Assembly: GCA_030425645.1 (NCBI GenBank) | Contig: JAUHZK010000002.1 | Coordinates: forward strand, 192,487 to 256,486 | Source of the DNA: Gammaproteobacteria bacterium | Lineage (GTDB): Bacteria > Pseudomonadota > Gammaproteobacteria > JAPPPA01 | Direction of reading: 5' to 3' | DNA length: 64,000 bases | Part shown: positions 1 to 64,000 of the stretch, in pieces | Position numbering within the stretch: the stretch's first letter is position 1 | Layout of the letters: each line of letters opens with the position of its first letter | Made by a program: the position numbers and the translations under genes | Notes under the pieces: generated by a model | The model's input: only the letters and a program-made list of their open reading frames with translations | Database searches by the model: none | Told to the model about the DNA's origin: nothing

Positions 1-111
1 CATAACCGACATACCAGCGCCGTTCCAGTCCAGTAACTCAGACTGCGCTTTTGCTAATACGGCTTCCGGCAACGCTGCGGGGCCGGCACTAAAATTAAAT
101 ACACGTGACAT
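1..111 (-). CDS. serC: Phosphoserine aminotransferase SerC, N-terminal 37 codons. The gene continues past the window start.
   Basis: The reverse-complement reading gives [37 protein letters not shown], matching the conserved SerC N-terminus (FNFS.GPA.LP...EL.DWNG.G.SVME). Position directly downstream of gyrA fits the conserved gyrA-serC synteny. Confidence 0.8.
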
Positions 112-145
112 TGTGTTACCCAAAAGTAATAAACATTACGCTGAC

Positions 146-2752
146 TTATTCAGCGCTCTCGTTGTCCCCGTCGCTGCTACCGGTTTCGGTATCAGCGCCA
201 TCAGTTTCTTCAGATTCGTCGCCTTCTAGCTGCACCACCGGCGCAATACCAATTAGACGCTCTTTATCACCTACGCGAATCACGCGTACGCCTTGCGTGT
301 TACGACCTAATACAGAAATTTCGTTCACTGCGGTGCGGATCAATGTGCCGCCATCCGTAATCAACATCACTTCTGCATCGTCAGTCACCTGCACAGCACC
401 TACCAACGCGCCATTGCGGTCGCCGGTTTGCATAGCAATCACGCCTTGCCCGCCACGACCGTGTGTCGGGTAGTCTTCAATCTTGGTGCGTTTGCCGTAC
501 CCGTTTTCGGTAACCGCTAGAATTTCGCCTTCAGCCTCAAGAATGATCAGTGAAATCACATGCTGATCTTCTTGCAAACGGACGCCGCGAACACCGCCCG
601 CAGTACGGCCCATTGGGCGCACTTGGTCTTCTTTAAAGCGGATTGACTTACCAGCACTGGTGGCCAACACAATATCGGCAGCACCATCGGTAATCGCCAC
701 GTCAACCAAGGCATCATCACCACGTAGGTCAACCGCGATAATGCCGCTGGTCCGTGGGCGCGAGAAGTTAGTCAGCGCGGTCTTCTTAACCGTACCGTTG
801 CGCGTTGCCATAAACACATATTGGTCTTCAGCGTATTCACGCACCGGCAATACCGCGTTTACACGCTCGCCTTCTTCTAGCGGCAACAAATTGACGATCG
901 GCTTACCGCGGCTACCACGGCCGCCTTGCGGCAACATATAAACCTTCAACCAGTAACACTTACCGGCGCTGGTAAAGCAGAGCAAGGTGTCGTGGGTATT
1001 CGCCACAAACAACTTATCAACGAAATCTTCTTCTTTTGTCGCTGTGGCGCTCTTACCACGGCCGCCACGACGCTGCGCCTGATACACATCCAGCGCTTGC
1101 GACTTCACGTAACCTGCGTGAGAAAGCGTCACTACCACGGTTTCGTCGGTAATCAGGTCTTCCAAACTCAGGTTAGAGTGGTTCTGCATAATCTCAGTAC
1201 GGCGCTCGTCACCATACTGCTCACGAATTGCTTCTAACTCTTCGCGAATCACCTGCAGTAAACGATCTGGATCAGACAGGATCTCAATCAGATCGGCAAT
1301 TTTATCTAGTAACTCTTTGAATTCTTGAACAATTTTATCTTGCTCAAGACCTGTCAAACGGTGCAAACGCAGCTCAAGAATGGCCTGCGCTTGGCCCGGA
1401 GACAGTTGATACTCTTCGCCATGAAGTCCGTATTGCGGCTCCAAGTCATCAGGGCGAGAAGCGTCGGAACCGGCTCGCGCAAGCATTTCGCTTACCACGC
1501 CGGATTTCCAAACTTTACCCATTAATTTTTCTTTAGCTTCCGCAGGACCTGCAGAGGCTTTGATCAGTGCAATAACCTCATCAATATTCGCCAGCGCGAC
1601 CGCCAAACCTTCTAACACGTGAGCACGGCCACGTGCTTTACGCAGGTCAAATACAGTGCGGCGAGTCACCACTTCGCGACGGTGACGCAGGAAGTTATCG
1701 AGAATATCTTTTAGGTTGAGTAGCTTCGGCTGGTTATCAACCAAGGCCACCATGTTCATACCGAACACGGTCTGCATCGAGGTGTGCTGGTAGAGGTTAT
1801 TCAGAATAACCTCGCCGACTTCGCCACGGCGCAGCTCAATCACCATACGCATGCCGTCCTTGTCAGACTCGTCGCGCAGGCCGGTAATGCCGTCTAGCTT
1901 TTTCTCTTTAACCAGCTCCGCAATGCGCTCAATTAGACGCGCCTTGTTAACTTGGTAAGGCAGTTCGGTCACAACAATTCGTTGTTTACCGTCGTCAGCA
2001 TCACCTTCAATATGCGCACGAGCACGAATATGCACGCGACCACGGCCAGTCCGATAGGCCTCGCGCACACCAGCAACACCATTAATAATGCCGGCAGTTG
2101 GAAAATCAGGCGCTGGCACATATTCCATCAGCTCATCAATGCTGAGGTCGTCTTTTTCAATTAAAGCGATACAAGCACTGATAATTTCGCCAAGGTTATG
2201 TGGCGGAATATTGGTGGCCATACCAACCGCAATACCGCTAGAACCGTTGACCAGTAAATTAGGCACACGCGCCGGCAGTACCGACGGCTCTGATTCAGAG
2301 CCATCGTAGTTATCAATAAAATCTACGGTTTCTTTTTCTAAATCGGCCAGCATCTCGTGGGCGATCTTGGACATCCGCACCTCGGTATAACGCATCGCCG
2401 CTGGGGCGTCGCCGTCAACCGAACCAAAGTTACCTTGGCCATCGACCATCATGTAACGCAGCGAGAATGGCTGCGCCATCCGCACGATGGTGTCGTAAAC
2501 AGCGGTATCACCGTGCGGGTGATACTTACCGATTACATCACCCACCACACGGGCAGATTTTTTATAGGGTTTATTCCAATCGTTACCCAGTACGTTCATC
2601 GCGTAAAGAACGCGGCGGTGTACGGGCTTCATACCATCACGGACATCTGGCAATGCACGACCGACAATTACGCTCATCGCGTAATCGAGGTAGGACTGCC
2701 GCATTTCGTCTTCGAGGTTAACTTGAAGAAGTTCGCGTGCGAAATCAGACAT
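146..2752 (-). CDS. gyrA: DNA gyrase subunit A
   Basis: 868-aa ORF. The N-terminus MSDFARE...[42 protein letters not shown] is the canonical GyrA start with the active-site region. An acidic C-terminal tail is present. Confidence 0.97.
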
Positions 2753-3034
2753 AGATAAGTGTTATTGGCCTTAAGCGCTTGTTATCGCCGCCAAGCGGCA
2801 GTTATATCGTCCCGAAGAACGGTCCCCCAAAGGCATCTTTAGCAACTGCTTTCTCTGCTGTATTTAAGGCCGCTTTTGAAGCCGCCAAAACACATTACAA
2901 AGCCCATGGTTTATAGCTGACAACTTTACCATAAGCAGAGCCGTTTTAAGGGGTTTTAATGCAAATACGCACCCTACCGTTACCTTTTTGTCCAAACCCG
3001 CTAAAATCGCGCCAAATTTTATGGGAAATATTCC

Positions 3035-3832
3035 GTGACTGCCGCGAATCCACTCGTCGACATTGGCGCTAACCTAACCGCCGAAGCCTTTAAAAATGAT
3101 GTTCACCAAGTGATCGCAGAAGGCCATCAAGCTGGCGTAACACGAATGATTTTGACCGGCTCTGATGTCACCGACAGCCAGGCCGCTGCCGAGCTCGCCA
3201 ACAGCTACCCAGAGCAACTGTGGAGCACTGCTGGCATACACCCGCATATGGCTAAGTCTTTTGACGAGAACAGTGTCGCCACACTACGCCAACTATTGGC
3301 GTTACCGCAGGTGGTTGCTGTTGGTGAAACTGGCCTCGATTACAACCGTAATTTTTCCGAACCGGCGCAGCAGAGAGCTTCGTTTGAGGCCCATCTGCAG
3401 CTAGCTGCGGAAACCGGCATGCCGATGTTTTTACACCAGCGTGATGCCCATGCAGACTTTATGGCCCTACTCAGCGCCCATCGGCCAAAACTGCAACAGG
3501 TGGTGGCGCACTGTTTTACCGGCGAAGAAAACGAACTCGATGATTATTTGGCCTTAGATTGCCATATCGGCATTACCGGCTGGATTTGCGATGAACGCCG
3601 TGGCCACCACTTACGTGATTTTGTTGCCAAGATTCCGGCTGACCGCCTAATGATCGAAACGGATGCGCCTTACTTGTTGCCAAGGGACCTAAAACCAAAA
3701 CCCAAAAGCCGCCGCAACGAGCCCAAATACCTGCCACATATCTGTGACGTGATCGCTGAATTTAGAACAGAGTCTGCAACCGAGTTAGCCGCCCTAACCA
3801 CGGACACTGCAACAAAGTTTTTTCAGCTTTAA
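3035..3832 (+). CDS. TatD-family metal-dependent hydrolase (DNase)
   Basis: 265 aa with TatD/YjjV-like motifs (GIHPH, ETGLDY, HCFTG, ETDAPYL). Confidence 0.85.
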   Translation: MTAANPLVDIGANLTAEAFKNDVHQVIAEGHQAGVTRMILTGSDVTDSQAAAELANSYPEQLWSTAGIHPHMAKSFDENSVATLRQLLALPQVVAVGETGLDYNRNFSEPAQQRASFEAHLQLAAETGMPMFLHQRDAHADFMALLSAHRPKLQQVVAHCFTGEENELDDYLALDCHIGITGWICDERRGHHLRDFVAKIPADRLMIETDAPYLLPRDLKPKPKSRRNEPKYLPHICDVIAEFRTESATELAALTTDTATKFFQL

Positions 3833-3844
3833 ACACTGCAAAAA

Positions 3845-4421
3845 CTACATATTGGCCGCTTCAGCACAGGCTTCTTTAGAGCCGCGCTTACAGCCGAGCT
3901 GATACAGGCGCAAGGCTGCGGCCTTGCTCCTTTCCACCCCATGACTACCAAAACGATGACGCTCAGCCAGCCGCAAACAGGCTTGCGTGTAGTCACCCAA
4001 AGCACACTCAACAAACAACTCCTCGGCTTCCTGCTTCCAGGCCTCCGCCGTTTTCTCGGCTTCTAAGCGGCGCTTCTCTACCTCAGCCTCGGGCTTAATC
4101 TGTTCGAAAAGACGTTGCGCGCTACGGTAACTAGCACCACGATCATCTGTGAGGGAAAAATACTCCTGCAGAAGATCATAAGCAGGCACCAATTTCTGAG
4201 CGCGAGCGGCCAACTTGGCCTCGATAAGCACAAGCGCTGGCGGCATCACCACATCCAAATCTCGGAATCTCTGAACATGTTCACTTGCCTGTTCAAAATC
4301 CCCACTACGCAGATCCTTAGCAATCTGCTGCTGCAAAAATTTTACATCTGCTCGCAAGTCTGAATTCGCCAACACTGCGGTGCCAAACAGGACAGCCACC
4401 AACAGCCCTAAGGCGCGCAAT

Positions 4422-4438
<17 letters not shown>
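3845..4438 (-). CDS. Hypothetical secreted protein with a Sel1-like or TPR-like C-terminal segment
   Basis: N-terminal signal peptide (LLVAVLFGTAVLA), coiled-coil segment, and a C-terminal AAALRLYQLGCKRGSKEAC Sel1-like motif. Last gene of a three-gene minus-strand cluster. Confidence 0.5.
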
Positions 4439-5051
<613 letters not shown>

Positions 5052-5104
5052 CGCTTGGCGAAGTTAGCGTTTACAGCGACCAGCCTGAACCCCAAAAACT
5101 TACG

Positions 5105-5485
5105 CTACTGAATGGAGCTAGAGATCAACTCGGTGGATTGCAAAGCCAGCTCCGCACAGGTTTGGCGCTCAAAATCATTCACCGCTTCAAGCTCTTCCAA
5201 CGCCTCAGCCAAGGTTAACTTACCCTCCTCGTCAAAGCTTAGGGCGGCACCTGCTAGGCGAACCTCGACTTGCGCTTCAGTCGATTCTTCATCCGCTCGC
5301 TTAGGTTCCAATACCTGCACCTGCACATAACGCACACGCTCATTAGAAAACTCTGGCACTGCGCGCAAACCACTGGCGATCAAGGTGCTTTCTTCATCGG
5401 AAAATTCTTGCAAAGATCCATCACGATTCAGCACATAGTGCTTAAGCGCTTTAACGGGAACTGAAGGCTTGTCGGATTCAAACAT
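5105..5485 (-). CDS. Hypothetical acidic protein
   Basis: 126-aa ORF, first gene of the minus-strand cluster. No recognisable motif. Confidence 0.4.
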   Translation of the reverse strand: MFESDKPSVPVKALKHYVLNRDGSLQEFSDEESTLIASGLRAVPEFSNERVRYVQVQVLEPKRADEESTEAQVEVRLAGAALSFDEEGKLTLAEALEELEAVNDFERQTCAELALQSTELISSSIQ

Positions 5486-5628
5486 GGAACTAGGGTAACA
5501 AAATTAGTAGAGGGCGAACGCTATCTATGGGCAAGCTCGGCAATATCAAGCCTAAAGCGGTCGCCAATCACCACAAAGCTAAGCTATATTGCCGGGCTTT
5601 AAAGACCCACCGCAAAAGAGCCTAGGCA

Positions 5629-6957
5629 GTGCAACAAGCCGATCTAATCCTATACCCGGAGTGGGCATTTACCGCCCACCCGTCCAACAACAGCCCCTAT
5701 GGCGACTGCCTGCAAAAGCCGGGCATTGCTATCCAAGCTGGCCGCATAGTTGATATCGCCGACAAGGCGGAGATTCAAACAAAATGGCATAGCGATCACA
5801 GCGAAGAACACCCCGGCAAAGTACTGTTACCCGGCTTTGTAAACGCACATTGTCACGCAGCGATGACGCTGCTGCGCGGCATCGCTAATGACCTGCCGTT
5901 AATGGATTGGTTAGAGGGCCATATTTGGCCCGCCGAGGGCAACCATGTTGATGCCGAGTTCGTACGCGACGGCAGCCTACTCGCCTGCGCCGAAATGATT
6001 CGCGGCGGCACTACCTGCTTTAACGATATGTACTTCTTTCCAGAGGCAACGATTGAGGCAGCCCTAGCAGCAGGCATACGTGTTAGCGCAGGCATTATCG
6101 CCATCGACTTTCCCAGCGCTTACGCCCAGCAACCGGAGCAATACCTAGAACAAGGCTTGGCAACACTAGCGGAGCATAAAGCGCATGACCGCGTAAAAAT
6201 GATGTTCGCCCCGCACGCTCCCTATACGGTTGGTGACCCGTTATTTAAAAGCATCATAGAGGCCGACAAAGCCCAACGGCTTGGCTGCCACATCCACCTG
6301 CACGAAACAGCCTTCGAAGTGAGTAGCGCCGAACAGGAAACCGGCACACGGCCTTTCCAGCGACTGCTGCAACTCGGACTACTCAACGAGCAAACTGTGG
6401 CCGTACACATGACCCAGCTTAACGAGCAAGAAATTCAACAATGTGGATCGTTAGGTATCAATATTGCGCATTGCCCTGAAAGCAACCTCAAACTTGCCAG
6501 CGGTATTGCGCCAATTCACGCCTTACTATCAGCGGGCGCCAACGTCGCTATTGGCACCGACGGCGCGGCCAGCAATAACGACCTAGATATGCTGAGCGAA
6601 CTCCGCAGCGCCAGCCTGCTCGCTAAGGCCCAAAGCCAAGATGCAACAGCTCTCAGCGCCGCGCAAACGCTACAAATGGCCACGTACAACGGCGCTAAAG
6701 CATTGGGCTGGGAAGCCGAAACCGGCTCCATTGCTATTGGTAAAAGTGCCGACCTACAACTAATAGACTTAAACCGTATAGAAACCCAGCCCTGCTACGA
6801 CCCAGTGGCGCAGGTGGTTTACAGCGCCTCTCGAGATCAAATTACTGATGTCTGGTGCCAGGGGCAGCAGCTAATGCAGGAACGCCAATTGACCACATTA
6901 AATGAGAACGAATTGCTTGCCACCGCCCAAGCTTGGCATGAGAAAATAAGCACATGA
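5629..6957 (+). CDS. mtaD: Amidohydrolase, 5-methylthioadenosine/S-adenosylhomocysteine deaminase (MtaD/TRZ-ATZ family)
   Basis: 442 aa with the HxH metal motif (NAHCHAAMTLLRG). The HLHE and GTDGAASNN motifs are typical of the family. Conserved position immediately upstream of ubiG, as in Pseudomonas. Confidence 0.8.
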   Translation: MQQADLILYPEWAFTAHPSNNSPYGDCLQKPGIAIQAGRIVDIADKAEIQTKWHSDHSEEHPGKVLLPGFVNAHCHAAMTLLRGIANDLPLMDWLEGHIWPAEGNHVDAEFVRDGSLLACAEMIRGGTTCFNDMYFFPEATIEAALAAGIRVSAGIIAIDFPSAYAQQPEQYLEQGLATLAEHKAHDRVKMMFAPHAPYTVGDPLFKSIIEADKAQRLGCHIHLHETAFEVSSAEQETGTRPFQRLLQLGLLNEQTVAVHMTQLNEQEIQQCGSLGINIAHCPESNLKLASGIAPIHALLSAGANVAIGTDGAASNNDLDMLSELRSASLLAKAQSQDATALSAAQTLQMATYNGAKALGWEAETGSIAIGKSADLQLIDLNRIETQPCYDPVAQVVYSASRDQITDVWCQGQQLMQERQLTTLNENELLATAQAWHEKIST

Positions 6958-7673
6958 CACACTCAAGCAATGTTGATCCATTAGAGATTCAGAAATTCGC
7001 CAATATCGCCGACAAATGGTGGGATATGGACGGCGAGTTTAAGCCGCTACACGCCATTAACCCGTTACGCTCTGACTATGTTGAGCAATACGCGCCGGTG
7101 GCTAACAAAAACGTCATTGACGTGGGCTGCGGCGGCGGCATTCTTAGCGAAGAGCTAGCCAAACGCGGCGGCAAGATCACCGGTTTAGACATGGGCGCTG
7201 CACAACTAGATGCGGCACGTATGCACGCCATCGAAAGCGGCCTAAGCATTGATTACCAGCAAAAACCAGTTGAGCAACTAGCGGCCGAAAAAGCCGCTGA
7301 GTTTGACGTGGTTACGTGCATGGAAATGCTAGAACATGTGCCAGACCCGGGTTCGGTGATTAATGCCTGTGCCGACTTGGTCGCACCCGGCGGCTGGGTA
7401 TTCTTCTCTACCATCAACCGCACTGCTAAAGCGTTTGCCATGGCTATTGTCGGTGCCGAATACGTGCTTAACTGGTTACCCAAAGGCACCCATGAGTACA
7501 AAAAGTTTATTCGACCGGCCGAAATGGCTGAAGCGGCAGAGGCCGCTGGCTTAGTCGTGAAGAATATCTGCGGAATGACCTACAACCCGCTGTTCGACAG
7601 CTACTCACTCAACCAAGCCGATGTTGATGTGAACTACCTAATGGCCTGCCAAAAACCAGTCGACGCCGCCTAA
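6954..7673 (+). CDS. ubiG: Bifunctional 3-demethylubiquinol 3-O-methyltransferase / 2-polyprenyl-6-hydroxyphenol methylase
   Basis: 239 aa with the SAM-binding motif VIDVGCGGGILSE and typical UbiG length. ATGA overlap with mtaD. Confidence 0.9.
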   Translation: MTHSSNVDPLEIQKFANIADKWWDMDGEFKPLHAINPLRSDYVEQYAPVANKNVIDVGCGGGILSEELAKRGGKITGLDMGAAQLDAARMHAIESGLSIDYQQKPVEQLAAEKAAEFDVVTCMEMLEHVPDPGSVINACADLVAPGGWVFFSTINRTAKAFAMAIVGAEYVLNWLPKGTHEYKKFIRPAEMAEAAEAAGLVVKNICGMTYNPLFDSYSLNQADVDVNYLMACQKPVDAA

Positions 7674-8353
7674 TGCAAAACCTTCCTGCGGCCGCAGAAA
7701 TTGACTGCTTGTTGTTTGACTTAGACGGCACCCTGGTCGACACCGCGGCCGATCTTTGTCAGGCGATGCAGACCCTGCTACAGCAGCACGGCCGGCCGGC
7801 AGTCGATGAAGAGCGTTTTCGAAGCGTCGTCTCCGATGGCTCCTATGCGATGATTTGTCTCGCCTTTGAGTTAGAAGCAGACGATTCGCAAGTCGAAGCA
7901 TTGCGCGCTCAATTTCTAAAAATATACCGAGGCCAACTGTCTGCCTATAGTCATCTATTCGAAGGCATGGAGGCGGTACTTGAGCATTGTCAGCGACTCG
8001 GGAAACGTTGGGGCATTATTACCAACAAGCCCGAACACCTGACGCTACCGCTACTGGAGCAACTTAGCTTTCCTTATGCTCCCAGCACCATTGTTTGCGG
8101 TGATACTACGGCAGCCCCCAAGCCTAGCCCACTACCGATGAACAAAGCCATGGCGGACGTTGCCGTTAACGCTAACCGTTGTCTATATTTTGGCGATGCC
8201 AGCCGCGACATTGAAGCCGCTCGCAACGTCGACATGCCCAGCGTCGCGGTCAGCTGGGGATATATTCAGAGTGACGACGATATTAATGACTGGCAGGCCG
8301 ACTGCATCATTCACCACCCCGATGAAATCACAGCTTGGCTAACAGCCAACTAA
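7673..8353 (+). CDS. HAD-family phosphatase (phosphoglycolate phosphatase Gph / MupP-like)
   Basis: LLFDLDGTLVDT HAD motif I, a GIITNK motif, and a YFGDASRDIEAARN motif. Conserved position after ubiG. Confidence 0.8.
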   Translation: MQNLPAAAEIDCLLFDLDGTLVDTAADLCQAMQTLLQQHGRPAVDEERFRSVVSDGSYAMICLAFELEADDSQVEALRAQFLKIYRGQLSAYSHLFEGMEAVLEHCQRLGKRWGIITNKPEHLTLPLLEQLSFPYAPSTIVCGDTTAAPKPSPLPMNKAMADVAVNANRCLYFGDASRDIEAARNVDMPSVAVSWGYIQSDDDINDWQADCIIHHPDEITAWLTAN

Positions 8354-8380
8354 AACAGCAGCCTTAGCCGCAACGGCGGA

Positions 8381-9730
8381 CTAGAAACGGGTCAAACCAC
8401 CACCAGCGCGAGCCGATTGAGTATCAACGTTATAGCCGTACTCCCCGCGCAACTCGACCTTAACCAGCCTCTTCGGCCGCCACACCAACGCAACACCAAC
8501 CGAATAAGTACTGTCACAGGCACATAGCTGAGTATGACTTTCAGCAAACAAGGCCCAGTCGATAAACGCCCCATAGCGCCACGACGGCGCCTTACGATGA
8601 ATCGGCAATAGATACTCTAGGGAACCATAAAGTAAAGCGTTGCCCTCTAATTCACCTTTCTTAAGCCCGCGCAGATTCCCGGAGCTATTGGAAAAACCTA
8701 ATTGCTCAGGGATGCCGCCGTTAAAAATGCCCGCACCGGCCCGATAAATCACACTATGGTGCGCGCCATCTTTAAAGCCTGCTGTCACTAGCCGCCAGTC
8801 GGCACTAACACGGTTATAGCTAAAGTCTGGGCTACCCAGCGGCAAGCTAATTTCGACATTAAGACCGTACTGCAGCCCTTCCTCCGAATAGGTCAGCAGA
8901 CGACGGTCTTGGTAGTTGACACCCAAAGAGGCGGCCCAAGTACTGCCACCAGCTAACTCTGGCACCTGGCTATGCGGCGTATTGTCAGCCAACAGATAGA
9001 ATAAGCTGCCATCGACGAACCAGCCTTTGGTTTGCCCAACAGAAGATAGTTGTCGACCAATATTGATGCCATGGCGTTCATCGTGTTCGACATAGCGACG
9101 CCCACCATCTGCGGGCGACTCTTCCACCGGCACGCGGCTTCGGCGAGTAAAGAAGCCTAGATTCCACAGGCTTCCGGCGACCCTTGGGTAATCGTACTGA
9201 AAGCGCAAGACTTCTTTTTCGCCTAACTCAGCGTCGCTAAGCTGGCGGCGCTCCCAGACAAACTTGGCGCGTTGATTTAAACCAGCAATATTGTCCCACT
9301 CGATACTAGCGCCGTAGCTGGTTTCGCCGTCGGAATTTAGCCCAAGACGGGGCAAGGGAATAATGTAAAACTTTTCTTCTAACGTAATAGTGAGCACATA
9401 CGTTTCGCCAGCCTGAGCTTCTAAGCTAGGCACCACTGACTCAAACAAACCAAGATCACGAATACCTTGAACAGAATCGGCCAGCACTTGACCGCTGACT
9501 ACTGCCGGAGCCGTAAAATAAAGCTGCTGGTCTAGAAGACGCTTGCGGGTAACGTCGTTGCCGACATAGTGAACAGCAACAATATGAATTGACGCGTCGG
9601 CATCGGGCAAGCCTGCGGCGGTCGCCGCAGTATCGGCGTAGCTACTAGACGCCGCTACGCTTAAGAGTAATAAAGCGGCAATCGAAAGGATTCTTGTCGT
9701 CTGCTTCAACAAGGTTATTACTTTCTTCAA
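8381..9730 (-). CDS. Omp85/BamA-superfamily outer-membrane beta-barrel protein with a POTRA-like N-domain
   Basis: Signal peptide ending ...SSSYA, an N-terminal soluble domain followed by alternating beta-strand pattern, and a C-terminal aromatic residue (…GGGLTRF). Confidence 0.55.
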   Translation of the reverse strand: MKKVITLLKQTTRILSIAALLLLSVAASSSYADTAATAAGLPDADASIHIVAVHYVGNDVTRKRLLDQQLYFTAPAVVSGQVLADSVQGIRDLGLFESVVPSLEAQAGETYVLTITLEEKFYIIPLPRLGLNSDGETSYGASIEWDNIAGLNQRAKFVWERRQLSDAELGEKEVLRFQYDYPRVAGSLWNLGFFTRRSRVPVEESPADGGRRYVEHDERHGINIGRQLSSVGQTKGWFVDGSLFYLLADNTPHSQVPELAGGSTWAASLGVNYQDRRLLTYSEEGLQYGLNVEISLPLGSPDFSYNRVSADWRLVTAGFKDGAHHSVIYRAGAGIFNGGIPEQLGFSNSSGNLRGLKKGELEGNALLYGSLEYLLPIHRKAPSWRYGAFIDWALFAESHTQLCACDSTYSVGVALVWRPKRLVKVELRGEYGYNVDTQSARAGGGLTRF

Positions 9731-10148
9731 CCCATTCAGTTTCTACAGTCTGCGGGAACCAAGCGTCACCGTCTAGTTTTGTTTGCACAACCGTCAGGTA
9801 AATTCGCGCTGCCAGTGCTATCGCCTGTTGATAGATATTGGCACCGCCAATCACAAACACTTGGCTGGTCTCCGTCTGCTCTTCAGCTAAACGCACAGCT
9901 GCTGCCAAGTCGTGCACCACTTCAGCACCCTCGGCTTTGTAATTAGCTTGCCGGCTGACCACAATATTCAAGCGCCCAGGTAATGGCCGACCAATCGATT
10001 CCCAAGTTTTACGCCCCATAATGACCGGGCAGCCCATGGTGGTTTTTTTAAAGTGCTGCAGGTCGCGCGGCAGGTGCCAGGGCAAAGTGTTATCAATGCC
10101 AATCACTCGCTCCGGCGTCATCGCCACAATAAGGCACAGCTCTGCCAT
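9645..10148 (-). CDS. folA: Dihydrofolate reductase
   Basis: 167 aa. The N-terminus CLIVAMTPERVIGIDNTLPWHLPRDLQHFKKTTMGCPVIMGRKTWESIG is the classic DHFR signature. Confidence 0.93.
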   Translation of the reverse strand: MAELCLIVAMTPERVIGIDNTLPWHLPRDLQHFKKTTMGCPVIMGRKTWESIGRPLPGRLNIVVSRQANYKAEGAEVVHDLAAAVRLAEEQTETSQVFVIGGANIYQQAIALAARIYLTVVQTKLDGDAWFPQTVETEWVEESNNLVEADDKNPFDCRFITLKRSGV

Positions 10149-10981
10149 TACACTGCCACCGGTGCTGAGATATGCGGGTGCGGGTCGTAACCAACCACTT
10201 CGAAATCGTCAAAGGTAAAAGCAAACAAATCTTTCACCTCAGGGTTTATTTGCAAACTAGGGAGCGCACGCACGTCGCGCGCCAACTGCGTTTCCACCTG
10301 CTCCATATGATTGGAATACAAATGTGCATCGCCAAAGGTATGCACGTAGTCACCCGGCTCTAGTCCCAGAACCTGAGCCATCATCATGGTCAACAGCGCA
10401 TAGCTAGCGATATTAAATGGCACGCCTAAGAAAATATCAGCGCTGCGCTGATAAAGCTGGCAACTCAACTTGCCGTCGGCGACGTAAAACTGGAACAGAC
10501 AGTGACACGGTGCCAAAGCCATCCGGCCTTGGGCAACATTCTCTTGCGGCCCAACGGATTCATCTGGCAAATCAGCCGGATTCCATGCTGAAACAATATG
10601 GCGACGAGAGTCGGGGAAGTTTTTTAAGCTCTCTAAAACCTGTTCGATTTGGTCAACCACACGACCGTCTTGGCAAGCCCAAGAGCGCCACTGTTTACCG
10701 TAAACAGGGCCAAGACTTCCCTCTTCATCAGCCCATTCGTCCCAAATACGGACACCGTTATCTTTTAGGTAACCAATATTGGTATCGCCCTGCAAGAACC
10801 ACAGCAGCTCGTGCACGATAGACTTTAGGTGTAGCTTCTTCGTGGTCACCATCGGAAAGCCCTCCGACAGATCAAAGCGCATTTGATAACCAAAAACACT
10901 CTTAGTGCCAGTGCCGGTGCGGTCGCCCTTTTCGGCTCCGTTTTCCAACACATGCCGCATCAAGTCTAGATATTGTTTCAT
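10148..10981 (-). CDS. thyA: Thymidylate synthase (ThyA), long form
   Basis: [38 protein letters not shown] is nearly identical to the E. coli ThyA N-terminus. The catalytic PCH is present. The start is trimmed to MKQY (10981), which abuts the lgt stop. The ORF track's upstream extension to 11077 overlaps lgt. Confidence 0.93.
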
Positions 10982-11784
10982 CGAGTTTTTAACTCTGTAT
11001 TGTTGTATGCACGCCAGATTAACCAGAGCCCGCCCAGAATCATAGGTGCCGACAAAATTTGCCCCATGGTTAACCATTGGAAAGCCATAAAGCCGCCCTC
11101 GCCCATATGGGCGTCGGGCTGACGGAAGAATTCAATCGTGAAGCGAGCAGTACCGTACCAAGCTAAAAACAAGCCACTCACCATGCCCACAGGGCGCGGC
11201 TTACTGGAAAACCACCAGAGCACCGCAAACAACAACCAGCCCTCAAACAAGGACTCATACAGTTGCGAAGGGTGCCGTGGCTCAGGGCCGCCAGTTGGAA
11301 AGACCATGGCCCAAGGCACGTCCGAGACGCGCCCCCATAACTCGCCGTTAATAAAGTTAGCAATACGCACAGCGCCGATGCCGATAGGCGTGAGCGGCAC
11401 CATAAAGTCGGTAACTTCTAAAAAGCTTTTGTTGTACTTTTTGCCAAAGTAAAACATCAGCAAAATAACTGCGCTTAAGCCGCCGTGGAAAGACATACCG
11501 CCCTCCCATAGCTTGAACAAAGACAATGGATTAGCCAGTAAACCGTCGAGGTTATAAAACAACATATAGCCAACACGGCCACCGACGATAACGCCCATCG
11601 CGCCGTAAAACACGAGGTCTGAAATATGCTCTTCCGTCCAACCAAGCTCGGGCTGTTTTTTAGCCCGGCGGCTACCAAGGAAATACACCATTGAAAAACC
11701 CACAAGGTACATCAGCCCATACCAATGGATCGACAATGGCCCAATTGAGATAGCGACCGGGTCAATATTGGGAAACTGCAGCAT
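10978..11784 (-). CDS. lgt: Prolipoprotein diacylglyceryl transferase
   Basis: 268-aa polytopic membrane protein. N-terminus [30 protein letters not shown] and the GGRxGY motif match Lgt. Confidence 0.92.
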
Positions 11785-11814
11785 ATTGCTATTCCTTAAG
11801 CCGCCCTAAGCGAA

Positions 11815-12759
11815 CTATTTAATGAAGTCCGCCGACTCAGAGAAGGCTGCTTGATAACGGTTGCGGAACTCGTCCAAGCTAAAGTGGTGATTCTGGGTAC
11901 CGGCCGACTCAATCTTAATAGCGCCCATTAGTGATGCCACCCGACCGGTTTGCTGCCAGCTCCAACCCGCTTGCAGGCCTTTTAGCAAACCAGCACGGAA
12001 GCTATCACCGCAACCAGTAGGATCTTTAATATCAGTCACTGGCGCTGCCGGGATTTCCAATGTTTCACCATTGGCGTAAATGCTTGAGCCCTCACCGCCT
12101 TTGGTCACAATCAAAGCCTCAACCTGCTGTGCAATCTCTTCTGCCGACCAGCCAGTGCGCTCACTCAATAGACTAAATTCATAGTCATTAACAGTGACAT
12201 AAGTAGCTTGCTCCACAAAGCGCTTAAGGTCATCGCCGTCAAACATCGGCAAGCCTTGGCCTGGATCAAAAATAAACGGGATGCCAGCGGCTGCAAACTG
12301 GCTGGCATGGTCAATCATGGCGTCGCGGCCATCTGGCGAAACAATGCCCAACGAAATGCTACCGTCTGTAGGAACCGCTTGGCTATGGGCTTCTTGCATA
12401 GCACCCGGGTGAAACGCGGTAATTTGGTTGTCATCTAGATCCGTGGTGATATAGGCCTGCGCGGTGTAGTGCCCGTCTACCGTTTTCACATAACGAGCAT
12501 CAACGCCGGTTTTGACCATCCACTCGGCGTAGCTATCAAAATCTGTACCCACGGTACCCATTGGTAAACCGTCGCCACCCAGCAACTTAAAGTTATAAGC
12601 GATATTGCCAGCGCAACCGCCAAATTCACGCCGCATAGTGGGCACAAAAAAAGCCACGTTTAGCATGTGAATTTTGTCCGGCAGGATGTGGTTCTTAAAG
12701 CGGTCTTCAAAAACCATAATGCTGTCGTAAGCGAAGGATCCGCAGATTAGCGCAGTCAT
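11815..12759 (-). CDS. PfkB-family carbohydrate/nucleoside kinase (adenosine-kinase-like)
   Basis: 314 aa. N-terminal GG motif region (FGGCAGNIAYNF) and C-terminal DPTGCGDSFRAG anion-hole motif typical of the ribokinase/PfkB family. Confidence 0.75.
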   Translation of the reverse strand: MTALICGSFAYDSIMVFEDRFKNHILPDKIHMLNVAFFVPTMRREFGGCAGNIAYNFKLLGGDGLPMGTVGTDFDSYAEWMVKTGVDARYVKTVDGHYTAQAYITTDLDDNQITAFHPGAMQEAHSQAVPTDGSISLGIVSPDGRDAMIDHASQFAAAGIPFIFDPGQGLPMFDGDDLKRFVEQATYVTVNDYEFSLLSERTGWSAEEIAQQVEALIVTKGGEGSSIYANGETLEIPAAPVTDIKDPTGCGDSFRAGLLKGLQAGWSWQQTGRVASLMGAIKIESAGTQNHHFSLDEFRNRYQAAFSESADFIK

Positions 12760-12780
12760 GTTGTCTCCAGATTAACAACC

Positions 12781-12862
12781 GAGGGGACAGACCCCTCCAG
12801 TCAATTTTTCGCGCACCGTTTTAATGCGCCATATTTTTCGAAGCGGGGTCTGTCCCCTTCAC
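12781..12862. terminator. Inverted repeat (14-15 bp arms, gaggggacagacccc / ggggtctgtcccc) with a long loop, between convergent ends. Probable terminator or REP-like hairpin downstream of gcvPB.
   Basis: Seen directly. The arms are perfect complements about 48 nt apart, with a small internal hairpin gcgca..tgcgc. Confidence 0.45.
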
Positions 12863-12869
12863 TTTCTGA

Positions 12870-14336
12870 TTAGTTCGACCAAACAACGTCTAGTTCACGC
12901 GCGGCTTTAACATCATCTAAACGTCTAACCGGCTGGGTATACGGTGCACCCTTAGCCTGTTCGATGTCGGCTTCCGCTTCACGCAAGATTTCCACCATCG
13001 CTTCAACAAACGCGTCCAAATCTTCCTTGGCTTCAGTCTCCGTTGGCTCAATCAACAAGCACTCCGGCACTAATAGCGGGAAGTAGATCGTTGGCGCGTG
13101 GAAGCCTTTATCCAATAAGCGCTTGGCAATATCGGTTGCCGTTAAGCCAATATCTTTGGCTTGACGCTTTAAGGTCACGATAAATTCATGACTAGCACGA
13201 CGTCCCGGGTAGGCAAGGTCAAAGCCTTCGGCCGACAAGCGCGCTTGCAGGTAATTGGCGTTCAAAGCCGCAAATTCAGCTACGCGATGCATGCCTTCGC
13301 GGCCCAACAAGCGCGCGTAAATATAGGCACGCAAGTTAACGCCAGCGTTACCTGCCCAGCCAGATAGACGGCCAATGCTATCCGGGCATTCAGCCTCGGT
13401 AACATAACGATAGCTGTCGCCTTCTTGCTTCACGTGGGGAATCGGCATAAACGGTAGTAAACGCTCACTCACACCTACAGCACCAGAACCTGGGCCACCG
13501 CCACCATGTGGTGTCGAGAAGGTCTTATGCAGGTTCATATGAATCACATCAAAGCCCATATCACCCGGGCGAACCTTACCCAAAATGGCGTTTAAGTTAG
13601 CGCCATCGTAGTAAAGCATGCCGCCAGCTTCGTGAACGATTTTTGAAATCTCTTCAATCTTGCGCTCAAACACGCCTACTGTAGACGGGTTGGTGAGCAT
13701 GATGCCGGCTGTTTTAGGGCCTACAACAGCTTTCAGCGCCTCGATATCAACATCGCCTTCTGGATTCGTTGGAATCTCTTTCACCACACAGCCACACATG
13801 ACCGCGGTAGCAGGGTTGGTGCCGTGGGCGGCGTCCGGCACGATAATTTCATTACGCTCCATATCACCGCGCTTACGGTGATAAGCCATGATCATAGCGA
13901 CGCCGGCAAATTCGCCCTGCGCGCCCGCCATTGGCGTTAGCGAAACGCCCTTCATGCCGGTCACGTCCTGCAAAATTTCTTGCAGGTCATGCATGCAAGC
14001 CAAAAATCCTTGGCTATGACTGGCCGGAGCCAAAGGATGGCGTCCAAGAAAGTTCGGCAACATTGCCAAGGTATTACAAGCGCGAGGGTTGTATTTCATG
14101 GTGCAGCTACCGAGCGGGTAAAACTGCGTATCAATTGAGAAGTTCTTTTGCGACAGACGCGTGTAGTGACGCACCACTTGCAGCTCTGAAGTTTCAGGCA
14201 ACATCGGCTTATCTTCACGCAGCAAGGCCTGTGGCAGATCACTAAAATCAGCAGGCGCTACTGGCGATTGCACGGTGGCACGACGGCCAGCGACGGAATG
14301 CTCGAAAATCACCTTTTCCATTTTCACAGAATCCAT
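12870..14336 (-). CDS. gcvPB: Glycine dehydrogenase (decarboxylating) subunit 2 (P-protein C-terminal half)
   Basis: 488 aa, PLP-dependent, with motifs [16 protein letters not shown]. Follows gcvPA with an ATGA overlap. Confidence 0.93.
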
Positions 14337-15706
14337 TACAGCGCCTCCCCATTCAATACTTCATCTAAGGCCGCAGCATAAGCAGCAATATCAGCGTCAT
14401 TCTTAGTCTCGGTGGTGCATACCAGCAACGCGTTTTCATACTGTGGGTAGTCGTCTGAGACAGCGACTCCGGCCAAGAAACCAAGATTCGCCATTTGCTC
14501 AATCACAACTGCTGCCGGTTTAGACAGCGTAATCAGCGCCTCATGGAAGTGAGGACCGGCGTGAGCCAATGAAACACCGTCAACTGCGTCCAGCGCCGTT
14601 AACAGCTTATTGATATTGCTATGTGATGCACCCGCCACACGGGCCAAGCCTTCCGGACCCAGCAACGACATATAAATCGTAGAAGCGGTGACGCACAAAC
14701 CTTGGTTAGTACAAATATTCGAAGTCGCCTTAGAGCGACGGATATGTTGCTCACGCGCTTGCAGCGTTAGTGCAAAACCAGGGTTGCCGTCTAAATCAAC
14801 GGTACGACCAACAATACGACCCGGCATTTGTCGCGCCAGCGGCTGCTTGCAGCACATAAAGCCGTAATAAGGCCCACCAGAGCTCATCGGTACGCCTAAC
14901 GGCTGACCTTCACCACAGGCGATATCTGCGCCCTTCTCGCCCCACTGGCCCGGCGCTTTCAAAGCAGCCAAACTCATTGGGTTCACTACTGCCACGACTA
15001 ACATGCCATTAGCGTGTGCCCAGTTGGTCATTTCATCAACCGCTTCTAAGCTACCGAAGAAGTTAGGTTGCTGAATCACCAAGGCGGCATAATCTTCACC
15101 AGCGTGCGCTTCCAAAGCTGCAGTAACGGTAGTGCCGCTAGCGTTATCAAACGGCACTTCGTCCCAACTGATATTTTGGTTATGCACAATCGCATTGGTC
15201 ACTTTGCAATAAGTCGGGTTTACCGTACCGGCAACCAACAACTTGCGTGACTTACTCTTACGGTTACCACGTACCGCCATCAACACGGCTTCTGCCATGG
15301 CCGAGGCACCGTCGTATAAGGACGCGTTAGAAATATCCATACCAGTGAGGCTAGCCATCATGCTCTGGTATTCATAAATCAACTGCAACGTACCTTGGCT
15401 GGCTTCTGCCTGATACGGTGTGTAAGCACTGTAGTACTCACCACGCGTGGTGATTTCCCATACCGCCGCCGGAATATGATGGTCATACGCACCAGCGCCA
15501 GCGAAGCAACGCAGCGCTTGGTCATCTGCCGCACGCTCATGCAGCAAACGCGTGACTTCATATTCGGTTAGGCCTTCTGGCACGCCTTCTAACTTGCCGC
15601 AACGCAGGTTGTCAGGGATTTCATCAAAAACCGCCTCGATGCTATCAACACCAATGGTGTCTAGCATCGAACGAATTTCACTATCGGTATGGGGGATAAA
15701 TGGCAT
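14336..15706 (-). CDS. gcvPA: Glycine dehydrogenase (decarboxylating) subunit 1 (P-protein N-terminal half)
   Basis: 456 aa. [19 protein letters not shown] is the typical GcvPA start. Part of a split P-protein gene pair. Confidence 0.93.
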
Positions 15707-15821
15707 GGCTAATCCAGCTATTCAAAAAACCACTGTTAATGCGAACAAACGAAGGCGACAACCGGCGCCACAAACCGTGGCACCAATGCGCTCCTCGCAT
15801 TAACGAGAAATAGAAAAGAAA

Positions 15822-16211
15822 CTAGTCTTCTAAAGACGCTTCGTAGCCAGCAGCATCTAGCAAGGCATCAGTTTCAGAAGCATCGTCGGCCTTAACAATG
15901 GCAATCCAGCCATCTTCATATGGCGAGTCATTAACGGTTTCAGGCGCATCCGCCAAGGCTTCATTCGCCTCTACTACCTCACCACTAATCGGTGCGTATA
16001 CATCAGAGGCAGCTTTTACTGATTCAACCACGGCAAAATCATCACCGGCGCTAAAGTGGTCACCCACTTCTGGCGTTTCTACAAATACCAAATCACCCAA
16101 GGCTTCTTGAGCGTGGTCGGTAATACCAACAGTAAAGGTACCGTCGCCGTTGTCTTTTACCCACTCGTGGGACTTCGCGTATTTCAGTTCTGCTGGAATG
16201 TTGCTCATCAC
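15822..16211 (-). CDS. gcvH: Glycine cleavage system H protein
   Basis: 129 aa with lipoyl-lysine motif ESVKAASD. N-terminus [17 protein letters not shown]. Confidence 0.95.
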
Positions 16212-16234
16212 AAACTCCTAAAGGAAAAAATAAA

Positions 16235-17329
16235 TTAAATAAGAGGCTTGCCGTTACGTACAAACGGGTATTTCACCACGCGCGCAGGCACTTGTTTGTT
16301 TCGAATTTGCACATTGACTTGCTCACCAGTGCTACTGGCAACTCGAGCCAAGGCGATAGATTGTTCCAATGAAGGCGACCAAGTACCTGAGGTCACTTCG
16401 CCAACTTCTTGATCATCTACAATAATCTTCTGATGACCACGTAATACGCCGCGGCCTTCTAATACCAAGCCGACCATTTTGCGAGGTACGCCAGCGTCTT
16501 TCTGTGCTTGCAGTGCGGCGCGGCCATTAAAGTCTCGGTCGTCCTGCATCGCCACTGTCCAAGCAAGGCCTGACTCCAAAGGCGAGGTAGTTTCATCCAT
16601 ATCTGAACCGTATAGATTCATACCGGCTTCTAAACGCAGCGTGTCTCGTGCGCCCAAACCACAGGGACGAACACCGGCTTCGACCAGTTGGTTCCAAAAA
16701 CCTTCGGCATCAGCCGCCGGCAGAATAATTTCGTAACCGTCTTCGCCGGTGTAACCGGTACGACCAATAAACAGCTCGCCTTCACTGGCGGCACTAAATG
16801 GTTTTAGCTCCGCCGCCTCGGCCGCTAATGCGCCAGACACTAGGCCATGTACTTTTCCACGCGCCTCAGGGCCCTGGACCGCAATCATGCCTAATTCCGG
16901 ACGTTCAGTAACGCTAAGATCACGGCCTTCAGCTTGCGCGGTGATCCATGCCATATCTTTCTCGCGGGTAGCGGCATTCACTACCAAACGGAACCAATCT
17001 TCTGACATGAAATAAATAATAAGATCGTCAATAACGCCACCCTGCTCATCCAGCATGCAGGTATACAGCGCTTTACCCGCGGCTTTTAGCTTACTGACGT
17101 CATTTGCCACCAGCTGTTGTAGAAACGCACGCACATCGGCGCCGCGCAAATCAACAACGGTCATATGTGAGACATCAAACATGCCACTAGCTTGGCGAAC
17201 AGCGTGATGCTCTTCCACCTGCGAACCATAGTGCACCGGCATTTCCCAGCCAGCAAAATCAACCAACTTGCCGCCGGCGGCGACATGGGCGTTATAAAGA
17301 GGCGTACGAGCTGGAGCTGACATAAACAA
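16235..17329 (-). CDS. gcvT: Glycine cleavage system T protein (aminomethyltransferase)
   Basis: 364 aa. [37 protein letters not shown] matches GcvT. Confidence 0.95.
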
Positions 17330-17344
17330 TCCCTGAGTTTCAGA

Positions 17345-17645
17345 TACAAAAAAGGGGCGACAAAGTGTATCTCAGGCAGCTAGCTTTCCTAGCCCCATTT
17401 GAGAATAAACTTTGTCGCCCCTCTGTCCGTGTACCTGAGAGATTGGGACTTAGCTGGCAACGCTAATGATGCCGCAAAGCCCTTTCCCCTTCGGTGGGTA
17501 TTACTGAGCAATACCACTCTCCAGAGTCGATTAGCCCAATGGCCTAATGTGGCGGTCCTGATACCTGAGCGATTCCGAGCGAGTTGCGCCTTCGGCGTTT
17601 GTGAAACAGACGTTTCCCAAACTCTCCCACCAAATTACCGACTAG
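17345..17645 (-). ncRNA. Tandem glycine riboswitch (two aptamers) with an intrinsic-terminator expression platform in the gcvT leader
   Basis: Minus-strand reading: aptamer 1 (about 17638-17558) contains GGGAGAG...CGCCGAAGGCGCAA...CUCAGG. Aptamer 2 (about 17535-17415) contains CUCUGGAGAGUGG...CACCGAAGGGGAAAGGG...CUCUCAGG. This is followed by the hairpin GGGGCGACAAAG...CUUUGUCGCCCC plus a U6 run (17418-17347), ending 16 nt upstream of the gcvT ATG. Confidence 0.85.
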
Positions 17646-17947
17646 CTGCTTTGCTGATCACAGACCAAACTGCAGGCATAGCCAAAATCGTGCAGCGATT
17701 CTAACAGTTTCCTAGTATTTGTCACCGTATTTCCACCGCCTTGGTCTTAACAAGCGAGCAGACAAATGTACACAACAAAAACGCCACCAATATCTTGACT
17801 TGACATTAGTCTTAGTGAACACTTGTTTCGTAGTTGTAGATAGATTCGTTAATTTTTTGAACTGCTGCTTGAAACAGTGTTTTGAAATGGTTTTATGAGT
17901 CGTTACGACGATATGATTAGGGAAATCATGTAGGGGTATATAGAAGC

Positions 17948-18574
17948 ATGAGACGTCACGTCATTAAAGACACTCAAACCGCGATCCTTGATCGCTGTTT
18001 AAAGCTGTTTGCAGATAAGGGTTATGCAGGCACATCGATGCGCGACATTGCGCGAGAAATGGACTTATCAGTCGCTGCGGTCTACCACCACTTCCCTAGT
18101 AAGAAAGATTTATATGCTGCCGTTGCGCAACATGCCTTCCGCGATAAAAAGCCCGCTTTGCTTGCCGCCATTAGCGGCCACGGCCCAGCCACAGAGCGCC
18201 TACGTTCATTAATGCGCCAATACGCGGAGCTGGTATCAGAAGACCCCGTATTCCATCGATTCTTCCAGCGTGAACTGCTAGACGCAGACCAGCAACGCTT
18301 GGAATTGTTAGCGAAAAACTTCTTCTACGAAGCCTATACCGAAATCCAAGATCTCATTCGCGAAGCTGCGCCTAGCTTTGATCCGTACATGTTCCTGACA
18401 TCAATGTTTGCGATGGTCATGTATCACTATCAGTTAGGCGACATGCACAACTATCTACCAGGCGTACCGACTCGCGTATCTGACCCGTCATATGTGACTG
18501 ACCATGTAATGCGCATGCTTTCAGAAGGCGTAGGGCAACCACAGGAAGCGGCTAACGTAGTCTCGTTCCGCTAG
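17948..18574 (+). CDS. TetR/AcrR-family transcriptional regulator
   Basis: N-terminal HTH (GYAGTSMRDIAREMDLSVAAVYHHFPSKKDLY), 208 aa. Divergent from the gcv operon. Confidence 0.85.
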   Translation: MRRHVIKDTQTAILDRCLKLFADKGYAGTSMRDIAREMDLSVAAVYHHFPSKKDLYAAVAQHAFRDKKPALLAAISGHGPATERLRSLMRQYAELVSEDPVFHRFFQRELLDADQQRLELLAKNFFYEAYTEIQDLIREAAPSFDPYMFLTSMFAMVMYHYQLGDMHNYLPGVPTRVSDPSYVTDHVMRMLSEGVGQPQEAANVVSFR

Positions 18575-18605
18575 ACGAAATAAAATAACATTGAGCTTAC
18601 TGAAC

Positions 18606-18637
18606 CTGCCTGGGCAACCATGGCAGGTTTTTTTATA
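18606..18637. terminator. Rho-independent terminator (bidirectional position between convergent genes)
   Basis: cctgcctgggcaaccatggcaggttttttt: a GC-rich stem followed by a T-run. Confidence 0.8.
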
Positions 18638-18666
18638 GCCTAGACGTTGCTATCGCCTAGATTGGG

Positions 18667-19941
18667 CTAGTCAGCACTAATCGCCAAGCGAGCCAACTCT
18701 TGACGCAGCAAAGGTACCGCCCCAACTGCAGCCATCCCCGCGCTCACCAATGCCCGCAAGCCTCGGCCCTTAGCAAAACCGACAAAGCCGCTAACTTCTG
18801 CTTTAGATGAACCATGCTCGCCGTAAAGTCGATACAACCGGTAAAGACCATCGGTCAGCATCATCATTTCTGCTGTTTTCGCTCGACGTTTACGCTGCCA
18901 AGCTTGCAGATGAGCGGCTTCCGCGCCCTTTTCAAACGCAGTAATTAGCCCCTTCACATCCATCAGGCCCAAATTAAGACCCTGCCCCGCCAAAGGGTGA
19001 ATGCTATGCGCGGAGTCGCCGACTAGAAAACAACGCCCGGCAAGATATTTCTCAGCCTGCGCTAGGCGCAAAGGAAACCCAAAGCGTTTACCTACCGCCA
19101 CCGCACTATCGCCGACGGCCTCGCCAACAGCGGCATTAAAGGCCGCGAGAAAGTCGGCATCATTCAAGTTTGATAGCCGCTCATATTCCTGTTGCTCAAG
19201 CGACCAGACGACACTGCTATCACCGCTTGCCAATGGCAGCAACGCCAACGGCCCGCTCGGTAGAAAACGCTGCCAAGCAGTACGATCAACAGCCAGGGCC
19301 TTCGACGCTGCAGATTCAGCACCTGAGCGGTTGGCAGTAACACCACCCCAACTCACTGAGCAGACAATAGCGTTCTGCTGGTAACTCCAACCCTGCGAAC
19401 GAATTCCCAGCGCTTGCCGCAAACCCGACTGCGCACCTTCCGCGACAACCAGCCACTCAGCCTGCAAACGCTCGCCGGACGTTAATGTCAGGCTGACTAA
19501 GTCTTCAGTCTGAAAAATTTCCTGATATTCAGAGCGCCATAAGGTGCTAACGCCAAGTGACTGCGCGCGTTGCTGCAACGAATATTGCAGCAAATCATTT
19601 TCGGCGATTGCTCCAAGCGTCGGCTTGGCAAGCTCAGTGGCGGAAAACTGAACACTGTCAAAACTGCCGTCAGTCCAGATATACATATCTTGATACTGTC
19701 GTATTCGGCTTGCGTCACCGGGCCAAGCACCCAGCTGCTCCAACAGCACCATACTTGCCGGAGACAGCGCCGAAACCCGCGGCCGAAGCTCACCATTTAT
19801 TGGAGCGGGCTCCGCAGCACAATCAAGCAACGTTACCGAATAGCCCAGACCTTGCAGACCGCAGGCCGCCGAGAGCCCTACGACTCCCCCGCCGACCACA
19901 ATCACACGTTTTCGGAAAGCGTTTGTCTTAGCGTTTGTCAT
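18667..19941 (-). CDS. FAD-dependent ubiquinone-biosynthesis hydroxylase, UbiH/UbiF/VisC(UbiI)/COQ6 family (second gene of the pair, UbiI-like)
   Basis: The start is chosen at MTNAKTNAFRKRVIVVGGGVVGLSAACGL (Rossmann GxGxxG), 15 nt after the upstream gene's stop. A DxxxxxGDSAH-type motif (LVGDSAHSIHPLAGQG) is present. The ORF-track start at 20049 would overlap the upstream gene by about 90 nt. Confidence 0.8.
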   Translation of the reverse strand: MTNAKTNAFRKRVIVVGGGVVGLSAACGLQGLGYSVTLLDCAAEPAPINGELRPRVSALSPASMVLLEQLGAWPGDASRIRQYQDMYIWTDGSFDSVQFSATELAKPTLGAIAENDLLQYSLQQRAQSLGVSTLWRSEYQEIFQTEDLVSLTLTSGERLQAEWLVVAEGAQSGLRQALGIRSQGWSYQQNAIVCSVSWGGVTANRSGAESAASKALAVDRTAWQRFLPSGPLALLPLASGDSSVVWSLEQQEYERLSNLNDADFLAAFNAAVGEAVGDSAVAVGKRFGFPLRLAQAEKYLAGRCFLVGDSAHSIHPLAGQGLNLGLMDVKGLITAFEKGAEAAHLQAWQRKRRAKTAEMMMLTDGLYRLYRLYGEHGSSKAEVSGFVGFAKGRGLRALVSAGMAAVGAVPLLRQELARLAISAD

Positions 19942-19958
19942 CGCGAACCTTATATTCT

Positions 19959-21191
19959 TTACAGTTCTACCAACGGCCGACACAACGCCGGCAATTCGGC
20001 ATGAAAACCACTGGCACGACGAGCCAACATATTGCGCGCCCCTTGCCACTGCCCAAAGGCAGCCAAACCCAGACCAAACCCACTGCTGAGCGCTGACCCG
20101 GTTGGTAATGCTGTTGCCGTCGCCAGCTGTGTCGTCAATGCCAGCATTTGCTGCCGATCCAGTCTGCGCGACTGCGCGTAACGCCGTAGCACATCAGCGG
20201 CGCCACAGTCTCGCTGTCCGCCGAGCTGCTCAATTAAACTCGCGGCGTCTCGCAGCCCCAAGTTAAAACCTTGGCCAGCAACGGGATGCAACGCTTGGGC
20301 GGCGTTACCCAAGATCACCGCACGCGGCGCGACAACCTGGTCGGCGGCAACAATATCCAATGGAAAAGCGAGACGTTGGCTATGTTCTAACACCCCGCCT
20401 AACGGCGCGCCACAAGCGTGTTGCAACAGCTCAGCAAACACCGTTGAATCGGCATTTATCCGCTCAGCAGTTTGCTCGGCACTACCGCACCAAACTAAGT
20501 TGTATAACTGTTTCCCTAGGGGCAGCAACGCCAAAGGCCCATTAGCTGTAAACCGCTCAAAGGCACGCCCTTGACCATCTTTCTCAAACCGCAGATTGCA
20601 AACAATGGCAGATTGCCCGCTGGCAATGGTTTGCGACGCCACACCCATTTGTTCACGCAAAAGAGAACGACCGCCATCCGCCACCACTAGCAACTGCGCC
20701 GACAACTCAGTGCCGTCATCTAAATTCACAAGCATACGGCTATCGGCTTCACTCGCAGACAATACCCGACGCCCCCAATAACCGGTCGGTGCTATATCAG
20801 CCGACAACTGCGCCCAAGCGCTGTTTAGCGCTGCGGCCAACGACACGTTCGGCACAACATAGCCGAACGCGTCTAACTCAATATCCGTGGCGCGCAGGCG
20901 TGTTTTTCCCCAACGCCCTTGTTTTGACACATCGATAGCACGAATCGCAGCTGCCTGCGGTGCCAGTGTCGACCACAAATCAAACTGCCGAAAAAGGTTA
21001 ATGCTGCTCATCGCACATGCTGTCGCACGCCGATCAAAACTGTCTGAGGATTGCCCCTCGGCAGCGTCAGCGATCGACACCGGATCAATACAGGCAACCT
21101 TGGTACCGCACTGAGCGAGCCCATAGGCCAATACGGCGCCAACCATGCCGCCGCCGGCGATCACTACATCATAGGAGGCCGCGTGCGCCAT
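19959..21191 (-). CDS. FAD-dependent ubiquinone-biosynthesis hydroxylase, UbiH/UbiF/VisC family (first gene of the pair, UbiH-like)
   Basis: SYDVVIAGGGMVGAVLAYGL Rossmann motif. ILGNAAQALHPVAGQGFNLGLRD family motif. Confidence 0.8.
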   Translation of the reverse strand: MAHAASYDVVIAGGGMVGAVLAYGLAQCGTKVACIDPVSIADAAEGQSSDSFDRRATACAMSSINLFRQFDLWSTLAPQAAAIRAIDVSKQGRWGKTRLRATDIELDAFGYVVPNVSLAAALNSAWAQLSADIAPTGYWGRRVLSASEADSRMLVNLDDGTELSAQLLVVADGGRSLLREQMGVASQTIASGQSAIVCNLRFEKDGQGRAFERFTANGPLALLPLGKQLYNLVWCGSAEQTAERINADSTVFAELLQHACGAPLGGVLEHSQRLAFPLDIVAADQVVAPRAVILGNAAQALHPVAGQGFNLGLRDAASLIEQLGGQRDCGAADVLRRYAQSRRLDRQQMLALTTQLATATALPTGSALSSGFGLGLAAFGQWQGARNMLARRASGFHAELPALCRPLVEL

Positions 21192-21194
21192 AAA

Positions 21195-21821
21195 CTATTG
21201 CAACTGATCCGATGCTGGCGCCATAGGAGGCGCACCATCACTCGCCGAATCTTTTGACTCGTCGCGGCCTAACTCCAAGGCACAGGTAAATGCCGCTGTG
21301 CGTACGTACTCCAGCAACTCCACAAAATCGCTCTCCGCGTCGTTGCCCGAAACCTCCTCAGCATCAACCCGAGAAATCTCTGCGAGATCCGCCAGCATTT
21401 CATGGATATTGCCGGGCAAGTCATTATCGCGCACAGAACCACCATCAGTACCCAAAGCAATGCCGCAGCCATGGATAAACCCAGCACACCACCCCGCAAG
21501 CCCGCCGAGCTGAATACCTAAGCTGGCTTCTTCACTAGGCAATAACGGCACCCACTCCATCTCATCAAGGGCATGTAGTTCTTGCGCATGCTCTGCCAAG
21601 CCGGCCACCAACTTAACCAGAAAGCCCTGCTGCAAAGCATCCAGCTGACGCTGCTCACCATCGGCCAGATAATCCATCAATGACTGCATCAGTTTTCTGA
21701 CAGGGACGCCCGGGCCTTTCACCAACAGACCAGCTACTAGTCCATCCAACTCAGCCAACTGAACATCTTTGTTCAACTGTGAGACTAATTCTTGAAGTTC
21801 TTTGTAATCGGGTAATGACAC
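21195..21821 (-). CDS. ygfB: UPF0149/YgfB-family protein
   Basis: 208 aa. Conserved position upstream of ubiH and divergent from zapA, as in the E. coli/Pseudomonas ygfB-pepP-ubiH cluster. Confidence 0.7.
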   Translation of the reverse strand: MSLPDYKELQELVSQLNKDVQLAELDGLVAGLLVKGPGVPVRKLMQSLMDYLADGEQRQLDALQQGFLVKLVAGLAEHAQELHALDEMEWVPLLPSEEASLGIQLGGLAGWCAGFIHGCGIALGTDGGSVRDNDLPGNIHEMLADLAEISRVDAEEVSGNDAESDFVELLEYVRTAAFTCALELGRDESKDSASDGAPPMAPASDQLQ

Positions 21822-21899
21822 AGGTTTCGCCTTGGGTATACTCTGGCGGCATCATACCGAAAACCACCCGCAGACTGCGCTGAAAACACAAACACAATC

Positions 21900-22130
21900 A
21901 TGAACAGCCACGCACCACTATTTGAAGAAACCGGCGACGACAGCGCCGATCAACTGGTTATAAAACTGAACCAAGCTTGCGAGCTGCTAATGGCACAAAA
22001 CAGCAAGCTTCAAGAAACCGTCGCCAAGTTAGATGCCGAACTAAATCAGCGCAGCCAAACCGAAGCGGCCACCAAACAACGAATTGAAAGCTTAATCCAA
22101 CGCCTAAAACTGTTGGAACAAGAGGCTTAA
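21900..22130 (+). CDS. Small coiled-coil protein (TIGR02449/ZapB-like) upstream of zapA
   Basis: 76 aa, heptad-repeat rich (LQETVAKLDAELNQRSQTEAATKQRIESLIQRLKLLEQE). Conserved position preceding zapA in pseudomonads. Confidence 0.6.
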   Translation: MNSHAPLFEETGDDSADQLVIKLNQACELLMAQNSKLQETVAKLDAELNQRSQTEAATKQRIESLIQRLKLLEQEA

Positions 22131-22137
22131 TCTCACC

Positions 22138-22458
22138 ATGAGTAAAAAGAACGACGAACGCGTCAGCGTTACCGTGCAGGTAATGGACAAACCTTTCACC
22201 CTAAGCTGCAGTGTTGACGAACGCCCCGCATTACTTGATTCAGCTAATTTGCTTAATGAAGAGATGCGCAAACTAAAACCAGCTACCGGCAACCCGGATT
22301 ACGAAAAAATAGCTGTTGTCAGCGCCCTGAACTTGGCAGACGAACTGCTCAAACTGAGAGTTAGCGCCCAAGAACCGCCACGCTCTGCATTAAGTGCGGA
22401 GGTGGTGTCACAAGCCCAAGTAACGCTTAAAGCGGTTGCTGAGCAGCAGCGCAAATAG
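22138..22458 (+). CDS. zapA: Cell division protein ZapA
   Basis: 106 aa. VSVTVQVMDKPFTLSCSVDERPALLDSANLLNEEM is typical of ZapA. Confidence 0.9.
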   Translation: MSKKNDERVSVTVQVMDKPFTLSCSVDERPALLDSANLLNEEMRKLKPATGNPDYEKIAVVSALNLADELLKLRVSAQEPPRSALSAEVVSQAQVTLKAVAEQQRK

Positions 22459-22493
22459 CCACAAATGCTGACTAACGCCAACTAGGCCAATGG

Positions 22494-22499
22494 TATACT
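22494..22499 (+). promoter_or_regulatory. Candidate -10 element (TATACT) for the 6S RNA gene
   Basis: tggTATACTggcggc lies about 6-8 nt upstream of the predicted 6S RNA 5' end. No clear -35 was identified. Confidence 0.3.
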
Positions 22500-22504
22500 G
22501 GCGG

Positions 22505-22697
22505 CTCATCACCTGCGGTGTACGACAGGTTTGTCATAAACCCTTGAGCCTATTCACCGATACAGGGACTTGTCGGGGATGTGCGGTGTGCATGGCCGTT
22601 ATTTATGCGGTAAGCCTATGCCTCCCAATTTCAGGTCCCGCCTTGAACTTAACTGGTTCAAGGATATTGGCAACCAACGGCACAGGCGGGTGATGCT
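22505..22697 (+). ncRNA. ssrS: 6S RNA (SsrS) candidate between zapA and the 5-formyl-THF cyclo-ligase gene
   Basis: Conserved zapA-ssrS-ygfA synteny. The 3' portion cgCCUUGAACuuaacuGGUUCAAGGauauuggcaaccaacGGCacaGGCGGGUGAUGcuuucc closely parallels the E. coli 6S RNA 3' region (CCUUGAACCAAGGGUUCAAGG...GCCUGCGGCGGCAUC). The 5' CUCAUCACCUGC can pair with the 3' GCGGGUGAUG to form the closing stem. Ends are approximate. Confidence 0.65.
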
Positions 22698-23271
22698 TTC
22701 CTCCAACTCAAAAACAGACCTGCGTAAGCAGGGGCGCAGCGCTCGACGATCGCTAACAAGACCGCAACGCCGCCTCGCCGCGCGACGTCTTAACCAACGT
22801 CTAACGCCACTATTGCATCGCGGCCATCGTATTGGCCTTTATCTGCACTTTGATGGCGAGCCCGACCTACTCCCCTGCCTTAAACAGCTTTGTCGACGTG
22901 GCAAGCAAGTTTATGTGCCACAACTTCGGCCACAAGGGATGCGCTTTGTACCACTGCGGGCGCTGCGGCGGGCACGCGTAAACCATTACGGCATTATTGA
23001 ACCCAATCGCCACAGCCCCAGCGTCAGCAGCAAACGGCTACAAGCGGTGGTATTGCCCTTAACGGCGTACGACTTAAACGGGCAACGTCTCGGCATGGGT
23101 GCGGGTTACTACGACCGCGAACTTAGTTGGCGATCAAGCCGCACACATTGGCGCGGCCCGCTACTGATTGGCAGTGCTTGGTCCTGCCAAGCAGCCCAAC
23201 AAATACCAACCGAAAGCTGGGACATCCCGCTCAATCGACTTTGCAACGAACAGCAAACGCTGCGTTTTTAG
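22693..23271 (+). CDS. ygfA: 5-formyltetrahydrofolate cyclo-ligase
   Basis: GMGAGYYDR motif and conserved position after ssrS. The start is trimmed to the internal Met (MLSSNS), because the upstream part of the ORF is occupied by the 6S RNA. Confidence 0.8.
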   Translation: MLSSNSKTDLRKQGRSARRSLTRPQRRLAARRLNQRLTPLLHRGHRIGLYLHFDGEPDLLPCLKQLCRRGKQVYVPQLRPQGMRFVPLRALRRARVNHYGIIEPNRHSPSVSSKRLQAVVLPLTAYDLNGQRLGMGAGYYDRELSWRSSRTHWRGPLLIGSAWSCQAAQQIPTESWDIPLNRLCNEQQTLRF

Positions 23272-23280
23272 GAAATAACT

Positions 23281-23745
23281 ATGAACTATTGGCTTATGAA
23301 ATCCGAACCCGACGTATTTGGCATCGACCATCTCGCCGCCATGCCCAACCAAACCGAGCATTGGGATGGGGTTCGCAATTATCAAGCCCGCAATATGATG
23401 CGCGACGATATGAAAGTGGGCGATCAAGTGCTGTTTTACCACTCAAACACGGACGTGCCGGGCGTAGTTGGTTTAGCGGAAGTGGTGAAAGAGGGTTACC
23501 CAGATCACACCGCGTTTGATCCAGAGCAAAAATACTACGATGCCAAATCGGATCCTGAGAACCCACGCTGGTTTATGGTGGATATAAAACTGCTACGAAA
23601 ACTCAAACGCACCATTTCTTTGCATGAGCTAAAAGAGTATGCCGAAGGCCCACTAGAAGGCTTTCGCCTACTCGGCAAAGGCAATCGACTATCGGTTATG
23701 CCGGTTGAGAAAGAGTATTGGGACTTCGTTCTCGGGCTCGAGTAA
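23281..23745 (+). CDS. EVE (PUA-like) domain protein
   Basis: MNYWLMKSEPDVFGIDHL...WDGVRNYQARNMMRDDMKVGDQVLFYHS is the EVE-domain signature. Commonly follows ygfA. Confidence 0.85.
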   Translation: MNYWLMKSEPDVFGIDHLAAMPNQTEHWDGVRNYQARNMMRDDMKVGDQVLFYHSNTDVPGVVGLAEVVKEGYPDHTAFDPEQKYYDAKSDPENPRWFMVDIKLLRKLKRTISLHELKEYAEGPLEGFRLLGKGNRLSVMPVEKEYWDFVLGLE

Positions 23746-23762
23746 CACCGAGAACTCAGTCA

Positions 23763-25331
23763 CTATAAAAATAGTTGTGCGGCGGGATTATCCGTTTCTT
23801 CAGTAAGCGGATAACCGATGGCCGACAAGGACTCGCGCAACGCTGTGCGCTCACCTTTAGCCACCTGCAAACCCACCAATACACGGCCGTAGGCAGCGCC
23901 ATGGTTACGGTAGTGGAACAAGCTAATATTCCACTGCTGACCAATTCCCTTAAGAAACTCTAACAACGCACCGGGACGTTCCGGGAACTCAAAGCGAAAC
24001 AGCATTTCTTCGATGCCATCACACTGCGGTGCCAAGCCGCCAACCATATAACGGACATGCAGCTTGGCCATCTCGTTATCGGTCATATCAACCACGGCAT
24101 AGTCGGCGTCGGCCAACTTCGACAGTACCTGTTGCTTCTCTTCCGCTTCAGCCAAGGCCAAGCCAACAAAAATCTGCGCCTTATCGGCATGGCTATAGCG
24201 ATAATTAAATTCGGTAATCGCTCGCTTACCTAGCAGGCTACAAAACCGCTTAAAACTGCCCGGTTTCTCAGGAATTTCCACCGCCAACAAGGCCTCTCTT
24301 GCCTCACCCAATTCCGCACGCTCGGAAACATGACGTAAGCGATGAAAGTTGATATTCGCGCCGGACTCAATCGCCACTAACTTGCGGTTCTCTAGCTGCT
24401 TTTCCTGCGCATATTTTTTCAAACCAGCAACGGCTAAGGCACCGGCGGGTTCTGCAATTGAACGGGTATCGTCGAATACATCAGCAATCGCGGCACAAAT
24501 TTGGTCGACCGACACCAGTACCACTTCATCTACATAGTGGCGTGCCAAATCGAAGGTTTTCTTACCAATCTGCTTAACCGCAACGCCGTCGGCAAATAAG
24601 CCAACATTCTTCAAGCTAACTCGCCGCTTAGCCGCTAATGCATCATGCAAGGTCGGGGCATCCTCAGGCTCAACGCCAATGACCTTGACCCCCGGGCGCA
24701 GGTACTTGATATAAGCCGCGACACCAGCAATTAAACCACCGCCGCCGACGGGTACAAATACGGCATCCAAGTCACTTGGCGCCTGCTCCAAAATCTCGCG
24801 ACCGATGGTGCCTTGACCCGCAATAACCTGCTCATCGTCATAGGGATGCACATAGGTCGCTCCGGTAGTCGTTACCAACTCTTGAGCATGAGCGCTGGCG
24901 TCGTCAAAAGCATCGCCATGCAATACCACTCTGGCGCCTAAATTGCGTACGTTCTGGACTTTAATTTCCGGGGTGGTCCGCGGCATCACAATGGTGGCTT
25001 TAATCGCCAACGTCTGCGCCGACAAGGCAACACCCTGCGCATGGTTACCTGCGGACGCACAAACCACACCTTTTGCGCGTTCTGCCTCAGTAAGCTGCGA
25101 CATGCGGTTGTAGGCGCCGCGCAATTTAAAAGAAAACACGGGCTGCAGGTCTTCGCGTTTCAGCCAGACTTGGTTGTTTAAACGCCCCGACAATACTGGC
25201 GCAGCGTCCAATGGCGTGCGTTCAGCTACGTCGTACACACGCGCATCTAATATTTGTTTAACAACGGAATCTAGCTTCACGGCTTGCCGCCCTTCCCCGC
25301 ATTTCGGACAATAGAACATTCTGCTGCCCAT
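23763..25331 (-). CDS. ilvA: Threonine dehydratase, biosynthetic (long form with two ACT-like regulatory domains)
   Basis: 522 aa. The PLP-lysine motif [10 protein letters not shown] and a glycine-rich loop are present. The C-terminal regulatory region fits a biosynthetic type. Confidence 0.9.
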
Positions 25332-25373
25332 ACCGTGAGCAGCAAACTCAATTTACCACAGGAAATCAGGCAC

Positions 25374-26042
25374 TTGAGCGCAGAATCTTCTATTGATGTT
25401 CAAAAACGCATCGCCGCGGAGGCCGCAATTGCGGAAATTGAAGACGGCCAAATCATTGGCGTCGGCACCGGTTCTACCGTCAACTATTTTATTGACGCAC
25501 TAGCCGATCATAAACACCGCATTGACGGCGCGGTTTCTAGCTCCGAGGCGAGCACCGCACGACTAAAAGCCATTGGCATTCCCGTGCTAGAACTGAACTA
25601 CACCGGCGACATTGAGTTGTACATTGATGGCGCAGACGAAGCCACCCGCAGCCTGCAACTGATTAAAGGCGGCGGCGCCGCGCTAACAAGAGAAAAAATC
25701 GTTGCTGCCGCCTCTAAGCGCTTTGTCTGCATTGCTGATGCCAGCAAGCTGGTAAATACCCTCGGCGCTTTCCCCTTGCCGGTTGAAGTGATCCCAATGG
25801 CCCGTAGCTTGGTGGCACGTAAATTGGTCGAGCTCGGCGGCCAGCCGGAATGGCGTGAAGACGTCACCACCGATAACGGCAACCTGATTCTCGACGTCTA
25901 CAACCTAGACCTCACGGATGCCAGCAGCATGGAAACGCAAATCAACCAGATTCCGGGCGTTGTCACTTGCGGACTGTTTGCCCACCGTGGCGCAGATAAG
26001 CTGATTCTAGGTACCGACAATGGCATTGAGGTGATTGAATAA
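25374..26042 (+). CDS. rpiA: Ribose-5-phosphate isomerase A
   Basis: Motifs [19 protein letters not shown] and VIPMARS match E. coli RpiA. The start is set at an in-frame TTG (25374) preceded by GGAAA. The longer ATG start at 25284 would overlap the divergent ilvA start by 48 nt. The start codon is uncertain. Confidence 0.8.
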
Positions 26043-26902
26043 TGAGCGCCCAGATTATTGATGGCAAAACCATTGCCGCCAGCGTCAAAAGCGAGATCGG
26101 GGCACGTGTTCAAGAACGCCTAGATGCCGGCAAACGCGCACCCGGCTTAGCCGTTGTCTTGGTAGGCGAAAACCCGGCCTCGCAGGTTTACGTAAATAAC
26201 AAACGCAAAAGTTGCGAAGCGCTTAATTTTGTTTCTCGCGCTTATGACCTGCCCGCAAGTACAGCTGAAGTCGACTTGATTACCCTAATCGACGAACTCA
26301 ATGCCGACGATGAGATTGACGGTATTTTGGTACAGCTACCACTGCCGGACCACATCGACGGCGACACCGTACTAGAGCGTATTTCGCCGGAAAAAGATGT
26401 TGACGGCTTCCACCCATACAACATCGGCCACTTGGCGCAGAAGAACCCCTTGCTCCGCCCCTGCACGCCTTATGGCGTGATGAAAATGCTTGAACACTGT
26501 GAGATCGACCCCTGCGGCATGGACGCCGTTATCGTTGGCGCATCGAACATTGTTGGCCGCCCGATGATGATGGAGCTATTACTAGCGCGAGCCACCACTA
26601 CCGTATGCCACAGTAAAACCCGAGATCTTGCCGAAAAAGTCGCGCAAGCCGATATCGTGGTGGCTGCGGTTGGTATTCCTGAGTTTGTAAAAGGCGACTG
26701 GATCAAACCCGGTGCGGTAGTGATTGATGTCGGCATCAACCGCCTCGACAGCGGCAAACTCTGTGGTGATGTGGAGTTTGAAGCCGCCAGCCAACAAGCA
26801 AGTTGGATTACGCCCGTTCCCGGCGGTGTTGGTCAAATGACAGTAGCGATGTTGCTTGCCAATACGCTACAGGCTTGCGAGGCCCGAGAGGCGACCCAAT
26901 AA
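26042..26902 (+). CDS. folD: Bifunctional methylenetetrahydrofolate dehydrogenase / methenyl-THF cyclohydrolase
   Basis: 286 aa. [19 protein letters not shown] start and GxSxxxGxP family motifs. Confidence 0.92.
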
Positions 26903-26937
26903 CGGGTCGTCTAGTCATCGTCTGGCCAGCGGGTCGT

Positions 26938-27528
26938 TTAGCCTTTTACCAAAATCATATCGACAACTTCTTCTGCAAGCTTGTCGATACCTAGGTCACC
27001 ATCGCCCTTAAACCACTGCGATGTCCAATTGATAGCGCCAAGCCATAGGCGTACAAGCAGTTTCGGGTCGCCCTGCTTAACCACGCCCTGATCCATTGCA
27101 CGCAGCATGACGTCGCGGCAGAGGGACTCATATTTATCACGCAGTTGAACCACTTGGTTACGCTGGTCCTCAGGCAAACTACGCCACTCATATAACAACG
27201 AAGCCAAGGAAGCCTGCGTATTGCTCAACAAAGTGCGCAAGTGGGTACGAGTCATAATAATCAGCTCGTCACGCGGGTCTGAACAGGCCTCAAGCTCTAA
27301 TCGCACTGCACCGGTTAGATCATCAATGCCACGGCGCATAACTTCGTACAGAATCTCACCTTTGCTAGAAAAGTGATAAAACAAGCTCCCAGATTGCATG
27401 CCCACCGCATCAGCTAAATCGCGAACCGTAGTGCGTTCGTATCCCTTTTCTCTGAAAAGTGCGGCTGCGGCTTCAACCAAAGCGTCGCGAGACGGACGTT
27501 GAGCGTCGGCGGAGGTGATTCTGGCCAT
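26938..27528 (-). CDS. TetR-family transcriptional regulator
   Basis: N-terminal HTH (RTTVRDLADAVGMQSGSLFYHFSSKGEIL), 196 aa. Confidence 0.8.
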   Translation of the reverse strand: MARITSADAQRPSRDALVEAAAALFREKGYERTTVRDLADAVGMQSGSLFYHFSSKGEILYEVMRRGIDDLTGAVRLELEACSDPRDELIIMTRTHLRTLLSNTQASLASLLYEWRSLPEDQRNQVVQLRDKYESLCRDVMLRAMDQGVVKQGDPKLLVRLWLGAINWTSQWFKGDGDLGIDKLAEEVVDMILVKG

Positions 27529-27724
27529 AACTGTTTGCTAGCTTCTGAAAAACAATAATGCGTAAATTATAGCAAGCGCTCGGTAGGCAGCCTATCGAAC
27601 AAGGCCCGAATCTCAGAAAAACCTAGCTAATCGCAAATAAGACCTTGACAGGCTGCCCGCAGATAATAAAATGCGCGCCTCTTCTGCAGGGCACGCAATA
27701 ATCGTGGCGCCCGCTGTCTAGAAA

Positions 27725-27801
27725 GGCGATATAGCTCAGTTGGTTAGAGCGACGCATTCATAATGCGTAGGTCCCAGGTTCAAGTCCCGGTATCGCCACC
27801 A
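27725..27801 (+). tRNA. tRNA-Met (anticodon CAU, elongator-like). Lysidine-modified tRNA-Ile2 cannot be excluded.
   Basis: GGCGAUAUAGCUCAGUUGGUUAGAGC...GCAUUCAUAAUGC anticodon loop...GGUUCAAGUCCCGGUAUCGCCACCA. The acceptor stem GGCGAUA/UAUCGCC and the CCA are encoded. Confidence 0.9.
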
Positions 27802-27848
27802 TCTCCTTACCGTATAAAACCTTCTTAACGCTTTATTTGTGCAGCGTA

Positions 27849-28208
27849 CTAGGTTCTGGCCTTTTCAATGGCACGGCGCTGTAGAGCCGCCCTCACCTTG
27901 CCTAAAAAGCGTGGTGAAACCGTTTCCGCGTTCTCCATCTTAGAAACATAGGCCTGAGTAATACCGAGCGCTTCCGCCAACTCTTTCTGCTTCAGGCCGG
28001 CGCGTTGCCGCATTAAGGTAACGGGGTTTCGGAATGGCATCGTGCCGAGCTGCTCGTCGTCTTCCATTGCTGAAGACACCGCGACGGACTGGCGCTGAGC
28101 ACCGTATTCCGCATCAATACGCTCGCGTAGCCGCTCGTACACGCTATAAGGGATGACCACAAACTGGTCACGCCCTGATAAGTCTTTAATGATTTGCGGT
28201 TGCTGCAT
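27849..28208 (-). CDS. XRE-family HTH protein, antitoxin-like (C-terminal HTH, N-terminal acidic region)
   Basis: LKQKELAEALGITQAYVSKMENAE is an XRE helix-turn-helix. No partner toxin ORF is adjacent. Confidence 0.6.
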   Translation of the reverse strand: MQQPQIIKDLSGRDQFVVIPYSVYERLRERIDAEYGAQRQSVAVSSAMEDDEQLGTMPFRNPVTLMRQRAGLKQKELAEALGITQAYVSKMENAETVSPRFLGKVRAALQRRAIEKART

Positions 28209-28284
28209 AACAAGGAGCTAACGATGGTTAAGATAGCTCCATTATAACCATACAACCCCGCTGGGTTATATTTTATAACAACAA

Positions 28285-29055
28285 TTAACGAACGATACCG
28301 CGAGAGCTCTGCTCAAGAAACTCCAACAGCACAGCCACTTCACCATCCGCCTCAACTAATTCAGCCAACTGAGATTTAGCCTCATCAAGCTTCAAGTTCG
28401 AGCGGTAAAGGATTCGGTAAGCCTTTTTGATGTTGCGAATTTGCTCAGAGGTGAAACCGCGGCGACGTAGACCTTCTGAGTTAATGCCATAAGGTTTCGC
28501 TGGATTCTGAGCAACCGTCACGTACGGCGGCACATCCTGGTGCAAGCCGGAATCAAACCCTAGGAAGGCGTGATCTCCAATCTTACAGAATTGGTGAATC
28601 TTGGAATAACCACCACAGATCACCCAATCACCAACGATCACATGTCCTGCCAAGGCGGCGTTATTGGCCAAAATACAGTTGTTGCCGATTACACAGTCGT
28701 GCGCGATGTGTACGTAAGCCATCACCCAGTTGTCATTACCAAGCTTGGTTGTGCCAATATCTTGAACGGTACCGCGATTGAAGGTGCAAAATTCGCGAAT
28801 GGTATTGCGATCGCCTATTTCTAATAAGGTCGGCTCGCCAGCATATTTTTTATCTTGTGGCGCTTCACCAATCGAACTGAACTGATAGATATGATTCTCT
28901 TTACCAATTCTTGTTGGTCCCTTAATCACCACATGTGATCCAATCACCGTGTCGTCACCAATTTCTACGTCAGCACCAATAATGCTGTAGGCCCCAACCT
29001 CTACGTTAGCGCCCAGTTTGGCGGCCGGATCAATAATCGCGGTCTCGTGGATCAT
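28285..29055 (-). CDS. lpxA: Acyl-ACP--UDP-N-acetylglucosamine O-acyltransferase
   Basis: 256 aa hexapeptide-repeat protein. MIHETAIIDPAAKLGANVEVGAYSIIGADVEIGDDTVIGSHVVIKGPTRIG is the canonical LpxA N-terminus. Confidence 0.92.
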   Translation of the reverse strand: MIHETAIIDPAAKLGANVEVGAYSIIGADVEIGDDTVIGSHVVIKGPTRIGKENHIYQFSSIGEAPQDKKYAGEPTLLEIGDRNTIREFCTFNRGTVQDIGTTKLGNDNWVMAYVHIAHDCVIGNNCILANNAALAGHVIVGDWVICGGYSKIHQFCKIGDHAFLGFDSGLHQDVPPYVTVAQNPAKPYGINSEGLRRRGFTSEQIRNIKKAYRILYRSNLKLDEAKSQLAELVEADGEVAVLLEFLEQSSRGIVR

Positions 29056-29519
29056 GCCTCAATCTCCTTAGCGGCACACATCAATTCAGCTTTGGTCACG
29101 AGCACGCCATCAACATAGCTCTCGCCCTTGAAGCTCCATAAATTTTTTCGGCATTTAACAACCGATACGGTATGTCGTAACTGATCACCCGGCAACACTG
29201 GCTTTTTAAAACGAGCGCCATCAATAGCAGTGAAATAGTAACGGTATTTTTCCGGCGCCTCGTTACGGCTAGACACCGCGAGCACGCAAGCCGCTTGGGC
29301 CATCGACTCTAAAATCAAAACACCCGGCATCACCGGGTCTTCAGGGAAATGCCCAGTAAAGAAAGGCTCATTAATGGTGACATTCTTAAGCGCCACAATA
29401 CGCTTGCCCGGCTCCAAATCGGTTACCCGATCGAGCAAAATAAATGGATAACGATGCGGAATAAGGCGCATCAAATCCTTGATACCCAGCTGTCCCATCT
29501 GCTGCGATAAACCAGACAT
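29052..29519 (-). CDS. fabZ: 3-hydroxyacyl-ACP dehydratase
   Basis: 155 aa. HRYPFLLxDRV-like motif (LIPHRYPFILLDRV) and HFPxxPVMPG (GHFPEDPVMPG). Confidence 0.93.
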   Translation of the reverse strand: MSGLSQQMGQLGIKDLMRLIPHRYPFILLDRVTDLEPGKRIVALKNVTINEPFFTGHFPEDPVMPGVLILESMAQAACVLAVSSRNEAPEKYRYYFTAIDGARFKKPVLPGDQLRHTVSVVKCRKNLWSFKGESYVDGVLVTKAELMCAAKEIEA

Positions 29520-30607
29520 TATTTCTCCTGATCCTTGTCTGCCACTAGTGTTGCCAATTGCTTCTCTAGCTGCTTTAACTTTTTATTGGTTTCGTCTAGC
29601 TGGCGCAATCTAGCCATGCTGCGTCGCCACTGCCCCGTCGTCATTTGCGGTACGCCACCGGAGTAGCTACCTCTTTCTTCAATCGTATTGAGCACCATCG
29701 TTCGCGCGGTCAGCATAGTCCCGTCAGCCACTTTGATATGACCGGCAATGCCGACATTGCCACCGGAAACAACATGCTTGCCTACGGTAGCACTACCGGC
29801 AATAGCTGTTTGTGCTGCCATAACCGTATACGCCCCAATACGCACGTTATGTGCGACCTGAATATGGTTATCCAGCTTGACACCTTTTTCGATCACCGTG
29901 TCGCCCAAGGTACCGCGATCAATACAGCAATTGGCACCAATGTCGACATGGTCTTCAATCACGACCGTGCCCAACTGCGGCACTTTCACCCAGTCGCCAT
30001 TCTCGGGAGCCCAACCGAAACCATCAGCGCCAACAACTGTGCCGCTATGAATACGAACATGTGCGCCAATTTTAACTTGGTGGTACACCGTCACATTGGC
30101 CTCTAGCACGCTGTCGCGGCCAATCGAGGCATCTACGCCGACTACCGAATTGGCACCGATTCTAGCGCCTGCTGCCACCACGGCACCCTGTCTAATCTGG
30201 GCACCCGCAGCCACATGCGCTTTCTCATCAACCAGGGCGTCTGGATGAATTTCGGCGTTAGCTGAAATGCCTTCCGCTGCCACCGGCGTACAATCGAACA
30301 AGGCCGCTATTTTGGCAAACGCTGCATAAGGGTTGCTATGCACGAGGCCGTTTTTACCAAGCTGCGTTAGGGTCTCAGCATCGCTTTCAGCCAGCACCAC
30401 CGCCTGCAACTGCGTCGTCGCCAGCTGATCTCTGTACTTAGGGTTAGATAGGAAGCCTATTTCTTCGGCCGTGCCGTCACCTAGAGTATTAACTCCAGTG
30501 ATCGAAAACTCGGCATCGCCCACCACAGCCGCACCGGTTAGTTCGGCCAACTGAGCAAGCTTGTAGGTACTTTGTGGGGCCTTTGGGGCGGCCATTACAT
30601 CTCCCAA
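29519..30607 (-). CDS. lpxD: UDP-3-O-(3-hydroxyacyl)glucosamine N-acyltransferase
   Basis: 362 aa left-handed beta-helix protein with a C-terminal coiled-coil extension. The N-terminal domain matches LpxD. Confidence 0.88.
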   Translation of the reverse strand: MGDVMAAPKAPQSTYKLAQLAELTGAAVVGDAEFSITGVNTLGDGTAEEIGFLSNPKYRDQLATTQLQAVVLAESDAETLTQLGKNGLVHSNPYAAFAKIAALFDCTPVAAEGISANAEIHPDALVDEKAHVAAGAQIRQGAVVAAGARIGANSVVGVDASIGRDSVLEANVTVYHQVKIGAHVRIHSGTVVGADGFGWAPENGDWVKVPQLGTVVIEDHVDIGANCCIDRGTLGDTVIEKGVKLDNHIQVAHNVRIGAYTVMAAQTAIAGSATVGKHVVSGGNVGIAGHIKVADGTMLTARTMVLNTIEERGSYSGGVPQMTTGQWRRSMARLRQLDETNKKLKQLEKQLATLVADKDQEK

Positions 30608-30684
30608 TTATTCTATGTCGCCAAAAGCAGAGCTTTTGCGGCTGATTGCTGCGTGTATTTTAACCCGAAGCCCCCTAAATAACG

Positions 30685-31596
30685 CTATTTAGGCGGCGAT
30701 TCTTCACCATCGGCCTCGTGCATATGTTCAAGCATATGGCTCGCTAGCAGCGGCAGCGCCTTAGGTGGCAACTCATGACCAAGGCCATCAACCAGAATCA
30801 ATTTGGCGCCCTCTACCTGCCGGGCCACGTCCTTACTGCCGGCCGGGTGCACCAAAGGGTCGGCCGTACCATGCATAGCCAAGGTCGGCACGCTGATCTT
30901 TCTCAGCCGCAACACACGGCTTCCATCGTTCAACAAAGCCCGAAACTGGCGGGTAGAGCCTTGTGGGTAGTAGCCCCGCTCGTAAATACGTTTAGCCCAC
31001 TTTAATAACTCGCCTTTGACACGAGGAAAGCTCGGGCTCGCGTACAACTTCCAACCTTCAGCCATATGTTGCAATACATCAGCCTTTTGATCGGACTTAG
31101 CGGAACGGCCCAAGCGGAGAATGCATTTCATTTTGCCCAGCGGCACGCGTCGACTGCCGGATGAAGACATGAAACTAATGAGTGAACGGGTGCGTTGCGG
31201 ATAATGCACAGCAACCAGCTGCGCAATCATGCCGCCCATTGAGGCACCAATAATATGCGCCTTATCGATCTTAAGCGCATCTAACAAGCCTACGGCATCG
31301 TCGGCCATATCTTGCAAGGTATAAGGTGAGGCGACTACCCGCCCTAGAAACGAGCTAATAAAGGTGCGCTTACTGACGGCCCAGTTCTGGCCATCTTCAA
31401 ACTTAGTCGACAGACCGGCATCACGATTGTCAAAACGAATCACGCGATAACCGCCCTTCACCAGCATTTCAACAAACGCATCTGGCCAAGAAATAAGCTG
31501 CGCGCCTAAGCCCATGATCAGTAGAACGGCTGGCGAGTCCTCAGCACCAAAGCTTTCATAACAAAGCTCAATGCCATTAGCCTGGGCAAATGGCAC
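30685..31596 (-). CDS. Alpha/beta-fold hydrolase
   Basis: 303 aa. GASMGG nucleophile elbow (GxSxG), typical 2-hydroxymuconic-semialdehyde-hydrolase/esterase-like fold. ATGA-type overlap with the upstream exbD. Confidence 0.75.
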   Translation of the reverse strand: MPFAQANGIELCYESFGAEDSPAVLLIMGLGAQLISWPDAFVEMLVKGGYRVIRFDNRDAGLSTKFEDGQNWAVSKRTFISSFLGRVVASPYTLQDMADDAVGLLDALKIDKAHIIGASMGGMIAQLVAVHYPQRTRSLISFMSSSGSRRVPLGKMKCILRLGRSAKSDQKADVLQHMAEGWKLYASPSFPRVKGELLKWAKRIYERGYYPQGSTRQFRALLNDGSRVLRLRKISVPTLAMHGTADPLVHPAGSKDVARQVEGAKLILVDGLGHELPPKALPLLASHMLEHMHEADGEESPPK

Positions 31597-31598
31597 CT

Positions 31599-32060
31599 TT
31601 ACTTATTCTCGGTCGCCAAGGCAATGTTAGTGATGCCCGCGGCGCGCGCGGCATCCATGATGGCCACTAGCTTTTTATTAGTGGATTTCTGATCGGCTTG
31701 AATAACCACAGAACCCTGCGGGTTTTCCGCGTGCAGGCGTTCGAGTACCGCGCGGATCGAGCGCTCATCAACTCGACGACGGTCAATCCAAATTTCATCG
31801 GTGTTGCTAATTGCAACAAAAATGTTGGCGCGGTCTTGTTTCTGCGCAGTGCTGGCTTCGGGCTTATCAACCTCAATACCGGACTCCTTCACAAAGGATG
31901 CAGTCACGATAAAAAAGATCAACATGATGAACACCACATCCAACATGGGCGTTAAATCGATCGCCGATTCTTCTTCTGCTTGGCTTCTAGCAAGGCTTTT
32001 GCGCATGGTCTCACTCGTAACGCGTTGTATTTCGAGCAATAATGCCGGTATTAGAAGCAA
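31599..32060 (-). CDS. exbD: ExbD/TolR-family biopolymer transport protein (orphan)
   Basis: AIDLTPMLDVVFIMLIFFIVTASF is the ExbD/TolR transmembrane signature. The real start may be the internal MRKSL (about 32006). No exbB or tonB is adjacent. Confidence 0.75.
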   Translation of the reverse strand: MLLIPALLLEIQRVTSETMRKSLARSQAEEESAIDLTPMLDVVFIMLIFFIVTASFVKESGIEVDKPEASTAQKQDRANIFVAISNTDEIWIDRRRVDERSIRAVLERLHAENPQGSVVIQADQKSTNKKLVAIMDAARAAGITNIALATENK

Positions 32061-32082
32061 TCAACAAGGCTCAGCCGCTCAC

Positions 32083-32430
32083 ATGCTCCATAGCGTACTC
32101 GTTCTTATCGCTTTTCAACTGCTTGGTGAATTTATACAGGCCAGTTTTGACCTACCCATTCATGGCGCTATTTGCGGCATGTTGCTGTTGCTGGTGGTAC
32201 TCATTATTCGTGGTCGAGTCTCTGCGCCGTTGCGCACCACCGCCAATAGTTTGTTCCAATACCTACCGCTGATTCTGATTCCACCCAGCGTTGGTGTCAT
32301 GACCCAATGGCAAGCACTCACCGCACAACCTTTCGCGTTGGGCGCTGTGATCGTATTAAGCACCGCGATCGGACTCGCCGTGAGCGGTTTCCTGTTTCAG
32401 CGCCTAGCACGTAAAGGGCCATCAGCATGA
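32083..32430 (+). CDS. lrgA: CidA/LrgA-family holin-like protein
   Basis: 115-aa product with four hydrophobic helices from the internal Met (MLHSVLVLIAFQLLGEFI...). Overlaps lrgB by 4 nt. The upstream part of the ORF-track ORF overlaps exbD and is rejected. Confidence 0.75.
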   Translation: MLHSVLVLIAFQLLGEFIQASFDLPIHGAICGMLLLLVVLIIRGRVSAPLRTTANSLFQYLPLILIPPSVGVMTQWQALTAQPFALGAVIVLSTAIGLAVSGFLFQRLARKGPSA

Positions 32431-33137
32431 ACCTTCAAGCCGGATGGGAAACGGTACTCAATAGCCCGTGGATGATGGTTGGTATGACCGTGGCTGGCTT
32501 TCATATTGGCAGCAAGCTCTATAACCACTTTGGCAAAACGCCGGTGTTACACCCAGTGTTAATTGGCCTTGCTATCACGATTGGATGCTTAGTGACGCTT
32601 GGCATTTCTTTCCAAGAATATCGCCAAGGCGCGGATATGATTTACCAGCTACTAGGGCCTGTGACGGTCGCCTTAGCCGTACCGATGTACACGCGCCTAG
32701 CTTATATTCGGCAAGCAGCCACAGCCGTCACGGTGGCCCTACTGATCGGCGGCGGCTTAGCCGTATTGTCAGCCCTTGGCTTTATGTGGATTGCGGGTGC
32801 AGACGCGGCAATGCTAGCCACCACCTCCACTAAATCCATTACTGGCGCCATTGCCATGCAGGTTTCAGAAGGCATTGGTGGTTCTGGAGCCTTAGCCGCG
32901 GTAATTGTATTGGTGACCGGCGTCGCTGGCGCCATTGTCGCCCCCGCTATTTTTAAAGCCTTAAAAATCGACAGCGAAGCCGCTCAAGGCTTTGCCCTAG
33001 GGGTTTCCGCGCATGCGGTTGGTACCGCGCGCTCTTTTGAAATCTCCGAAACCGCCGGTGCCTTTGCCGCCCTCGGCATGAGCTTGATGGGCATTGTTTG
33101 CGCTATTCTAATCCCGCTATTTGCGAGCTTTTTCTAG
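32427..33137 (+). CDS. lrgB: LrgB/CidB-family murein hydrolase modulator
   Basis: 236-aa polytopic membrane protein with LrgB-like glycine-rich helices. Translationally coupled to lrgA. Confidence 0.8.
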   Translation: MNLQAGWETVLNSPWMMVGMTVAGFHIGSKLYNHFGKTPVLHPVLIGLAITIGCLVTLGISFQEYRQGADMIYQLLGPVTVALAVPMYTRLAYIRQAATAVTVALLIGGGLAVLSALGFMWIAGADAAMLATTSTKSITGAIAMQVSEGIGGSGALAAVIVLVTGVAGAIVAPAIFKALKIDSEAAQGFALGVSAHAVGTARSFEISETAGAFAALGMSLMGIVCAILIPLFASFF

Positions 33138-33172
33138 CGACAAACACTGACTATAAACTCAGGGCAGCAAAC

Positions 33173-35281
33173 TTAGGCCGCATTCACCGTCACTGGCACC
33201 CCATTAACGGCGGCGTTACCGGATAGCGGGTCAATCAGTTTAGGATCGGTAAGGTCATTACAACTTTCCCCAGCCATGGCCTGGGCAATGCTTTGCTGCA
33301 CCCCGGGACGGCCGTGTCCCCAACCATGCGGCAGAGAAACGACGCCCGGCATCATATCGTCGCTAGCGACCACCTCAGTCACCAGCGCCCCAACGGCTGA
33401 AGCAATCTTCACCTGCTGCCCAGATTCAATGCCACGCGCCGACATATCGGCCGGGTTCATTAACAACTCATGCCGGGTTTTGCCTTTCGTTAAACGGTGA
33501 CTGTTATGCATCCAACTATTGTTAGAACGCACATGACGGCGGCCAATTAAGCTGAGCTGCTCGTCGCCGGCTTGCGTCAACAGCTGCTTAGCGCGGGTTA
33601 TATCATCCACATACAGAGCTTGATCTAAGACCACCGTTTTATCGCTGGTTTGCAGTCGCTTAGGCAACGCTGGTTTTAGCGACCCCAAATCAATCCCGGA
33701 AGGATTCTCTTGCAAGGTTTTGAGCGACAAAGCGGCTTTATGCCCTTTGGCTTTACCGTAACGCCCGGACTGCAAGGCAAAGTCCATCATCTGCGCCGGT
33801 GGCGGGCCTTTACGCGCGCTAACGCCTAGGCGCTCAGCCAACTTCTCGCCTAAGCCATTAAATATTTCCCAATCATGCTTGGCGTTTTCTGGTTTGGCCA
33901 ATACGGCTTCATTAAATCGCGCCGTATTACGCACCGCAAAACTGTGGAAAATCATGTCGTAATGATCATGCTCTAAGGGTGTTGTCGGCGGCAAAATGAC
34001 ATCGGCATGACAGGTGGTTTCATTAATCCACGGATCAATGCAGACCATAAATTCCAGCTGCTTAATCGCCGCTTCTAAACCTTTGCCGTTAGGCGTCGAC
34101 AACACGGGATTGCCCGCCGAGGTAATCAAGGCTTTTATTTGCCCTTCGCCGGGCGTGGTCATTTCTTCGGTTAAGCAAACCGCCGGCAGCTCGCCACTAA
34201 ACTCAGGCAAATTAGAAACCCGGCTACGCCAACGATCAAAGTTGCCCGCCTTACCAATGCCACCTTGAACCATATCTACCGCCGGTTGCGGAAACATGGC
34301 CCCTCCCTCGCGATCCAAATTGCCAGTGACAATATTGAGCACCTGAATCAGCCACTGACACAGACCACCAAACGACTGCACCGAACAGCCCATACGGCCA
34401 TGACAGACCGCCGCCTCAGCAGCGCTAAAATCACGCGCGATCTGTTTAATCGTATCCGTATCAATGCCACAAGCCGCAGCAACCTTCTCCGGCGTAAAGC
34501 CCTCCACGGCCTCTTTAACCGCTTCAACGCCGGTGACGTAGACAGGCACAGGACTATCTAGCTCTTCCGCAAAGATGGTTTGCAGTAAAGCTAATAGAAA
34601 CAACACATCAGACTGTGGCCGAATAAAGTGATGCTGATCTGCCACCTGAGCGGTTTCGGTACGGCGAGGGTCTAGTAATACCAACTGACCGCCCCTTTGC
34701 TGCAGGGCTTTAACGCGTTTAGCAAAATCCGGCACCGTCATAATCGACCCGTTCGACGCCATTGGGTTATTACCCAGCATCAGAAAATAATCGCAACGAT
34801 CAATATCTGGCACTGGCACATTCAACTGATGGCCATAGAGTTTTAACGCCGCTAACTGATGCGGCAATTGGTCTACCGACGTCGCCGAATAGCGGTTTTT
34901 AGTTTTGATCAGACCGAGAAAGTTTTGCGCGTGCGTCAAGCTGCCGTAGTTATGCACATTAGGGTTGCCAAGGTAGATACCGATGCCATCGGCACCATAT
35001 TTGTCATGAATATCGCCTAGGCGTTTAGCGACCAGTTCAAAGGCGTCTTCCCAGGATATTGGCATCCAACCATTAGCCGTGCGCCGCACGGGGCTACGGA
35101 GCCGATCAGGGTCTTCTTGGATGTCTTTCAGGGCGACGGCCTTAGGGCAAATATGACCGCGGCTAAGCGGGTCGTTTTTATCGCCCTTGATGGAATCAAT
35201 CACACCGTCGGTAACGGTGATTTCTAAGCCGCAAATGGCCTCACAAAGATTGCAGGCGCGGTAATGTGTTGTGGTTGTCAT
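33173..35281 (-). CDS. Molybdopterin-dependent oxidoreductase, cytoplasmic, formate-dehydrogenase/MopB-superfamily, with N-terminal 4Fe-4S CxxCxxxC motif
   Basis: 702 aa. N-terminus YRACNLCEAICGL. Molybdopterin dinucleotide-binding-like C-terminus. No twin-arginine signal. No adjacent electron-transfer subunits. Confidence 0.75.
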   Translation of the reverse strand: MTTTTHYRACNLCEAICGLEITVTDGVIDSIKGDKNDPLSRGHICPKAVALKDIQEDPDRLRSPVRRTANGWMPISWEDAFELVAKRLGDIHDKYGADGIGIYLGNPNVHNYGSLTHAQNFLGLIKTKNRYSATSVDQLPHQLAALKLYGHQLNVPVPDIDRCDYFLMLGNNPMASNGSIMTVPDFAKRVKALQQRGGQLVLLDPRRTETAQVADQHHFIRPQSDVLFLLALLQTIFAEELDSPVPVYVTGVEAVKEAVEGFTPEKVAAACGIDTDTIKQIARDFSAAEAAVCHGRMGCSVQSFGGLCQWLIQVLNIVTGNLDREGGAMFPQPAVDMVQGGIGKAGNFDRWRSRVSNLPEFSGELPAVCLTEEMTTPGEGQIKALITSAGNPVLSTPNGKGLEAAIKQLEFMVCIDPWINETTCHADVILPPTTPLEHDHYDMIFHSFAVRNTARFNEAVLAKPENAKHDWEIFNGLGEKLAERLGVSARKGPPPAQMMDFALQSGRYGKAKGHKAALSLKTLQENPSGIDLGSLKPALPKRLQTSDKTVVLDQALYVDDITRAKQLLTQAGDEQLSLIGRRHVRSNNSWMHNSHRLTKGKTRHELLMNPADMSARGIESGQQVKIASAVGALVTEVVASDDMMPGVVSLPHGWGHGRPGVQQSIAQAMAGESCNDLTDPKLIDPLSGNAAVNGVPVTVNAA

Positions 35282-35358
35282 ATGGGTCTCCTGCTAAGCA
35301 GTTTGCCTAGCAGGAGACCATGAAACAAGGGCTATTTAATAAGCCGTTTGAGCTAGCT

Positions 35359-36717
35359 CTAAAGCGCGAACAAGCCCGCGTTAATCCACTTATGCGTCCA
35401 AATGCTGGCGAAATAACCGAGCGCGATTGCTGGCGTCCATTTGGCGTGACTCATAAAGGTGTATTGACCACGTGCCTGCCCCATCAAGGCAACACCCGCG
35501 GCAGAACCGATGGACAACAAAGAACCACCAACACCAGCCGTTAAGGTCACCATCAGCCAGTCACCGTGGCTCATTTCAGGCCCCATGCTAAGCACTGCAA
35601 ACATCATTGGAATATTGTCCACAAGGGCTGAAAAAATACCGACCAAGGTGTTTGCGACATCTGGGCCCAAGTCGACATAGAAATAACCCGACATCTTGCC
35701 TAGGTAGCCGATGAAGGACAAACCGCCGACGCTCATAATCACGCCATAGAAGAACAACAAGGTATCCCACTCAGCACGGGCGATTTTGTTGAAGACATCA
35801 AATGGCACAACCTCACCCAAGTTGGCGTGGTCTTTTTCACCGGGCGCCCAAGCGAACTTCTGCTCGCGCATACGCAGGTAAAAGCCAAAGAACTTCAGAT
35901 AGGCCAAGCCTGTCATCATGCCAATCGCAGGCGGTAGATGCAGGAAGGTATGGAAGCAAATCGCCGTTACCACCGTCATTAAGAACAGGAACACACTGCG
36001 CTTGGCGCCCTTACCCATACTGATAGTTTCGTCGCTGGCTTCTGGCGTGCCTTTTGGCACAGCAAGGAACATAAATACGGCTGGAATAATGTAGTTAACG
36101 ACTGACGGTACAAACAGCGTAAAGAATTCAATAAAGCTAACGCGACCGCTCTGCCAGACCATTAACGTAGTGATATCGCCAAACGGGCTGAAGGCACCAC
36201 CGGCATTTGCGGCAACAACGATATTGACGCAACTAACCGCCACGAAACGACGGCTGTCTTTGCCTAGCACCAAGACGATGGCGCACATGATCAAGGCAGT
36301 GGTTAAGTTGTCAGCGATCGCCGACAGGAAGAACGAGATCCAACCCGTTAGCCAAAACATGGTGCGGTAGCTGTAACCACGTGTCGTCAACGCCACGCGA
36401 ACCGCATCAAACACGCCCCGCTCCTGCATGGTATTGATATAGGCCATCGCCACAAGCAAGAACAGGAATAATTCGGCATATTCCAGCAGGTTATGTCGCA
36501 GAAAAACTTCAGCCGAATCGGGAATGTCGTTAGCAACGTAAACACCGGCAATCAACGCCCAAATGATGCCAGCCGCCAATGTTACCGGCTTCGACTTGCG
36601 CAAATGAATCGTGTCTTCAAGCACCACCACAATCATGGCGACGACAAACACGGCGATACTCGTAAAGCCAACCCAATGGTTGGTGAGATCCAAGGTAGTG
36701 AGTTCTGATAAAACCAT
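35359..36717 (-). CDS. nhaD: NhaD-family Na+/H+ antiporter (ArsB/NhaD permease superfamily)
   Basis: 452 aa, about 12 transmembrane segments, typical NhaD N-terminal region. Confidence 0.7.
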   Translation of the reverse strand: MVLSELTTLDLTNHWVGFTSIAVFVVAMIVVVLEDTIHLRKSKPVTLAAGIIWALIAGVYVANDIPDSAEVFLRHNLLEYAELFLFLLVAMAYINTMQERGVFDAVRVALTTRGYSYRTMFWLTGWISFFLSAIADNLTTALIMCAIVLVLGKDSRRFVAVSCVNIVVAANAGGAFSPFGDITTLMVWQSGRVSFIEFFTLFVPSVVNYIIPAVFMFLAVPKGTPEASDETISMGKGAKRSVFLFLMTVVTAICFHTFLHLPPAIGMMTGLAYLKFFGFYLRMREQKFAWAPGEKDHANLGEVVPFDVFNKIARAEWDTLLFFYGVIMSVGGLSFIGYLGKMSGYFYVDLGPDVANTLVGIFSALVDNIPMMFAVLSMGPEMSHGDWLMVTLTAGVGGSLLSIGSAAGVALMGQARGQYTFMSHAKWTPAIALGYFASIWTHKWINAGLFAL

Positions 36718-37091
36718 AAGTTTTCCGATAAACCCATGCTCCCCGCGCCATTGGCACGAAGGGCAAGTATTAGCGTGGATAAAGTTTCCGCAGACGCTAC
36801 AAACGCTGTCACAAGGCGGCTAAAATGGAGCCACCAGCATCTATACGCTGGCGAATTAGGCGCGCATTCTACCCGAACTTTCGCTTTAACTTGGTGCAGA
36901 TTGCACCAATATTGAGAGCTTCACATTGGGTCATTTTTGGTTAACAAGTTGCTAAACCAATAGTATTAGTCAAAATCATGCTATATGATTTTCTCTATAC
37001 GCTGACAAACAGCTCGCGCCTTGCCCGTTACGGCTTAACAACACAACGCCGTATCCGGCTTTAACGAAACCTACACTTCTGGAGTATTTTC

Positions 37092-37760
37092 TTGAGCAAC
37101 GCAAACGCCCCGGCACCATTGGTTGACACCATTGCTCATTATATTTCTGAGCTCATTCTTAACGGTGAGCTGCCGCCCGGCGCCCGTGTTAATGAAGCCG
37201 AAATGGCGGAACGTTTTGGTGTGAGCCGCGGCCCCGTTAGAGAGGCCATTGCCATTCTGAGCTCTGGTTTCATCGTTGATGTTTATCCACGTCGCGGCGC
37301 CTTTGTAGCCGACATGGATGGCGAAACCGTCAAGCAGCTTTGTGAATATGCTGCCTACCAGTTCGCAAACCTAGTGCGAGAGCTACAACGCAGCATCCAC
37401 TCTCCCAGCCAGCTCGACGTTTTCGATCCGCTTATTGCCAAGTTAACTGAACTAGCCGCTGATCCCGACACCAGTGTTAAAAAGTTTCAAGATGCCTGCT
37501 TGGCTGTCGAAACCCAAGCCTGCGACATGATTCAGAACCGCTTCTTGCTTGAGGCCTTATCTCAAATGGGCCTAGCAGTGCGCCGCGTAGAAGCCTTAGC
37601 GTTTGAACAACGCAATGCAATTGAGCTACACGCCGCCTTTATCACTAAAACCCTAGCTGTTTTACGAGAAACTCCGTTTGACGAAGATATTGATCGACAT
37701 TTCCGCAGCCATTATGAAGAGATGTGGAAGCAGCTGGTAAGGCAAGGAAAAATCAGCTAG
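37092..37760 (+). CDS. GntR-family (FadR/FCD subfamily) transcriptional regulator
   Basis: N-terminal wHTH with EAEMAERFGVSRGPVREAI, C-terminal FCD-like helical domain. Divergent from nhaD and immediately upstream of the accessory hydrolase locus. Confidence 0.85.
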   Translation: MSNANAPAPLVDTIAHYISELILNGELPPGARVNEAEMAERFGVSRGPVREAIAILSSGFIVDVYPRRGAFVADMDGETVKQLCEYAAYQFANLVRELQRSIHSPSQLDVFDPLIAKLTELAADPDTSVKKFQDACLAVETQACDMIQNRFLLEALSQMGLAVRRVEALAFEQRNAIELHAAFITKTLAVLRETPFDEDIDRHFRSHYEEMWKQLVRQGKIS

Positions 37761-37783
37761 CTACTGACTTAGACAAAAAAAGG

Positions 37784-37812
37784 GCGCTATTAGCGCCCTT
37801 TTTTATGCCTGC
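37784..37812. terminator. Bidirectional rho-independent terminator
   Basis: aaaaaaagggcgctattagcgcccttttttat: a perfect stem flanked by A-run and T-run, between convergent gntR and the acylase gene. Confidence 0.85.
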
Positions 37813-37821
37813 ATTCGAGCT

Positions 37822-40665
37822 TTATTCAAAACTCATCAGCTGCTGATAAGTAGGTCGGTTAACCCAGTGCATTGGTGTTAAATCGGCAGTGGCGTCAGGA
37901 ACCGGAATAAATAAAATTTCTTCACGCGCCATGGTAATACTGCCAGGTTGTCCACTCGCTTGAGCCGCGGCATCTAAAGCCGCCCAGATACGCTCCGCAC
38001 ATTGTTGCGCGGTAGGTTCGTCGCCCAAGGCATCCGCGCCACAATGGCGTTGGCTGGTGGGTGTATTTACCGGATCACCCAAAGCCATCGACAACTCTGT
38101 CCACATATGGCCGTAATGGCCACCCTGATAAGCGCTACCGGCAAGGCCTGGTGCGTTATCACGGCCTCCCACCAAGGCATCAATCGGCGCAAAGGTAAAG
38201 GTCTGATCGATCAATGGGTTCCAAAGATTATCCATGAAGGTAACGGCGGCACCACGGTCATAATTACCGTCATTGTCGCCGTCGCGACGCAGGGACTCAT
38301 GGGCAACCCAATCATCTAAAACCGGCAGCCACTGTTCAATCAAGCCACCCGGTGACAACTCTGGAAAACGTTTAGCCAAACGCAATGCCAACGGCAACAC
38401 GTGTGAACCACGAAAATCGGTTAAGCCAGCCTCTTCCATCAACTGCGTAAAACGCACCGCAGAAATCTTATTCCCAGCTTCAACCTCTTCAACAATTTTG
38501 TCTTCAAGCATATCGGCCCGATATAAAGCGCTGTAGTTCCACTTCGTATCCGAAGCGCCCCAGTTAGGCGAATGTTTGTTATTCCAGCTAACAATGAAGC
38601 CCCGCTCAGGATTCGCTTCTTGAGGGTGTTCAGTTGGTGGCATTAGGCCTTGCCAGTCCCACTCGCCAGTACCCAGTACCGGGAAGTCAGGATCAACTGC
38701 GTTGTTACGCACTGGGAACAAACCACCGTGGTAATAGGCAATTTCATCACCGCTATTCCACATCCAATTGGTAGATAGGTTCATGGGGTGCATATTGGCC
38801 AAATACTTTTCCGCCGTATCCGACTTACCGGTAACCCAGCGATACATGGTAACCGCGCCATCGGCCTCCTTAAATAAGGTCGTTCTAGCCCGCACAACGG
38901 CGACTGGAACCTGATTGCCGTCCCCGTCAGTTAGCACACTACGCGCTACTACCGGACCATGTACGGTACGTTCAGCAATGATGTCAGTAATGCCTAACTC
39001 CGCTAGTGCCTCCAATGGGATTTGATCCAAGGGAATTTCGCTTAACGGTAACTGCGTTAATACTGGTGCCAACTCCGGCACAATGGTGCCCTGCTGAATT
39101 TCAGACACAAGCCGCTTGGCAAACCAGCTCATCGGCTTACATTCACCGTTATGCAAATAATGGCGGCTATGTTCGGTTGGGCTACCGCCATTGGGTTCGC
39201 ATAACACCTCAACAAAAGTATCGACCATATCTGAGCCACCCGCTGTTGCAGTCCAAGCGTAATTGCTGGCGCGACCAATTACTGGGGCGAAGCTTAAGCC
39301 AGGAAAACCAGCACCACGGGTATGTACCGTTTCACCGTGAGCTTCAAACTCAAACAAAATTTGAGGCGAGAAATAACCGGTTTGCGGACCACCTAGCTGA
39401 ATTGGACGACCAGTGTCCGACAGCGACCCATCAATCACCATGGCATTAGACATCGAACCACTGCGGCTTAAATCTAAAACTCCTAGCTGCGTGTCTAGGC
39501 GTAACAAATCCCAGTTAATTTGCGAGGCTGCATTTAGCTCGGAGAACTGAGCCGACATACTGGCGTATTGGCTAAGACTTTGGGGCTTGCCGAATAAGCT
39601 AGTCAGAAACACCTGCAAGCCCAAATCACCGGTGTCGACATTCATCGCGTTAGCGGCCGCCTCAATAGCGGCTTCGTCGCGCTGGTTGTATTCGAAACGT
39701 TCGTCGGTGGTATGCACCGGCGCATCATGGTTATTACGATTACGAAAATCGTCATAAATACGGCGGGCATCGTCACCAAACTGCGCTCGCAGTTGCATCA
39801 TCTTGGCTGCATTGCCGAGCTCCGCGCCCCCGTCGGCGCCAAACATCGCTCTAACAACCGTCGCTGCAGCCACCACATCACCCATAGTCCACGGTGCGGG
39901 CGTCACCCCCAGCTCAGCCAAGACGCTCGGTAACGGTAGTTCAGAAGAGTAAATGCCCGTTAGGTAGGCATTAACACCATCAACAAAATGACGTACCGCC
40001 TCGACGGTTTTTTCGCCGTCTTCGCCATAAATAGCAGCCCGTTCTATCTGTGCTTCATACTCGGCCGGCGTATAAGGATACATACGCACCCATTCCGCAT
40101 CGGCTAACCAAGCCGCTGCCGTACCTAACAACTCAAAGGCTTCGGCGCGCCCTAGTGCTCTAAGCAGCTCCATCACCGTCAGACGATCTTCAGCGGTGAC
40201 ATAACCCGCACCAAAGAAAGCGTCATTGTCGGTGTCACCATAAATAACTGGGATACCCCATTTAGCATCGCGCTTAATGGTCACACCCGTTTTCGGGGAA
40301 TATTCGCGCTCTATGCCCCAGCGTTCTTCTGGGTGAAACAGTCCGTCTTTAAAATAGGTTTCCATCAACTGCGCAGACTCTAATTCTGGATAACCCTGGA
40401 CCAGGTTGTCGTACATGGAAATTTCATCATGAGCATGTCGGTAATCTGTACCTGGCGGCACGATAGTACCGGCAACGGTTGCACAGTCGGTTGCATTACT
40501 ACCACCCGCATCAGCCCGGCAGTTAGGCAAGGCTTGGTCGCGGTCTCCGTTACCACCACCCGGCCCAGTCCCTGTATCTGTACTAGACGAATCAGCACCA
40601 CCACTACAAGCTGCTACCGTAAGTACAACCAAAGCCATTAGCAGTCGCCAAGCAACTCTACTCAT
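37822..40665 (-). CDS. Penicillin-acylase-family (peptidase S45, Ntn-hydrolase) lipoprotein, AHL-acylase/penicillin-amidase-like, unusually long (947 aa)
   Basis: Lipobox LTVAAC followed by a Ser/Gly/Thr linker. An alpha-subunit motif GIPVIYGDTDNDAFFGAGYVTAEDRLTVMELLRALGRAEAFELLG matches the S45 consensus. A candidate N-terminal nucleophile GSMSNAM (SN.W-like) follows a spacer region. Confidence 0.8.
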   Translation of the reverse strand: MSRVAWRLLMALVVLTVAACSGGADSSSTDTGTGPGGGNGDRDQALPNCRADAGGSNATDCATVAGTIVPPGTDYRHAHDEISMYDNLVQGYPELESAQLMETYFKDGLFHPEERWGIEREYSPKTGVTIKRDAKWGIPVIYGDTDNDAFFGAGYVTAEDRLTVMELLRALGRAEAFELLGTAAAWLADAEWVRMYPYTPAEYEAQIERAAIYGEDGEKTVEAVRHFVDGVNAYLTGIYSSELPLPSVLAELGVTPAPWTMGDVVAAATVVRAMFGADGGAELGNAAKMMQLRAQFGDDARRIYDDFRNRNNHDAPVHTTDERFEYNQRDEAAIEAAANAMNVDTGDLGLQVFLTSLFGKPQSLSQYASMSAQFSELNAASQINWDLLRLDTQLGVLDLSRSGSMSNAMVIDGSLSDTGRPIQLGGPQTGYFSPQILFEFEAHGETVHTRGAGFPGLSFAPVIGRASNYAWTATAGGSDMVDTFVEVLCEPNGGSPTEHSRHYLHNGECKPMSWFAKRLVSEIQQGTIVPELAPVLTQLPLSEIPLDQIPLEALAELGITDIIAERTVHGPVVARSVLTDGDGNQVPVAVVRARTTLFKEADGAVTMYRWVTGKSDTAEKYLANMHPMNLSTNWMWNSGDEIAYYHGGLFPVRNNAVDPDFPVLGTGEWDWQGLMPPTEHPQEANPERGFIVSWNNKHSPNWGASDTKWNYSALYRADMLEDKIVEEVEAGNKISAVRFTQLMEEAGLTDFRGSHVLPLALRLAKRFPELSPGGLIEQWLPVLDDWVAHESLRRDGDNDGNYDRGAAVTFMDNLWNPLIDQTFTFAPIDALVGGRDNAPGLAGSAYQGGHYGHMWTELSMALGDPVNTPTSQRHCGADALGDEPTAQQCAERIWAALDAAAQASGQPGSITMAREEILFIPVPDATADLTPMHWVNRPTYQQLMSFE

Positions 40666-40784
40666 GATTCTCCTCCAAGAGATATTTACTAATTTGTTTT
40701 GGTTATCGTACTTAACAGTTGTTCAAAATCAAGAGGGCGCAGATGAACGGCTACGCAAACAGCCGCAGCGGTTAAAATAGCCGC

Positions 40785-41207
40785 ATGAGGACTGCCGAAA
40801 CACACACAGCCCGCAGCGAATTCGGCCACTTAATGTGGCTTTACGAACGGAACTACCAACTCGCAAGAAACCTATTGGGAAGCATTAGCGAAGAGGCAAC
40901 CGAGGCCGAAATTCAAAGCAAAAATGATGATTTAGCCCTGAGTATCACCCTACTCGATAGGCAGCGGCACACTGAAACCTGGCATCTGACTTATTGGTTT
41001 CACGATGGCGATAGCGAGATAGCCGACCCTGATATTGAGCTCAAGCTTTATCACGACACCAAACAAGCCGAATGTTGGCGAGTCGGCAACCACGACCATT
41101 TAGAGCTATTGCGCGCCTTTAAAACCGAAGCCACCGACGCCCTAGAGCGCAAGTGGCAACGGAATATGATGCTGCATAAGTGGCTGCAGTATTTACTGCA
41201 GTCTTAA
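40785..41207 (+). CDS. DUF1249-family protein (YqiB-like)
   Basis: WLYERNYQLARNLL, TWHLTYWF, KLYHDTKQAECWRV and MLHKWLQYLL align with the E. coli YqiB conserved blocks. Confidence 0.8.
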   Translation: MRTAETHTARSEFGHLMWLYERNYQLARNLLGSISEEATEAEIQSKNDDLALSITLLDRQRHTETWHLTYWFHDGDSEIADPDIELKLYHDTKQAECWRVGNHDHLELLRAFKTEATDALERKWQRNMMLHKWLQYLLQS

Positions 41208-41318
41208 TAGCGCTAACGACTACCTTGGCGCTCTGAAACTCAGAACGATCAGGTATCAAACCTTCGCGTTCAACTCAAAGGCCCACGCATCTAATAGAGT
41301 CACCCGGCGCCTGAAGCG

Positions 41319-42330
41319 CTATTGCGGCACCCAACCCGCAGGGTTACTGGCATAGAGGTAGTTACCCGCAACTGGATCTAAACCGTTATCGATCGCTACA
41401 TGAACCCACGAGCTTGGCCCAAACACAACATCATCAGGACAATGCGCTGCAATATCTAAGTGGATGGTCAGTGAGCCCGTGTCAGCATTCGCTGTGTAGC
41501 TAGTACGATCAGCACCCAGCTCGACGTTACAACTGTTGCCGTCACTGCTGCCCGTGCTTGGGCCGTAACCGATCGTCATCCATGCCGTGGCATCGCCTAA
41601 TGGTGGCAGGTCTAGATCACCGTCACCACGAGTCACTGGGCCCGCGCCTTGGATCACTACGTCGATCTTCTCAGCACCGTCTAGGTTGCCGTTGATCGGC
41701 TCAAGGATCACAAGCGGTGTTGCGACACTAAGTAACGGGTCCGCTACGCGGCCGTTCGGATTGGTTGCGTAAAGGTAGTTAACACCCTCTTCACCATTGT
41801 CATCAACTGATACATGCACCCAAGTGCTTGGGCCATATTGGCTCACGCCGCAACCAGCAAGATCCATATGCAAGGTAATGTCTTCACCCGATACGGTGTA
41901 GTTAGCTGGATTGTCTAAACGCACTGAGCAGGCGTTGCCCTGCGAGCTGCTGGTGCTAGGGCCGTAACCTAAGCTGACCCAGGCCACAGCAGCACCTGGA
42001 ACTTGCAGAACGCCATTGTCGTCAACAACAGGACCGGCACCCGCAATCACGATATCCATGCCTTCTGCACGACCATCGCCGTCTTGATCCAGTCGTTGCT
42101 CCACTACATCAACCACTAATGGCTGACTGAATAATATGTCGCTTAACTCATTCTCGTTAGAACCAGGGCATACTACCCCCGAACTGGCCGGGTAAATCTG
42201 CACTTGGTGCTCTGCATCAACGATAAATCGAGTTCTATCCACGGGGCTAGCACCATCGACACACACGATGGCGTCATCACCAAGCTGCTCCAAGCTCAAA
42301 ATAGAGAAACCATCACTAATGACAGTACCT
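41319..42330 (-). repeat. Duplicated C-terminal module, about 165 aa x2 (...GYGPSTxSSxGNxC...GPSxWVHVxxDxxxxxxxNYLYAxNPxG)
   Basis: Two aligned copies ending ...VNYLYATNPNGRV and ...GNYLYASNPAGWVPQ. Confidence 0.6.
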
Positions 42331-45300
42331 ATAATTTCTTTGCTTTGGTCCAGCTGCATATGATCCAAATCAATGCTCGCGGCCGCCAAGTTGGTCAACG
42401 TTAGTGAAAAACCGTTACTCGTTTCTAGCGAGCCAATTTCCAGCCAATCTAAGCCCTGACGAATATATGGGGTGCTATGGCCACCAAGAGAGAACACTGG
42501 GCCACTAAGCCAAGGAATACCCCCTCCAACATAACCATCAACGATTCTCGGAACCGCCAACACGTGCTGCCCTTCGATGCTGAAAGACTCTGCCTCAATT
42601 AAACCGAAGACACTGGTATCTCCATGAGGCGCATTGCGCACAGCTAAGTCATTGACCCAATACGCACCATTCGGACCAAAATTCACTTGTTCTCTTTGCC
42701 CACCAGCCTTGGCATCTAAGCTCACACTATTCAGTGCACTTACCAACGCCGGAACGACTTTGTAGGTAACTTTCCGAGGCGCGTGATCTTTGCGGAATTT
42801 ATTAATGTATTCAGCACCATCGACCCACTCATCAATAATCGCTTGGGTGTAATGCTCATACCCGATAAAAGTCTGCATATCATGGCGATAACCCAGCTCG
42901 GTTAAACGTAACGCCATGCTCTCAACACCTGTGATAGGCACTAACTCGTCGAAGGTGCCGTGGTGGATCACCATAGGCACGTCACGAAGGTTCTCCAGCA
43001 GACGGTAACTCAACTGCGCGTTGGCCTGTCCACCCGCGCCGATGAAACAAGGGTTACCGGCACCTTGGCTCGGCACCTCAAAGTCACCGCCGCATAGAAT
43101 TTCGTCGTCAGGGCCTAAGCCCGTCCACGCACCCTGAGTGAGCGCGCCCGACACAGGGTAGCCAGCCGCAAACACGTCTGGGTATAAGCCGCCCATTAGC
43201 CATGTGCCATAACCACCCATCGAATATCCCGATAGATAGATACGACTTGCGTCGATGTTAAACAAACCAGGATTTTCAGGAATATCTGGCCCTTGATGGC
43301 CTTTAGCCAGGTCGGTACCGGCCACATCGGCAAAAACTTCCCAGAAATCTTGGTGAGCTTGGCCAACATACCACTGGCTAGTACCACGACCATGGGGTGT
43401 GGCGATGATGTTGCCCTGCTCCTCACCCAATTGGTGAATGATCTTTGGACTCCACGCGGCAGCCGAATGCACACGACCACCACGGTAGTGCATCCACATA
43501 GTGAGCGGTGCCGCAGTATTGCCACTAGAGTCGTAGTTACTTGGAATATAAAGGCCGTAGCGTTGGAAAACGTTGTCCTCAGCAAGCGACTCTTGTGAAA
43601 TATTCGCGCCAGCAATAAACAGCTTCTCGTGATAACCAACACTGGGCTCCATTGACTCTGCTACTGGATTTAGCAGCTTATTGACATCAATGCTTGCGGT
43701 GAAGGCGTCAACATTGCCTTCCCATAAGGCTAAGGCTTGTTGGCGGTCGTTATACATGCCCGCCACCGGCTCGTTGGGGCGATAAGCCAGGTTATAGAAC
43801 TCAGAGCCGTCAATATTAGTACTAACCAAACCAACGGTTACTACCCCGTCATTCGAAAGCTCTGCTAATGGCAGCTCTGCTCGCAAGATACCGCCCGCGC
43901 CTTCACTTGGGTCTGCCAATATGTTGCCATTAAGCAGTATCGCCGAATCAAAGCGGTCCGTTTTTAATCCGTACTCAGATAAATCGGCGGCACCCTCAGC
44001 ATTATCAATCAACAGCAAAACGTTGGCGTTTTCTGCGCGTTCTAAACGGGTGAATTCCACAGCCAGAGCCAGTGTATCGGCATCAACCGCGGACCATTCG
44101 ACACGGAACATGTCCCGCCCGTCAGCGGTCGCGTTGCCGTCGCCAAACCGATCTGGCACACCAGCCGGTTCTGGTGCACCAAACTGCTGTCCCAGCGCCT
44201 GCGATAAGGCATCTAAACGTTCTGCCCGGCTGTAGATAGAGCCGGCCAAGAGAGTTACCGCCAAACGGCGGGCGTCAGTGCCGTCATCAGCACCCCAGGC
44301 GTCATAGACGTAGTCATAGTAAACATGGCCACTATCAGAATAATGCGACTGCCCTGCCACCATGACCGCTTGCGGGTTATAAGGCTGACTTGAAGGCACT
44401 AAGCGGCCACGCTCCACCACCTCGCTCGCCAGTGGCAATCGATCAGGCACAGCAAACACACCAGTGCTAGCAGCAGAAGTGCGAATGGCCTCACACAGGG
44501 GTGCCAGCGGTAGTGCTTGGCATTGCGCCACTAAACCTTGTAATAGCTCTGCAGCTTCATCAATACCGACTAGGTCGTACAACAAGTTGTAGACGCAATT
44601 CACCCCACTTTCGTCAGGTGAGCAGCTACTGATATCAGTCAACTGGCCTAACGCCCCAGCGCAGACGTTCGGGTCTTGGGAGGCCATGCAGTTAATTAAC
44701 GATTGCTGCAGCCCCTCAGCGCTGCCGGCGGCTACCACCTTCAGATCAATCTCAGCAACCGTGCTGTCAAAGCCATCATCGGCAGTTAGAGCCAGACGAA
44801 TCGTGCTACCACAACCCGATACTAAGGCCTCACAGCTTGGCGCAGTAAAGCGCACCTCGGAACCACCATGCGGCTGCCGCAGCGGTGCTACATCACCACT
44901 ACTCCAAGTCAGCACGAGTGCATCAAAGTTCACATCGCTCACTGCCGCCGCCAACCGCACCGGTTCACCGGCAATCACGTTAAAGCTTTGAGGCATTTCC
45001 ACGCTAGGAGCCGTGTTGTTATTGACGGCTCCATTGTAGTCATCACGGGCAAAGCATGGGCCAGAGCCACAGGTGTTGATGAAATGGCCATCCGGCGACA
45101 TAAAGGCTGCTTTTTGAGCATAACCACGAATCGTACTACGTGGATCACTGTGAGGATCCCGGCCCCGGAATGGCGGCGTATTGTTGATTTCCGACGGTTG
45201 CGTACCGCCACCAAAGCCGCTGTCTTTGGGACCAATATCCCAATAAACCAATACAGAATTCTCGCTGTCACCCTCTGCGACCGGATCTAAGCCCCAAAAG

Positions 45301-48300
45301 GCATTATCACGAGCGTTGTGACGGCCATCCATCACCGCTTTAGCGCTGTCACTTGGGTCAGGAGAGTAGATGCGGCCGCCCATCGAGCGCGCACCAACAT
45401 CAGCCGAGATATCGGCCACTTGGTGGTCACCAAATGCCACGTGAATCAGTGCTTGGTGATCAGGCACGTCATGGCCTAAGTCACGAAATGCGCTGGCATC
45501 TTGCAAGTGGTTGGCATAACCATTGGTTTCTGCCCGGTCCCACAGCATTTGCATCATGCTTAGTACCAAACTTTGGTCGAGCGAATTCCGATAGCTGGCG
45601 TACATCACCGCACCGTAGCCATTGAAATCAACAGAACGGCGTAACAAGGTGCTGTAGTTCATACCGAACACGCCCAAGGTGCCACGCGTAATATCGCTAG
45701 AGGTGGCTAATACTGTGCCGCCCATAATGCCGCCTTGGCTGTTGCCGTCATAATAGACTTCGCTGTTATCAAACAGCGACGCACCATCTTTTTGGAAGGC
45801 CGGATGTGAAGCAAAACCGTTGTTGTGGCGCAAAGCGCGGGCAAGGTAATGCCAGTTAACCATGCCCTGCTGGGAACGATCAGCCAGCGTTGGGAAATGG
45901 GATACGTCAGTCAATATGGCAGCCACATTCGCGATATCACCGGTAGACATACCAATCCAATCAATCGCGCAAGGCATATAGTTTTCAGCGCGCGCAAAGT
46001 TCATCGCACTACCGCCGGTACCTTCACCTTTACCACCTAACAAGCCATGGCCGTATAGATTTGGACGAGCCGGGCCATCAGTAAATGCCTTCTGCGGAAT
46101 TGAGCACACAAACTCAACGGGCTGCTCAGCGATGCGGCCAAGCCGGTCTGGCAAGCCATCACCCCACAAACCACGATGATCCGGCTCATAGTTCAAGCGT
46201 CCATACACTTTAGGTAAGGCAGCCACGGTAAGCAGCTGATCTAAACCGCCAGCCATCTCGGCACTAAACGGCGCGCCGTTTTCTTCTGCAGTTGCAACTA
46301 CTTTACGTAACTCATCACAAAAACCCACCATCAACGGGTCGGTTGGCGCATCGCAGGCGCTATCTGGTGTTGTTAAATAACTCGGTACAAATAAGCGGCC
46401 ATAAATACGGCGTGGAATACTATCGCCTTCGCCACGATCTTCGACGCGATCAATGGTAAAGCGCGGCGCAGCACAGTTAGCGTCGGCTGACTCACTACCG
46501 TCGTAACTCACACAGTCGTTTTCGCCACCATTGGTGTCCAACGCATATAGCGCGTCATCGCGCATGTGCAACAAGCGACCGGCTAAGTTGCGGGTACTGG
46601 CTACGGTTAAGTCCCAAGCAAGGTATAAGTCACTGGTTGGGACATTTGCGGCCAATAGCTGTCCCAACAAGGCGCTCATATCGTCTGCACGACGGTTTAG
46701 CGCTGGGATATTCGTGCTCTCACCATCACGGAACACTTTGAAGGCTTCTGGCGCTTCAATTACGTTCAGATCCGAGTCACGCAGGTCGCGTAGCGCAACA
46801 ATATAAGTAGCGCCGTCTTTAAAGTTTTTAGCCGGACGAATCAACAAGGCGGGACCTGGGTTTGCCCATGGATCTTGACCGGGCAAGGCTGCGCCACCGT
46901 TGTCGTAGCACTGCTGACTAAACCCTTGCGAGAACTCGCGAGCATCATCTTGGCCACCCAAGCCGAATACTTCTCCGGCTCCATTACCCAAGCTACAGGT
47001 TTCAAAGGCGGTTCCGTTGGCGTCCAACTCTGCAAATACAGGATGACGCACTAAGCCGCTATCGGTTACTTCAAACACCATAACGGCGCTATCGGCCGGG
47101 AGGTCTTCGTTGTTCTGTAAGCGATCAAGCATTGGTACCGAACTGGCATGCGCATCGGTCACGTGCAAATCGACACCGGGCACCACGAGTTGAATCATCT
47201 GCCCTGGCGAGAAACCGTCATTCCGATTCCACTCAGTTGGGTCAATCGGTTTGCCGGCCGTATTGCGAGGCATAGCGGCGATATTGAAATTCACTCGCTT
47301 GCCGGTATCTGTGAAGTTATCCGGCGCAGTAAAGTGATTCGATGGGAATGGATACATGCAGTAACTAGGGTCAAGCATGTCACAACCCATCACCTCGGCA
47401 GCAATGGCATCCGCGGCCAAGTTCAGGTCGTAAGGCGCGTCCGCTGATGGCGCCTGTAGCCCAAATAGGCAAGATGGATCTGGGTTCTCTGCACAAGCTA
47501 TCAAGCCAGGATCGCGTGCGGTAGCCTCATTAAAAACCCCAGCTAGAACACAACTTTCTGCCATTAGATCATCAACACAGCTGGCCGCTAAATCTGGCGA
47601 CAAACGTTCTAGCACAATGGCTAATGGGCAGCGGCTATCGTCTGGCGCCACTTGGCATATCGCCGCAACGCTGGCTCCAGGAAGCCCTACATCACCGCTA
47701 TCTGCCTGTGGCGTTAATACGCCAACAGCGTTATCGACAGCAACCCAGGCACCTTGGTCATCCTCGGTGTATAGCGGCAGGCCAACCGTGCCTGTCACGT
47801 TCACAAGCGGCACGGTCACATCACGTGACGGCGAGCCAAAGAACTGTGGGTGGCTAGCGTAAAACAGCAACGCCAATTCATCGCCGGGTTCTAAACGTTC
47901 GGCAATACCCACCAAGTCAACGGTGTGTTGACCTAGGCCACGGACGGGCATCACTTGATCGTCGATTAAACCGTAATTCGGTAAGGCACCCGTCTTACGG
48001 CCCAAGCCTACAAATACAATGCTATCGCAGCCGACTGGGTTATCCATACCAGTCGCGTTACAGGCATCAAGCAGCTCATTGCCGCCAGCCAAACTACTGA
48101 TGGTGATATCAACAGAAGGCAAACCAGCTAAAACGGCGGGCTTTAAGATCATTCCAAGCGGCGCAGGTACTGGCAAATTGCCGGAAACATGAGGCTGGCC
48201 TGAAACCCCGTTGCTGGGTACAGGCGCGATCGGGGTTACATTGCGAGTGGTGTATTTGTTACTAGCACCACTAGCAATAACATCACTTTCCGCCAACGCA

Positions 48301-51300
48301 ATAGTGTCACCTTCGGTGCCTAACGCGAAGCAGGTGTCATCTAGCAGCTCTACCGTTTCACCGTCAGCTAACGGTTTCAGACGCTGATCAAACCATTTAT
48401 CGTCGTCAACATCACAACCGCCGCTATTCATCGGCGGCTTATCCGGCGCTTGCGCAAACGGTAAAGCATGGCCGCCGTTATGGGTGTAAAGCGACACGTC
48501 GGCGCCAGCGTCTAGTAGGCACTGGTAGTTCCACCAAGCTTCGTTGTAGTTAAACAAGGTGTCGACCATGCCCTGAGTAATAAGAACATCTAAGCCAGCA
48601 AAATGTGAGCGAGCGTCGAAGCTATTCGCAAGCTCGCCTTTATACTGTGACGGCACAAGATAGTCACCAATACCTGGCTTGCCAGCCACCCTATCGGGCA
48701 CGTTATAGCTCGCTACCGCATCAATCATCGGCACGGTGTCTGTGGTGTATTCAGGATATTGCATCGCCGACAAACCATTGGCGTCGCACCAATAACCAAG
48801 GCCGTGGTAATGGAACCAATCCAAGGCTTGGCGAGGAAATTCATTCAAGGCTGCGCCACGCGCTAAGGTCTCTTTGATAAACGGATCTTGCCCGTCTTCA
48901 TGCGGCAAACCACCACTGGAATGACCAACGGCTTCGCCAACGCCAATTAGAGCCACATCCCATAAAGACTTAACGGTGTCGCCCGGGTTAAGGCTATTCC
49001 GCAAGTCATGCCAAGTAATGTCTGGCGCAATCGCATCGAGTCGTTTTTTATGGTCAACGGTGGCAATAAGTAGCTGATAACCACCGCCATAACTGCCACC
49101 TTGAGCACCAACAACTAGGTTAATGCCATCGGCTTCACTAATAGCCGTTGCCGGGCGAGCGACAAACTCGCCATATTCAACGCTTTCAGGATCTTCATTA
49201 CGCCAAGAAAGGTAATCTAAGTTTTGCTCGGCCCAATCAAGAATCTGTAGCAAGTACTGACCTTCAAACTCCGGGTCCATGACGCGCACCGTGCCGCTGG
49301 TTTCACCAAAGCCGCGAGGGTCCCAAGAAATAACGGTGTAACCATTCTCTCGTAGTCCATCAAAGCCTGAGGTTGAACGCGAACCAGAATAACCCGGCCC
49401 ATGCAGCATTAATGGATGAGCGCCAATACCGTCATCACCACAAAGTACGCCAACCGGCTCAAGAACTTGGAAGCTCACTTCGTAGCCGTCATGGGTTGGC
49501 AGCTTCACTTGATAGCTTTGGTCTCCAGCAAGGTTTTGACCGCCACCAGCACAAGCCGCGTATTCCACCACAGGGCACCCTGCGTCGGTTGTTTCAACCC
49601 CCTCCATCGTGTTCGGACAAACATCATCGGCATTTGAAATGCCATCATTGTCATCATCTAATTGGCTTTCGGCACATCCATCCGCGTTAACGACGTCACC
49701 GGCAGTAGTGTCTTCACAGAGATCTACATCATCCTCTTTGCCATCAGCGTCAGAGTCTCTCTGCAAGGGATCGCTACCATCTTCAACCTCTTGGCCGTCC
49801 GAAACATTGTCGTCGTCCGTATCAGCATTGTTGGGATCGGTGCCACGCAACAACTCTTCTGTGTCAGATAAACCATCGCCGTCAGAATCGTTCAAAACGC
49901 CGCTCGAGCGCAGCCAAATTGGAGCAGAAACCAATTGATGGGCATCAGTTAGGCCGCAGTCTGCATCCTTCTTACAGACCACAACAAAGTGCCAATCTTC
50001 GTCCGCGCTTAATGACGTGCTTACTGTGTAAGACACACTTAACTCTGAGCCACCTTCGGCGACAGCACCTAATGGGGTTACCTCAGCGTCACTTGCTTCC
50101 GCATCGAAGCTACGGCCGCTAATCAAGACCACTTGGTCGCCTGCCTGGGCATTGCTTAAATTAATACTGAACTCAACCGCCTCTCTTGCAGATAGCTCAA
50201 CAATGCTGCCCATCCAGTCACTATTATTGGCACCGCTATTGATATAGAACCGCAGATCTCTCAATAGGTCACGATTACCATTTTCCGCATCTCGATCGGT
50301 GTAGCTACCACCTCTCACTGCCATCGTGCGGCGGTTGGCTAACGCCGCGTAATAATCTTTAGGGCTACGGCCTTTAGTCAATACAACTGTCTTGTGCTGC
50401 CCAGGACTAGACCAGTTAGTGCCGTGGTGATCCTCTGCTGCTACCGGAGACAGGTGCCAACCTTTTTGCAGGCCTTTGACGAACCACTCAATATCATCAC
50501 CACCGTTGATTTCCATACCAAAGACACGGGCATCGATTTGAGCGTCGATATACTCAAGGTCATTCCAATTGGCACCGCGGCCGATAGCGGCACCAGCCGC
50601 TGCGATCGCATGTGTATGCGGGAAGCCTCCATCAAACGGTGTCAATTTAGGATTGCCGCCGGGGTGATTAAAGGTAACCAAAGCGTCCGCACCACCGCCT
50701 TGGTCAACATCTTCTTTTAGCCAATTCCAAAATTGTTCCATGTCCAAATAGCTACCATCTATTTTGGTATTGGTAACGTTGGTAGAAAGGTAAACGTTGA
50801 GGTGGTTGTAATAGTCGTTGGTCCATTCAAAACCACGCATAGCCGTGAAGCCTGTGTAATTAATTTGGCCATTAACCTCTTCGGTGTCGCTACCCTCTTG
50901 CGCTTGTTGCAAGGTCGCGGCCCACTTCACGTAATCATCGTTACTTAAGAGTTGCTCGCACTTAAGCAACGTCACAATGCCGCCCAAGTCAGCGCTAGCG
51001 ACGGCGTTTGCCCAGCCACTTGGATCCTCGACTAGACCAATGCAGCTGGCGCTAGTAGTAACAGGAAGCTTTTCATTGTCTGAGTGTTCTGAAGACAACA
51101 TAAAGTCCAACTGCACGCCATTTTCCCCGGTGCGGCCAGCACGGAAATAGTCAGCAGGTATGGAATTAGGGTCGCCGTCTGAATAAGAACTGTGCTCATG
51201 TACTGCACCTAGCATATACATGAAGTCACCGTCGCCTTCTTCACCAACGTAATCTGGGCTCTCATCTACCAAACCCAGTTCAGGGGCTTCACAAAGAGGC

Positions 51301-54300
51301 GCTATCCATTGGTAACCACAGACTTCACGCAGTAAGTTGCGGGCGCTTCCAACCACAGCACACTCGGGGCTAAAGCCAGCTTCGGTGTCTGTACAACCGC
51401 CATCTGCCGCTTCTTCTGCGGTGAGCTTGGTAAGCTTTTCAGCTGCAGCGTTAGCGACCAAGCCGTCCGCAGTTTCGCCATAAAGGGGCACTCTAATCGT
51501 GCCACTGATTGCGACGGCCGGAATGGTCAAATCACGCGATGAAGTAATAATATGTTGTGGGTGATAGCCGTAAACCAGTAGCGCTAATTTGGCGCCAGCA
51601 TCAGTTTTCGCCAAGACCTCAGACACACCAATCATATCGATACTGTGTTCGCCTAAACCGCGAATAGGGATGATCTGGTCGTCGATCAAATCCCAATAGC
51701 CACTGCCATCGTTATAACCCAAACCAGCATAAACAATGCTGTCACAGCCTGTGCGTGTGGTAGGCACGCCACCGAACAAATCATCAGCTTGTTCACAGAA
51801 AGTTTCGTTTCCTGCCGGTGAACTTTGAGAAACTGGTACTGAATTGACGCTGATATCCAACCGAGGCATACCTGCCAACACAAGGCCTTCCTCGTCAACT
51901 TCAGCCAGTTCAATAACCGTTGGGCCTTTTGCCACCAGCGCCTGTGCTACAGGACCATTCGGAATAGGCAAATCGTTGCTGATAGTGAATGAGGTCGCTT
52001 CTGCTAGGTCAGCATCCGGATTACCTTTGTTGGCAATCAGCTCGGAACCACTTAACACCCAAGACTTATCACTATCTGAAATACAAACTTGGTTTTCGCC
52101 AGCAGGTAAACCTGAGTTGAAGTTATTGTTGCCACGCAACTTGCTATAGAGCCACGCTTTTTGGGCTCCACCTAAGCCATCACCATTGCAGCTACTGCCA
52201 TTACCTGATGAGTCTTGGAAACCAGGCACTACGCCGGTTGGTGAGCCATAGCTGGTAGGCTGCGCCGCATCAGGGGCCGCCAGCGGCAAAATATGGCCGT
52301 TTTGGTGCGTCATTAAACGAACATCACCACCTCGGGCACCGAAGCATTGGTAGTTCCACCAGGCTTCGTTGAAGTTAAACAAATTGTCCCGCATACCTTG
52401 GGCAAGTAAGACATCAACCGGCTGCAAGCCGTCGTCACCCTCGGCATCGACGACTCGCTCTGTGTTACGCGTACCAGGGCTAACCGTTAGGCCGCTTACA
52501 GTGGTGTTTGGATCAACTATGTCCCAAGTGCGATAGTTATACGGCATGGTGACGTCGGTTGGGCACCAGTAAGCCGAGCTGTTGTAGATGAACTGTTCAA
52601 TGGATTCACGAGGAAATTCATTGGTCGCCCCAGCACGTGCCAGCGTTTCGATAACAAACGGATCCAACCCTTGGTTACCACCGGTGTAACTGATGGCATT
52701 GCCCGCTGCGCCCATAAACAAACCCCAACCAGACTTAACCGCATCGCCGGGGTTAAATGAGAATGCCAAGTTATGCCAGGTTTGGTCTGGCACTAAGGCG
52801 TCCATACGTTGTTTAGGGTCAATATTGGCAATCAGCAGCTGATAAGCACCACCGTAACTACCGCCCGTCGCACCGACAACAAGGTTAAGGCCAGACTCAG
52901 CGTCAGTACGCTCATCTACTCGGCTAGAACCCGCAAAGCCTTCACCCTCTAGATGGGCGCTGGTAAGAACGCAGTTAGCACTATCCCGTCGGCATGCACT
53001 GTCATCGCGGAAGGCAGCAAAATCTAGGTTGGTTTCCACCCAATCCAACAGAGCGATTAAATTCTGACCTTCATGATCGGGGTCTAAAGCACGAATGCTG
53101 CCGCTACTATTGCCAAAACCGCGCTCATCAATCGTAATCACGATAAAGTCATCTAAGTAAGCCGAAAACGAATCGCGATTAGTCGATTTAGTACTCAGGA
53201 AACCATGACTATTCAGAATCACTGGATAGGATTCATCACAATCAATGTTTTCTGGCTCCATTACATAGAACGCAAAGGTTTCACCGTCCCCCGCCGCCGC
53301 TGGCATTATGACTTCATAGCCTTGGCCAGCCTCTAGGGCATTGCCGGTTGCGCAAGACGCTTGCTGATCAAACAGACAACCATCACCACCTACCGTTTCA
53401 CCTTCTGGGGTACCGGGGCATTGGTCGATGTCATCATCAACACCATCATTGTCATCGTCGTTATCACAAACGTCGCCATCGTCATCGCCGTCGGCATTGG
53501 CTTGGTCTGGGTTATCTACCAACGGGCAGTTATCGGCTCCGTCGTCCAAGCCATCGTCATCATCATCGTTGTCACAGGCATCACCCTCGGCGTCGCCGTC
53601 CGCATTTGCTTGATCAGGGTTATCAACTAATGGGCAATTGTCATTCTCGTCTCTAACACCATCTTCGTCAGCGTCGTCAGGGTGACCGGCATCACCGCCG
53701 CTCAAAGCACTTTCGGGGTCAATCGTCACATCAACAACAAACTCGCCGGCGCTGTTTTCAACCAAAGCGTATAGCGGCAAGTCAACCGAGCCATTAATGG
53801 TGACGAACGGCAAACTAGGATCCCGCGAAGCAGAAGAAGCAAACTGCGGATGCACCGCATAAAGCAACAGGGCCAATTCATCGCCCACCGCCAAGCGTTC
53901 TGCCACACCGGCCAATTCAACCGTGTGATCACCTAAGCCTCGAATCGGCTGTAACTGGTCATCAATCAAACTAAAGTTAGGCGCACCGGCAGCTTTACGG
54001 CCTAGGCCCACTAAAGTAATGCTGTCACAGCCGATCTGGTTATCCATGCCGCTTAAATCACAGGCCGCTTCATTAGCGCCATTTAGGCTGGCCACGGTCA
54101 CTGATAGGCGTGGAATACCCGCTAAAACAGCACCTTTACCCTCAACAAAGCCAAGCGATACAGAAACCGCCGCGTTACCGCTAGCGTGAGCGGCGCCGCT
54201 GGCGCCATTAGGTATCGGCAGTAACGGTGCCACCTCGCGATGCGTGTAATTCTCAACGTTCGCATTGGGCGCCAGAACCTCATCAGCATTCAGGGTAATA

Positions 54301-57300
54301 CTGCTGTTATCGCCTAGCGCAAAACAAACTTCTTCTTCACCAGGGTCTACTTCAGCTTCCGCTTTCAGGCGGGCATCAAACCATTCTTTCTGACTATAAG
54401 AACAACTGCCACTGTCGTTGCTCGCGTTGTCGGGCGCTTGCACATACGGCAGCACATGGCCACCGTTATGCGTGGCAACATCGACACTGGCACCGGCCGC
54501 ACTCAAGCACTGATAGTTCCACCACGCTTCATTGAAGTTAAACAGGGTATCGATCATGCCCTGAGTAATGAGTACGTCGAGGCCGTTGAAATGCTGAGCT
54601 GGGTTTTCAGATTCCACTAAACGGCCAAAGCCTAGGCGACCATTATCTTGTTTTGCAGGAACTCCATACACAGGGTTGACCTGCGACACCACCATCGGCA
54701 CTTGATCTTCACTGTATTCGGGGTAAGGCATGGTTGGTAAACCAGATGCTTTACACCAAGCACCGAAGCCACCGCGATATGCGAACCAATCTAGCGATTG
54801 ACGTGGCCAAGTATTGTCAGCCACGGCGCGAGCCACCGTTTCTTGAATGAATGGATCTTGGCCATCTTCCAAAGGCGACGTACCCGGGTTTTCTAACAAC
54901 GACGGCGAACCCGTCGCGGTGCCCATCGCGGCAAGGAATGCACCCCAAACTGTCTTAACCGTATCGCCAGGATTAAGGGCATTACGAAGGTCGTGCCAGG
55001 TAATATCAGGAATAATGGCATCTAAGCGTTTACGCTCATCCATCGATAGCGTGAGCAGCTGATAACCACCACCGTAGCTACCACCTTGTGCACCAACCAC
55101 CAAGTTAACGCCATCGGCGACACTGCTGCCTTCGTCAGTCATAGAGGCGCCAGCTGGACGCTCAACGAATGGGAATTGGCCGTTTCCGTTAGGCGTTTCA
55201 TCACGCCACGCTAGATAGTCGAGATTCTGCTCGGCCCAATCCAAAATTTGCAGCAGATGTTGGCCTTCGTAATTAGGGTCCATACCCCGCACTGATCCAC
55301 CCGCGGCACCGAAGCCATTGGGATCCCACGAGATCACGGTATAACCCGCGCGACGGTAGCTTTCAAAACCAGAGGTTGAGCGAGAACTGCTATAACCCGG
55401 CCCGTGCAGCATCAGTGGGTGTGCACCGTCAGCAATACGGCTGCAATCAATACCAGTGCCGTTTTCCGTATTGTCATCGCTGTCTAACGGTTCCAGTACT
55501 TGGAAGCTGTTGGCAAAACCATCTCGGCCAGGTAATACAACGTGATAACTACGGCCACCTTCAAGCAGCTCAGATGCTTCACAAGAAGCATTTTCAACCT
55601 CAGGCAGCTCCGGATCGACCACGCCGGTATCACCAAATACGGCACACACACCCTCCGGTAGATCGAGTGCTTGGCACTGTTCAGCTAGCGGCGTCTCTGG
55701 GTCCAATAAATCACAGAATTCAGCTGGACCGCCGACTTCGCGACACTGAGCCGCGTAACTACGTTGTACGTAATCGATATTGAAGCCGGCCATGCTAAAT
55801 AGGCAATCGCGACTACTCGGATCGTCTTGGCAAGCAACTAAGTATTCGGGCAAGGCATCAGCGGAGGCCGCGCTTTTGCCAAATAACGGCAAATAACCTT
55901 GCAGCCTAAGCAACGGTGCCGTTAATGGCCCCAGTGATACAAACTCCTCGTAGCCAGTAAACGGCACGATTAAGCCGGCATCGCCGCTTGCATCAAGATA
56001 ACGAAATTCTTCTTCTGGAATAATGTAGCCAAAACTGTTCTGCGTCAGCCCCAGCAACATTGTGGTTGCATTGTCTGACGGTAGACCTCGCAGCCACTCT
56101 CCAAAGGTACCGGTGGTTTCTCCGGGTATGGTAATAATTTCTAGGCCGTTTTCCGCACCACCGATGGTGATCCGGCTTACATCTGTAACAGCGTAAGGCG
56201 CTAGTTGCGGCAAGTACTTTGCCTGCTCTCCCAATAGGGGCAATTGATCAGTGTATTGACCCGCTTCGGTAAAGTCATAGTAGCCATTGAATGCACCCAA
56301 TAACCCTGCACCAACAAACAGTGAGTTAGTTACTGGTAGATACACCGTCTGATTAGATATCCCGACTACCGGTGCTAACGCTTTGACTTCACTAAAGTCC
56401 AACGCGGCCTCAGCCATGCCCTCACCTTTGCAGTGTTGGCTCTGATAAGCGCTGCTTTGTTCCGCATCGTAGTTTGGATTTACTTCACAGGGTTCGCCGT
56501 TACCACCAGAAGAGGCATCAGCAATGGGGCCATTAAAGAACAAGGCCACACCACCAATATCTTCTAAAGAGTCCGTTACGCCCAGCACGTAGTCTGGGTG
56601 TGGAATGCGAGGGTCTTCATTAATCGAAACCGGATGTCCACTAAACTGCATCAAGTGGGCAACAACCTTATTCGGCGTTACTAAGCTATTAGCTTGCAGC
56701 AAGGTTCCCAGTACGTCGGTTTCGGCGTTAGGGTCGGTTTGTTGAGGTCGGCGATAGCGATTAAAGTCTGACATATCACCTTGAGAAACCGTCAGCTCAA
56801 CAGGCTCTAGCGCCTCTACCGCGGCAGCAACGGCAGCGGCTGCCTGCGTCACCAATACATTTTCGATCCAATCCTGCGGCACGCCGCCCCACAAGCCCTG
56901 CAAGTCAGCCCCTGCATGAGTATGCGTTTGTCCAAACACGATATGGCTAGATGGGATGCCGGCTGCATCAGTAATAGCGTTGCGCACTTTCTGCTGGATG
57001 ATATTGCCGGCACCGACGGCATCTAGTGTGACAAAGGCGACTTTTTCCTCATCGCCCGCACTGCCAGGATTAGCAACCACCATCGCGCGCACCCAAGTTT
57101 GCTCAACACAATCTGTTGCCGCACTAAAGGTAGAGGCGTCGTACTCACTTTGATCGGCCAACAGACAAGGTTGCTCTGCAGGTTGTGTCAGCTGGTCACC
57201 AAAACCACCGAATGGGTCAGGGAAATTCTGGGTGGGATCAATACCGAAGCCGCCCAAATTGAACTTTTGTAGATGTCTTGCCCCAGCAATGCGAGGCTCA

Positions 57301-60200
57301 GATACACCGGCGATGTGCGCCGCAGATGGGGTCACCGGCAAGCGGCTGGCACCAACTCGTACGGCGGCATCAGCCGTTTCGTCGTCAGTAATCGTCACCG
57401 TCGTCGTCAGCTCGGCAGACAAGGTCGCGTTGCCATCTGTCTGCCAGAGCTGCACGGTAAATTGTTCGGCGAATTCATTCAGCGCGTCGTCATTAATAGT
57501 TACCGTCAGCTCCGCGCCACGGTCACCTTCAGCAAACACCACACCTTCTAGCCATGTGTTCGGATCGCCGTTGGCCGCGGCATCTCCCGCTTCACCAAAG
57601 TCGACGCCAGCGCCCTCCGCTGTGCCTTGACGCAGAGCAATGGACACAACCGTCTCGGCCACGGCGGGCTTATCCAGCACTACGCTAATGCTAACCATGG
57701 CCGCACTTTCCAGTACCGTCACTTGATCGGCGGCCATCGCCGCCTTCGGCAACTGGCTCTGGCCGCAGCCGGCAATATTGTCGCCATCGTCCGCCGCGGT
57801 ACCTGGACAGTTGTCATCGCTATCATCGACACCATCGTTGTCATCGTCGGCGTCACAAGCATCGCCACCATCACTAGCGCCGTCAGTATTTGTTTGCTCA
57901 GCATTGGCTACTAGCGGGCAGTTGTCCGACTGGTCGTCAACACCATCATTGTCGTCATCGCCATCACAGGCGTTGCCGCCGTCATCAGCACCATCGGTGT
58001 TGCTTTGATCAGCATTCGGATCCAATGGGCAGTTATCTTCTTGATCGGCTACGGTGTCATTGTCGTCATCGGTATCACAGGCATTGCCTCCGTCGGCAGC
58101 GCCATCGGTGTTGGTCTGATCCGGATTACTCGTTAGTGGGCAATTGTCAGCACCGTCAGCAACACCGTCTTCATCGTCATCACTGTCGCAAGCATTACCA
58201 CCATCGGCTAAGCCGTCACTATTCAGTTGGCCGGGGTTAGCATTTACTGGACAGTTATCGTCACCATCAGCGATACCGTCTTCGTCGTCATCATTGTCAC
58301 AGGCGTCGCCACCATCAGTCAGGCCGTCAGTGTTCGACTGTTCGGCGTTATCTATTAATGGGCAGTTATCGTCCTCGTCGGCAACACCATCTTCATCATC
58401 ATCATTGTCGCAAGCGTCACCACCATCATTTAGCGCATCGGTGTTCGCTTGGTCTACGTTCGTTACCAAAGGGCAGTTATCTGAACCATCCGCAACACCA
58501 TCTTCGTCATCATCCTCATCACAGGCATCACCGCCATCATTGAGGCCGTCAGTGTTCGACTGTTCGGCGTTATCTACTAACGGGCAGTTATCGTCCTCGT
58601 CGGCAACACCGTCTTCATCATCATCATTGTCACAGGCGTCGCCACCATCATTTAGCGCATCGGTATTGGTTTGGTTCTCGTTCGTGACCAAGGGACAGTT
58701 ATCTGAACCATCTGCGACACCGTCTTCGTCATCATCCTCATCACAGGCATCACCGCCATCATTGAGGCCGTCAGTATTGGTTTGATCAGCATTAGCGACC
58801 GTTGGACAGTTGTCTTCTACATCAGCGATGCCATCCTCATCTGAGTCGGCAGCCGGCTCATTGTCGTTAATGGTCAACACCGCCCGGCTGGGATCTGCCA
58901 ACGACGTCTGGCCGTGTTCGTTTTCAATACGGGTCAGTGCAACGGCAAACACTTTATTGGCATTGCTAACCGTATTGCCACGAATGCGAAGCAAGAGCTG
59001 CTGCTGCATTACACCAGCCGGAAAATCTATCTGGCCATCGCTAACGGCATAGTAGTCAGCGCCGGCGATAGCTGGCTCATCCACGCCACTCGCAGTGACA
59101 GATTCGGTACTGTAAAAGACGCTAAAGCTACTCGCAGGGTCACCTTGACGCTGCACATTCAAATAAACAGGCTTGGCACCAAAATCACCCTCGTCCACCG
59201 TTACGTTATCGGTGGCTAGCAATACCTTCGCAACCGGCTCAACAGGTGCTAATGAATCGTCATCAAAGATCACTGCGGTGGCTTGATCGCGGATGAACTG
59301 CACGTCATCAGAGGATGACAAGCGCAGACTTAGAAACTCGCTGTTTTCTACCTCGTCATCATTGATAACGGCGAGCTCAATAGCCTCCTCAACAACACCT
59401 GCGGCGAAGGTTAACTGGCCATCGTTTGCAACAAAGTCACTTGCACTTGCCGTTTCGGCAACGAAGGCATAGTCCACCGTGACCGCCTCAAGCGTATTCC
59501 CCCTGCGCTGGACTAAGATTTTAATGCTCTGCTCGTCCTCATCAACAGCGGCATCGGCCACCGTAAACTCCGGACGCAAACCAGTTTCACAAGAACCATC
59601 TGGCTCGGTACCGTTTTCGATATCCTGTGAGGAACAGAGAATATGTTCGAGGGCCTCTTCTTGGCCAACCAAGCCAGGACGCCCCTGGCCCGTATGCTCT
59701 GCGAGCAACTCACTTAAGCCATTCTGGTTGTGAAATTCGTTCGCCGGCACATCAAACCGTAACGCGCTGAAGGCTTCACCCTTTGCTGCGTCAACCGTAG
59801 CTTGGCTGATCTGAATACCGTTCGTTGGGTCGCCATCAGCGTCCAGCGTTAACAGCAGACGACTCTTATTAATAGCCGCATTGGAAATGTTTGAGTCGCT
59901 GTCTAAGTCTTGCAGACGAACCACCGGGGCAGCAGGCGCGTCACCCAAGGGGATATCGCCAAGGCTAAACGCCACGTGATCACCATCAGTGTATTCAAAG
60001 GCCCCTGTTGACGAGGTTACAGCCCCGGTTCCTTGACCGTTTAAGACGTAACCAACATTTGCGACCGGGCTGTCGATTAGACGGCCAGTTTTCTGCTCGG
60101 TAGGATTATTATCTCCACTGCCACCAGCACCCCCGCCGCCACAGGCCACGAGAATAAGAGACAATGCTGCAAGCAGAACTGCACGTGTCAAAGCGCACAT
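41319..60200 (-). CDS. Giant (6293 aa, 18.9 kb) multidomain lipoprotein. It combines Calx-beta modules, thrombospondin type-3 Ca-binding repeat arrays, a neutral-ceramidase-like domain, 3x CocE/NonD (S15)-like alpha/beta-hydrolase domains, a PHP-like phosphoesterase domain and a PHB-depolymerase-type esterase domain.
   Basis: A single uninterrupted ORF. Lipobox LILVAC at the N-terminus. See sub-features for the motif evidence. Purine-rich RBS-less start at 60200 with a 290-nt AT-rich upstream region. Confidence 0.9.
   Translation of the reverse strand: [6293 protein letters not shown]
42900..43700 (-). other. PHB-depolymerase/feruloyl-esterase-type alpha/beta-hydrolase (esterase) domain
   Basis: MWMHYRGG...[32 protein letters not shown] (anchor at about 43205-43240), a GxSMGG nucleophile elbow with a following second hydrophobic motif typical of the esterase_phb family. 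Confidence 0.55.
47600..49560 (-). other. CocE/NonD (S15)-like alpha/beta-hydrolase domain copy C (about 75% identical to copy A around the active site)
   Basis: [21 protein letters not shown]...[12 protein letters not shown]...[43 protein letters not shown] (anchor at 49081-49127). Confidence 0.6.
49600..49920 (-). repeat. TSP3-like Asp-rich repeat array no. 3
   Basis: [56 protein letters not shown]...[15 protein letters not shown]. Confidence 0.7.
50225..51215 (-). other. PHP-like (polymerase/histidinol-phosphatase) phosphoesterase domain
   Basis: [13 protein letters not shown] (anchor at 51177-51210) resembles PHP motif I (HxHTxxSDG). Downstream FNHPGG and EDHHG His clusters are consistent with PHP metal ligands. 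Confidence 0.45.
51400..53390 (-). other. CocE/NonD (S15)-like alpha/beta-hydrolase domain copy B (more divergent)
   Basis: [10 protein letters not shown] ... [18 protein letters not shown] (anchor at about 52840-52900). Confidence 0.55.
53400..53690 (-). repeat. TSP3 repeat array no. 2 (about 3 units)
   Basis: [80 protein letters not shown]. The plus-strand shadow is His/Arg-rich. Confidence 0.8.
53700..55565 (-). other. CocE/NonD (peptidase S15)-like alpha/beta-hydrolase domain copy A
   Basis: [10 protein letters not shown] ... [18 protein letters not shown] (nucleophile anchor at about 55085-55130), a GxSYxG nucleophile elbow typical of the S15/CocE family. Confidence 0.6.
55600..57080 (-). 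other. Neutral/alkaline ceramidase-like domain
   Basis: [16 protein letters not shown]...[16 protein letters not shown] (anchor at about 56910-56945) parallels ceramidase VVFVNLDACM...[25 protein letters not shown] parallels the ceramidase VPGEFTTMAGRRL block. Confidence 0.6.
57435..57702 (-). other. Third Calx-beta-like module
   Basis: [21 protein letters not shown]...GVDFGEAGD...[23 protein letters not shown] (anchor ELTVTINDD located at 57487-57513). Confidence 0.5.
57760..58845 (-). repeat. Thrombospondin type-3 (TSP3) calcium-binding repeat array no. 1, about 10 paired units of about 38 aa. At DNA level it includes near-identical 228-bp tandem copies.
   Basis: Reiterated [37 protein letters not shown]. 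The plus-strand shadow ORF 58144..58785 shows long exact repeats, indicating high nucleotide identity between copies. Confidence 0.85.
58940..59500 (-). other. Two Calx-beta-like modules (giant protein aa about 235-420)
   Basis: [50 protein letters not shown] and [46 protein letters not shown] show the Calx-beta pattern (DY/DF...G.L.F..GE....I.I.I.DD). Confidence 0.6.
60138..60200 (-). other. Lipoprotein signal peptide of the giant protein ([20 protein letters not shown], Cys+1 followed by a Gly-rich linker)
   Basis: n-region with Arg, h-region, and lipobox L-V-A-C. Confidence 0.75.
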
Positions 60201-60489
60201 AGCGACTCCACATTTTTGTAATTGGGTGTATTCACCGCATATTTATATGGAAGTGCTAATTGGCGACCTCCTCCTGAATCAGCGCAAGAAACCCTGACAC
60301 TAATCCCATTAGGTATACCTAACTATCGTTAAGTCGTCAATAATCTAGCCCAAAGTGCAAACATTATTCGACGGCGAAAAAGGCCCAAGATTTACCCGAC
60401 AAGATGGTGCCAGCCTTTGCGCGCAGCCGTTAGAATGCTGCCTAGAGCTATCGCCCCGTATCTGCCTGTTTTAGCTAAAAGGAATCTAC

Positions 60490-60972
60490 GTGTTTGTTTG
60501 GACCGAGGTATCGGAACCGCTTTCGCGCTTACTGTCGTTATATGGAATCGCCATTAGCCTCGTGAAGGCCGGAGAGGAAATACCGGGTAGTCATTGGGGT
60601 GATAGTGAAGCCGGCCTAATTGGCAACACCTTGTATCTGCGCACTGACACGCCGCTACATTCCGCCTTACATGAAGCCTGTCATTTCATCTGCATGGACG
60701 AGTCTCGGCGCGCCAATCTGCATACCGATGCCGGTGGTAGTTTTCACGAAGAAGATGCCGTTTGTTATCTGCAAATTCTGCTTACAGACTTTCTACCTGT
60801 GTGCACGCGATCAGAGCTTCAAAGAGACATGGACGACTGGGGCTACAGCTTCCGACTAGGGAGTGCAGAAGCTTGGTTCACCGAAGACGCTGACGATGCC
60901 CGCTCCTTTCTGCTACAGCATGGATTAATTAACGCCGACAACGTCGTTTGTATCGGCAAAAATAGAGATTGA
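60490..60972 (+). CDS. Small cytoplasmic hypothetical protein with an HExxH motif (possible minimal zincin-like metallohydrolase)
   Basis: 160 aa with a GTG start preceded by AAAAGGAA. LHSALHEACHFICMDE contains H-E-x-x-H plus a downstream Glu. No signal peptide. Confidence 0.5.
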   Translation: MFVWTEVSEPLSRLLSLYGIAISLVKAGEEIPGSHWGDSEAGLIGNTLYLRTDTPLHSALHEACHFICMDESRRANLHTDAGGSFHEEDAVCYLQILLTDFLPVCTRSELQRDMDDWGYSFRLGSAEAWFTEDADDARSFLLQHGLINADNVVCIGKNRD

Positions 60973-61348
60973 TTAATGTCAACAATAGCTATTTCGCTCG
61001 TTCACAACGCGAGTTAGCCCAATTCAAAGTTACCCACATTTCTTGTGGATAACTCAGTGGGTAACCACCGGTATAATCCGTGAAACCCGCGTGGAACCGT
61101 AACTTTATAAGATTGCATTTTTTTTACACAACAAAACATTAATCATATATATCAATGGCTTATGGAGAAGTCGTCTTTTAAGTACGAACGCCCACCCTAA
61201 GGTCTATAAAGTCCGCGTTGATGTGCATAAAGGCCTTACTCCGGGCATTGAACTGGTAAATTTCTGCCAAAGCAAAAAGTTAACAGTTGTTCTGCGGCCT
61301 GCAAAAACCTGTCCAAATTAGGCAAAAACCCTACGGGGCCCAAGCATA

Positions 61349-61378
61349 AAAAAAGCCGGGCAAATACCCGGCTTTTTA
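61349..61378. terminator. Bidirectional rho-independent terminator downstream of sat
   Basis: aaaaaaagccgggcaaatacccggcttttt: a perfect 8-bp GC-rich stem flanked by A-run and T-run. Confidence 0.85.
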
Positions 61379-61403
61379 AAACACCAAATTAACGGCGTTA
61401 ACG

Positions 61404-62588
61404 CTAACTAGCTTGATAGTGGCGCATTAGAATTTTAGCCACTTCAGGACGGCTAAATTCCTCTGGCAAATCTTCACCAGCTGCTAGCATCGCACGTACT
61501 TTGGTGCCAGATAAAAGAACGAAATCGTCCTTACCGTGATCAGGCACATCGCGCATCATCACAACGCGACCAAGCTTCTTACTAAAGGCAGTGTGATCAG
61601 CTTCGAAGATTTGAATATCTAGTGAACCTGCAGGCACTTCCTCATGGAAGATTTCCTGCGCTTCGAAGGCGCCGTAGTAATCGCCTACACCAGCGTGGTC
61701 ACGACCAACAATCAGGTGAGTACAGCCGGTGTTCTGGCGGAACAGTGCGTGCAATACGGCTTCGCGTGGGCCGGCGTAAAGCATGTCAAAACCATAACCA
61801 GTAATCATTACGGTGTTTTCAGGGAAATGATGCTTAACTAGCTCACGAATAGATTCGTCGCGAACATCGGCAGGAATGTCTCCCGCTTTCAGCTTGCCCA
61901 ACAGCATGTGAATAAGAATACCGTCGGCATCAACGGCTTCTTTTGCCATCTTGCACAGCTCTTCGTGAGCGCGGTGCATTGGGTTACGAGTTTGAAAGGC
62001 CACTACGGTTTCCCAACCACGCTCAGCAATTTCGTTACGAATTTGCGTAGCGGTACGGAAAGTTTCAGCGAACTCAGTCTCAAAGTAGCTGTAGTTGAGC
62101 ACTTCAATATCACCAGAAACGATGTATTTACCCAAACTACGGAAGGTCGCTACACCAGGATGGTCAGCATCATCGGTACGGAAAACTTTAGCGATAATTT
62201 TCTCTTGATCAGCCTCGCTTAACTCCTCAATCGCGGCAACGGTTTGCACGGCGATCACTGGGTTACCTTCTACGTTTGGATCACGCAAGGCTACTCGAGC
62301 GCCTACTTCTAGGCCGTCAACGTTGTCGGTGCGGTTTAAAACCGGCACTGGGAAGAAAACACCATCCGCGGTGGTCAAGTTCTCGGCGGTAGACAGTGCG
62401 TCCGCCAAATTCATATAACCGGTTAACGGGTTGAAATAACCAGCACCGAGCATTACAGCGTTAGCCGCCGCTGCCGAGTTAAGCAACAGTTGCGGTAGGT
62501 TTTCTGCTTCTGCTTGTAACGCAGCGCGCGCTGCGTCATCAGCTACAAACAAAGGATTAAGTTGGTCTGAACCGTGAGGTTTGATCAT
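61404..62588 (-). CDS. sat: Sulfate adenylyltransferase (ATP sulfurylase), homo-oligomeric Sat type
   Basis: 394 aa. QTRNPMHRAHEEL and HLIVGRDHAGVGDYYG motifs are diagnostic of ATP sulfurylase. Confidence 0.9.
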   Translation of the reverse strand: MIKPHGSDQLNPLFVADDAARAALQAEAENLPQLLLNSAAAANAVMLGAGYFNPLTGYMNLADALSTAENLTTADGVFFPVPVLNRTDNVDGLEVGARVALRDPNVEGNPVIAVQTVAAIEELSEADQEKIIAKVFRTDDADHPGVATFRSLGKYIVSGDIEVLNYSYFETEFAETFRTATQIRNEIAERGWETVVAFQTRNPMHRAHEELCKMAKEAVDADGILIHMLLGKLKAGDIPADVRDESIRELVKHHFPENTVMITGYGFDMLYAGPREAVLHALFRQNTGCTHLIVGRDHAGVGDYYGAFEAQEIFHEEVPAGSLDIQIFEADHTAFSKKLGRVVMMRDVPDHGKDDFVLLSGTKVRAMLAAGEDLPEEFSRPEVAKILMRHYQAS

Positions 62589-62659
62589 CGTTTTTCTCAG
62601 TCATCAATAGTAAATGAGGCAAACCAACAAGCGGTTCGCCCCACGAGATTTGGAAAGGG

Positions 62660-63712
62660 TTAAATGCGGCGTTTTTGAACGGCTTGCGCCAGCTCTTCTA
62701 ACATCGACTCGGTAGTGTCCCAGTTAACACAGGCGTCAGTAATACTTTGACCATAGGTCGCCGCTTTACCATCAACTACCTTTTGGTTGCCTTCAACTAA
62801 GTTTGATTCAATCATGATGCCGAAGATGCGTTGGTCGCCGGCAGCAACCTGTGCCGCCACATCACTACAAACTTTAGGTTGATTCTCAAACTTTTTAAGG
62901 CTGTTACCGTGGCTAAAGTCGATCATCACCCGAGGGCGAATATCAGCAGCGGCGAGCACTTCGCTAGCCTGAGCAACACTGACGGCGTCAAAGTTTGGCT
63001 CTTTACCGCCACGCAAAATTACATGGCAATCTTCATTGCCGGTGGTTGCCACAATCGCCGCCTGGCCTTCTTTAGTAATCGACAAGAAGCGATGCGGACG
63101 CGAAGCGGAGCCAATCGCATCGACAGCAATTTTCACATTGCCACCGGTGCCATTCTTAAACCCTACGGGGCAGCTAAGACCGGACGACAGCTCACGGTGC
63201 CCTTGGCTTTCGGTTGTACGAGCGCCAATCGCGCCCCAAGCAACTAGATCACCAACATATTGCGGGGTAATCAAATCTAGGAATTCTGTACCGGTTGGTA
63301 AGCCCAGCTCATTAACCTGTAGCAGCAACTTGCGCGCCAGGCGAATGCCCTTATTAATATCAAAGCTATCGTTTAGGTCTGGATCGTTAATTAGGCCTTT
63401 CCAACCTACGGTGGTGCGAGGCTTTTCAAAGTAAACCCGCATCACCACTACCAAATCCTGCGCGTGCTGTTGCTGCAGTTTCACCAAGCGCTGTGCATAT
63501 TCCATCGCCGCATCTGGGTCATGGATAGAGCATGGGCCAACCACAACCACCAGGCGATCATCTTCACCGTGCAACACCTTGTGAATAGCCTCACGGCCAG
63601 CCACTGTCGCTTCTGCAGCGGCGTCAGAGATAGGCAGTTCCGCCTGCACCTCAGCTGGGGTCGCAAAAGCGTGAATTTCTTTAATACGTAAGTCTGCGGT
63701 CTGTAATGACAT
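62660..63712 (-). CDS. 3-deoxy-7-phosphoheptulonate (DAHP) synthase, class I (AroG/F/H-type)
   Basis: 350 aa. MSLQTADLRIKEI start, VVVGPCSIHD, KPRTTVGWKGL and GARTTESQ(V)HRELASG-like motifs. Confidence 0.92.
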   Translation of the reverse strand: MSLQTADLRIKEIHAFATPAEVQAELPISDAAAEATVAGREAIHKVLHGEDDRLVVVVGPCSIHDPDAAMEYAQRLVKLQQQHAQDLVVVMRVYFEKPRTTVGWKGLINDPDLNDSFDINKGIRLARKLLLQVNELGLPTGTEFLDLITPQYVGDLVAWGAIGARTTESQGHRELSSGLSCPVGFKNGTGGNVKIAVDAIGSASRPHRFLSITKEGQAAIVATTGNEDCHVILRGGKEPNFDAVSVAQASEVLAAADIRPRVMIDFSHGNSLKKFENQPKVCSDVAAQVAAGDQRIFGIMIESNLVEGNQKVVDGKAATYGQSITDACVNWDTTESMLEELAQAVQKRRI

Positions 63713-63841
63713 AGTGGGTCACATAGCTTTGCCGCACCTTGCAGGCACGGCTGAAAAAATCATAGGAAATTAGGCCGCGAAGGTTACAACAGCCGGCTCC
63801 GGCTATCTACCCCAAGACGCTTAAACATCGTGGTTATATGC

Positions 63842-64000
63842 TTATTGCACAACGCCATTAAGGCGCTCAAAACCGGCATTCAAATCAGCGATCAAATCTT
63901 CTGGGGCTTCCAAACCAATATGTAGGCGCAACGTTTGGCTCGCTGGCACACCCGTTACCTGCCGTTGAACGCCGCCAAGTGTAGGCAAGGCCAAGCTCTC
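63842..64000 (-). CDS. C-terminal 52 codons of a Cys/Met-metabolism PLP-dependent enzyme (cystathionine gamma-synthase/beta-lyase or O-acylhomoserine sulfhydrylase family). The gene continues beyond the window end.
   Basis: Reverse-complement translation ESLALPTLGGVQRQVTGVPASQTLRLHIGLEAPEDLIADLNAGFERLNGVVQ* shows the family-typical C-terminal RLSVGIEDxDDLIxDL block. Confidence 0.6.
   Translation of the reverse strand, partial: ESLALPTLGGVQRQVTGVPASQTLRLHIGLEAPEDLIADLNAGFERLNGVVQ

Follow-up and report, generated by a model that had tools for sequence, protein, structure and literature searches.

A giant gammaproteobacterial gene encodes a predicted lipoprotein carrying seven hydrolase domains of five types

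Surveys find nearly every bacterial protein longer than 5000 amino acids to be an NRPS/PKS or an adhesin (PMC11573180). Two described lipoproteins bear on what follows: VolA, with which Vibrio cholerae captures what is released from lysophospholipids and which shows that a lipase can sit on the cell surface as a lipoprotein (PMC3656444), and SslE, which is anchored at the cell surface and secreted by a type II system (PMC3707838, PMC5012682). In a window of 64,000 nucleotides - the whole stretch of DNA analysed here, from a Gammaproteobacteria bacterium (assembly GCA_030425645.1, contig JAUHZK010000002.1) - we find a single gene whose 6293-residue product combines seven hydrolase domains of five types: one neutral-ceramidase-like (Cer), three CocE/NonD (S15a-c), one PHP-fold, one VolA/Pla-1-like (Pla) and one LC-Est1/PHB-depolymerase-type (Est) domain (Table 1). 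All retain full sets of catalytic or metal-binding residues, from which their activity is inferred. Giants made up for the most part of active hydrolases would, as a family, add a third kind to NRPS/PKS and adhesins.

The 18.9-kb frame starts with ATG and runs over 6293 codons with zero internal stops, which bears out a first-pass annotation that had described one uninterrupted ORF of this length. A protein of the same length, P0428, recorded from 24 JGI contigs besides the NCBI contig, is identical to the product in 6292 of 6293 residues, and at least five Logan short-read assemblies hold its C-terminal 5676 amino acids unbroken, their contigs ending only within the 222-nt TSP3 DNA repeat (58249-58775). 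Moreover, the relative P0277 (6117 aa) is collinear with the giant protein at 58-71% identity and keeps its frame over ~4500 aligned amino acids. On these three lines of evidence we reject a pseudogene or mis-assembly; the worry raised by the first-pass annotation, that collapsed repeats had produced an assembly artefact, was not borne out. Since composition and codon usage (r = 0.946 against the other window genes) are native, we also reject recent horizontal acquisition. The gene is intact, chromosome-native and reproducibly assembled.

Much of this also speaks to a rival explanation that we regard as all but excluded and largely refuted, namely that we are dealing with an adhesin or a matrix protein, its enzyme-like modules inactive and merely binding, or else with an artefact or pseudogene. 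In its favour, adhesins and NRPS/PKS account for most bacterial proteins above 5000 aa (PMC11573180), TSP3 and Calx-beta modules are typical of adhesins, and short-read assemblies do break within the TSP3 repeat. Against it stand the same-length product from the 24 JGI contigs, the in-frame orthologue P0277, the conservation of all catalytic residues in paralogues and orthologues, and the finding that structural repeats make up only ~15% of the length, the remainder being unique enzyme modules. Nor were RTX/Bap/Ig-repeat adhesin or NRPS/PKS families found among the Pfam matches of the giant protein.

Table 1. Features of the giant gene and its surroundings; positions are those of the window and residues (aa) those of the unprocessed protein.
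Feature	Residues (aa)	Position	Strand	Evidence
Whole ORF, 6293 aa	1-6293	41319..60200	-	ORF list; same-length copy in independent assemblies
GGAG ribosome-binding site, 5 nt upstream of ATG		60206..60209	-	direct sequence reading
Lipoprotein signal peptide (predicted), lipobox LVAC	1-20	60141..60200	-	sequence motif and hydrophobicity
N domain	21-205	59586..60140	-	31-39% identity in relatives; profile match to PDB 23PX
Two Calx-beta domains	~210-450	58851..59573	-	Pfam PF03160
Ten 37-aa TSP3 repeats (calcium-binding)	~450-815	57756..58853	-	Pfam PF02412, TRF, cysteine periodicity
Third Calx-beta domain	~820-940	57381..57743	-	Pfam PF03160
Cer, neutral-ceramidase-like metallo-amidase with Cys-rich tail	940-1530	55611..57383	-	profile vs 4WGK
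S15a, CocE/NonD-type with conserved C-terminal part	1534-2170	53691..55601	-	Pfam; triad S1708, D1884, H1915
TSP3 linker 2	2170-2278	53367..53693	-	Pfam TSP_3, E 3e-12, 46.4 bits; TRF
S15b	2279-2935	51396..53366	-	Pfam 39.9 bits; triad S2448, D2605, H2636
PHP-fold metal-dependent phosphoesterase with C-terminal beta-sandwich	2950-3435	49896..51353	-	AF2 and Foldseek
TSP3_bac-type linker 3	3436-3536	49593..49895	-	Pfam PF18884, E 1.9e-8, 34.5 bits
S15c	3537-4150	47751..49592	-	Pfam 46.1 bits; triad S3703, D3880, H3911
Cys-rich linker, C-x8-C loops	4151-4232	47505..47750	-	cysteine spacing
Pla	4233-5060	45021..47504	-	fold search, residue conservation, weak TIGR03502 matches
PKD/Ig-like beta-sandwich	~5061-5160	44721..45020	-	weak NF038111/NF038112 C-terminal-region match
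U + Est + U2 unit	5161-6020	42141..44720	-	Pfam, NCBIfam, profile, invariant residues
C-terminal tandem ~125-aa pair R1 + R2		41322..42140	-	internal sequence comparison
Strong intrinsic terminator of upstream ATP-sulfurylase gene		61350..61377	-	terminator scan

As for the catalytic modules, single-sequence PDB searches found nothing for Pla, Cer or PHP and only marginal, chance-level matches for S15, so profile searches were needed. The three CocE/NonD modules score 38.5, 39.9 and 46.1 bits with Peptidase_S15 (PF02129; gathering threshold 23). Each carries a GGSYGG nucleophile elbow, the Ser/Asp/His triad is invariant across 18 modules, and S15c is ~60% identical to S15a. A conserved C-terminal part of ~250 aa is recognised by no Pfam model, and the best solved relative of the S15 profile is 8YZO, annotated as a lipase (E 4.5e-7), on which we found nothing relevant in the literature. 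Cer reaches only 25.2-25.9 bits with Ceramidase_alk (PF04734), below its gathering threshold of 32.1, and no Pfam match to Ceramidase_alk_C was seen in the giant protein. A 15-sequence Cer profile does, however, match human neutral ceramidase (4WGK, E 5.8e-5), with the GQTHxHAG, HPxSxN and IPGE stretches (HxH, H and E motifs) aligned to their 4WGK counterparts. H1093, H1095, H1189, E1361 and Y1392, all invariant in the 15 sequences, are putative zinc-binding or catalytic residues, with the Tyr inferred to act as a ligand.

The PHP module has no match to the Pfam PHP model (PF02811) even at E <= 10, and its assignment rests on an AF2 model (pLDDT 84.5, pTM 0.88) that predicts a PHP barrel with the metal-binding His/Asp/Glu motifs of the superfamily and that in Foldseek retrieves 3E38 (E 8.5e-12), PsfC (5e-6) and EndoQ (1e-4). 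Seven ligand positions (H3001, H3003, H3039, E3125, H3133, H3179, D3257) are invariant in 53 sequences and an eighth, H3259, is kept in at least 90% of them. In Pla, fold searches identify the C-terminal half as an alpha/beta hydrolase, matching only generic members of that fold; for the N-terminal half they retrieved no solved structure, and the Pla profile found no relative among PDB sequences. The nucleophile Ser4821, within GNSQGG, is invariant in 62 sequences, as are H4718, D4925 and H5017, while D4888 and H4926 are nearly so. Since the TIGR03502 (VolA/Pla-1) score of 14.9 bits lies far under the cut-off of 383.9 - weak matches occur in only eight of the 62 Pla relatives, with a best E of 2.2e-5 - Pla is at most a distant relative of VolA/Pla-1 and not a member of that family. 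Est (aa ~5561-5830) lies between a 400-aa U domain and a 190-aa U2 domain and has an invariant triad (S5660, D5751, H5783). It scores 32.5-36.1 bits with Pfam Peptidase_S9 (threshold 22.6), and its profile matches LC-Est1C (3WYD, E 8.7e-29) and the PHB-depolymerase-family esterase 8DAJ (E 1.3e-12). With NF050058 (extracellular scl-PHA depolymerase type 1) it gives E 1e-16 and is placed outside that family because 61.1 bits fall short of the cut-off of 150.

Measured against the first-pass annotation, made from sequence alone, the ceramidase-like domain held by its profile match although sub-threshold in Pfam, the three S15-like hydrolases held with all copies above threshold and triads invariant, the PHP-like phosphoesterase held by model and Foldseek with Pfam empty, and the GYSMGG esterase held by its LC-Est1C match. 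The count of "at least six different" hydrolases is corrected to seven domains of five kinds, and the claim of more than 1500 unassigned residues held only in part, as that sequence contains the seventh enzyme (GNSQGG, Ser4821) and the esterase accessory domains. Some 1500 aa (N, U, U2, R1/R2 and the N-terminal half of Pla) remain without an assigned role.

Two of the Pfam families, Peptidase_S15 and Peptidase_S9, invite another reading: a surface array of peptidases, amidases or acylases directed at peptides, lipopeptides and N-acyl amino compounds instead of membrane-type lipids, where the S15 and S9 modules would be exo- or oligopeptidases or amino-acid-ester hydrolases and Cer a general N-acyl amidase. 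Further points for it are the JGI product name of the giant protein, the acylaminoacyl peptidases and DPP-IV among the top Foldseek matches of the Pla hydrolase half, a gene for a PvdQ-like N-acyl amidase 650 bp downstream, and, in Halieaceae, the position of the Pla gene behind a beta-lactamase-family gene, a family which includes D-aminopeptidases. We nonetheless consider it unlikely. An S9-type beta-propeller has no Pfam or PDB support, the U domain upstream of Est being matchless; among solved structures, the S15 and Est profiles come closest to a lipase and to carboxylesterases, respectively; the PHP phosphoesterase, together with a PI-PLC-X-like domain in a relative, does not fit a purely peptide substrate; and a convergent gene separates the giant gene from its PvdQ-like neighbour, which is not conserved. 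Less likely still is a cell-surface depolymerase array for polyesters (PHA, cutin/suberin or polyester plastics). Est does match the NF050058 catalytic domain and 8DAJ with the E-values given above, yet it is no member of NF050058 by score, the ceramidase-like and PHP domains would have no role in polyester hydrolysis, and no PHA-binding domain was detected with Pfam.

The enzyme domains are separated by TSP3, Calx-beta and Cys-loop linkers. Both calcium-binding module types score above their HMM thresholds: Calx-beta (PF03160) with E 5.8e-29 and 101 bits over three stretches within aa 1-1000, where we drew the limits of copies 2 and 3 by eye from the sequence, and TSP_3 (PF02412) with E 2.3e-56 and 187.6 bits over 10 stretches, in an array that includes the 222-nt DNA repeat. 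The calcium-binding scaffolds and the lipobox of the first-pass annotation both held. Homologues of the PKD/Ig-like region carry PF22352 and PF18911, and R1 (aa 6032-6150) and R2 (aa 6164-6289) are 45% identical to each other.

At the other end, residues 1-20 read MCALTRAVLLAALSLILVAC, with Arg6 in the n-region and the lipobox L17-V18-A19-C20 followed by GGG. This meets our lipobox criterion (a signal peptide ending in [LVI][ASTVI][GAS]C), and the signal peptide is the sole hydrophobic segment of the protein; a C-terminal sorting helix is absent. Cys20 is the predicted acylated residue with Gly at +2, although for acylation and localisation there are no direct data. The mature protein (6274 aa, 662 kDa, pI 4.05) is strongly acidic (980 Asp+Glu versus 304 Lys+Arg) and its 110 cysteines are all closely paired, giving 55 possible disulfide pairs; lipobox, cysteine pairing and acidity would fit export to an oxidising compartment. 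Directly behind the lipobox, in the giant protein and in all its giant relatives, comes the N domain, the evidence for which includes 4160 representative proteins. It has no Pfam model, and the profile of its family picks up a stretch of the SslE/AcfD NT2 domain (23PX, E 5.5e-12), a motif of ~60 aa. Because this motif is shared with SslE, a type II route may be possible for the giant protein as well. We envisage Sec export, acylation at Cys20, Lol sorting to the outer membrane (inferred from Gly at +2) and display on the cell surface. Whether to the surface or within the periplasm, tethering nevertheless remains an inference, as it was in the first-pass annotation, and so do the substrates; that a 662-kDa lipoprotein is exposed on the surface has no proof, and how one might be exported and displayed is a question that this gene raises.

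It is here that a periplasm-facing alternative has to be weighed, in which the lipoprotein would remodel the cell's own envelope lipids and serve outer-membrane lipid homeostasis. Lipobox and Gly at +2 indeed predict no more than that Lol delivers the protein to the outer membrane's inner leaflet, and secretion genes were not found nearby. We hold this very unlikely, however, since 662 kDa with ~13 TSP3 repeats and seven enzymes fit the periplasm poorly, the actinobacterial Pla, PHP and Est homologues carry ordinary secretion signals in cells that lack an outer membrane, the N-domain motif is common to surface-displayed SslE, and rapid gain and loss of modules suits an environment-facing role better than a housekeeping one.

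Gene surroundings give little guidance. The upstream terminator and a convergent DUF1249 gene downstream suggest that the giant gene is its own transcription unit. A promoter scan returned no convincing promoter, and Rfam no match in or around the gene. It sits among core housekeeping genes, and the sampled flanking genes of relatives (n=10) are unrelated housekeeping or pilus genes. The window neighbours, the PvdQ-like acylase included, do not lie beside relatives; fadL is absent from the flanks of the giant gene and from the 10 sampled flanking genes; and clustering of all ORFs at 80 loci gave no fadL or transporter among recurrent neighbours. No regulator is conserved beside giant or stand-alone Pla genes, no secretion-system gene was seen in the annotated parts of the window, and synteny in the 80 loci is only lineage-specific (in Halieaceae: beta-lactamase-family gene, gcvP, alaS, greA). 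With neighbours not shared by relatives, we dropped conserved neighbourhood as a clue to function.

The modules themselves are more informative. Homology searches, run module by module instead of on the whole protein, found the same modules reshuffled in ORFs of ~2500 to more than 6800 aa from Spongiibacteraceae, Nevskiales and Salinisphaerales, with shuffled versions in ~20 species-representative genomes that vary in order and copy number (module maps were drawn from 22 loci). The closest relatives among the species representatives searched are in Spongiibacteraceae, and even the collinear P0277 lacks the S15b+PHP block and differs at its C-terminus. Pla, PHP-like and U+Est+U2 modules are also found on their own, as secreted proteins or lipoproteins without a Pfam model; the PHP-like family comprises ~500-aa proteins (149 found, none annotated) and the stand-alone U+Est+U2 family 24. 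A lipobox-like motif is present in 55 of 99 stand-alone Pla homologues with a Met start, and proteobacterial stand-alone Pla, Est and PHP homologues often have a lipobox, whereas the inspected actinobacterial ones have ordinary signal peptides. As modules recur reordered and stand alone, we see the giant gene as an extreme fusion, the furthest fused that is known, within a module-shuffling family. The first-pass annotation had called the combination undescribed, which held in the literature we searched, where no description of such an architecture was found; it is recurrent all the same. A "giant protein" in a preprint on the Spongiibacteraceae-related BD1-7 is adhesin-type and unrelated to the hydrolase giants. 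Five extracytoplasmic enzyme types are thereby brought together; three of them lack a Pfam model, and their members, hundreds to thousands in number, are unannotated. The fusions indicate which orphan families probably act together, and new esterases, lipases, amidases and phosphoesterases can be drawn from the giants.

What, then, might such a protein do? Our preferred reading, inferred from domain identity only and to our minds as likely to be wrong as right, is a surface-tethered array that dismantles complex lipids or esters. Seawater calcium would stiffen the TSP3 and Calx-beta spacers and in this way hold the enzymes out from the cell as an array, which would break down complex amphipathic substrates nearby, most likely polar lipids (phospholipids, sphingolipids, aminolipids). 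The phosphoesterase would take off head groups, the serine hydrolases would cleave O-acyl esters and the ceramidase-like domain N-acyl amides, and the released fatty acids and head groups would be caught by the cell instead of being lost. In support of a lipid theme, by inference, are the weak match of Pla to VolA/Pla-1, that of S15 to 8YZO, and the relatives of the giant protein, which carry further Ceramidase_alk domains above the Pfam threshold (44-73 bits) and, in one case, the PI-PLC-X-like domain. Host lineages of giant proteins include marine groups linked to hydrophobic substrates, in which such lineages specialise: Spongiibacteraceae, Nevskiales and two taxa whose names refer to the use of hydrocarbons, Zhongshania aliphaticivorans and Polycyclovorans; given this link, a role in marine particulate or membrane lipid turnover is possible. 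Several points count against the lipid reading: there is no direct evidence for the substrate, Pfam labels the serine hydrolases as peptidases (S15, S9), Pla resembles VolA/Pla-1 only very weakly, neither fadL nor a transporter or regulator is conserved beside the genes although VolA is co-expressed with fadL, Cer lies below threshold with Ceramidase_alk_C undetected, and no secretion-system gene was seen.

The same domain set could be read as offensive, that is, as a membrane-attacking array that lyses algae, bacteria or host tissue instead of scavenging. Phospholipase-like, ceramidase-like and phosphoesterase domains and the PI-PLC-like domain of relatives do resemble membrane-damaging enzyme sets, a proposed role of the giant hydrolase-bearing proteins of Omnitrophota is the breakdown of prey cell walls (bioRxiv 10.1101/2023.11.21.568195), and the name Spongiibacteraceae points to sponge-associated members; host lineages of the giant proteins also associate with phytoplankton. 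We think this unlikely, as no toxin-delivery, immunity or contact-dependent system is found near the gene, the surroundings are core housekeeping genes, codon usage is native, and the modules are also ordinary secreted enzymes in free-living Actinomycetota. Returning to the lipid-dismantling array, a bolder version would see an unrecognised class of shuffled, lipid-anchored "lipolytic assembly lines", in which one surface-tethered chain, bearing a phosphoesterase, O-acyl esterases or lipases and an N-acyl amidase on calcium-stiffened spacers, strips complex polar lipids (sphingolipids, aminolipids, phospholipids) from algae, sponges or other bacteria stepwise beside the cell. Taken as one joint claim, we think this clearly less likely than not. 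Were it true, the fusions would be a Rosetta stone that functionally links the Pla-like, PHP-like and U+Est+U2 families, none of which has a Pfam model or a characterised member, and the SslE-like N domain would mark a module by which very large lipoproteins in general are exported and anchored.

Among described systems, VolA (VCA0863 of Vibrio cholerae; TIGR03502) is alike in being an N-terminally lipidated hydrolase of aquatic Gammaproteobacteria, surface-exposed and freeing fatty acids from exogenous lipid (PMC3656444), and Pla shares its layout, with ~450 aa at the N-terminus ahead of an alpha/beta hydrolase that has GxSxG. VolA is, however, a single enzyme of ~800 aa co-transcribed with fadL, whereas the related module here shares a 6293-aa chain with six other enzymes and has no fadL nearby. 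Likewise, SslE/YghJ/AcfD of E. coli is a large lipoprotein bearing enzyme cargo whose NT2 domain has the ~60-aa motif common to the N-domain family, but SslE has 1520 aa, one M60 metalloprotease and a gene beside its T2SS (PMC3707838, PMC5012682, PMC8881592), in contrast to seven unrelated hydrolases without adjacent secretion genes.

At the level of single modules, the Cer profile match to neutral ceramidases (PF04734; 4WGK), to which the secreted Pseudomonas aeruginosa ceramidase belongs, spans the catalytic N-terminal domain and the conserved downstream Tyr, although Cer is sub-threshold, has a Cys-rich tail and no detectable Ceramidase_alk_C, and forms one part of a polyprotein. S15a-c share the above-threshold Pfam match, GGSYGG elbow and Ser/Asp/His triad with CocE/NonD hydrolases, yet form a distinct ~640-aa subfamily including the C-terminal part that Pfam misses, with no close PDB relative by single-sequence search and, as best profile match, 8YZO, an otherwise uncharacterised "Lipase". 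The PHP module resembles BVU_3505 (3E38) in its two-domain fold of PHP barrel and beta-sandwich and has the PHP His/Asp/Glu motifs, but is only 14% identical to it, has no Pfam PHP match and belongs to a family of its own. As a whole, the giant protein is similar in design to cellulosomal or multi-domain CAZymes and the Omnitrophota giants, which also carry several catalytic modules per chain, reshuffled, extracellular and joined by linkers and binding modules (bioRxiv 10.1101/2023.11.21.568195); it differs from them in bearing esterases, amidases and a phosphoesterase instead of glycoside or peptidoglycan hydrolases, and in its N-terminal lipid anchor and its TSP3 and Calx-beta spacers.

As the open reading frame of the giant lipoprotein recurs in independent assemblies, we consider a real and intact gene very likely. 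The first-pass annotation had claimed an uninterrupted ORF of 18.9 kb, and this held: 6293 codons run from ATG to stop, the NCBI contig record holds the exact 6293-aa protein and the ORF is reproduced in JGI and Logan assemblies. A same-length copy from 24 JGI contigs (P0428) is identical at 6292 of 6293 residues, and in at least five Logan short-read assemblies the C-terminal 5676 aa of the locus read through without a break. These Logan contigs stop at about residue 617, within a tandem 222-nt DNA repeat (2.4 copies, 88% matches) encoding pairs of TSP3 units; only here might assembly have got the number of copies wrong, and the repeat unit is in frame. The closest relative (P0277, 6117 aa) is collinear with the giant protein at 58-71% identity over ~4500 aligned residues, its frame undisturbed. 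Since independent assemblies agree and P0277 is collinear without frame disruption, a reading as artefact or pseudogene was dropped. At residue 1293 the window copy has Ser and the otherwise identical P0428 has Pro, which also fills this column (TNPLF) in at least 90% of the 15 aligned sequences of the ceramidase-like family; Ser1293 reflects either genuine variation or an error in sequencing.

The signal peptide (residues 1-20, MCALTRAVLLAALSLILVAC; lipobox LVAC, then GGG) is the sole hydrophobic segment. The mature chain (6274 aa, 662 kDa, pI 4.05) has 980 acidic versus 304 basic residues and 110 cysteines, all closely paired and many arranged as C-x6-12-C loops at module borders. Together, paired cysteines and acidity fit an exported, disulfide-bonded and calcium-loaded protein. 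In self-comparison, S15a is ~60% identical to S15c and ~40% to S15b.

Extents of the modules, neighbouring features and relatives discussed (nucleotides are window positions unless a locus, L0xx, retrieved from a relative's genome is named; relatives' ORF lengths are stop-to-stop)
Feature	Residues	Nucleotides or locus	ORF length (aa)	Basis or remark
Giant gene		41319-60200 (-)
N domain, behind lipobox	21-205	59586-60140
Two Calx-beta domains	~210-450			Pfam
Ten 37-aa TSP3 repeats	~450-815			Pfam
222-nt tandem repeat		58249-58775
Third Calx-beta domain	~820-940			Pfam
Cer, neutral-ceramidase-like	940-1530			weak Pfam, family profile vs 4WGK
Codon 1293	1293	56322-56324
S15a, CocE/NonD-type	1534-2170			Pfam Peptidase_S15, triad conservation
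TSP3 linker	2170-2278			Pfam
S15b	2279-2935			Pfam Peptidase_S15, triad conservation
PHP, PHP-fold phosphoesterase	2950-3435			conserved ligands, predicted structure
TSP3_bac linker	3436-3536			Pfam
S15c	3537-4150			Pfam Peptidase_S15, triad conservation
Cys-loop linker	4151-4232			cysteine pattern
Pla, VolA/Pla-1-like	4233-5060			family alignment, fold search
PKD-like domain	~5061-5160
U + Est (LC-Est1-type) + U2	5161-6020			Pfam Peptidase_S9, profile vs 3WYD
R1 and R2, two ~125-aa repeats	6032-6289			self-comparison
ATP-sulfurylase terminator		61377-61350
Stretch upstream of giant gene		60201-61350
160-aa ORF in that stretch		60490-60972 (+)
DUF1249 gene		40785-41207 (+)
PvdQ-like amidase gene		37822-40665 (-)
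Omp85-like protein gene		8381-9730 (-)
Spongiibacteraceae MAG SAT61			>=2971	50% identical, collinear with aa 2260-4792
Spongiibacteraceae UBA5047			>=6815
Zhongshania antarctica (Spongiibacteraceae)			3387
Spongiibacter thalassae (Spongiibacteraceae)			3697
Litorivivens (Spongiibacteraceae), one MAG			4787
Litorivivens, another MAG			3806	adjoining ORF >=2750 aa
Salinisphaera sp. PC39 (Nevskiales, Salinisphaerales and others)			3329
Oceanococcus (same grouping)			4138
Abyssibacter (same grouping)			3087
Fontimonas (same grouping)			2603
Nevskiaceae MAG (same grouping)			>=4361
Neomelitea salexigens (same grouping)			2819
Relatives with modules absent from window protein		L030:15974-20797, L072:12314-17254, L039:12551-17614, L033:16076-20734, L063:12590-15244, L046:14737-17637		also C-termini of P0277 and P0282
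Split ceramidase-like module, long-read MAG		L037:7612-14878	661 + 1989
plsB-type gene, Spongiibacter thalassae		L072:1613-4273 (-)
Stand-alone Pla-like gene loci, Halieaceae and related		L048, L052, L059, L060, L061, L064, L069, L073, L074, L082, L085
Beta-lactamase-family gene, example		L059:8431-9798		PF00144, E 3e-67

Because each enzyme module looks active by sequence, we count seven catalytic domains of five kinds on one chain, their intact active sites set apart by spacers that bind calcium or form disulfide loops; an exported multi-hydrolase with active domains is likely, with activity and export both inferred. Pfam supports TSP_3, Calx-beta, TSP3_bac, the three Peptidase_S15 domains (38.5-46.1 bits vs a threshold of 23) and Peptidase_S9 in Est (32.5-36.1 bits vs 22.6). 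Across 18 S15 modules of 10 genomes the serine of GGSYGG never varies, nor do one Asp and one His, and the nearest solved relative of the S15 profile (8YZO, E 4.5e-7) is deposited as "Lipase". Equally invariant is the Est triad (S5660, D5751, H5783), and the Est profile matches carboxylesterase LC-Est1C (3WYD, E 8.7e-29) and a PHB-depolymerase-family esterase. With the latter match in view a polyester depolymerase may be considered, yet to our minds it is unlikely, the strict NCBIfam threshold for scl-PHA depolymerase being failed by the window copy, as are those for VolA/Pla-1 (NCBIfam), ceramidase and PHP (both Pfam). Cer is a weak Ceramidase_alk match (25-26 bits vs 32.1), but its 15-sequence profile matches human neutral ceramidase (4WGK, E 5.8e-5), with counterparts of which its motifs GQTHxHAG, HPxSIN and IPGE align, and H1093, H1095, H1189, E1361 and Y1392 are invariant across that family. 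PHP has no match in Pfam, even at E 10; its residues H3001, H3003, H3039, E3125, H3133, H3179, D3257 and H3259 are conserved in 53 sequences, and the predicted structure (pLDDT 84.5, pTM 0.88) finds as best fold match the two-domain PHP phosphoesterase 3E38 (E 8.5e-12), followed by PsfC and endonuclease Q. Pla represents a large family of stand-alone "hypothetical proteins" (~700-940 aa, more than 1296 matches) whose catalytic region has no Pfam match. Across 62 of its sequences no change occurs in GNSQGG (Ser4821), H4718, D4925 or H5017, and hardly any in D4888 and H4926; 8 of the 62 give weak hits to TIGR03502, the model for VolA/Pla-1 phospholipases (best E 2e-5). In the face of these modules and the agreement among assemblies, an adhesin or artefact is very unlikely.

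Thus the earlier domain reading (ceramidase-like, three S15, PHP-like, esterase, TSP3/Calx-beta, lipobox) essentially held: S15, S9, TSP3 and Calx-beta pass their family thresholds, ceramidase stays below that of Pfam, and PHP, without a Pfam match, is supported by predicted structure. Sequence that had been left unassigned is partly resolved, as it contains the Pla serine hydrolase. Other modules also exist as stand-alone families, namely U+Est+U2 (24 proteins, ~750-890 aa, many lipoproteins) and the PHP-like module (149 proteins, ~500 aa, none with a Pfam domain). A lipobox is frequent in proteobacterial stand-alone versions; in those actinobacterial examples that were inspected, the signal peptide is of the ordinary type.

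When one genome per species was scanned with the Pla module and all modules were mapped onto the retrieved loci, the building blocks of the giant protein reappeared in relatives in other orders and copy numbers. The domain combination, which the first-pass annotation took to be undescribed, is not a one-off; the protein belongs to a family. Lipobox and N domain open nearly all complete examples, and the commonest core is Cer followed by Pla. Absent from the window protein are a second neutral-ceramidase type above the Pfam threshold (39.6-73 bits), present in giant relatives, and a PI-PLC-X-like domain (22.7 bits vs 23.1) in another relative, P0282. P0277 lacks the TSP3-flanked S15b+PHP block, and its C-terminus differs from R1/R2 in being an extension of ~1590 aa in which one or more Ceramidase_alk domains exceed the threshold; from these differences it follows that entire modules come and go at the calcium-binding linkers, and do so across short evolutionary distances. 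Within this undescribed family of multi-hydrolase lipoproteins, whose modules shuffle fast, the giant protein is the most extensively fused member known. In one long-read MAG two overlapping ORFs share the ceramidase-like module between them, the result of either a frameshift (a pseudogene) or an indel error of long-read sequencing.

As for the route to the surface, the lipid anchor with Gly at +2 would sort the giant protein to the outer membrane. The family of its N domain has 4160 representative proteins (E <= 1e-3) and no Pfam model; the domain sits almost always directly behind a lipoprotein signal and usually in proteins of 200-1000 aa. A shared motif of ~60 aa links the N-domain profile to SslE/AcfD, where it matches residues 274-332 in the NT2 domain (E 5.5e-12); the N-terminal region of SslE was reported to occur in SslE homologues only (PMC8881592). 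E. coli uses its type II system to secrete this lipoprotein and anchor it to the cell surface (PMC3707838, PMC5012682, PMC8881592). Surface display is inferred from size, secreted homologues and the N domain; a periplasmic enzyme acting on envelope lipids, which would leave these unaccounted for, is very unlikely. Elsewhere in the window, a protein of 449 aa weakly matches the Omp85 superfamily (E 2.5e-7) and might serve in assembly or translocation at the outer membrane, though at ~30 kb it is too distant to be linked to the giant gene.

The giant gene has a ribosome-binding site (GGAG) 5 nt 5' of its ATG and is apparently its own transcription unit, since the upstream ATP-sulfurylase gene ends in a strong terminator and a convergent DUF1249 gene lies downstream. 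Its codon usage (RSCU correlation 0.946) and GC content are those of the surrounding core genes, among them gyrA, glycine cleavage genes, thyA, ilvA and lpx genes. The 1.15-kb stretch upstream is without a convincing gene (its 160-aa ORF has no match in Pfam, the stretch none in Rfam) and could harbour promoter and regulatory elements. Past DUF1249, 650 bp downstream of the giant gene, lies a gene for a 947-aa penicillin-amidase/PvdQ-like N-acyl amidase (PF01804, E 9e-86), a near-identical protein to which is labelled "acyl-homoserine lactone acylase PvdQ" by JGI. The pairing was not seen next to giant genes of relatives; suggestive as this neighbour is, it is unconserved and cut off by the convergent gene.

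What the array acts on is less clear. The chain combines phosphoesterase, O-acyl ester hydrolases and N-acyl amidase, to which relatives add ceramidase-like and PI-PLC-like modules. As this set fits, we propose that complex polar lipids may be dismantled stepwise at the cell surface and that released products would be captured locally, by analogy with VolA, the Vibrio cholerae surface lipoprotein lipase, and lysophosphatidylcholine (PMC3656444). Among the host lineages are marine bacteria associated with hydrocarbons and lipids. Surface scavenging of lipids or esters, inferred from domains without substrate evidence, is in our opinion as likely to be wrong as right. Against it, the VolA link is very weak and Pfam places the serine hydrolases in peptidase families; the latter would suit an array degrading peptides or lipopeptides, which we nonetheless hold unlikely beside the "Lipase" and carboxylesterase matches. 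Read as an offensive, membrane-lytic array, the same enzyme set is likewise improbable. Neighbours give no functional clue, as no conserved fadL, transporter or regulator was found beside giant or stand-alone Pla genes. Spongiibacter thalassae carries a gene for a plsB-type glycerol-3-phosphate acyltransferase ~2 kb upstream of its giant gene; no other neighbour from lipid metabolism was seen, and this one may be a coincidence. In 11 stand-alone loci from Halieaceae and related genomes a beta-lactamase-family gene (PF00144) is always directly 5' of the Pla-like gene on the same strand, a constant pairing that suggests a two-hydrolase operon.

In the literature searched we found no paper on this multi-hydrolase architecture, so that within this scope the initial claim of an undescribed domain combination held; the databases queried label family members "hypothetical protein", "Calx-beta domain-containing protein" or "pimeloyl-ACP methyl ester carboxylesterase". 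According to a survey of proteins above 5000 aa, bacterial giants are mainly NRPS/PKS and adhesins (PMC11573180). Individually, the domains of the giant protein belong to known superfamilies, and its nearest architectural precedents are the single-enzyme surface lipoproteins VolA and SslE and the multi-catalytic modular polysaccharide degraders.

Follow-up and report, generated by a model that had tools for sequence, protein, structure and literature searches.

The window, i.e. the whole 64,000-nt stretch of DNA analyzed here, contains a giant ORF (Table 1) whose product starts with a lipobox (MCALTRAVLLAALSLILVAC followed by GGGG) and is thus predicted to be a lipoprotein facing the surface or the periplasm. 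From the N-terminus it comprises, in order, the lipobox, an N-domain, Calx-beta, 10 TSP3 repeats, Calx-beta, a ceramidase-like domain, S15 module A and TSP3; these are followed by S15 module B, a CehA/McbA-like domain, TSP3, S15 module C, domains X and Y, an S9/PHB-depolymerase-like domain and C-terminal domains. No carbohydrate-binding modules were detected in the giant protein.

Table 1. Features of the giant ORF, listed in the direction of translation, with positions in the window.
Feature	Position	Strand	Residues and basis
Giant ORF	41319-60200	minus	6,293 aa plus stop codon, uninterrupted
10-repeat TSP3 array	57801-58865	minus	aa 446-800; 111-nt and 222-nt tandem repeats in the DNA
Neutral/alkaline ceramidase-like domain	55650-57380	minus	aa 941-1517; PF04734 E 3.5e-5, under gathering score
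S15/CocE-NonD-type module A	53748-55649	minus	aa 1518-2151; PF02129 E 2.8e-9; module HMM 723 bits
Module A putative oxyanion residue	55392-55394	minus	Tyr1603
Module A catalytic residues	55077-55079; 54549-54551; 54456-54458	minus	Ser1708; Asp1884; His1915
TSP3 linker A-B, three calcium-binding repeats	53427-53747	minus	aa 2152-2258; 108-nt tandem repeat in the DNA
Block absent from P0331 (B, CehA-like, TSP3b)	49527-53432	minus	~1,300 aa, aa ~2257-3558; global alignment
S15/CocE-NonD-type module B, divergent subtype	51459-53426	minus	aa 2259-2914; PF02129 E 7.5e-10
Module B residue at the Tyr position of A/C	53199-53201	minus	Phe2334
Module B catalytic residues	52857-52859; 52386-52388; 52293-52295	minus	Ser2448; Asp2605; His2636
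CehA/McbA-like putative metallohydrolase, PHP-type	49911-51383	minus	aa 2940-3430, directly downstream of B; HEHSSYSDGD
Bacterial TSP3-like linker preceding C	49626-49910	minus	aa 3431-3525; PF18884 TSP3_bac and motif scan
S15/CocE-NonD-type module C	47748-49625	minus	aa 3526-4151; PF02129 E 7.4e-12
Module C Tyr	49389-49391	minus	Tyr3604
Module C catalytic residues	49092-49094; 48561-48563; 48468-48470	minus	Ser3703; Asp3880; His3911
Conserved domain X	44949-47429	minus	aa 4258-5084, downstream of C; motifs GHGLL, GNSQGG, GDHQV
S9/PHB-depolymerase-like esterase domain	42711-43430	minus	aa ~5591-5830; GYSMGG; PF00326 E 1e-7

Three paralogous CocE/NonD (S15)-type domains do lie within this one gene, as the initial annotation had proposed: modules A, B and C, of ~630-655 aa each with boundaries taken from a module HMM, all exceed the gathering score of Pfam PF02129 (Peptidase_S15), and B matches profile positions 6-261 of 262. 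The nucleophile Ser codons are spaced by 2,220 nt (A-B) and 3,765 nt (B-C) and fall where the anchors had been placed, at about 55.1, 52.87 and 49.1 kb (2.2 and 3.8 kb apart); the span assigned to the three copies, 47600-55565, is slightly short, as A begins ~85 nt past its upper end. A and C carry HPLMLHGPGY (at aa 1594 and 3595, respectively) and NLVVGAQGGSYGGGYQLL (aa 1699 and 3694), and B carries YPVILNSHGF (aa 2325) and NLVVGATGGSYGGAYQLL (aa 2439). Self-BLAST aligns the modules with one another over ~620 aa at E-values of 1e-87 to 1e-28, which excludes chance resemblance. A and C are 57.7% identical across 614 aligned residues; the ~75% identity over more than 150 aa that had been claimed for this pair describes the best 150-aa window (74.7%) and not the whole, and their divergence is mostly in the cap (42% identity, vs 62-76% in the cores). 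B is indeed the more divergent copy, at 41.5% identity to A and 39.3% to C. Nucleotide identity between modules is at most 71%, and a third-codon identity of 0.35-0.40 together with pS of 0.73-0.76 indicates that synonymous sites are saturated; alignment and synonymous-site analysis of the copies thus bear out paralogy and contradict a recent duplication.

The phylogeny does not support the further proposal that a TSP3 plus hydrolase cassette was duplicated twice within the gene, the copies then diverging (subfunctionalizing) in place. In bootstrapped neighbor-joining, rather than maximum-likelihood, trees based on Kimura distances (200 or 150 replicates), A and C fall in one subfamily without B in 200/200 bootstraps, as in-gene duplication would allow, but none of the 200 and none of the 150 replicates makes them exclusive sisters, and A, B and C are monophyletic in no replicate of either tree. 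Each module instead has a separate orthologue elsewhere: A groups with module 1 of P0331 (88% identical), C with module 2 of P0331 (79% identical), and B with P0359 and module 1 of P0334 (both ~70% identical to B on trimmed columns), each with a bootstrap of 150/150. On trimmed columns C is 73% identical to the stand-alone secreted protein P0006 vs 64% to A, placing it nearer to other organisms' stand-alone proteins than to its companion in the ORF; deep branching in the A/C subfamily is poorly resolved, and the nearest sister of C changes across replicates. The closest orthologue of the giant protein, P0331 (6,117 aa), has A and C only: in a global alignment it is collinear with the giant ORF without the block of B, CehA-like domain and TSP3, its catalytic domains being 79-88% identical and the N-domain, Calx-beta, domain Y and TSP3 linker 53-69%. 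This block, whose GC3 is not anomalous (0.46-0.49 vs 0.49-0.53 in flanking domains), may either have been inserted in the giant ORF or deleted from P0331.

Nor do the TSP3 arrays accompany the modules as a cassette would. TSP3 had been reported before every copy; it directly precedes B (repeats at aa 2176-2260) and C (aa 3438-3530), but a ~580-aa ceramidase-like domain stands directly upstream of A, and the 10-repeat array lies ~720 aa further upstream. In P0334 and P0359, B is accompanied by the CehA-like domain and not by a TSP3 leader. The stand-alone S15 protein P0040 has a C-terminal TSP3 tail to which the A-B array can be aligned, so this array may belong to A (hydrolase then TSP3) instead of leading into B. 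Duplication does affect these domains elsewhere: two stand-alone S15 paralogues lie in tandem at locus L004, and, among the giant proteins, the X domain is present twice in P0342 and the CehA-like domain twice in P0334. Even with these precedents, and with three homologous modules in one ORF, two of them directly after TSP3, we consider repeated duplication in place unlikely. Judged by these trees and alignments, A, B and C did not arise by triplication inside the giant ORF; they represent three old lineages, the A-type and C-type in one subfamily and the B-type outside it, each with its own orthologues. It is conceivable that an ancient A/C ancestor was duplicated in an ancestral giant gene, fission then giving the stand-alone forms.

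The giant lipoprotein is instead probably a mosaic of independent hydrolase modules at the cell surface. Stand-alone secreted or lipoprotein S15-like proteins occur in the marine Gammaproteobacteria Zhongshania, Spongiibacter, Marinobacter, Sinimarinibacterium, Solimonas and Nevskia, under the annotations 'CocE/NonD family hydrolase', 'thrombospondin type 3 repeat-containing protein' or 'alpha/beta fold hydrolase'. They are members of this family, with 34-67% identity across the whole module, and many have a TSP3 and/or PKD tail as well as a Sec or lipoprotein signal. All 209 of the 209 retrieved have a single module, whereas the giant ORF has three, fused to other enzymes. At L005, a locus from another metagenome, ceramidase-like, S15 and X-domain proteins are encoded by separate co-directional neighbor genes, and every one of these proteins has a TSP3/PKD tail of its own; the synteny is partial, with a DUF6351 gene that is absent from the giant ORF locus and no CehA-like domain. 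Further stand-alone S15 genes lie in unrelated gene contexts. At a further locus, L009, a GDSL lipase gene adjoins a stand-alone CehA-like gene.

The same domains are permuted in other giant lipoproteins, namely P0331, P0342 (6,206 aa; NCBI cluster member MDP3859662.1), P0350 (5,218 aa), P0332, P0334, P0359 and P0349 (cluster member WP_344939284.1), which have the N-domain, TSP3, ceramidase-like, S15, CehA-like, X and S9-like domains and the lipobox in common with the giant ORF but vary in domain number and order. Such permutation is seen in at least 16 other giant proteins: in 16 representatives with a length of 2,000 aa or more, one or two S15 modules occur along with ceramidase-like (CER), X and CehA domains in varied order. 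The series B-CehA-TSP3-(A/C-type) recurs in P0334 (59% identity) and the pair B-CehA in P0359 (60%); pairs of S15 and CehA-like domains are also found in P0343, P0335, P0330 and P0214. Among the best 150 representatives, no protein exceeds two S15 modules. Since the domains exist as separate genes elsewhere and are permuted in the giant proteins, we infer that the giant gene arose when secreted hydrolase genes or modules that already existed were fused and reshuffled, the acidic TSP3 arrays serving as linkers.

The partners of the S15 modules recur in other proteins as well. The ceramidase-like domain is 86% identical to that of P0331 and 46-69% identical to its counterparts in seven other giant proteins; relatives bear the automatic NCBI name 'neutral/alkaline non-lysosomal ceramidase N-terminal domain-containing protein'. 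Searches of the CehA-like segment against Pfam and NCBIfam gave no direct match, but the homologue P0315 scores 132.9 bits with NF038032 (cut-off 80), and P0210 and P0225 fall below the threshold. Domain X occurs in 11 other large proteins, and its motifs suggest a further serine hydrolase; Pfam and PDB sequence searches, including with a profile, gave no match to it, NCBIfam gave a weak one to VolA/Pla-1 phospholipase (E 0.0087), and structure prediction yielded no usable model (pLDDT 47.9). The S9/PHB-depolymerase-like domain matches NF050058 (E 5e-13) and TIGR01840 (E 1.4e-7), each under its own cut-off.

The CocE/NonD family (MEROPS S15) includes members of solved structure: the Rhodococcus cocaine esterase CocE, the Acetobacter/Xanthomonas alpha-amino-acid ester hydrolase (AEH) and Lactococcus PepX. 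An AlphaFold (AF2) model of module C (pLDDT 90.9, pTM 0.93) matches all three, as well as 8YZN/8YZO, over its full length in Foldseek, revealing the same alpha/beta core, helical insert and C-terminal beta-sandwich, albeit at only 10-16% identity to CocE, AEH and PepX; phmmer with a single module returned none of these three among its matches, and Pfam PepX_C went undetected in the modules. The known enzymes have one catalytic domain and are mostly cytoplasmic, whereas the modules here are secreted, Cys-rich and part of a multi-domain lipoprotein. The best structural match is 8YZN/8YZO ('PaL', 505-506 aa, released 2024 and deposited as 'Lipase'), with a Foldseek E of 7e-20 and a target-normalized TM of 0.67; 8YZO is also the best PDB match to the family profile (E 5e-11), with its GISYGAG aligned to GGSYGG and DxRGFxxSxG conserved, although identity is 16% and the profile alignment covers ~150 residues of the N-terminal core only. 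Each S15 module is thus a complete ~630-aa unit of alpha/beta-hydrolase core, helical cap and C-terminal beta-sandwich, with an intact triad in the family order Ser-Asp-His, the GxSYxG elbow typical of CocE/NonD enzymes and four invariant Cys.

We looked for loss of the triad in two of the copies in an alignment of 138 family members and found Ser, Asp and His in A, B and C alike, in line with the claim that the catalytic elbows are kept without decay. Across that alignment Ser (GGSYGG), His (GH) and the four Cys are invariant and Asp (QGMxDxLF) is kept in 137 sequences; the triad is also complete in 92/92 modules examined, those of other giant proteins included. It is nevertheless possible that catalysis in B is reduced or altered. 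A keeps 94 and C 96 of 98 family-conserved columns, and B, which sits on a long branch, keeps 84, below the lowest count among 135 external homologues (87); moreover, Phe replaces the Tyr of A and C at a position that, in a weak profile alignment to a CocE sequence, we take to correspond to the CocE oxyanion Tyr44, and a Tyr44Phe CocE mutant structure (1L7R) is among the Foldseek matches. That at least one module, most likely B, is a dead pseudo-enzyme used for binding or scaffolding, so that the 'triplication' would be enzymatic in part only, nonetheless seems quite improbable: B retains the triad, the Tyr after the nucleophile Ser and all four Cys, its changes at conserved columns are mostly conservative, and Phe is found in 52 of the 138 family members as a normal subtype state. 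The B blocks ILNSHGFLS, TGGSYGG and QGMRDNLF are identical in two orthologues that are ~70% identical to B overall, which argues that selection acts on the active site and that B represents a conserved subtype instead of a decaying copy.

An assembly artefact, i.e. a chimera of paralogous genes joined through repetitive TSP3 DNA, is very improbable, for although the DNA comes from a metagenome, the TSP3 arrays are tandem repeats at the DNA level and the Logan contigs SRR32932197 and ERR3428544, which carry the same gene, both end at one place inside the 10-repeat array, these 5,676-aa partial products from two different sequencing projects each include the B block and modules A, B and C, a stop-free 18.9-kb frame is unexpected for a chimera, the linkers on either side of the B block share no exact match longer than 14 nt, and the junctions A-TSP3, B-CehA and TSP3-C-X recur independently in P0331, P0334 and P0359.

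The product of the mosaic gene is probably a surface-tethered multi-esterase/lipase. This label draws on the adjoining domains (ceramidase-like, PHB-depolymerase-like and weakly VolA/Pla-1-like) and on the name that one depositor gave to the closest solved structure, in a family, S15, that also has peptidases (PepX) and amino-acid ester hydrolases. Multi-catalytic polysaccharide hydrolases, such as the Caldicellulosiruptor CelA-type multi-GH enzymes and the alpha-agarase AgaA with its TSP3 repeats, offer a parallel in concept only: several catalytic modules sit on one secreted or surface chain with repeat linkers and are reshuffled between paralogues, but in place of glycoside hydrolases the giant ORF has serine hydrolases of the alpha/beta-hydrolase type and metallohydrolases. 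The lipid-anchored polypeptide would present a number of esterase/lipase-type active sites next to one another, set apart by Ca2+-stiffened spacers. The active-site blocks of A and C are near-identical, the two modules differing mostly in their caps, and B, with Phe at the oxyanion position, would act beside a metallohydrolase domain; these differences suggest that A, B and C differ in substrate or bond preference. Complementary activities could in this way attack a complex ester- or amide-linked substrate, such as lipid, wax, polyester or ceramide-like material on particles, and tethering would keep the enzyme from being lost through diffusion.

A single uninterrupted minus-strand ORF (window 41319-60200) encodes a giant protein of 6,293 aa that holds all three S15 (CocE/NonD-type) hydrolase modules, A, B and C in N- to C-terminal order; its sequence shows that this one predicted lipoprotein combines three complete serine-hydrolase modules of the S15 type, all with their catalytic residues intact. 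Every motif quoted in the initial annotation was located in this ORF where it had been placed, and the codons of the nucleophilic serines lie at 55077-55079, 52857-52859 and 49092-49094, in agreement with the anchors at about 55.1, 52.87 and 49.1 kb and the spacings of 2.2 and 3.8 kb reported there. Tile-wise self-BLAST likewise returns three homologous stretches of ~620 aa (E-values 1e-87 to 1e-28), the three paralogous domains described. An identity of about 75% over more than 150 aa between A and C is reached in the best stretch of 150 aa, which surrounds the nucleophile (74.7%), but not over all aligned residues (57.7%); B is indeed more divergent, at 41.5% to A and 39.3% to C over all aligned residues. 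PF02129 (Peptidase_S15) scores are 37.5, 39.4 and 45.9 bits for A, B and C against a gathering score of 23, the match of B spanning profile positions 6-261 of 262, and the same family is precomputed on all homologues found. At the N-terminus, MCALTRAVLLAALSLILVAC-GGGG reads as a lipobox-bearing signal peptide that, judged by eye, satisfies the pattern [LVI][ASTVI][GAS]C; the orthologue P0331, the majority of the other giant proteins and the stand-alone homologues of A type share this pattern, and the protein is a predicted bacterial lipoprotein (Lol/Lgt substrate).

Coordinates of features of the giant gene and its flanks (residues of the giant protein; nucleotide positions in the window)
Feature	Residues (aa)	Window	Strand	Remarks
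TSP3 array 1, 10 repeats	446-800 (repeats at 452-800)	57801-58865	-	111-nt unit; 222-nt higher-order tandem DNA repeat, 88% identity
Module A	1518-2151		-	boundaries from family HMM
TSP3 array 2, 3 repeats, between A and B	2176-2260	53438-53677	-	108-nt unit
Module B	2259-2914		-	boundaries from family HMM
CehA/McbA-like domain	2940-3430	49911-51383	-	PHP-type; HEHSSYSDGD
TSP3 array 3, before C	3438-3530		-	
Module C	3526-4151		-	boundaries from family HMM
Domain X, ~830 aa	4258-5084	44949-47429	-	motifs GHGLL, GNSQGG, GDHQV, CQKSHF
Domain Y	5085-5590	43431-44948	-	without family assignment
DUF1249 gene		~40785-41207	+	opposite strand, after the giant gene
Penicillin-amidase-family gene, 947 aa		37822-40665	-	after the giant gene and DUF1249

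In a family alignment of 138 sequences (A, B and C plus 135 homologues, dereplicated after searching 5.8 billion proteins), the Ser of GGSYGG (the GxSYxG elbow) and the His of GH are invariant, as are four Cys, and the Asp of QGMxDxLF is present in 137; A, B and C contain all three motifs in the triad order of alpha/beta hydrolases, and Ser, Asp and His occur together in 92 of the 92 modules examined. The triad is lost in none of the three copies, which agrees with the earlier statement that their catalytic elbows are kept. Among the columns at least 90% conserved in external homologues (n = 98), A keeps 94, B 84 and C 96, with an external range of 87-98, and the changes of B at conserved columns are mostly conservative. 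The HGxGY block has Tyr in A and C (HGPGY) and Phe in B (NSHGF); across the family the count at this position is 83 Tyr, 52 Phe and 3 Leu. A weak hhalign match (probability 7%, E 0.005) sets this residue opposite Tyr44 of CocE, the oxyanion-hole Tyr after the first core strand, and the Ser opposite Ser117; that the HGxGY Tyr/Phe may be the equivalent of Tyr44 is offered only as a lead. The B blocks ILNSHGFLS, TGGSYGG and QGMRDNLF are identical in both B orthologues, which are ~70% identical overall, and since they are, B appears to be under selection for a distinct active site rather than decaying. This conservation, together with the Ser, Asp and His kept by all three modules, agrees with the view that the copies are intact.

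The AlphaFold2 model of C, built from the 138-sequence alignment (pLDDT 90.9, pTM 0.93), comprises an alpha/beta core, a helical insert and an all-beta C-terminal domain (residues 435-633), the three-part S15 fold of core, helical insert and C-terminal beta-sandwich/jelly-roll, which A and B are predicted by alignment to share. Full-length Foldseek matches of this model in the PDB are, in rank order, 8YZO/8YZN ('PaL', deposited as 'Lipase'; E 7e-20), cocaine esterase, alpha-amino-acid ester hydrolase (AEH), an S. aureus CocE/NonD hydrolase and PepX; the alignments to CocE, AEH and PepX cover 700-780 columns with TM 0.45-0.56 and E 1e-12 to 1e-17. Single-module phmmer searches of PDB sequences returned nothing but noise for A and B, and it took the family profile to reach 8YZO (E 5e-11, with the nucleophile elbows aligned); the Pfam PepX_C model matches none of A, B and C. 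The full-length structural matches and the reach of the family profile to 8YZO thus support placing the modules in the CocE/NonD (S15) fold family, although identity to each solved member is just 10-16%. Neither sequence searches nor the literature yielded a characterised member of this subfamily, and no relevant literature was found on 8YZN/PaL or CocE/NonD lipases.

The initial annotation had proposed an intragenic triplication, a proposal that the phylogeny of the modules does not support. Two word-indexed protein searches returned 209 homologues, all of them single-module proteins of 570-1,100 aa with Sec or lipoprotein signals, many with TSP3 or PKD tails. C is nearer to some of these than to A: on trimmed columns it is 73% identical to P0006 (BLAST, 67%) but 64% identical to A. 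In neighbour-joining trees A and C are sisters in 0 of 200 bootstraps and A, B and C monophyletic in none, while A and C fall in one subfamily without B in all 200. Among 1.84 billion cluster representatives, searching with the profile retrieved 2,451 subfamily members at E <= 1e-3, headed by proteins with two S15 modules (P0331, 6,117 aa; P0332, 5,189; P0334, 3,842; P0330, 3,310; P0333, 1,865) and giant proteins with one (P0342, 6,206 aa; P0350, 5,218; P0349, 4,188; and others); three S15 modules were found in none of the other giant proteins atop this list. When the modules of giant proteins are included in the tree, A groups with module 1 of P0331, C with its module 2, and B with P0359 and module 1 of P0334, each in 150 of 150 bootstraps, and A and C form an exclusive pair in 0 of 150. 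The copies are therefore not each other's closest relatives, and the case cautions against calling intragenic duplication from domains repeated within a gene until their phylogeny has been worked out. By blastn the modules share at most 71% identity over 250-490 nt, rising to 80-87% in short patches that coincide with the active-site blocks, and no tract indicative of recent duplication or gene conversion among A, B and C was detected. The dN/dS comparison suggested as a check is uninterpretable because synonymous sites are saturated (Nei-Gojobori pS 0.73-0.76; third-codon-position identity 0.35-0.40), leaving the nominal ratios of 0.07-0.2 meaningless.

Nor is there a repeated cassette of TSP3 and hydrolase. 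TSP3 stands directly before B and C, as had been described, but A directly follows a ~580-aa ceramidase-like domain (CER), and a ~490-aa CehA-like domain parts B from C. P0040, a stand-alone S15 protein, ends in a TSP3 tail that can be aligned with the TSP3 array following A; this array may therefore belong to A, in the order hydrolase then TSP3, and not to B. The number of TSP3 repeats is evolutionarily labile, being lower by five in the orthologue P0331.

This orthologue, of 6,117 aa, is collinear with the giant protein but lacks the whole B block (B, CehA-like domain and TSP3; aa ~2257-3558, window 49527-53432, minus strand). The catalytic domains are the most constrained parts, because identity to P0331 is highest there (S15-A 88%, CER 86%, X 84%, S9-like domain 83%, S15-C 79%) and lower in domain Y (69%), the N-domain (68%), Calx-beta (62%) and the TSP3 linker (53%). 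The B block or its B-CehA core recurs at ~60% identity in P0334, where B-CehA-TSP3 is followed by an A/C-type module, and in P0359, with more distant versions in P0343, P0335, P0330 and P0214. Composition gives no sign of recent acquisition of the block, its GC and GC3 being ordinary; flanking direct repeats longer than 14 nt are absent, and the longest exact match between the flanking TSP3 linkers is 14 nt. The C-terminal ~460 aa (window 41322-42710, minus strand, aa 5831-6293) are just 34% identical to P0331, which has a different C-terminal extension of ~1,400 aa. Two similar segments lie in this region: …VVIAGAGPVVDDNGVLQVPG…WVHVSVDDNGEEGVNYLYATNP… and …VVIQGAGPVTRGDGDLDLPP…WVHVAIDNGLDPVAGNYLYASNP….

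Every catalytic segment of the giant protein also occurs alone elsewhere. Stand-alone CehA-like proteins of ~500 aa, up to 51% identical, are widespread, including in Actinomycetota; the CehA/McbA-like label rests on NF038032 matches to homologues. Because a CehA-like domain always follows an S15 module directly in several unrelated proteins (P0334, P0359, P0343, P0335, P0330, P0214), the arrangement suggests that the pair is a functional two-domain unit. Domain X has many invariant residues; 11 other large proteins contain it, P0342 in two copies, and in the locus L005 it is encoded by a gene of its own. Neither Pfam nor PDB sequences, searched also with an 8-sequence profile, gave a match to X; in NCBIfam there is a weak match to VolA/Pla-1 phospholipase (E 0.0087), and an AF2 model from a 12-sequence alignment reached a pLDDT of only 47.9. 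Its motifs suggest that X may be an undescribed serine-hydrolase family.

In L005 (ENA ERZ27294940 k141_1008214, 3851-23186), part of the giant protein has an unfused counterpart: downstream of an AraC-type regulator gene, a cluster of five co-directional genes encodes large secreted proteins, each with its own TSP3 and PKD tail, namely a ceramidase-like protein (1,993 aa), the S15 protein P0040 (1,061), a DUF6351 protein (1,184), an X-domain protein (1,285) and one more. Two stand-alone S15 paralogues lie in tandem in another locus (L004). An origin of the giant protein by simple fusion of a single conserved operon is rejected, L005 alone showing partial synteny; stand-alone homologues otherwise sit in unrelated gene neighbourhoods, which argues for module shuffling and not for fusion of one fixed operon. 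Domain orders and copy numbers vary elsewhere (CER-X-Y-S9-CehA-S15 in P0350, S15-CER-X in P0352; X twice in P0342, CehA-like twice in P0334). The giant gene is a new architectural variant made of known kinds of domain. It belongs to a family of giant, shuffled multi-hydrolase lipoproteins, which carry only automatic names in the database entries examined; MAGs of Spongiibacteraceae and Solimonas encode related giant proteins. Among S15 homologues many such names are evidently wrong ('ABC-2 type transport system ATP-binding protein', 'pimeloyl-ACP methyl ester carboxylesterase', 'Alpha-agarase'), the last probably triggered by TSP3 repeats.

The surroundings of the giant gene are chromosomal housekeeping and metabolic genes (penicillin amidase, DUF1249, GntR, CitMHS, molybdopterin oxidoreductase, ATP sulfurylase, DAHP synthase). 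An assembly chimera is unlikely because contigs from different sequencing projects also carry the giant gene with A, B and C; breaks fall only in the 10-repeat TSP3 array, two independent metagenome contigs breaking at one identical point. When genome contigs were scanned with the penicillin amidase encoded nearby, the sole match was a 4.6-kb contig of an Oceanococcus MAG (L012; 71% identity), with no giant gene adjoining; since an unrelated ORF precedes the amidase there, the giant gene is not syntenic in that contig. The CehA-like middle domain, searched against genome contigs and metagenome contigs, yielded no orthologous giant genes.

The S15 modules adjoin ceramidase-like, CehA/McbA-like and S9/PHB-depolymerase-like domains and the orphan domain X, and we infer that the giant protein would be a multi-esterase/lipase tethered to the surface, its independent active sites spaced by Ca2+-binding TSP3 arrays. 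A and C have their active-site blocks in common, whereas their caps are only 42% identical as against 62-76% for the cores; in alpha/beta hydrolases substrate choice is usually shaped by the cap. B differs at the putative oxyanion position and is coupled to the putative metallohydrolase domain. By analogy with other S15 members, the modules may instead be peptidases or amino-acid-ester hydrolases. The gene context of one homologue gives a hint of hydrocarbon or lipid metabolism: the stand-alone S15 protein P0063 is encoded directly downstream of rubredoxin and rubredoxin-reductase-like genes (L010, 8548-13102), typical companions of alkane hydroxylases.

Taken jointly, the results could tentatively be read as an undescribed class of giant (2,000-6,300 aa) shuffled 'poly-hydrolase' lipoproteins with three S15 subtypes and a new lipase family, a reading that we consider rather doubtful. 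Its hosts may be marine or aquatic Gammaproteobacteria (Oceanococcus/Nevskiales-like, Spongiibacteraceae), and its fixed module set may consist of S15-like subtypes, ceramidase-like, CehA/McbA-like, orphan X and PHB-depolymerase-like esterase domains on Ca2+-binding TSP3 spacers. A, B and C may be functionally distinct subtypes, and their subfamily a new lipase family related to PDB 8YZN; the whole may be a surface-anchored, single-polypeptide functional analogue of the cellulosome for lipids, waxes or polyesters.

Should the modules prove active, this protein and its relatives would show that bacteria assemble very large surface 'multi-esterases' by reshuffling entire enzyme modules, a process well known in polysaccharide degradation but, to our knowledge, hardly documented for lipid or ester substrates. 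Separate genes (L005), two modules (P0331, P0334 and others) and the three found here form a natural series for the effect of an added module. The S15 subfamily is both uncharacterised and widespread (2,451 cluster representatives, E <= 1e-3), and domain X is another candidate new hydrolase, of possible biotechnological interest for the breakdown of lipids, waxes or polyesters in marine bacteria associated with oil and particles.
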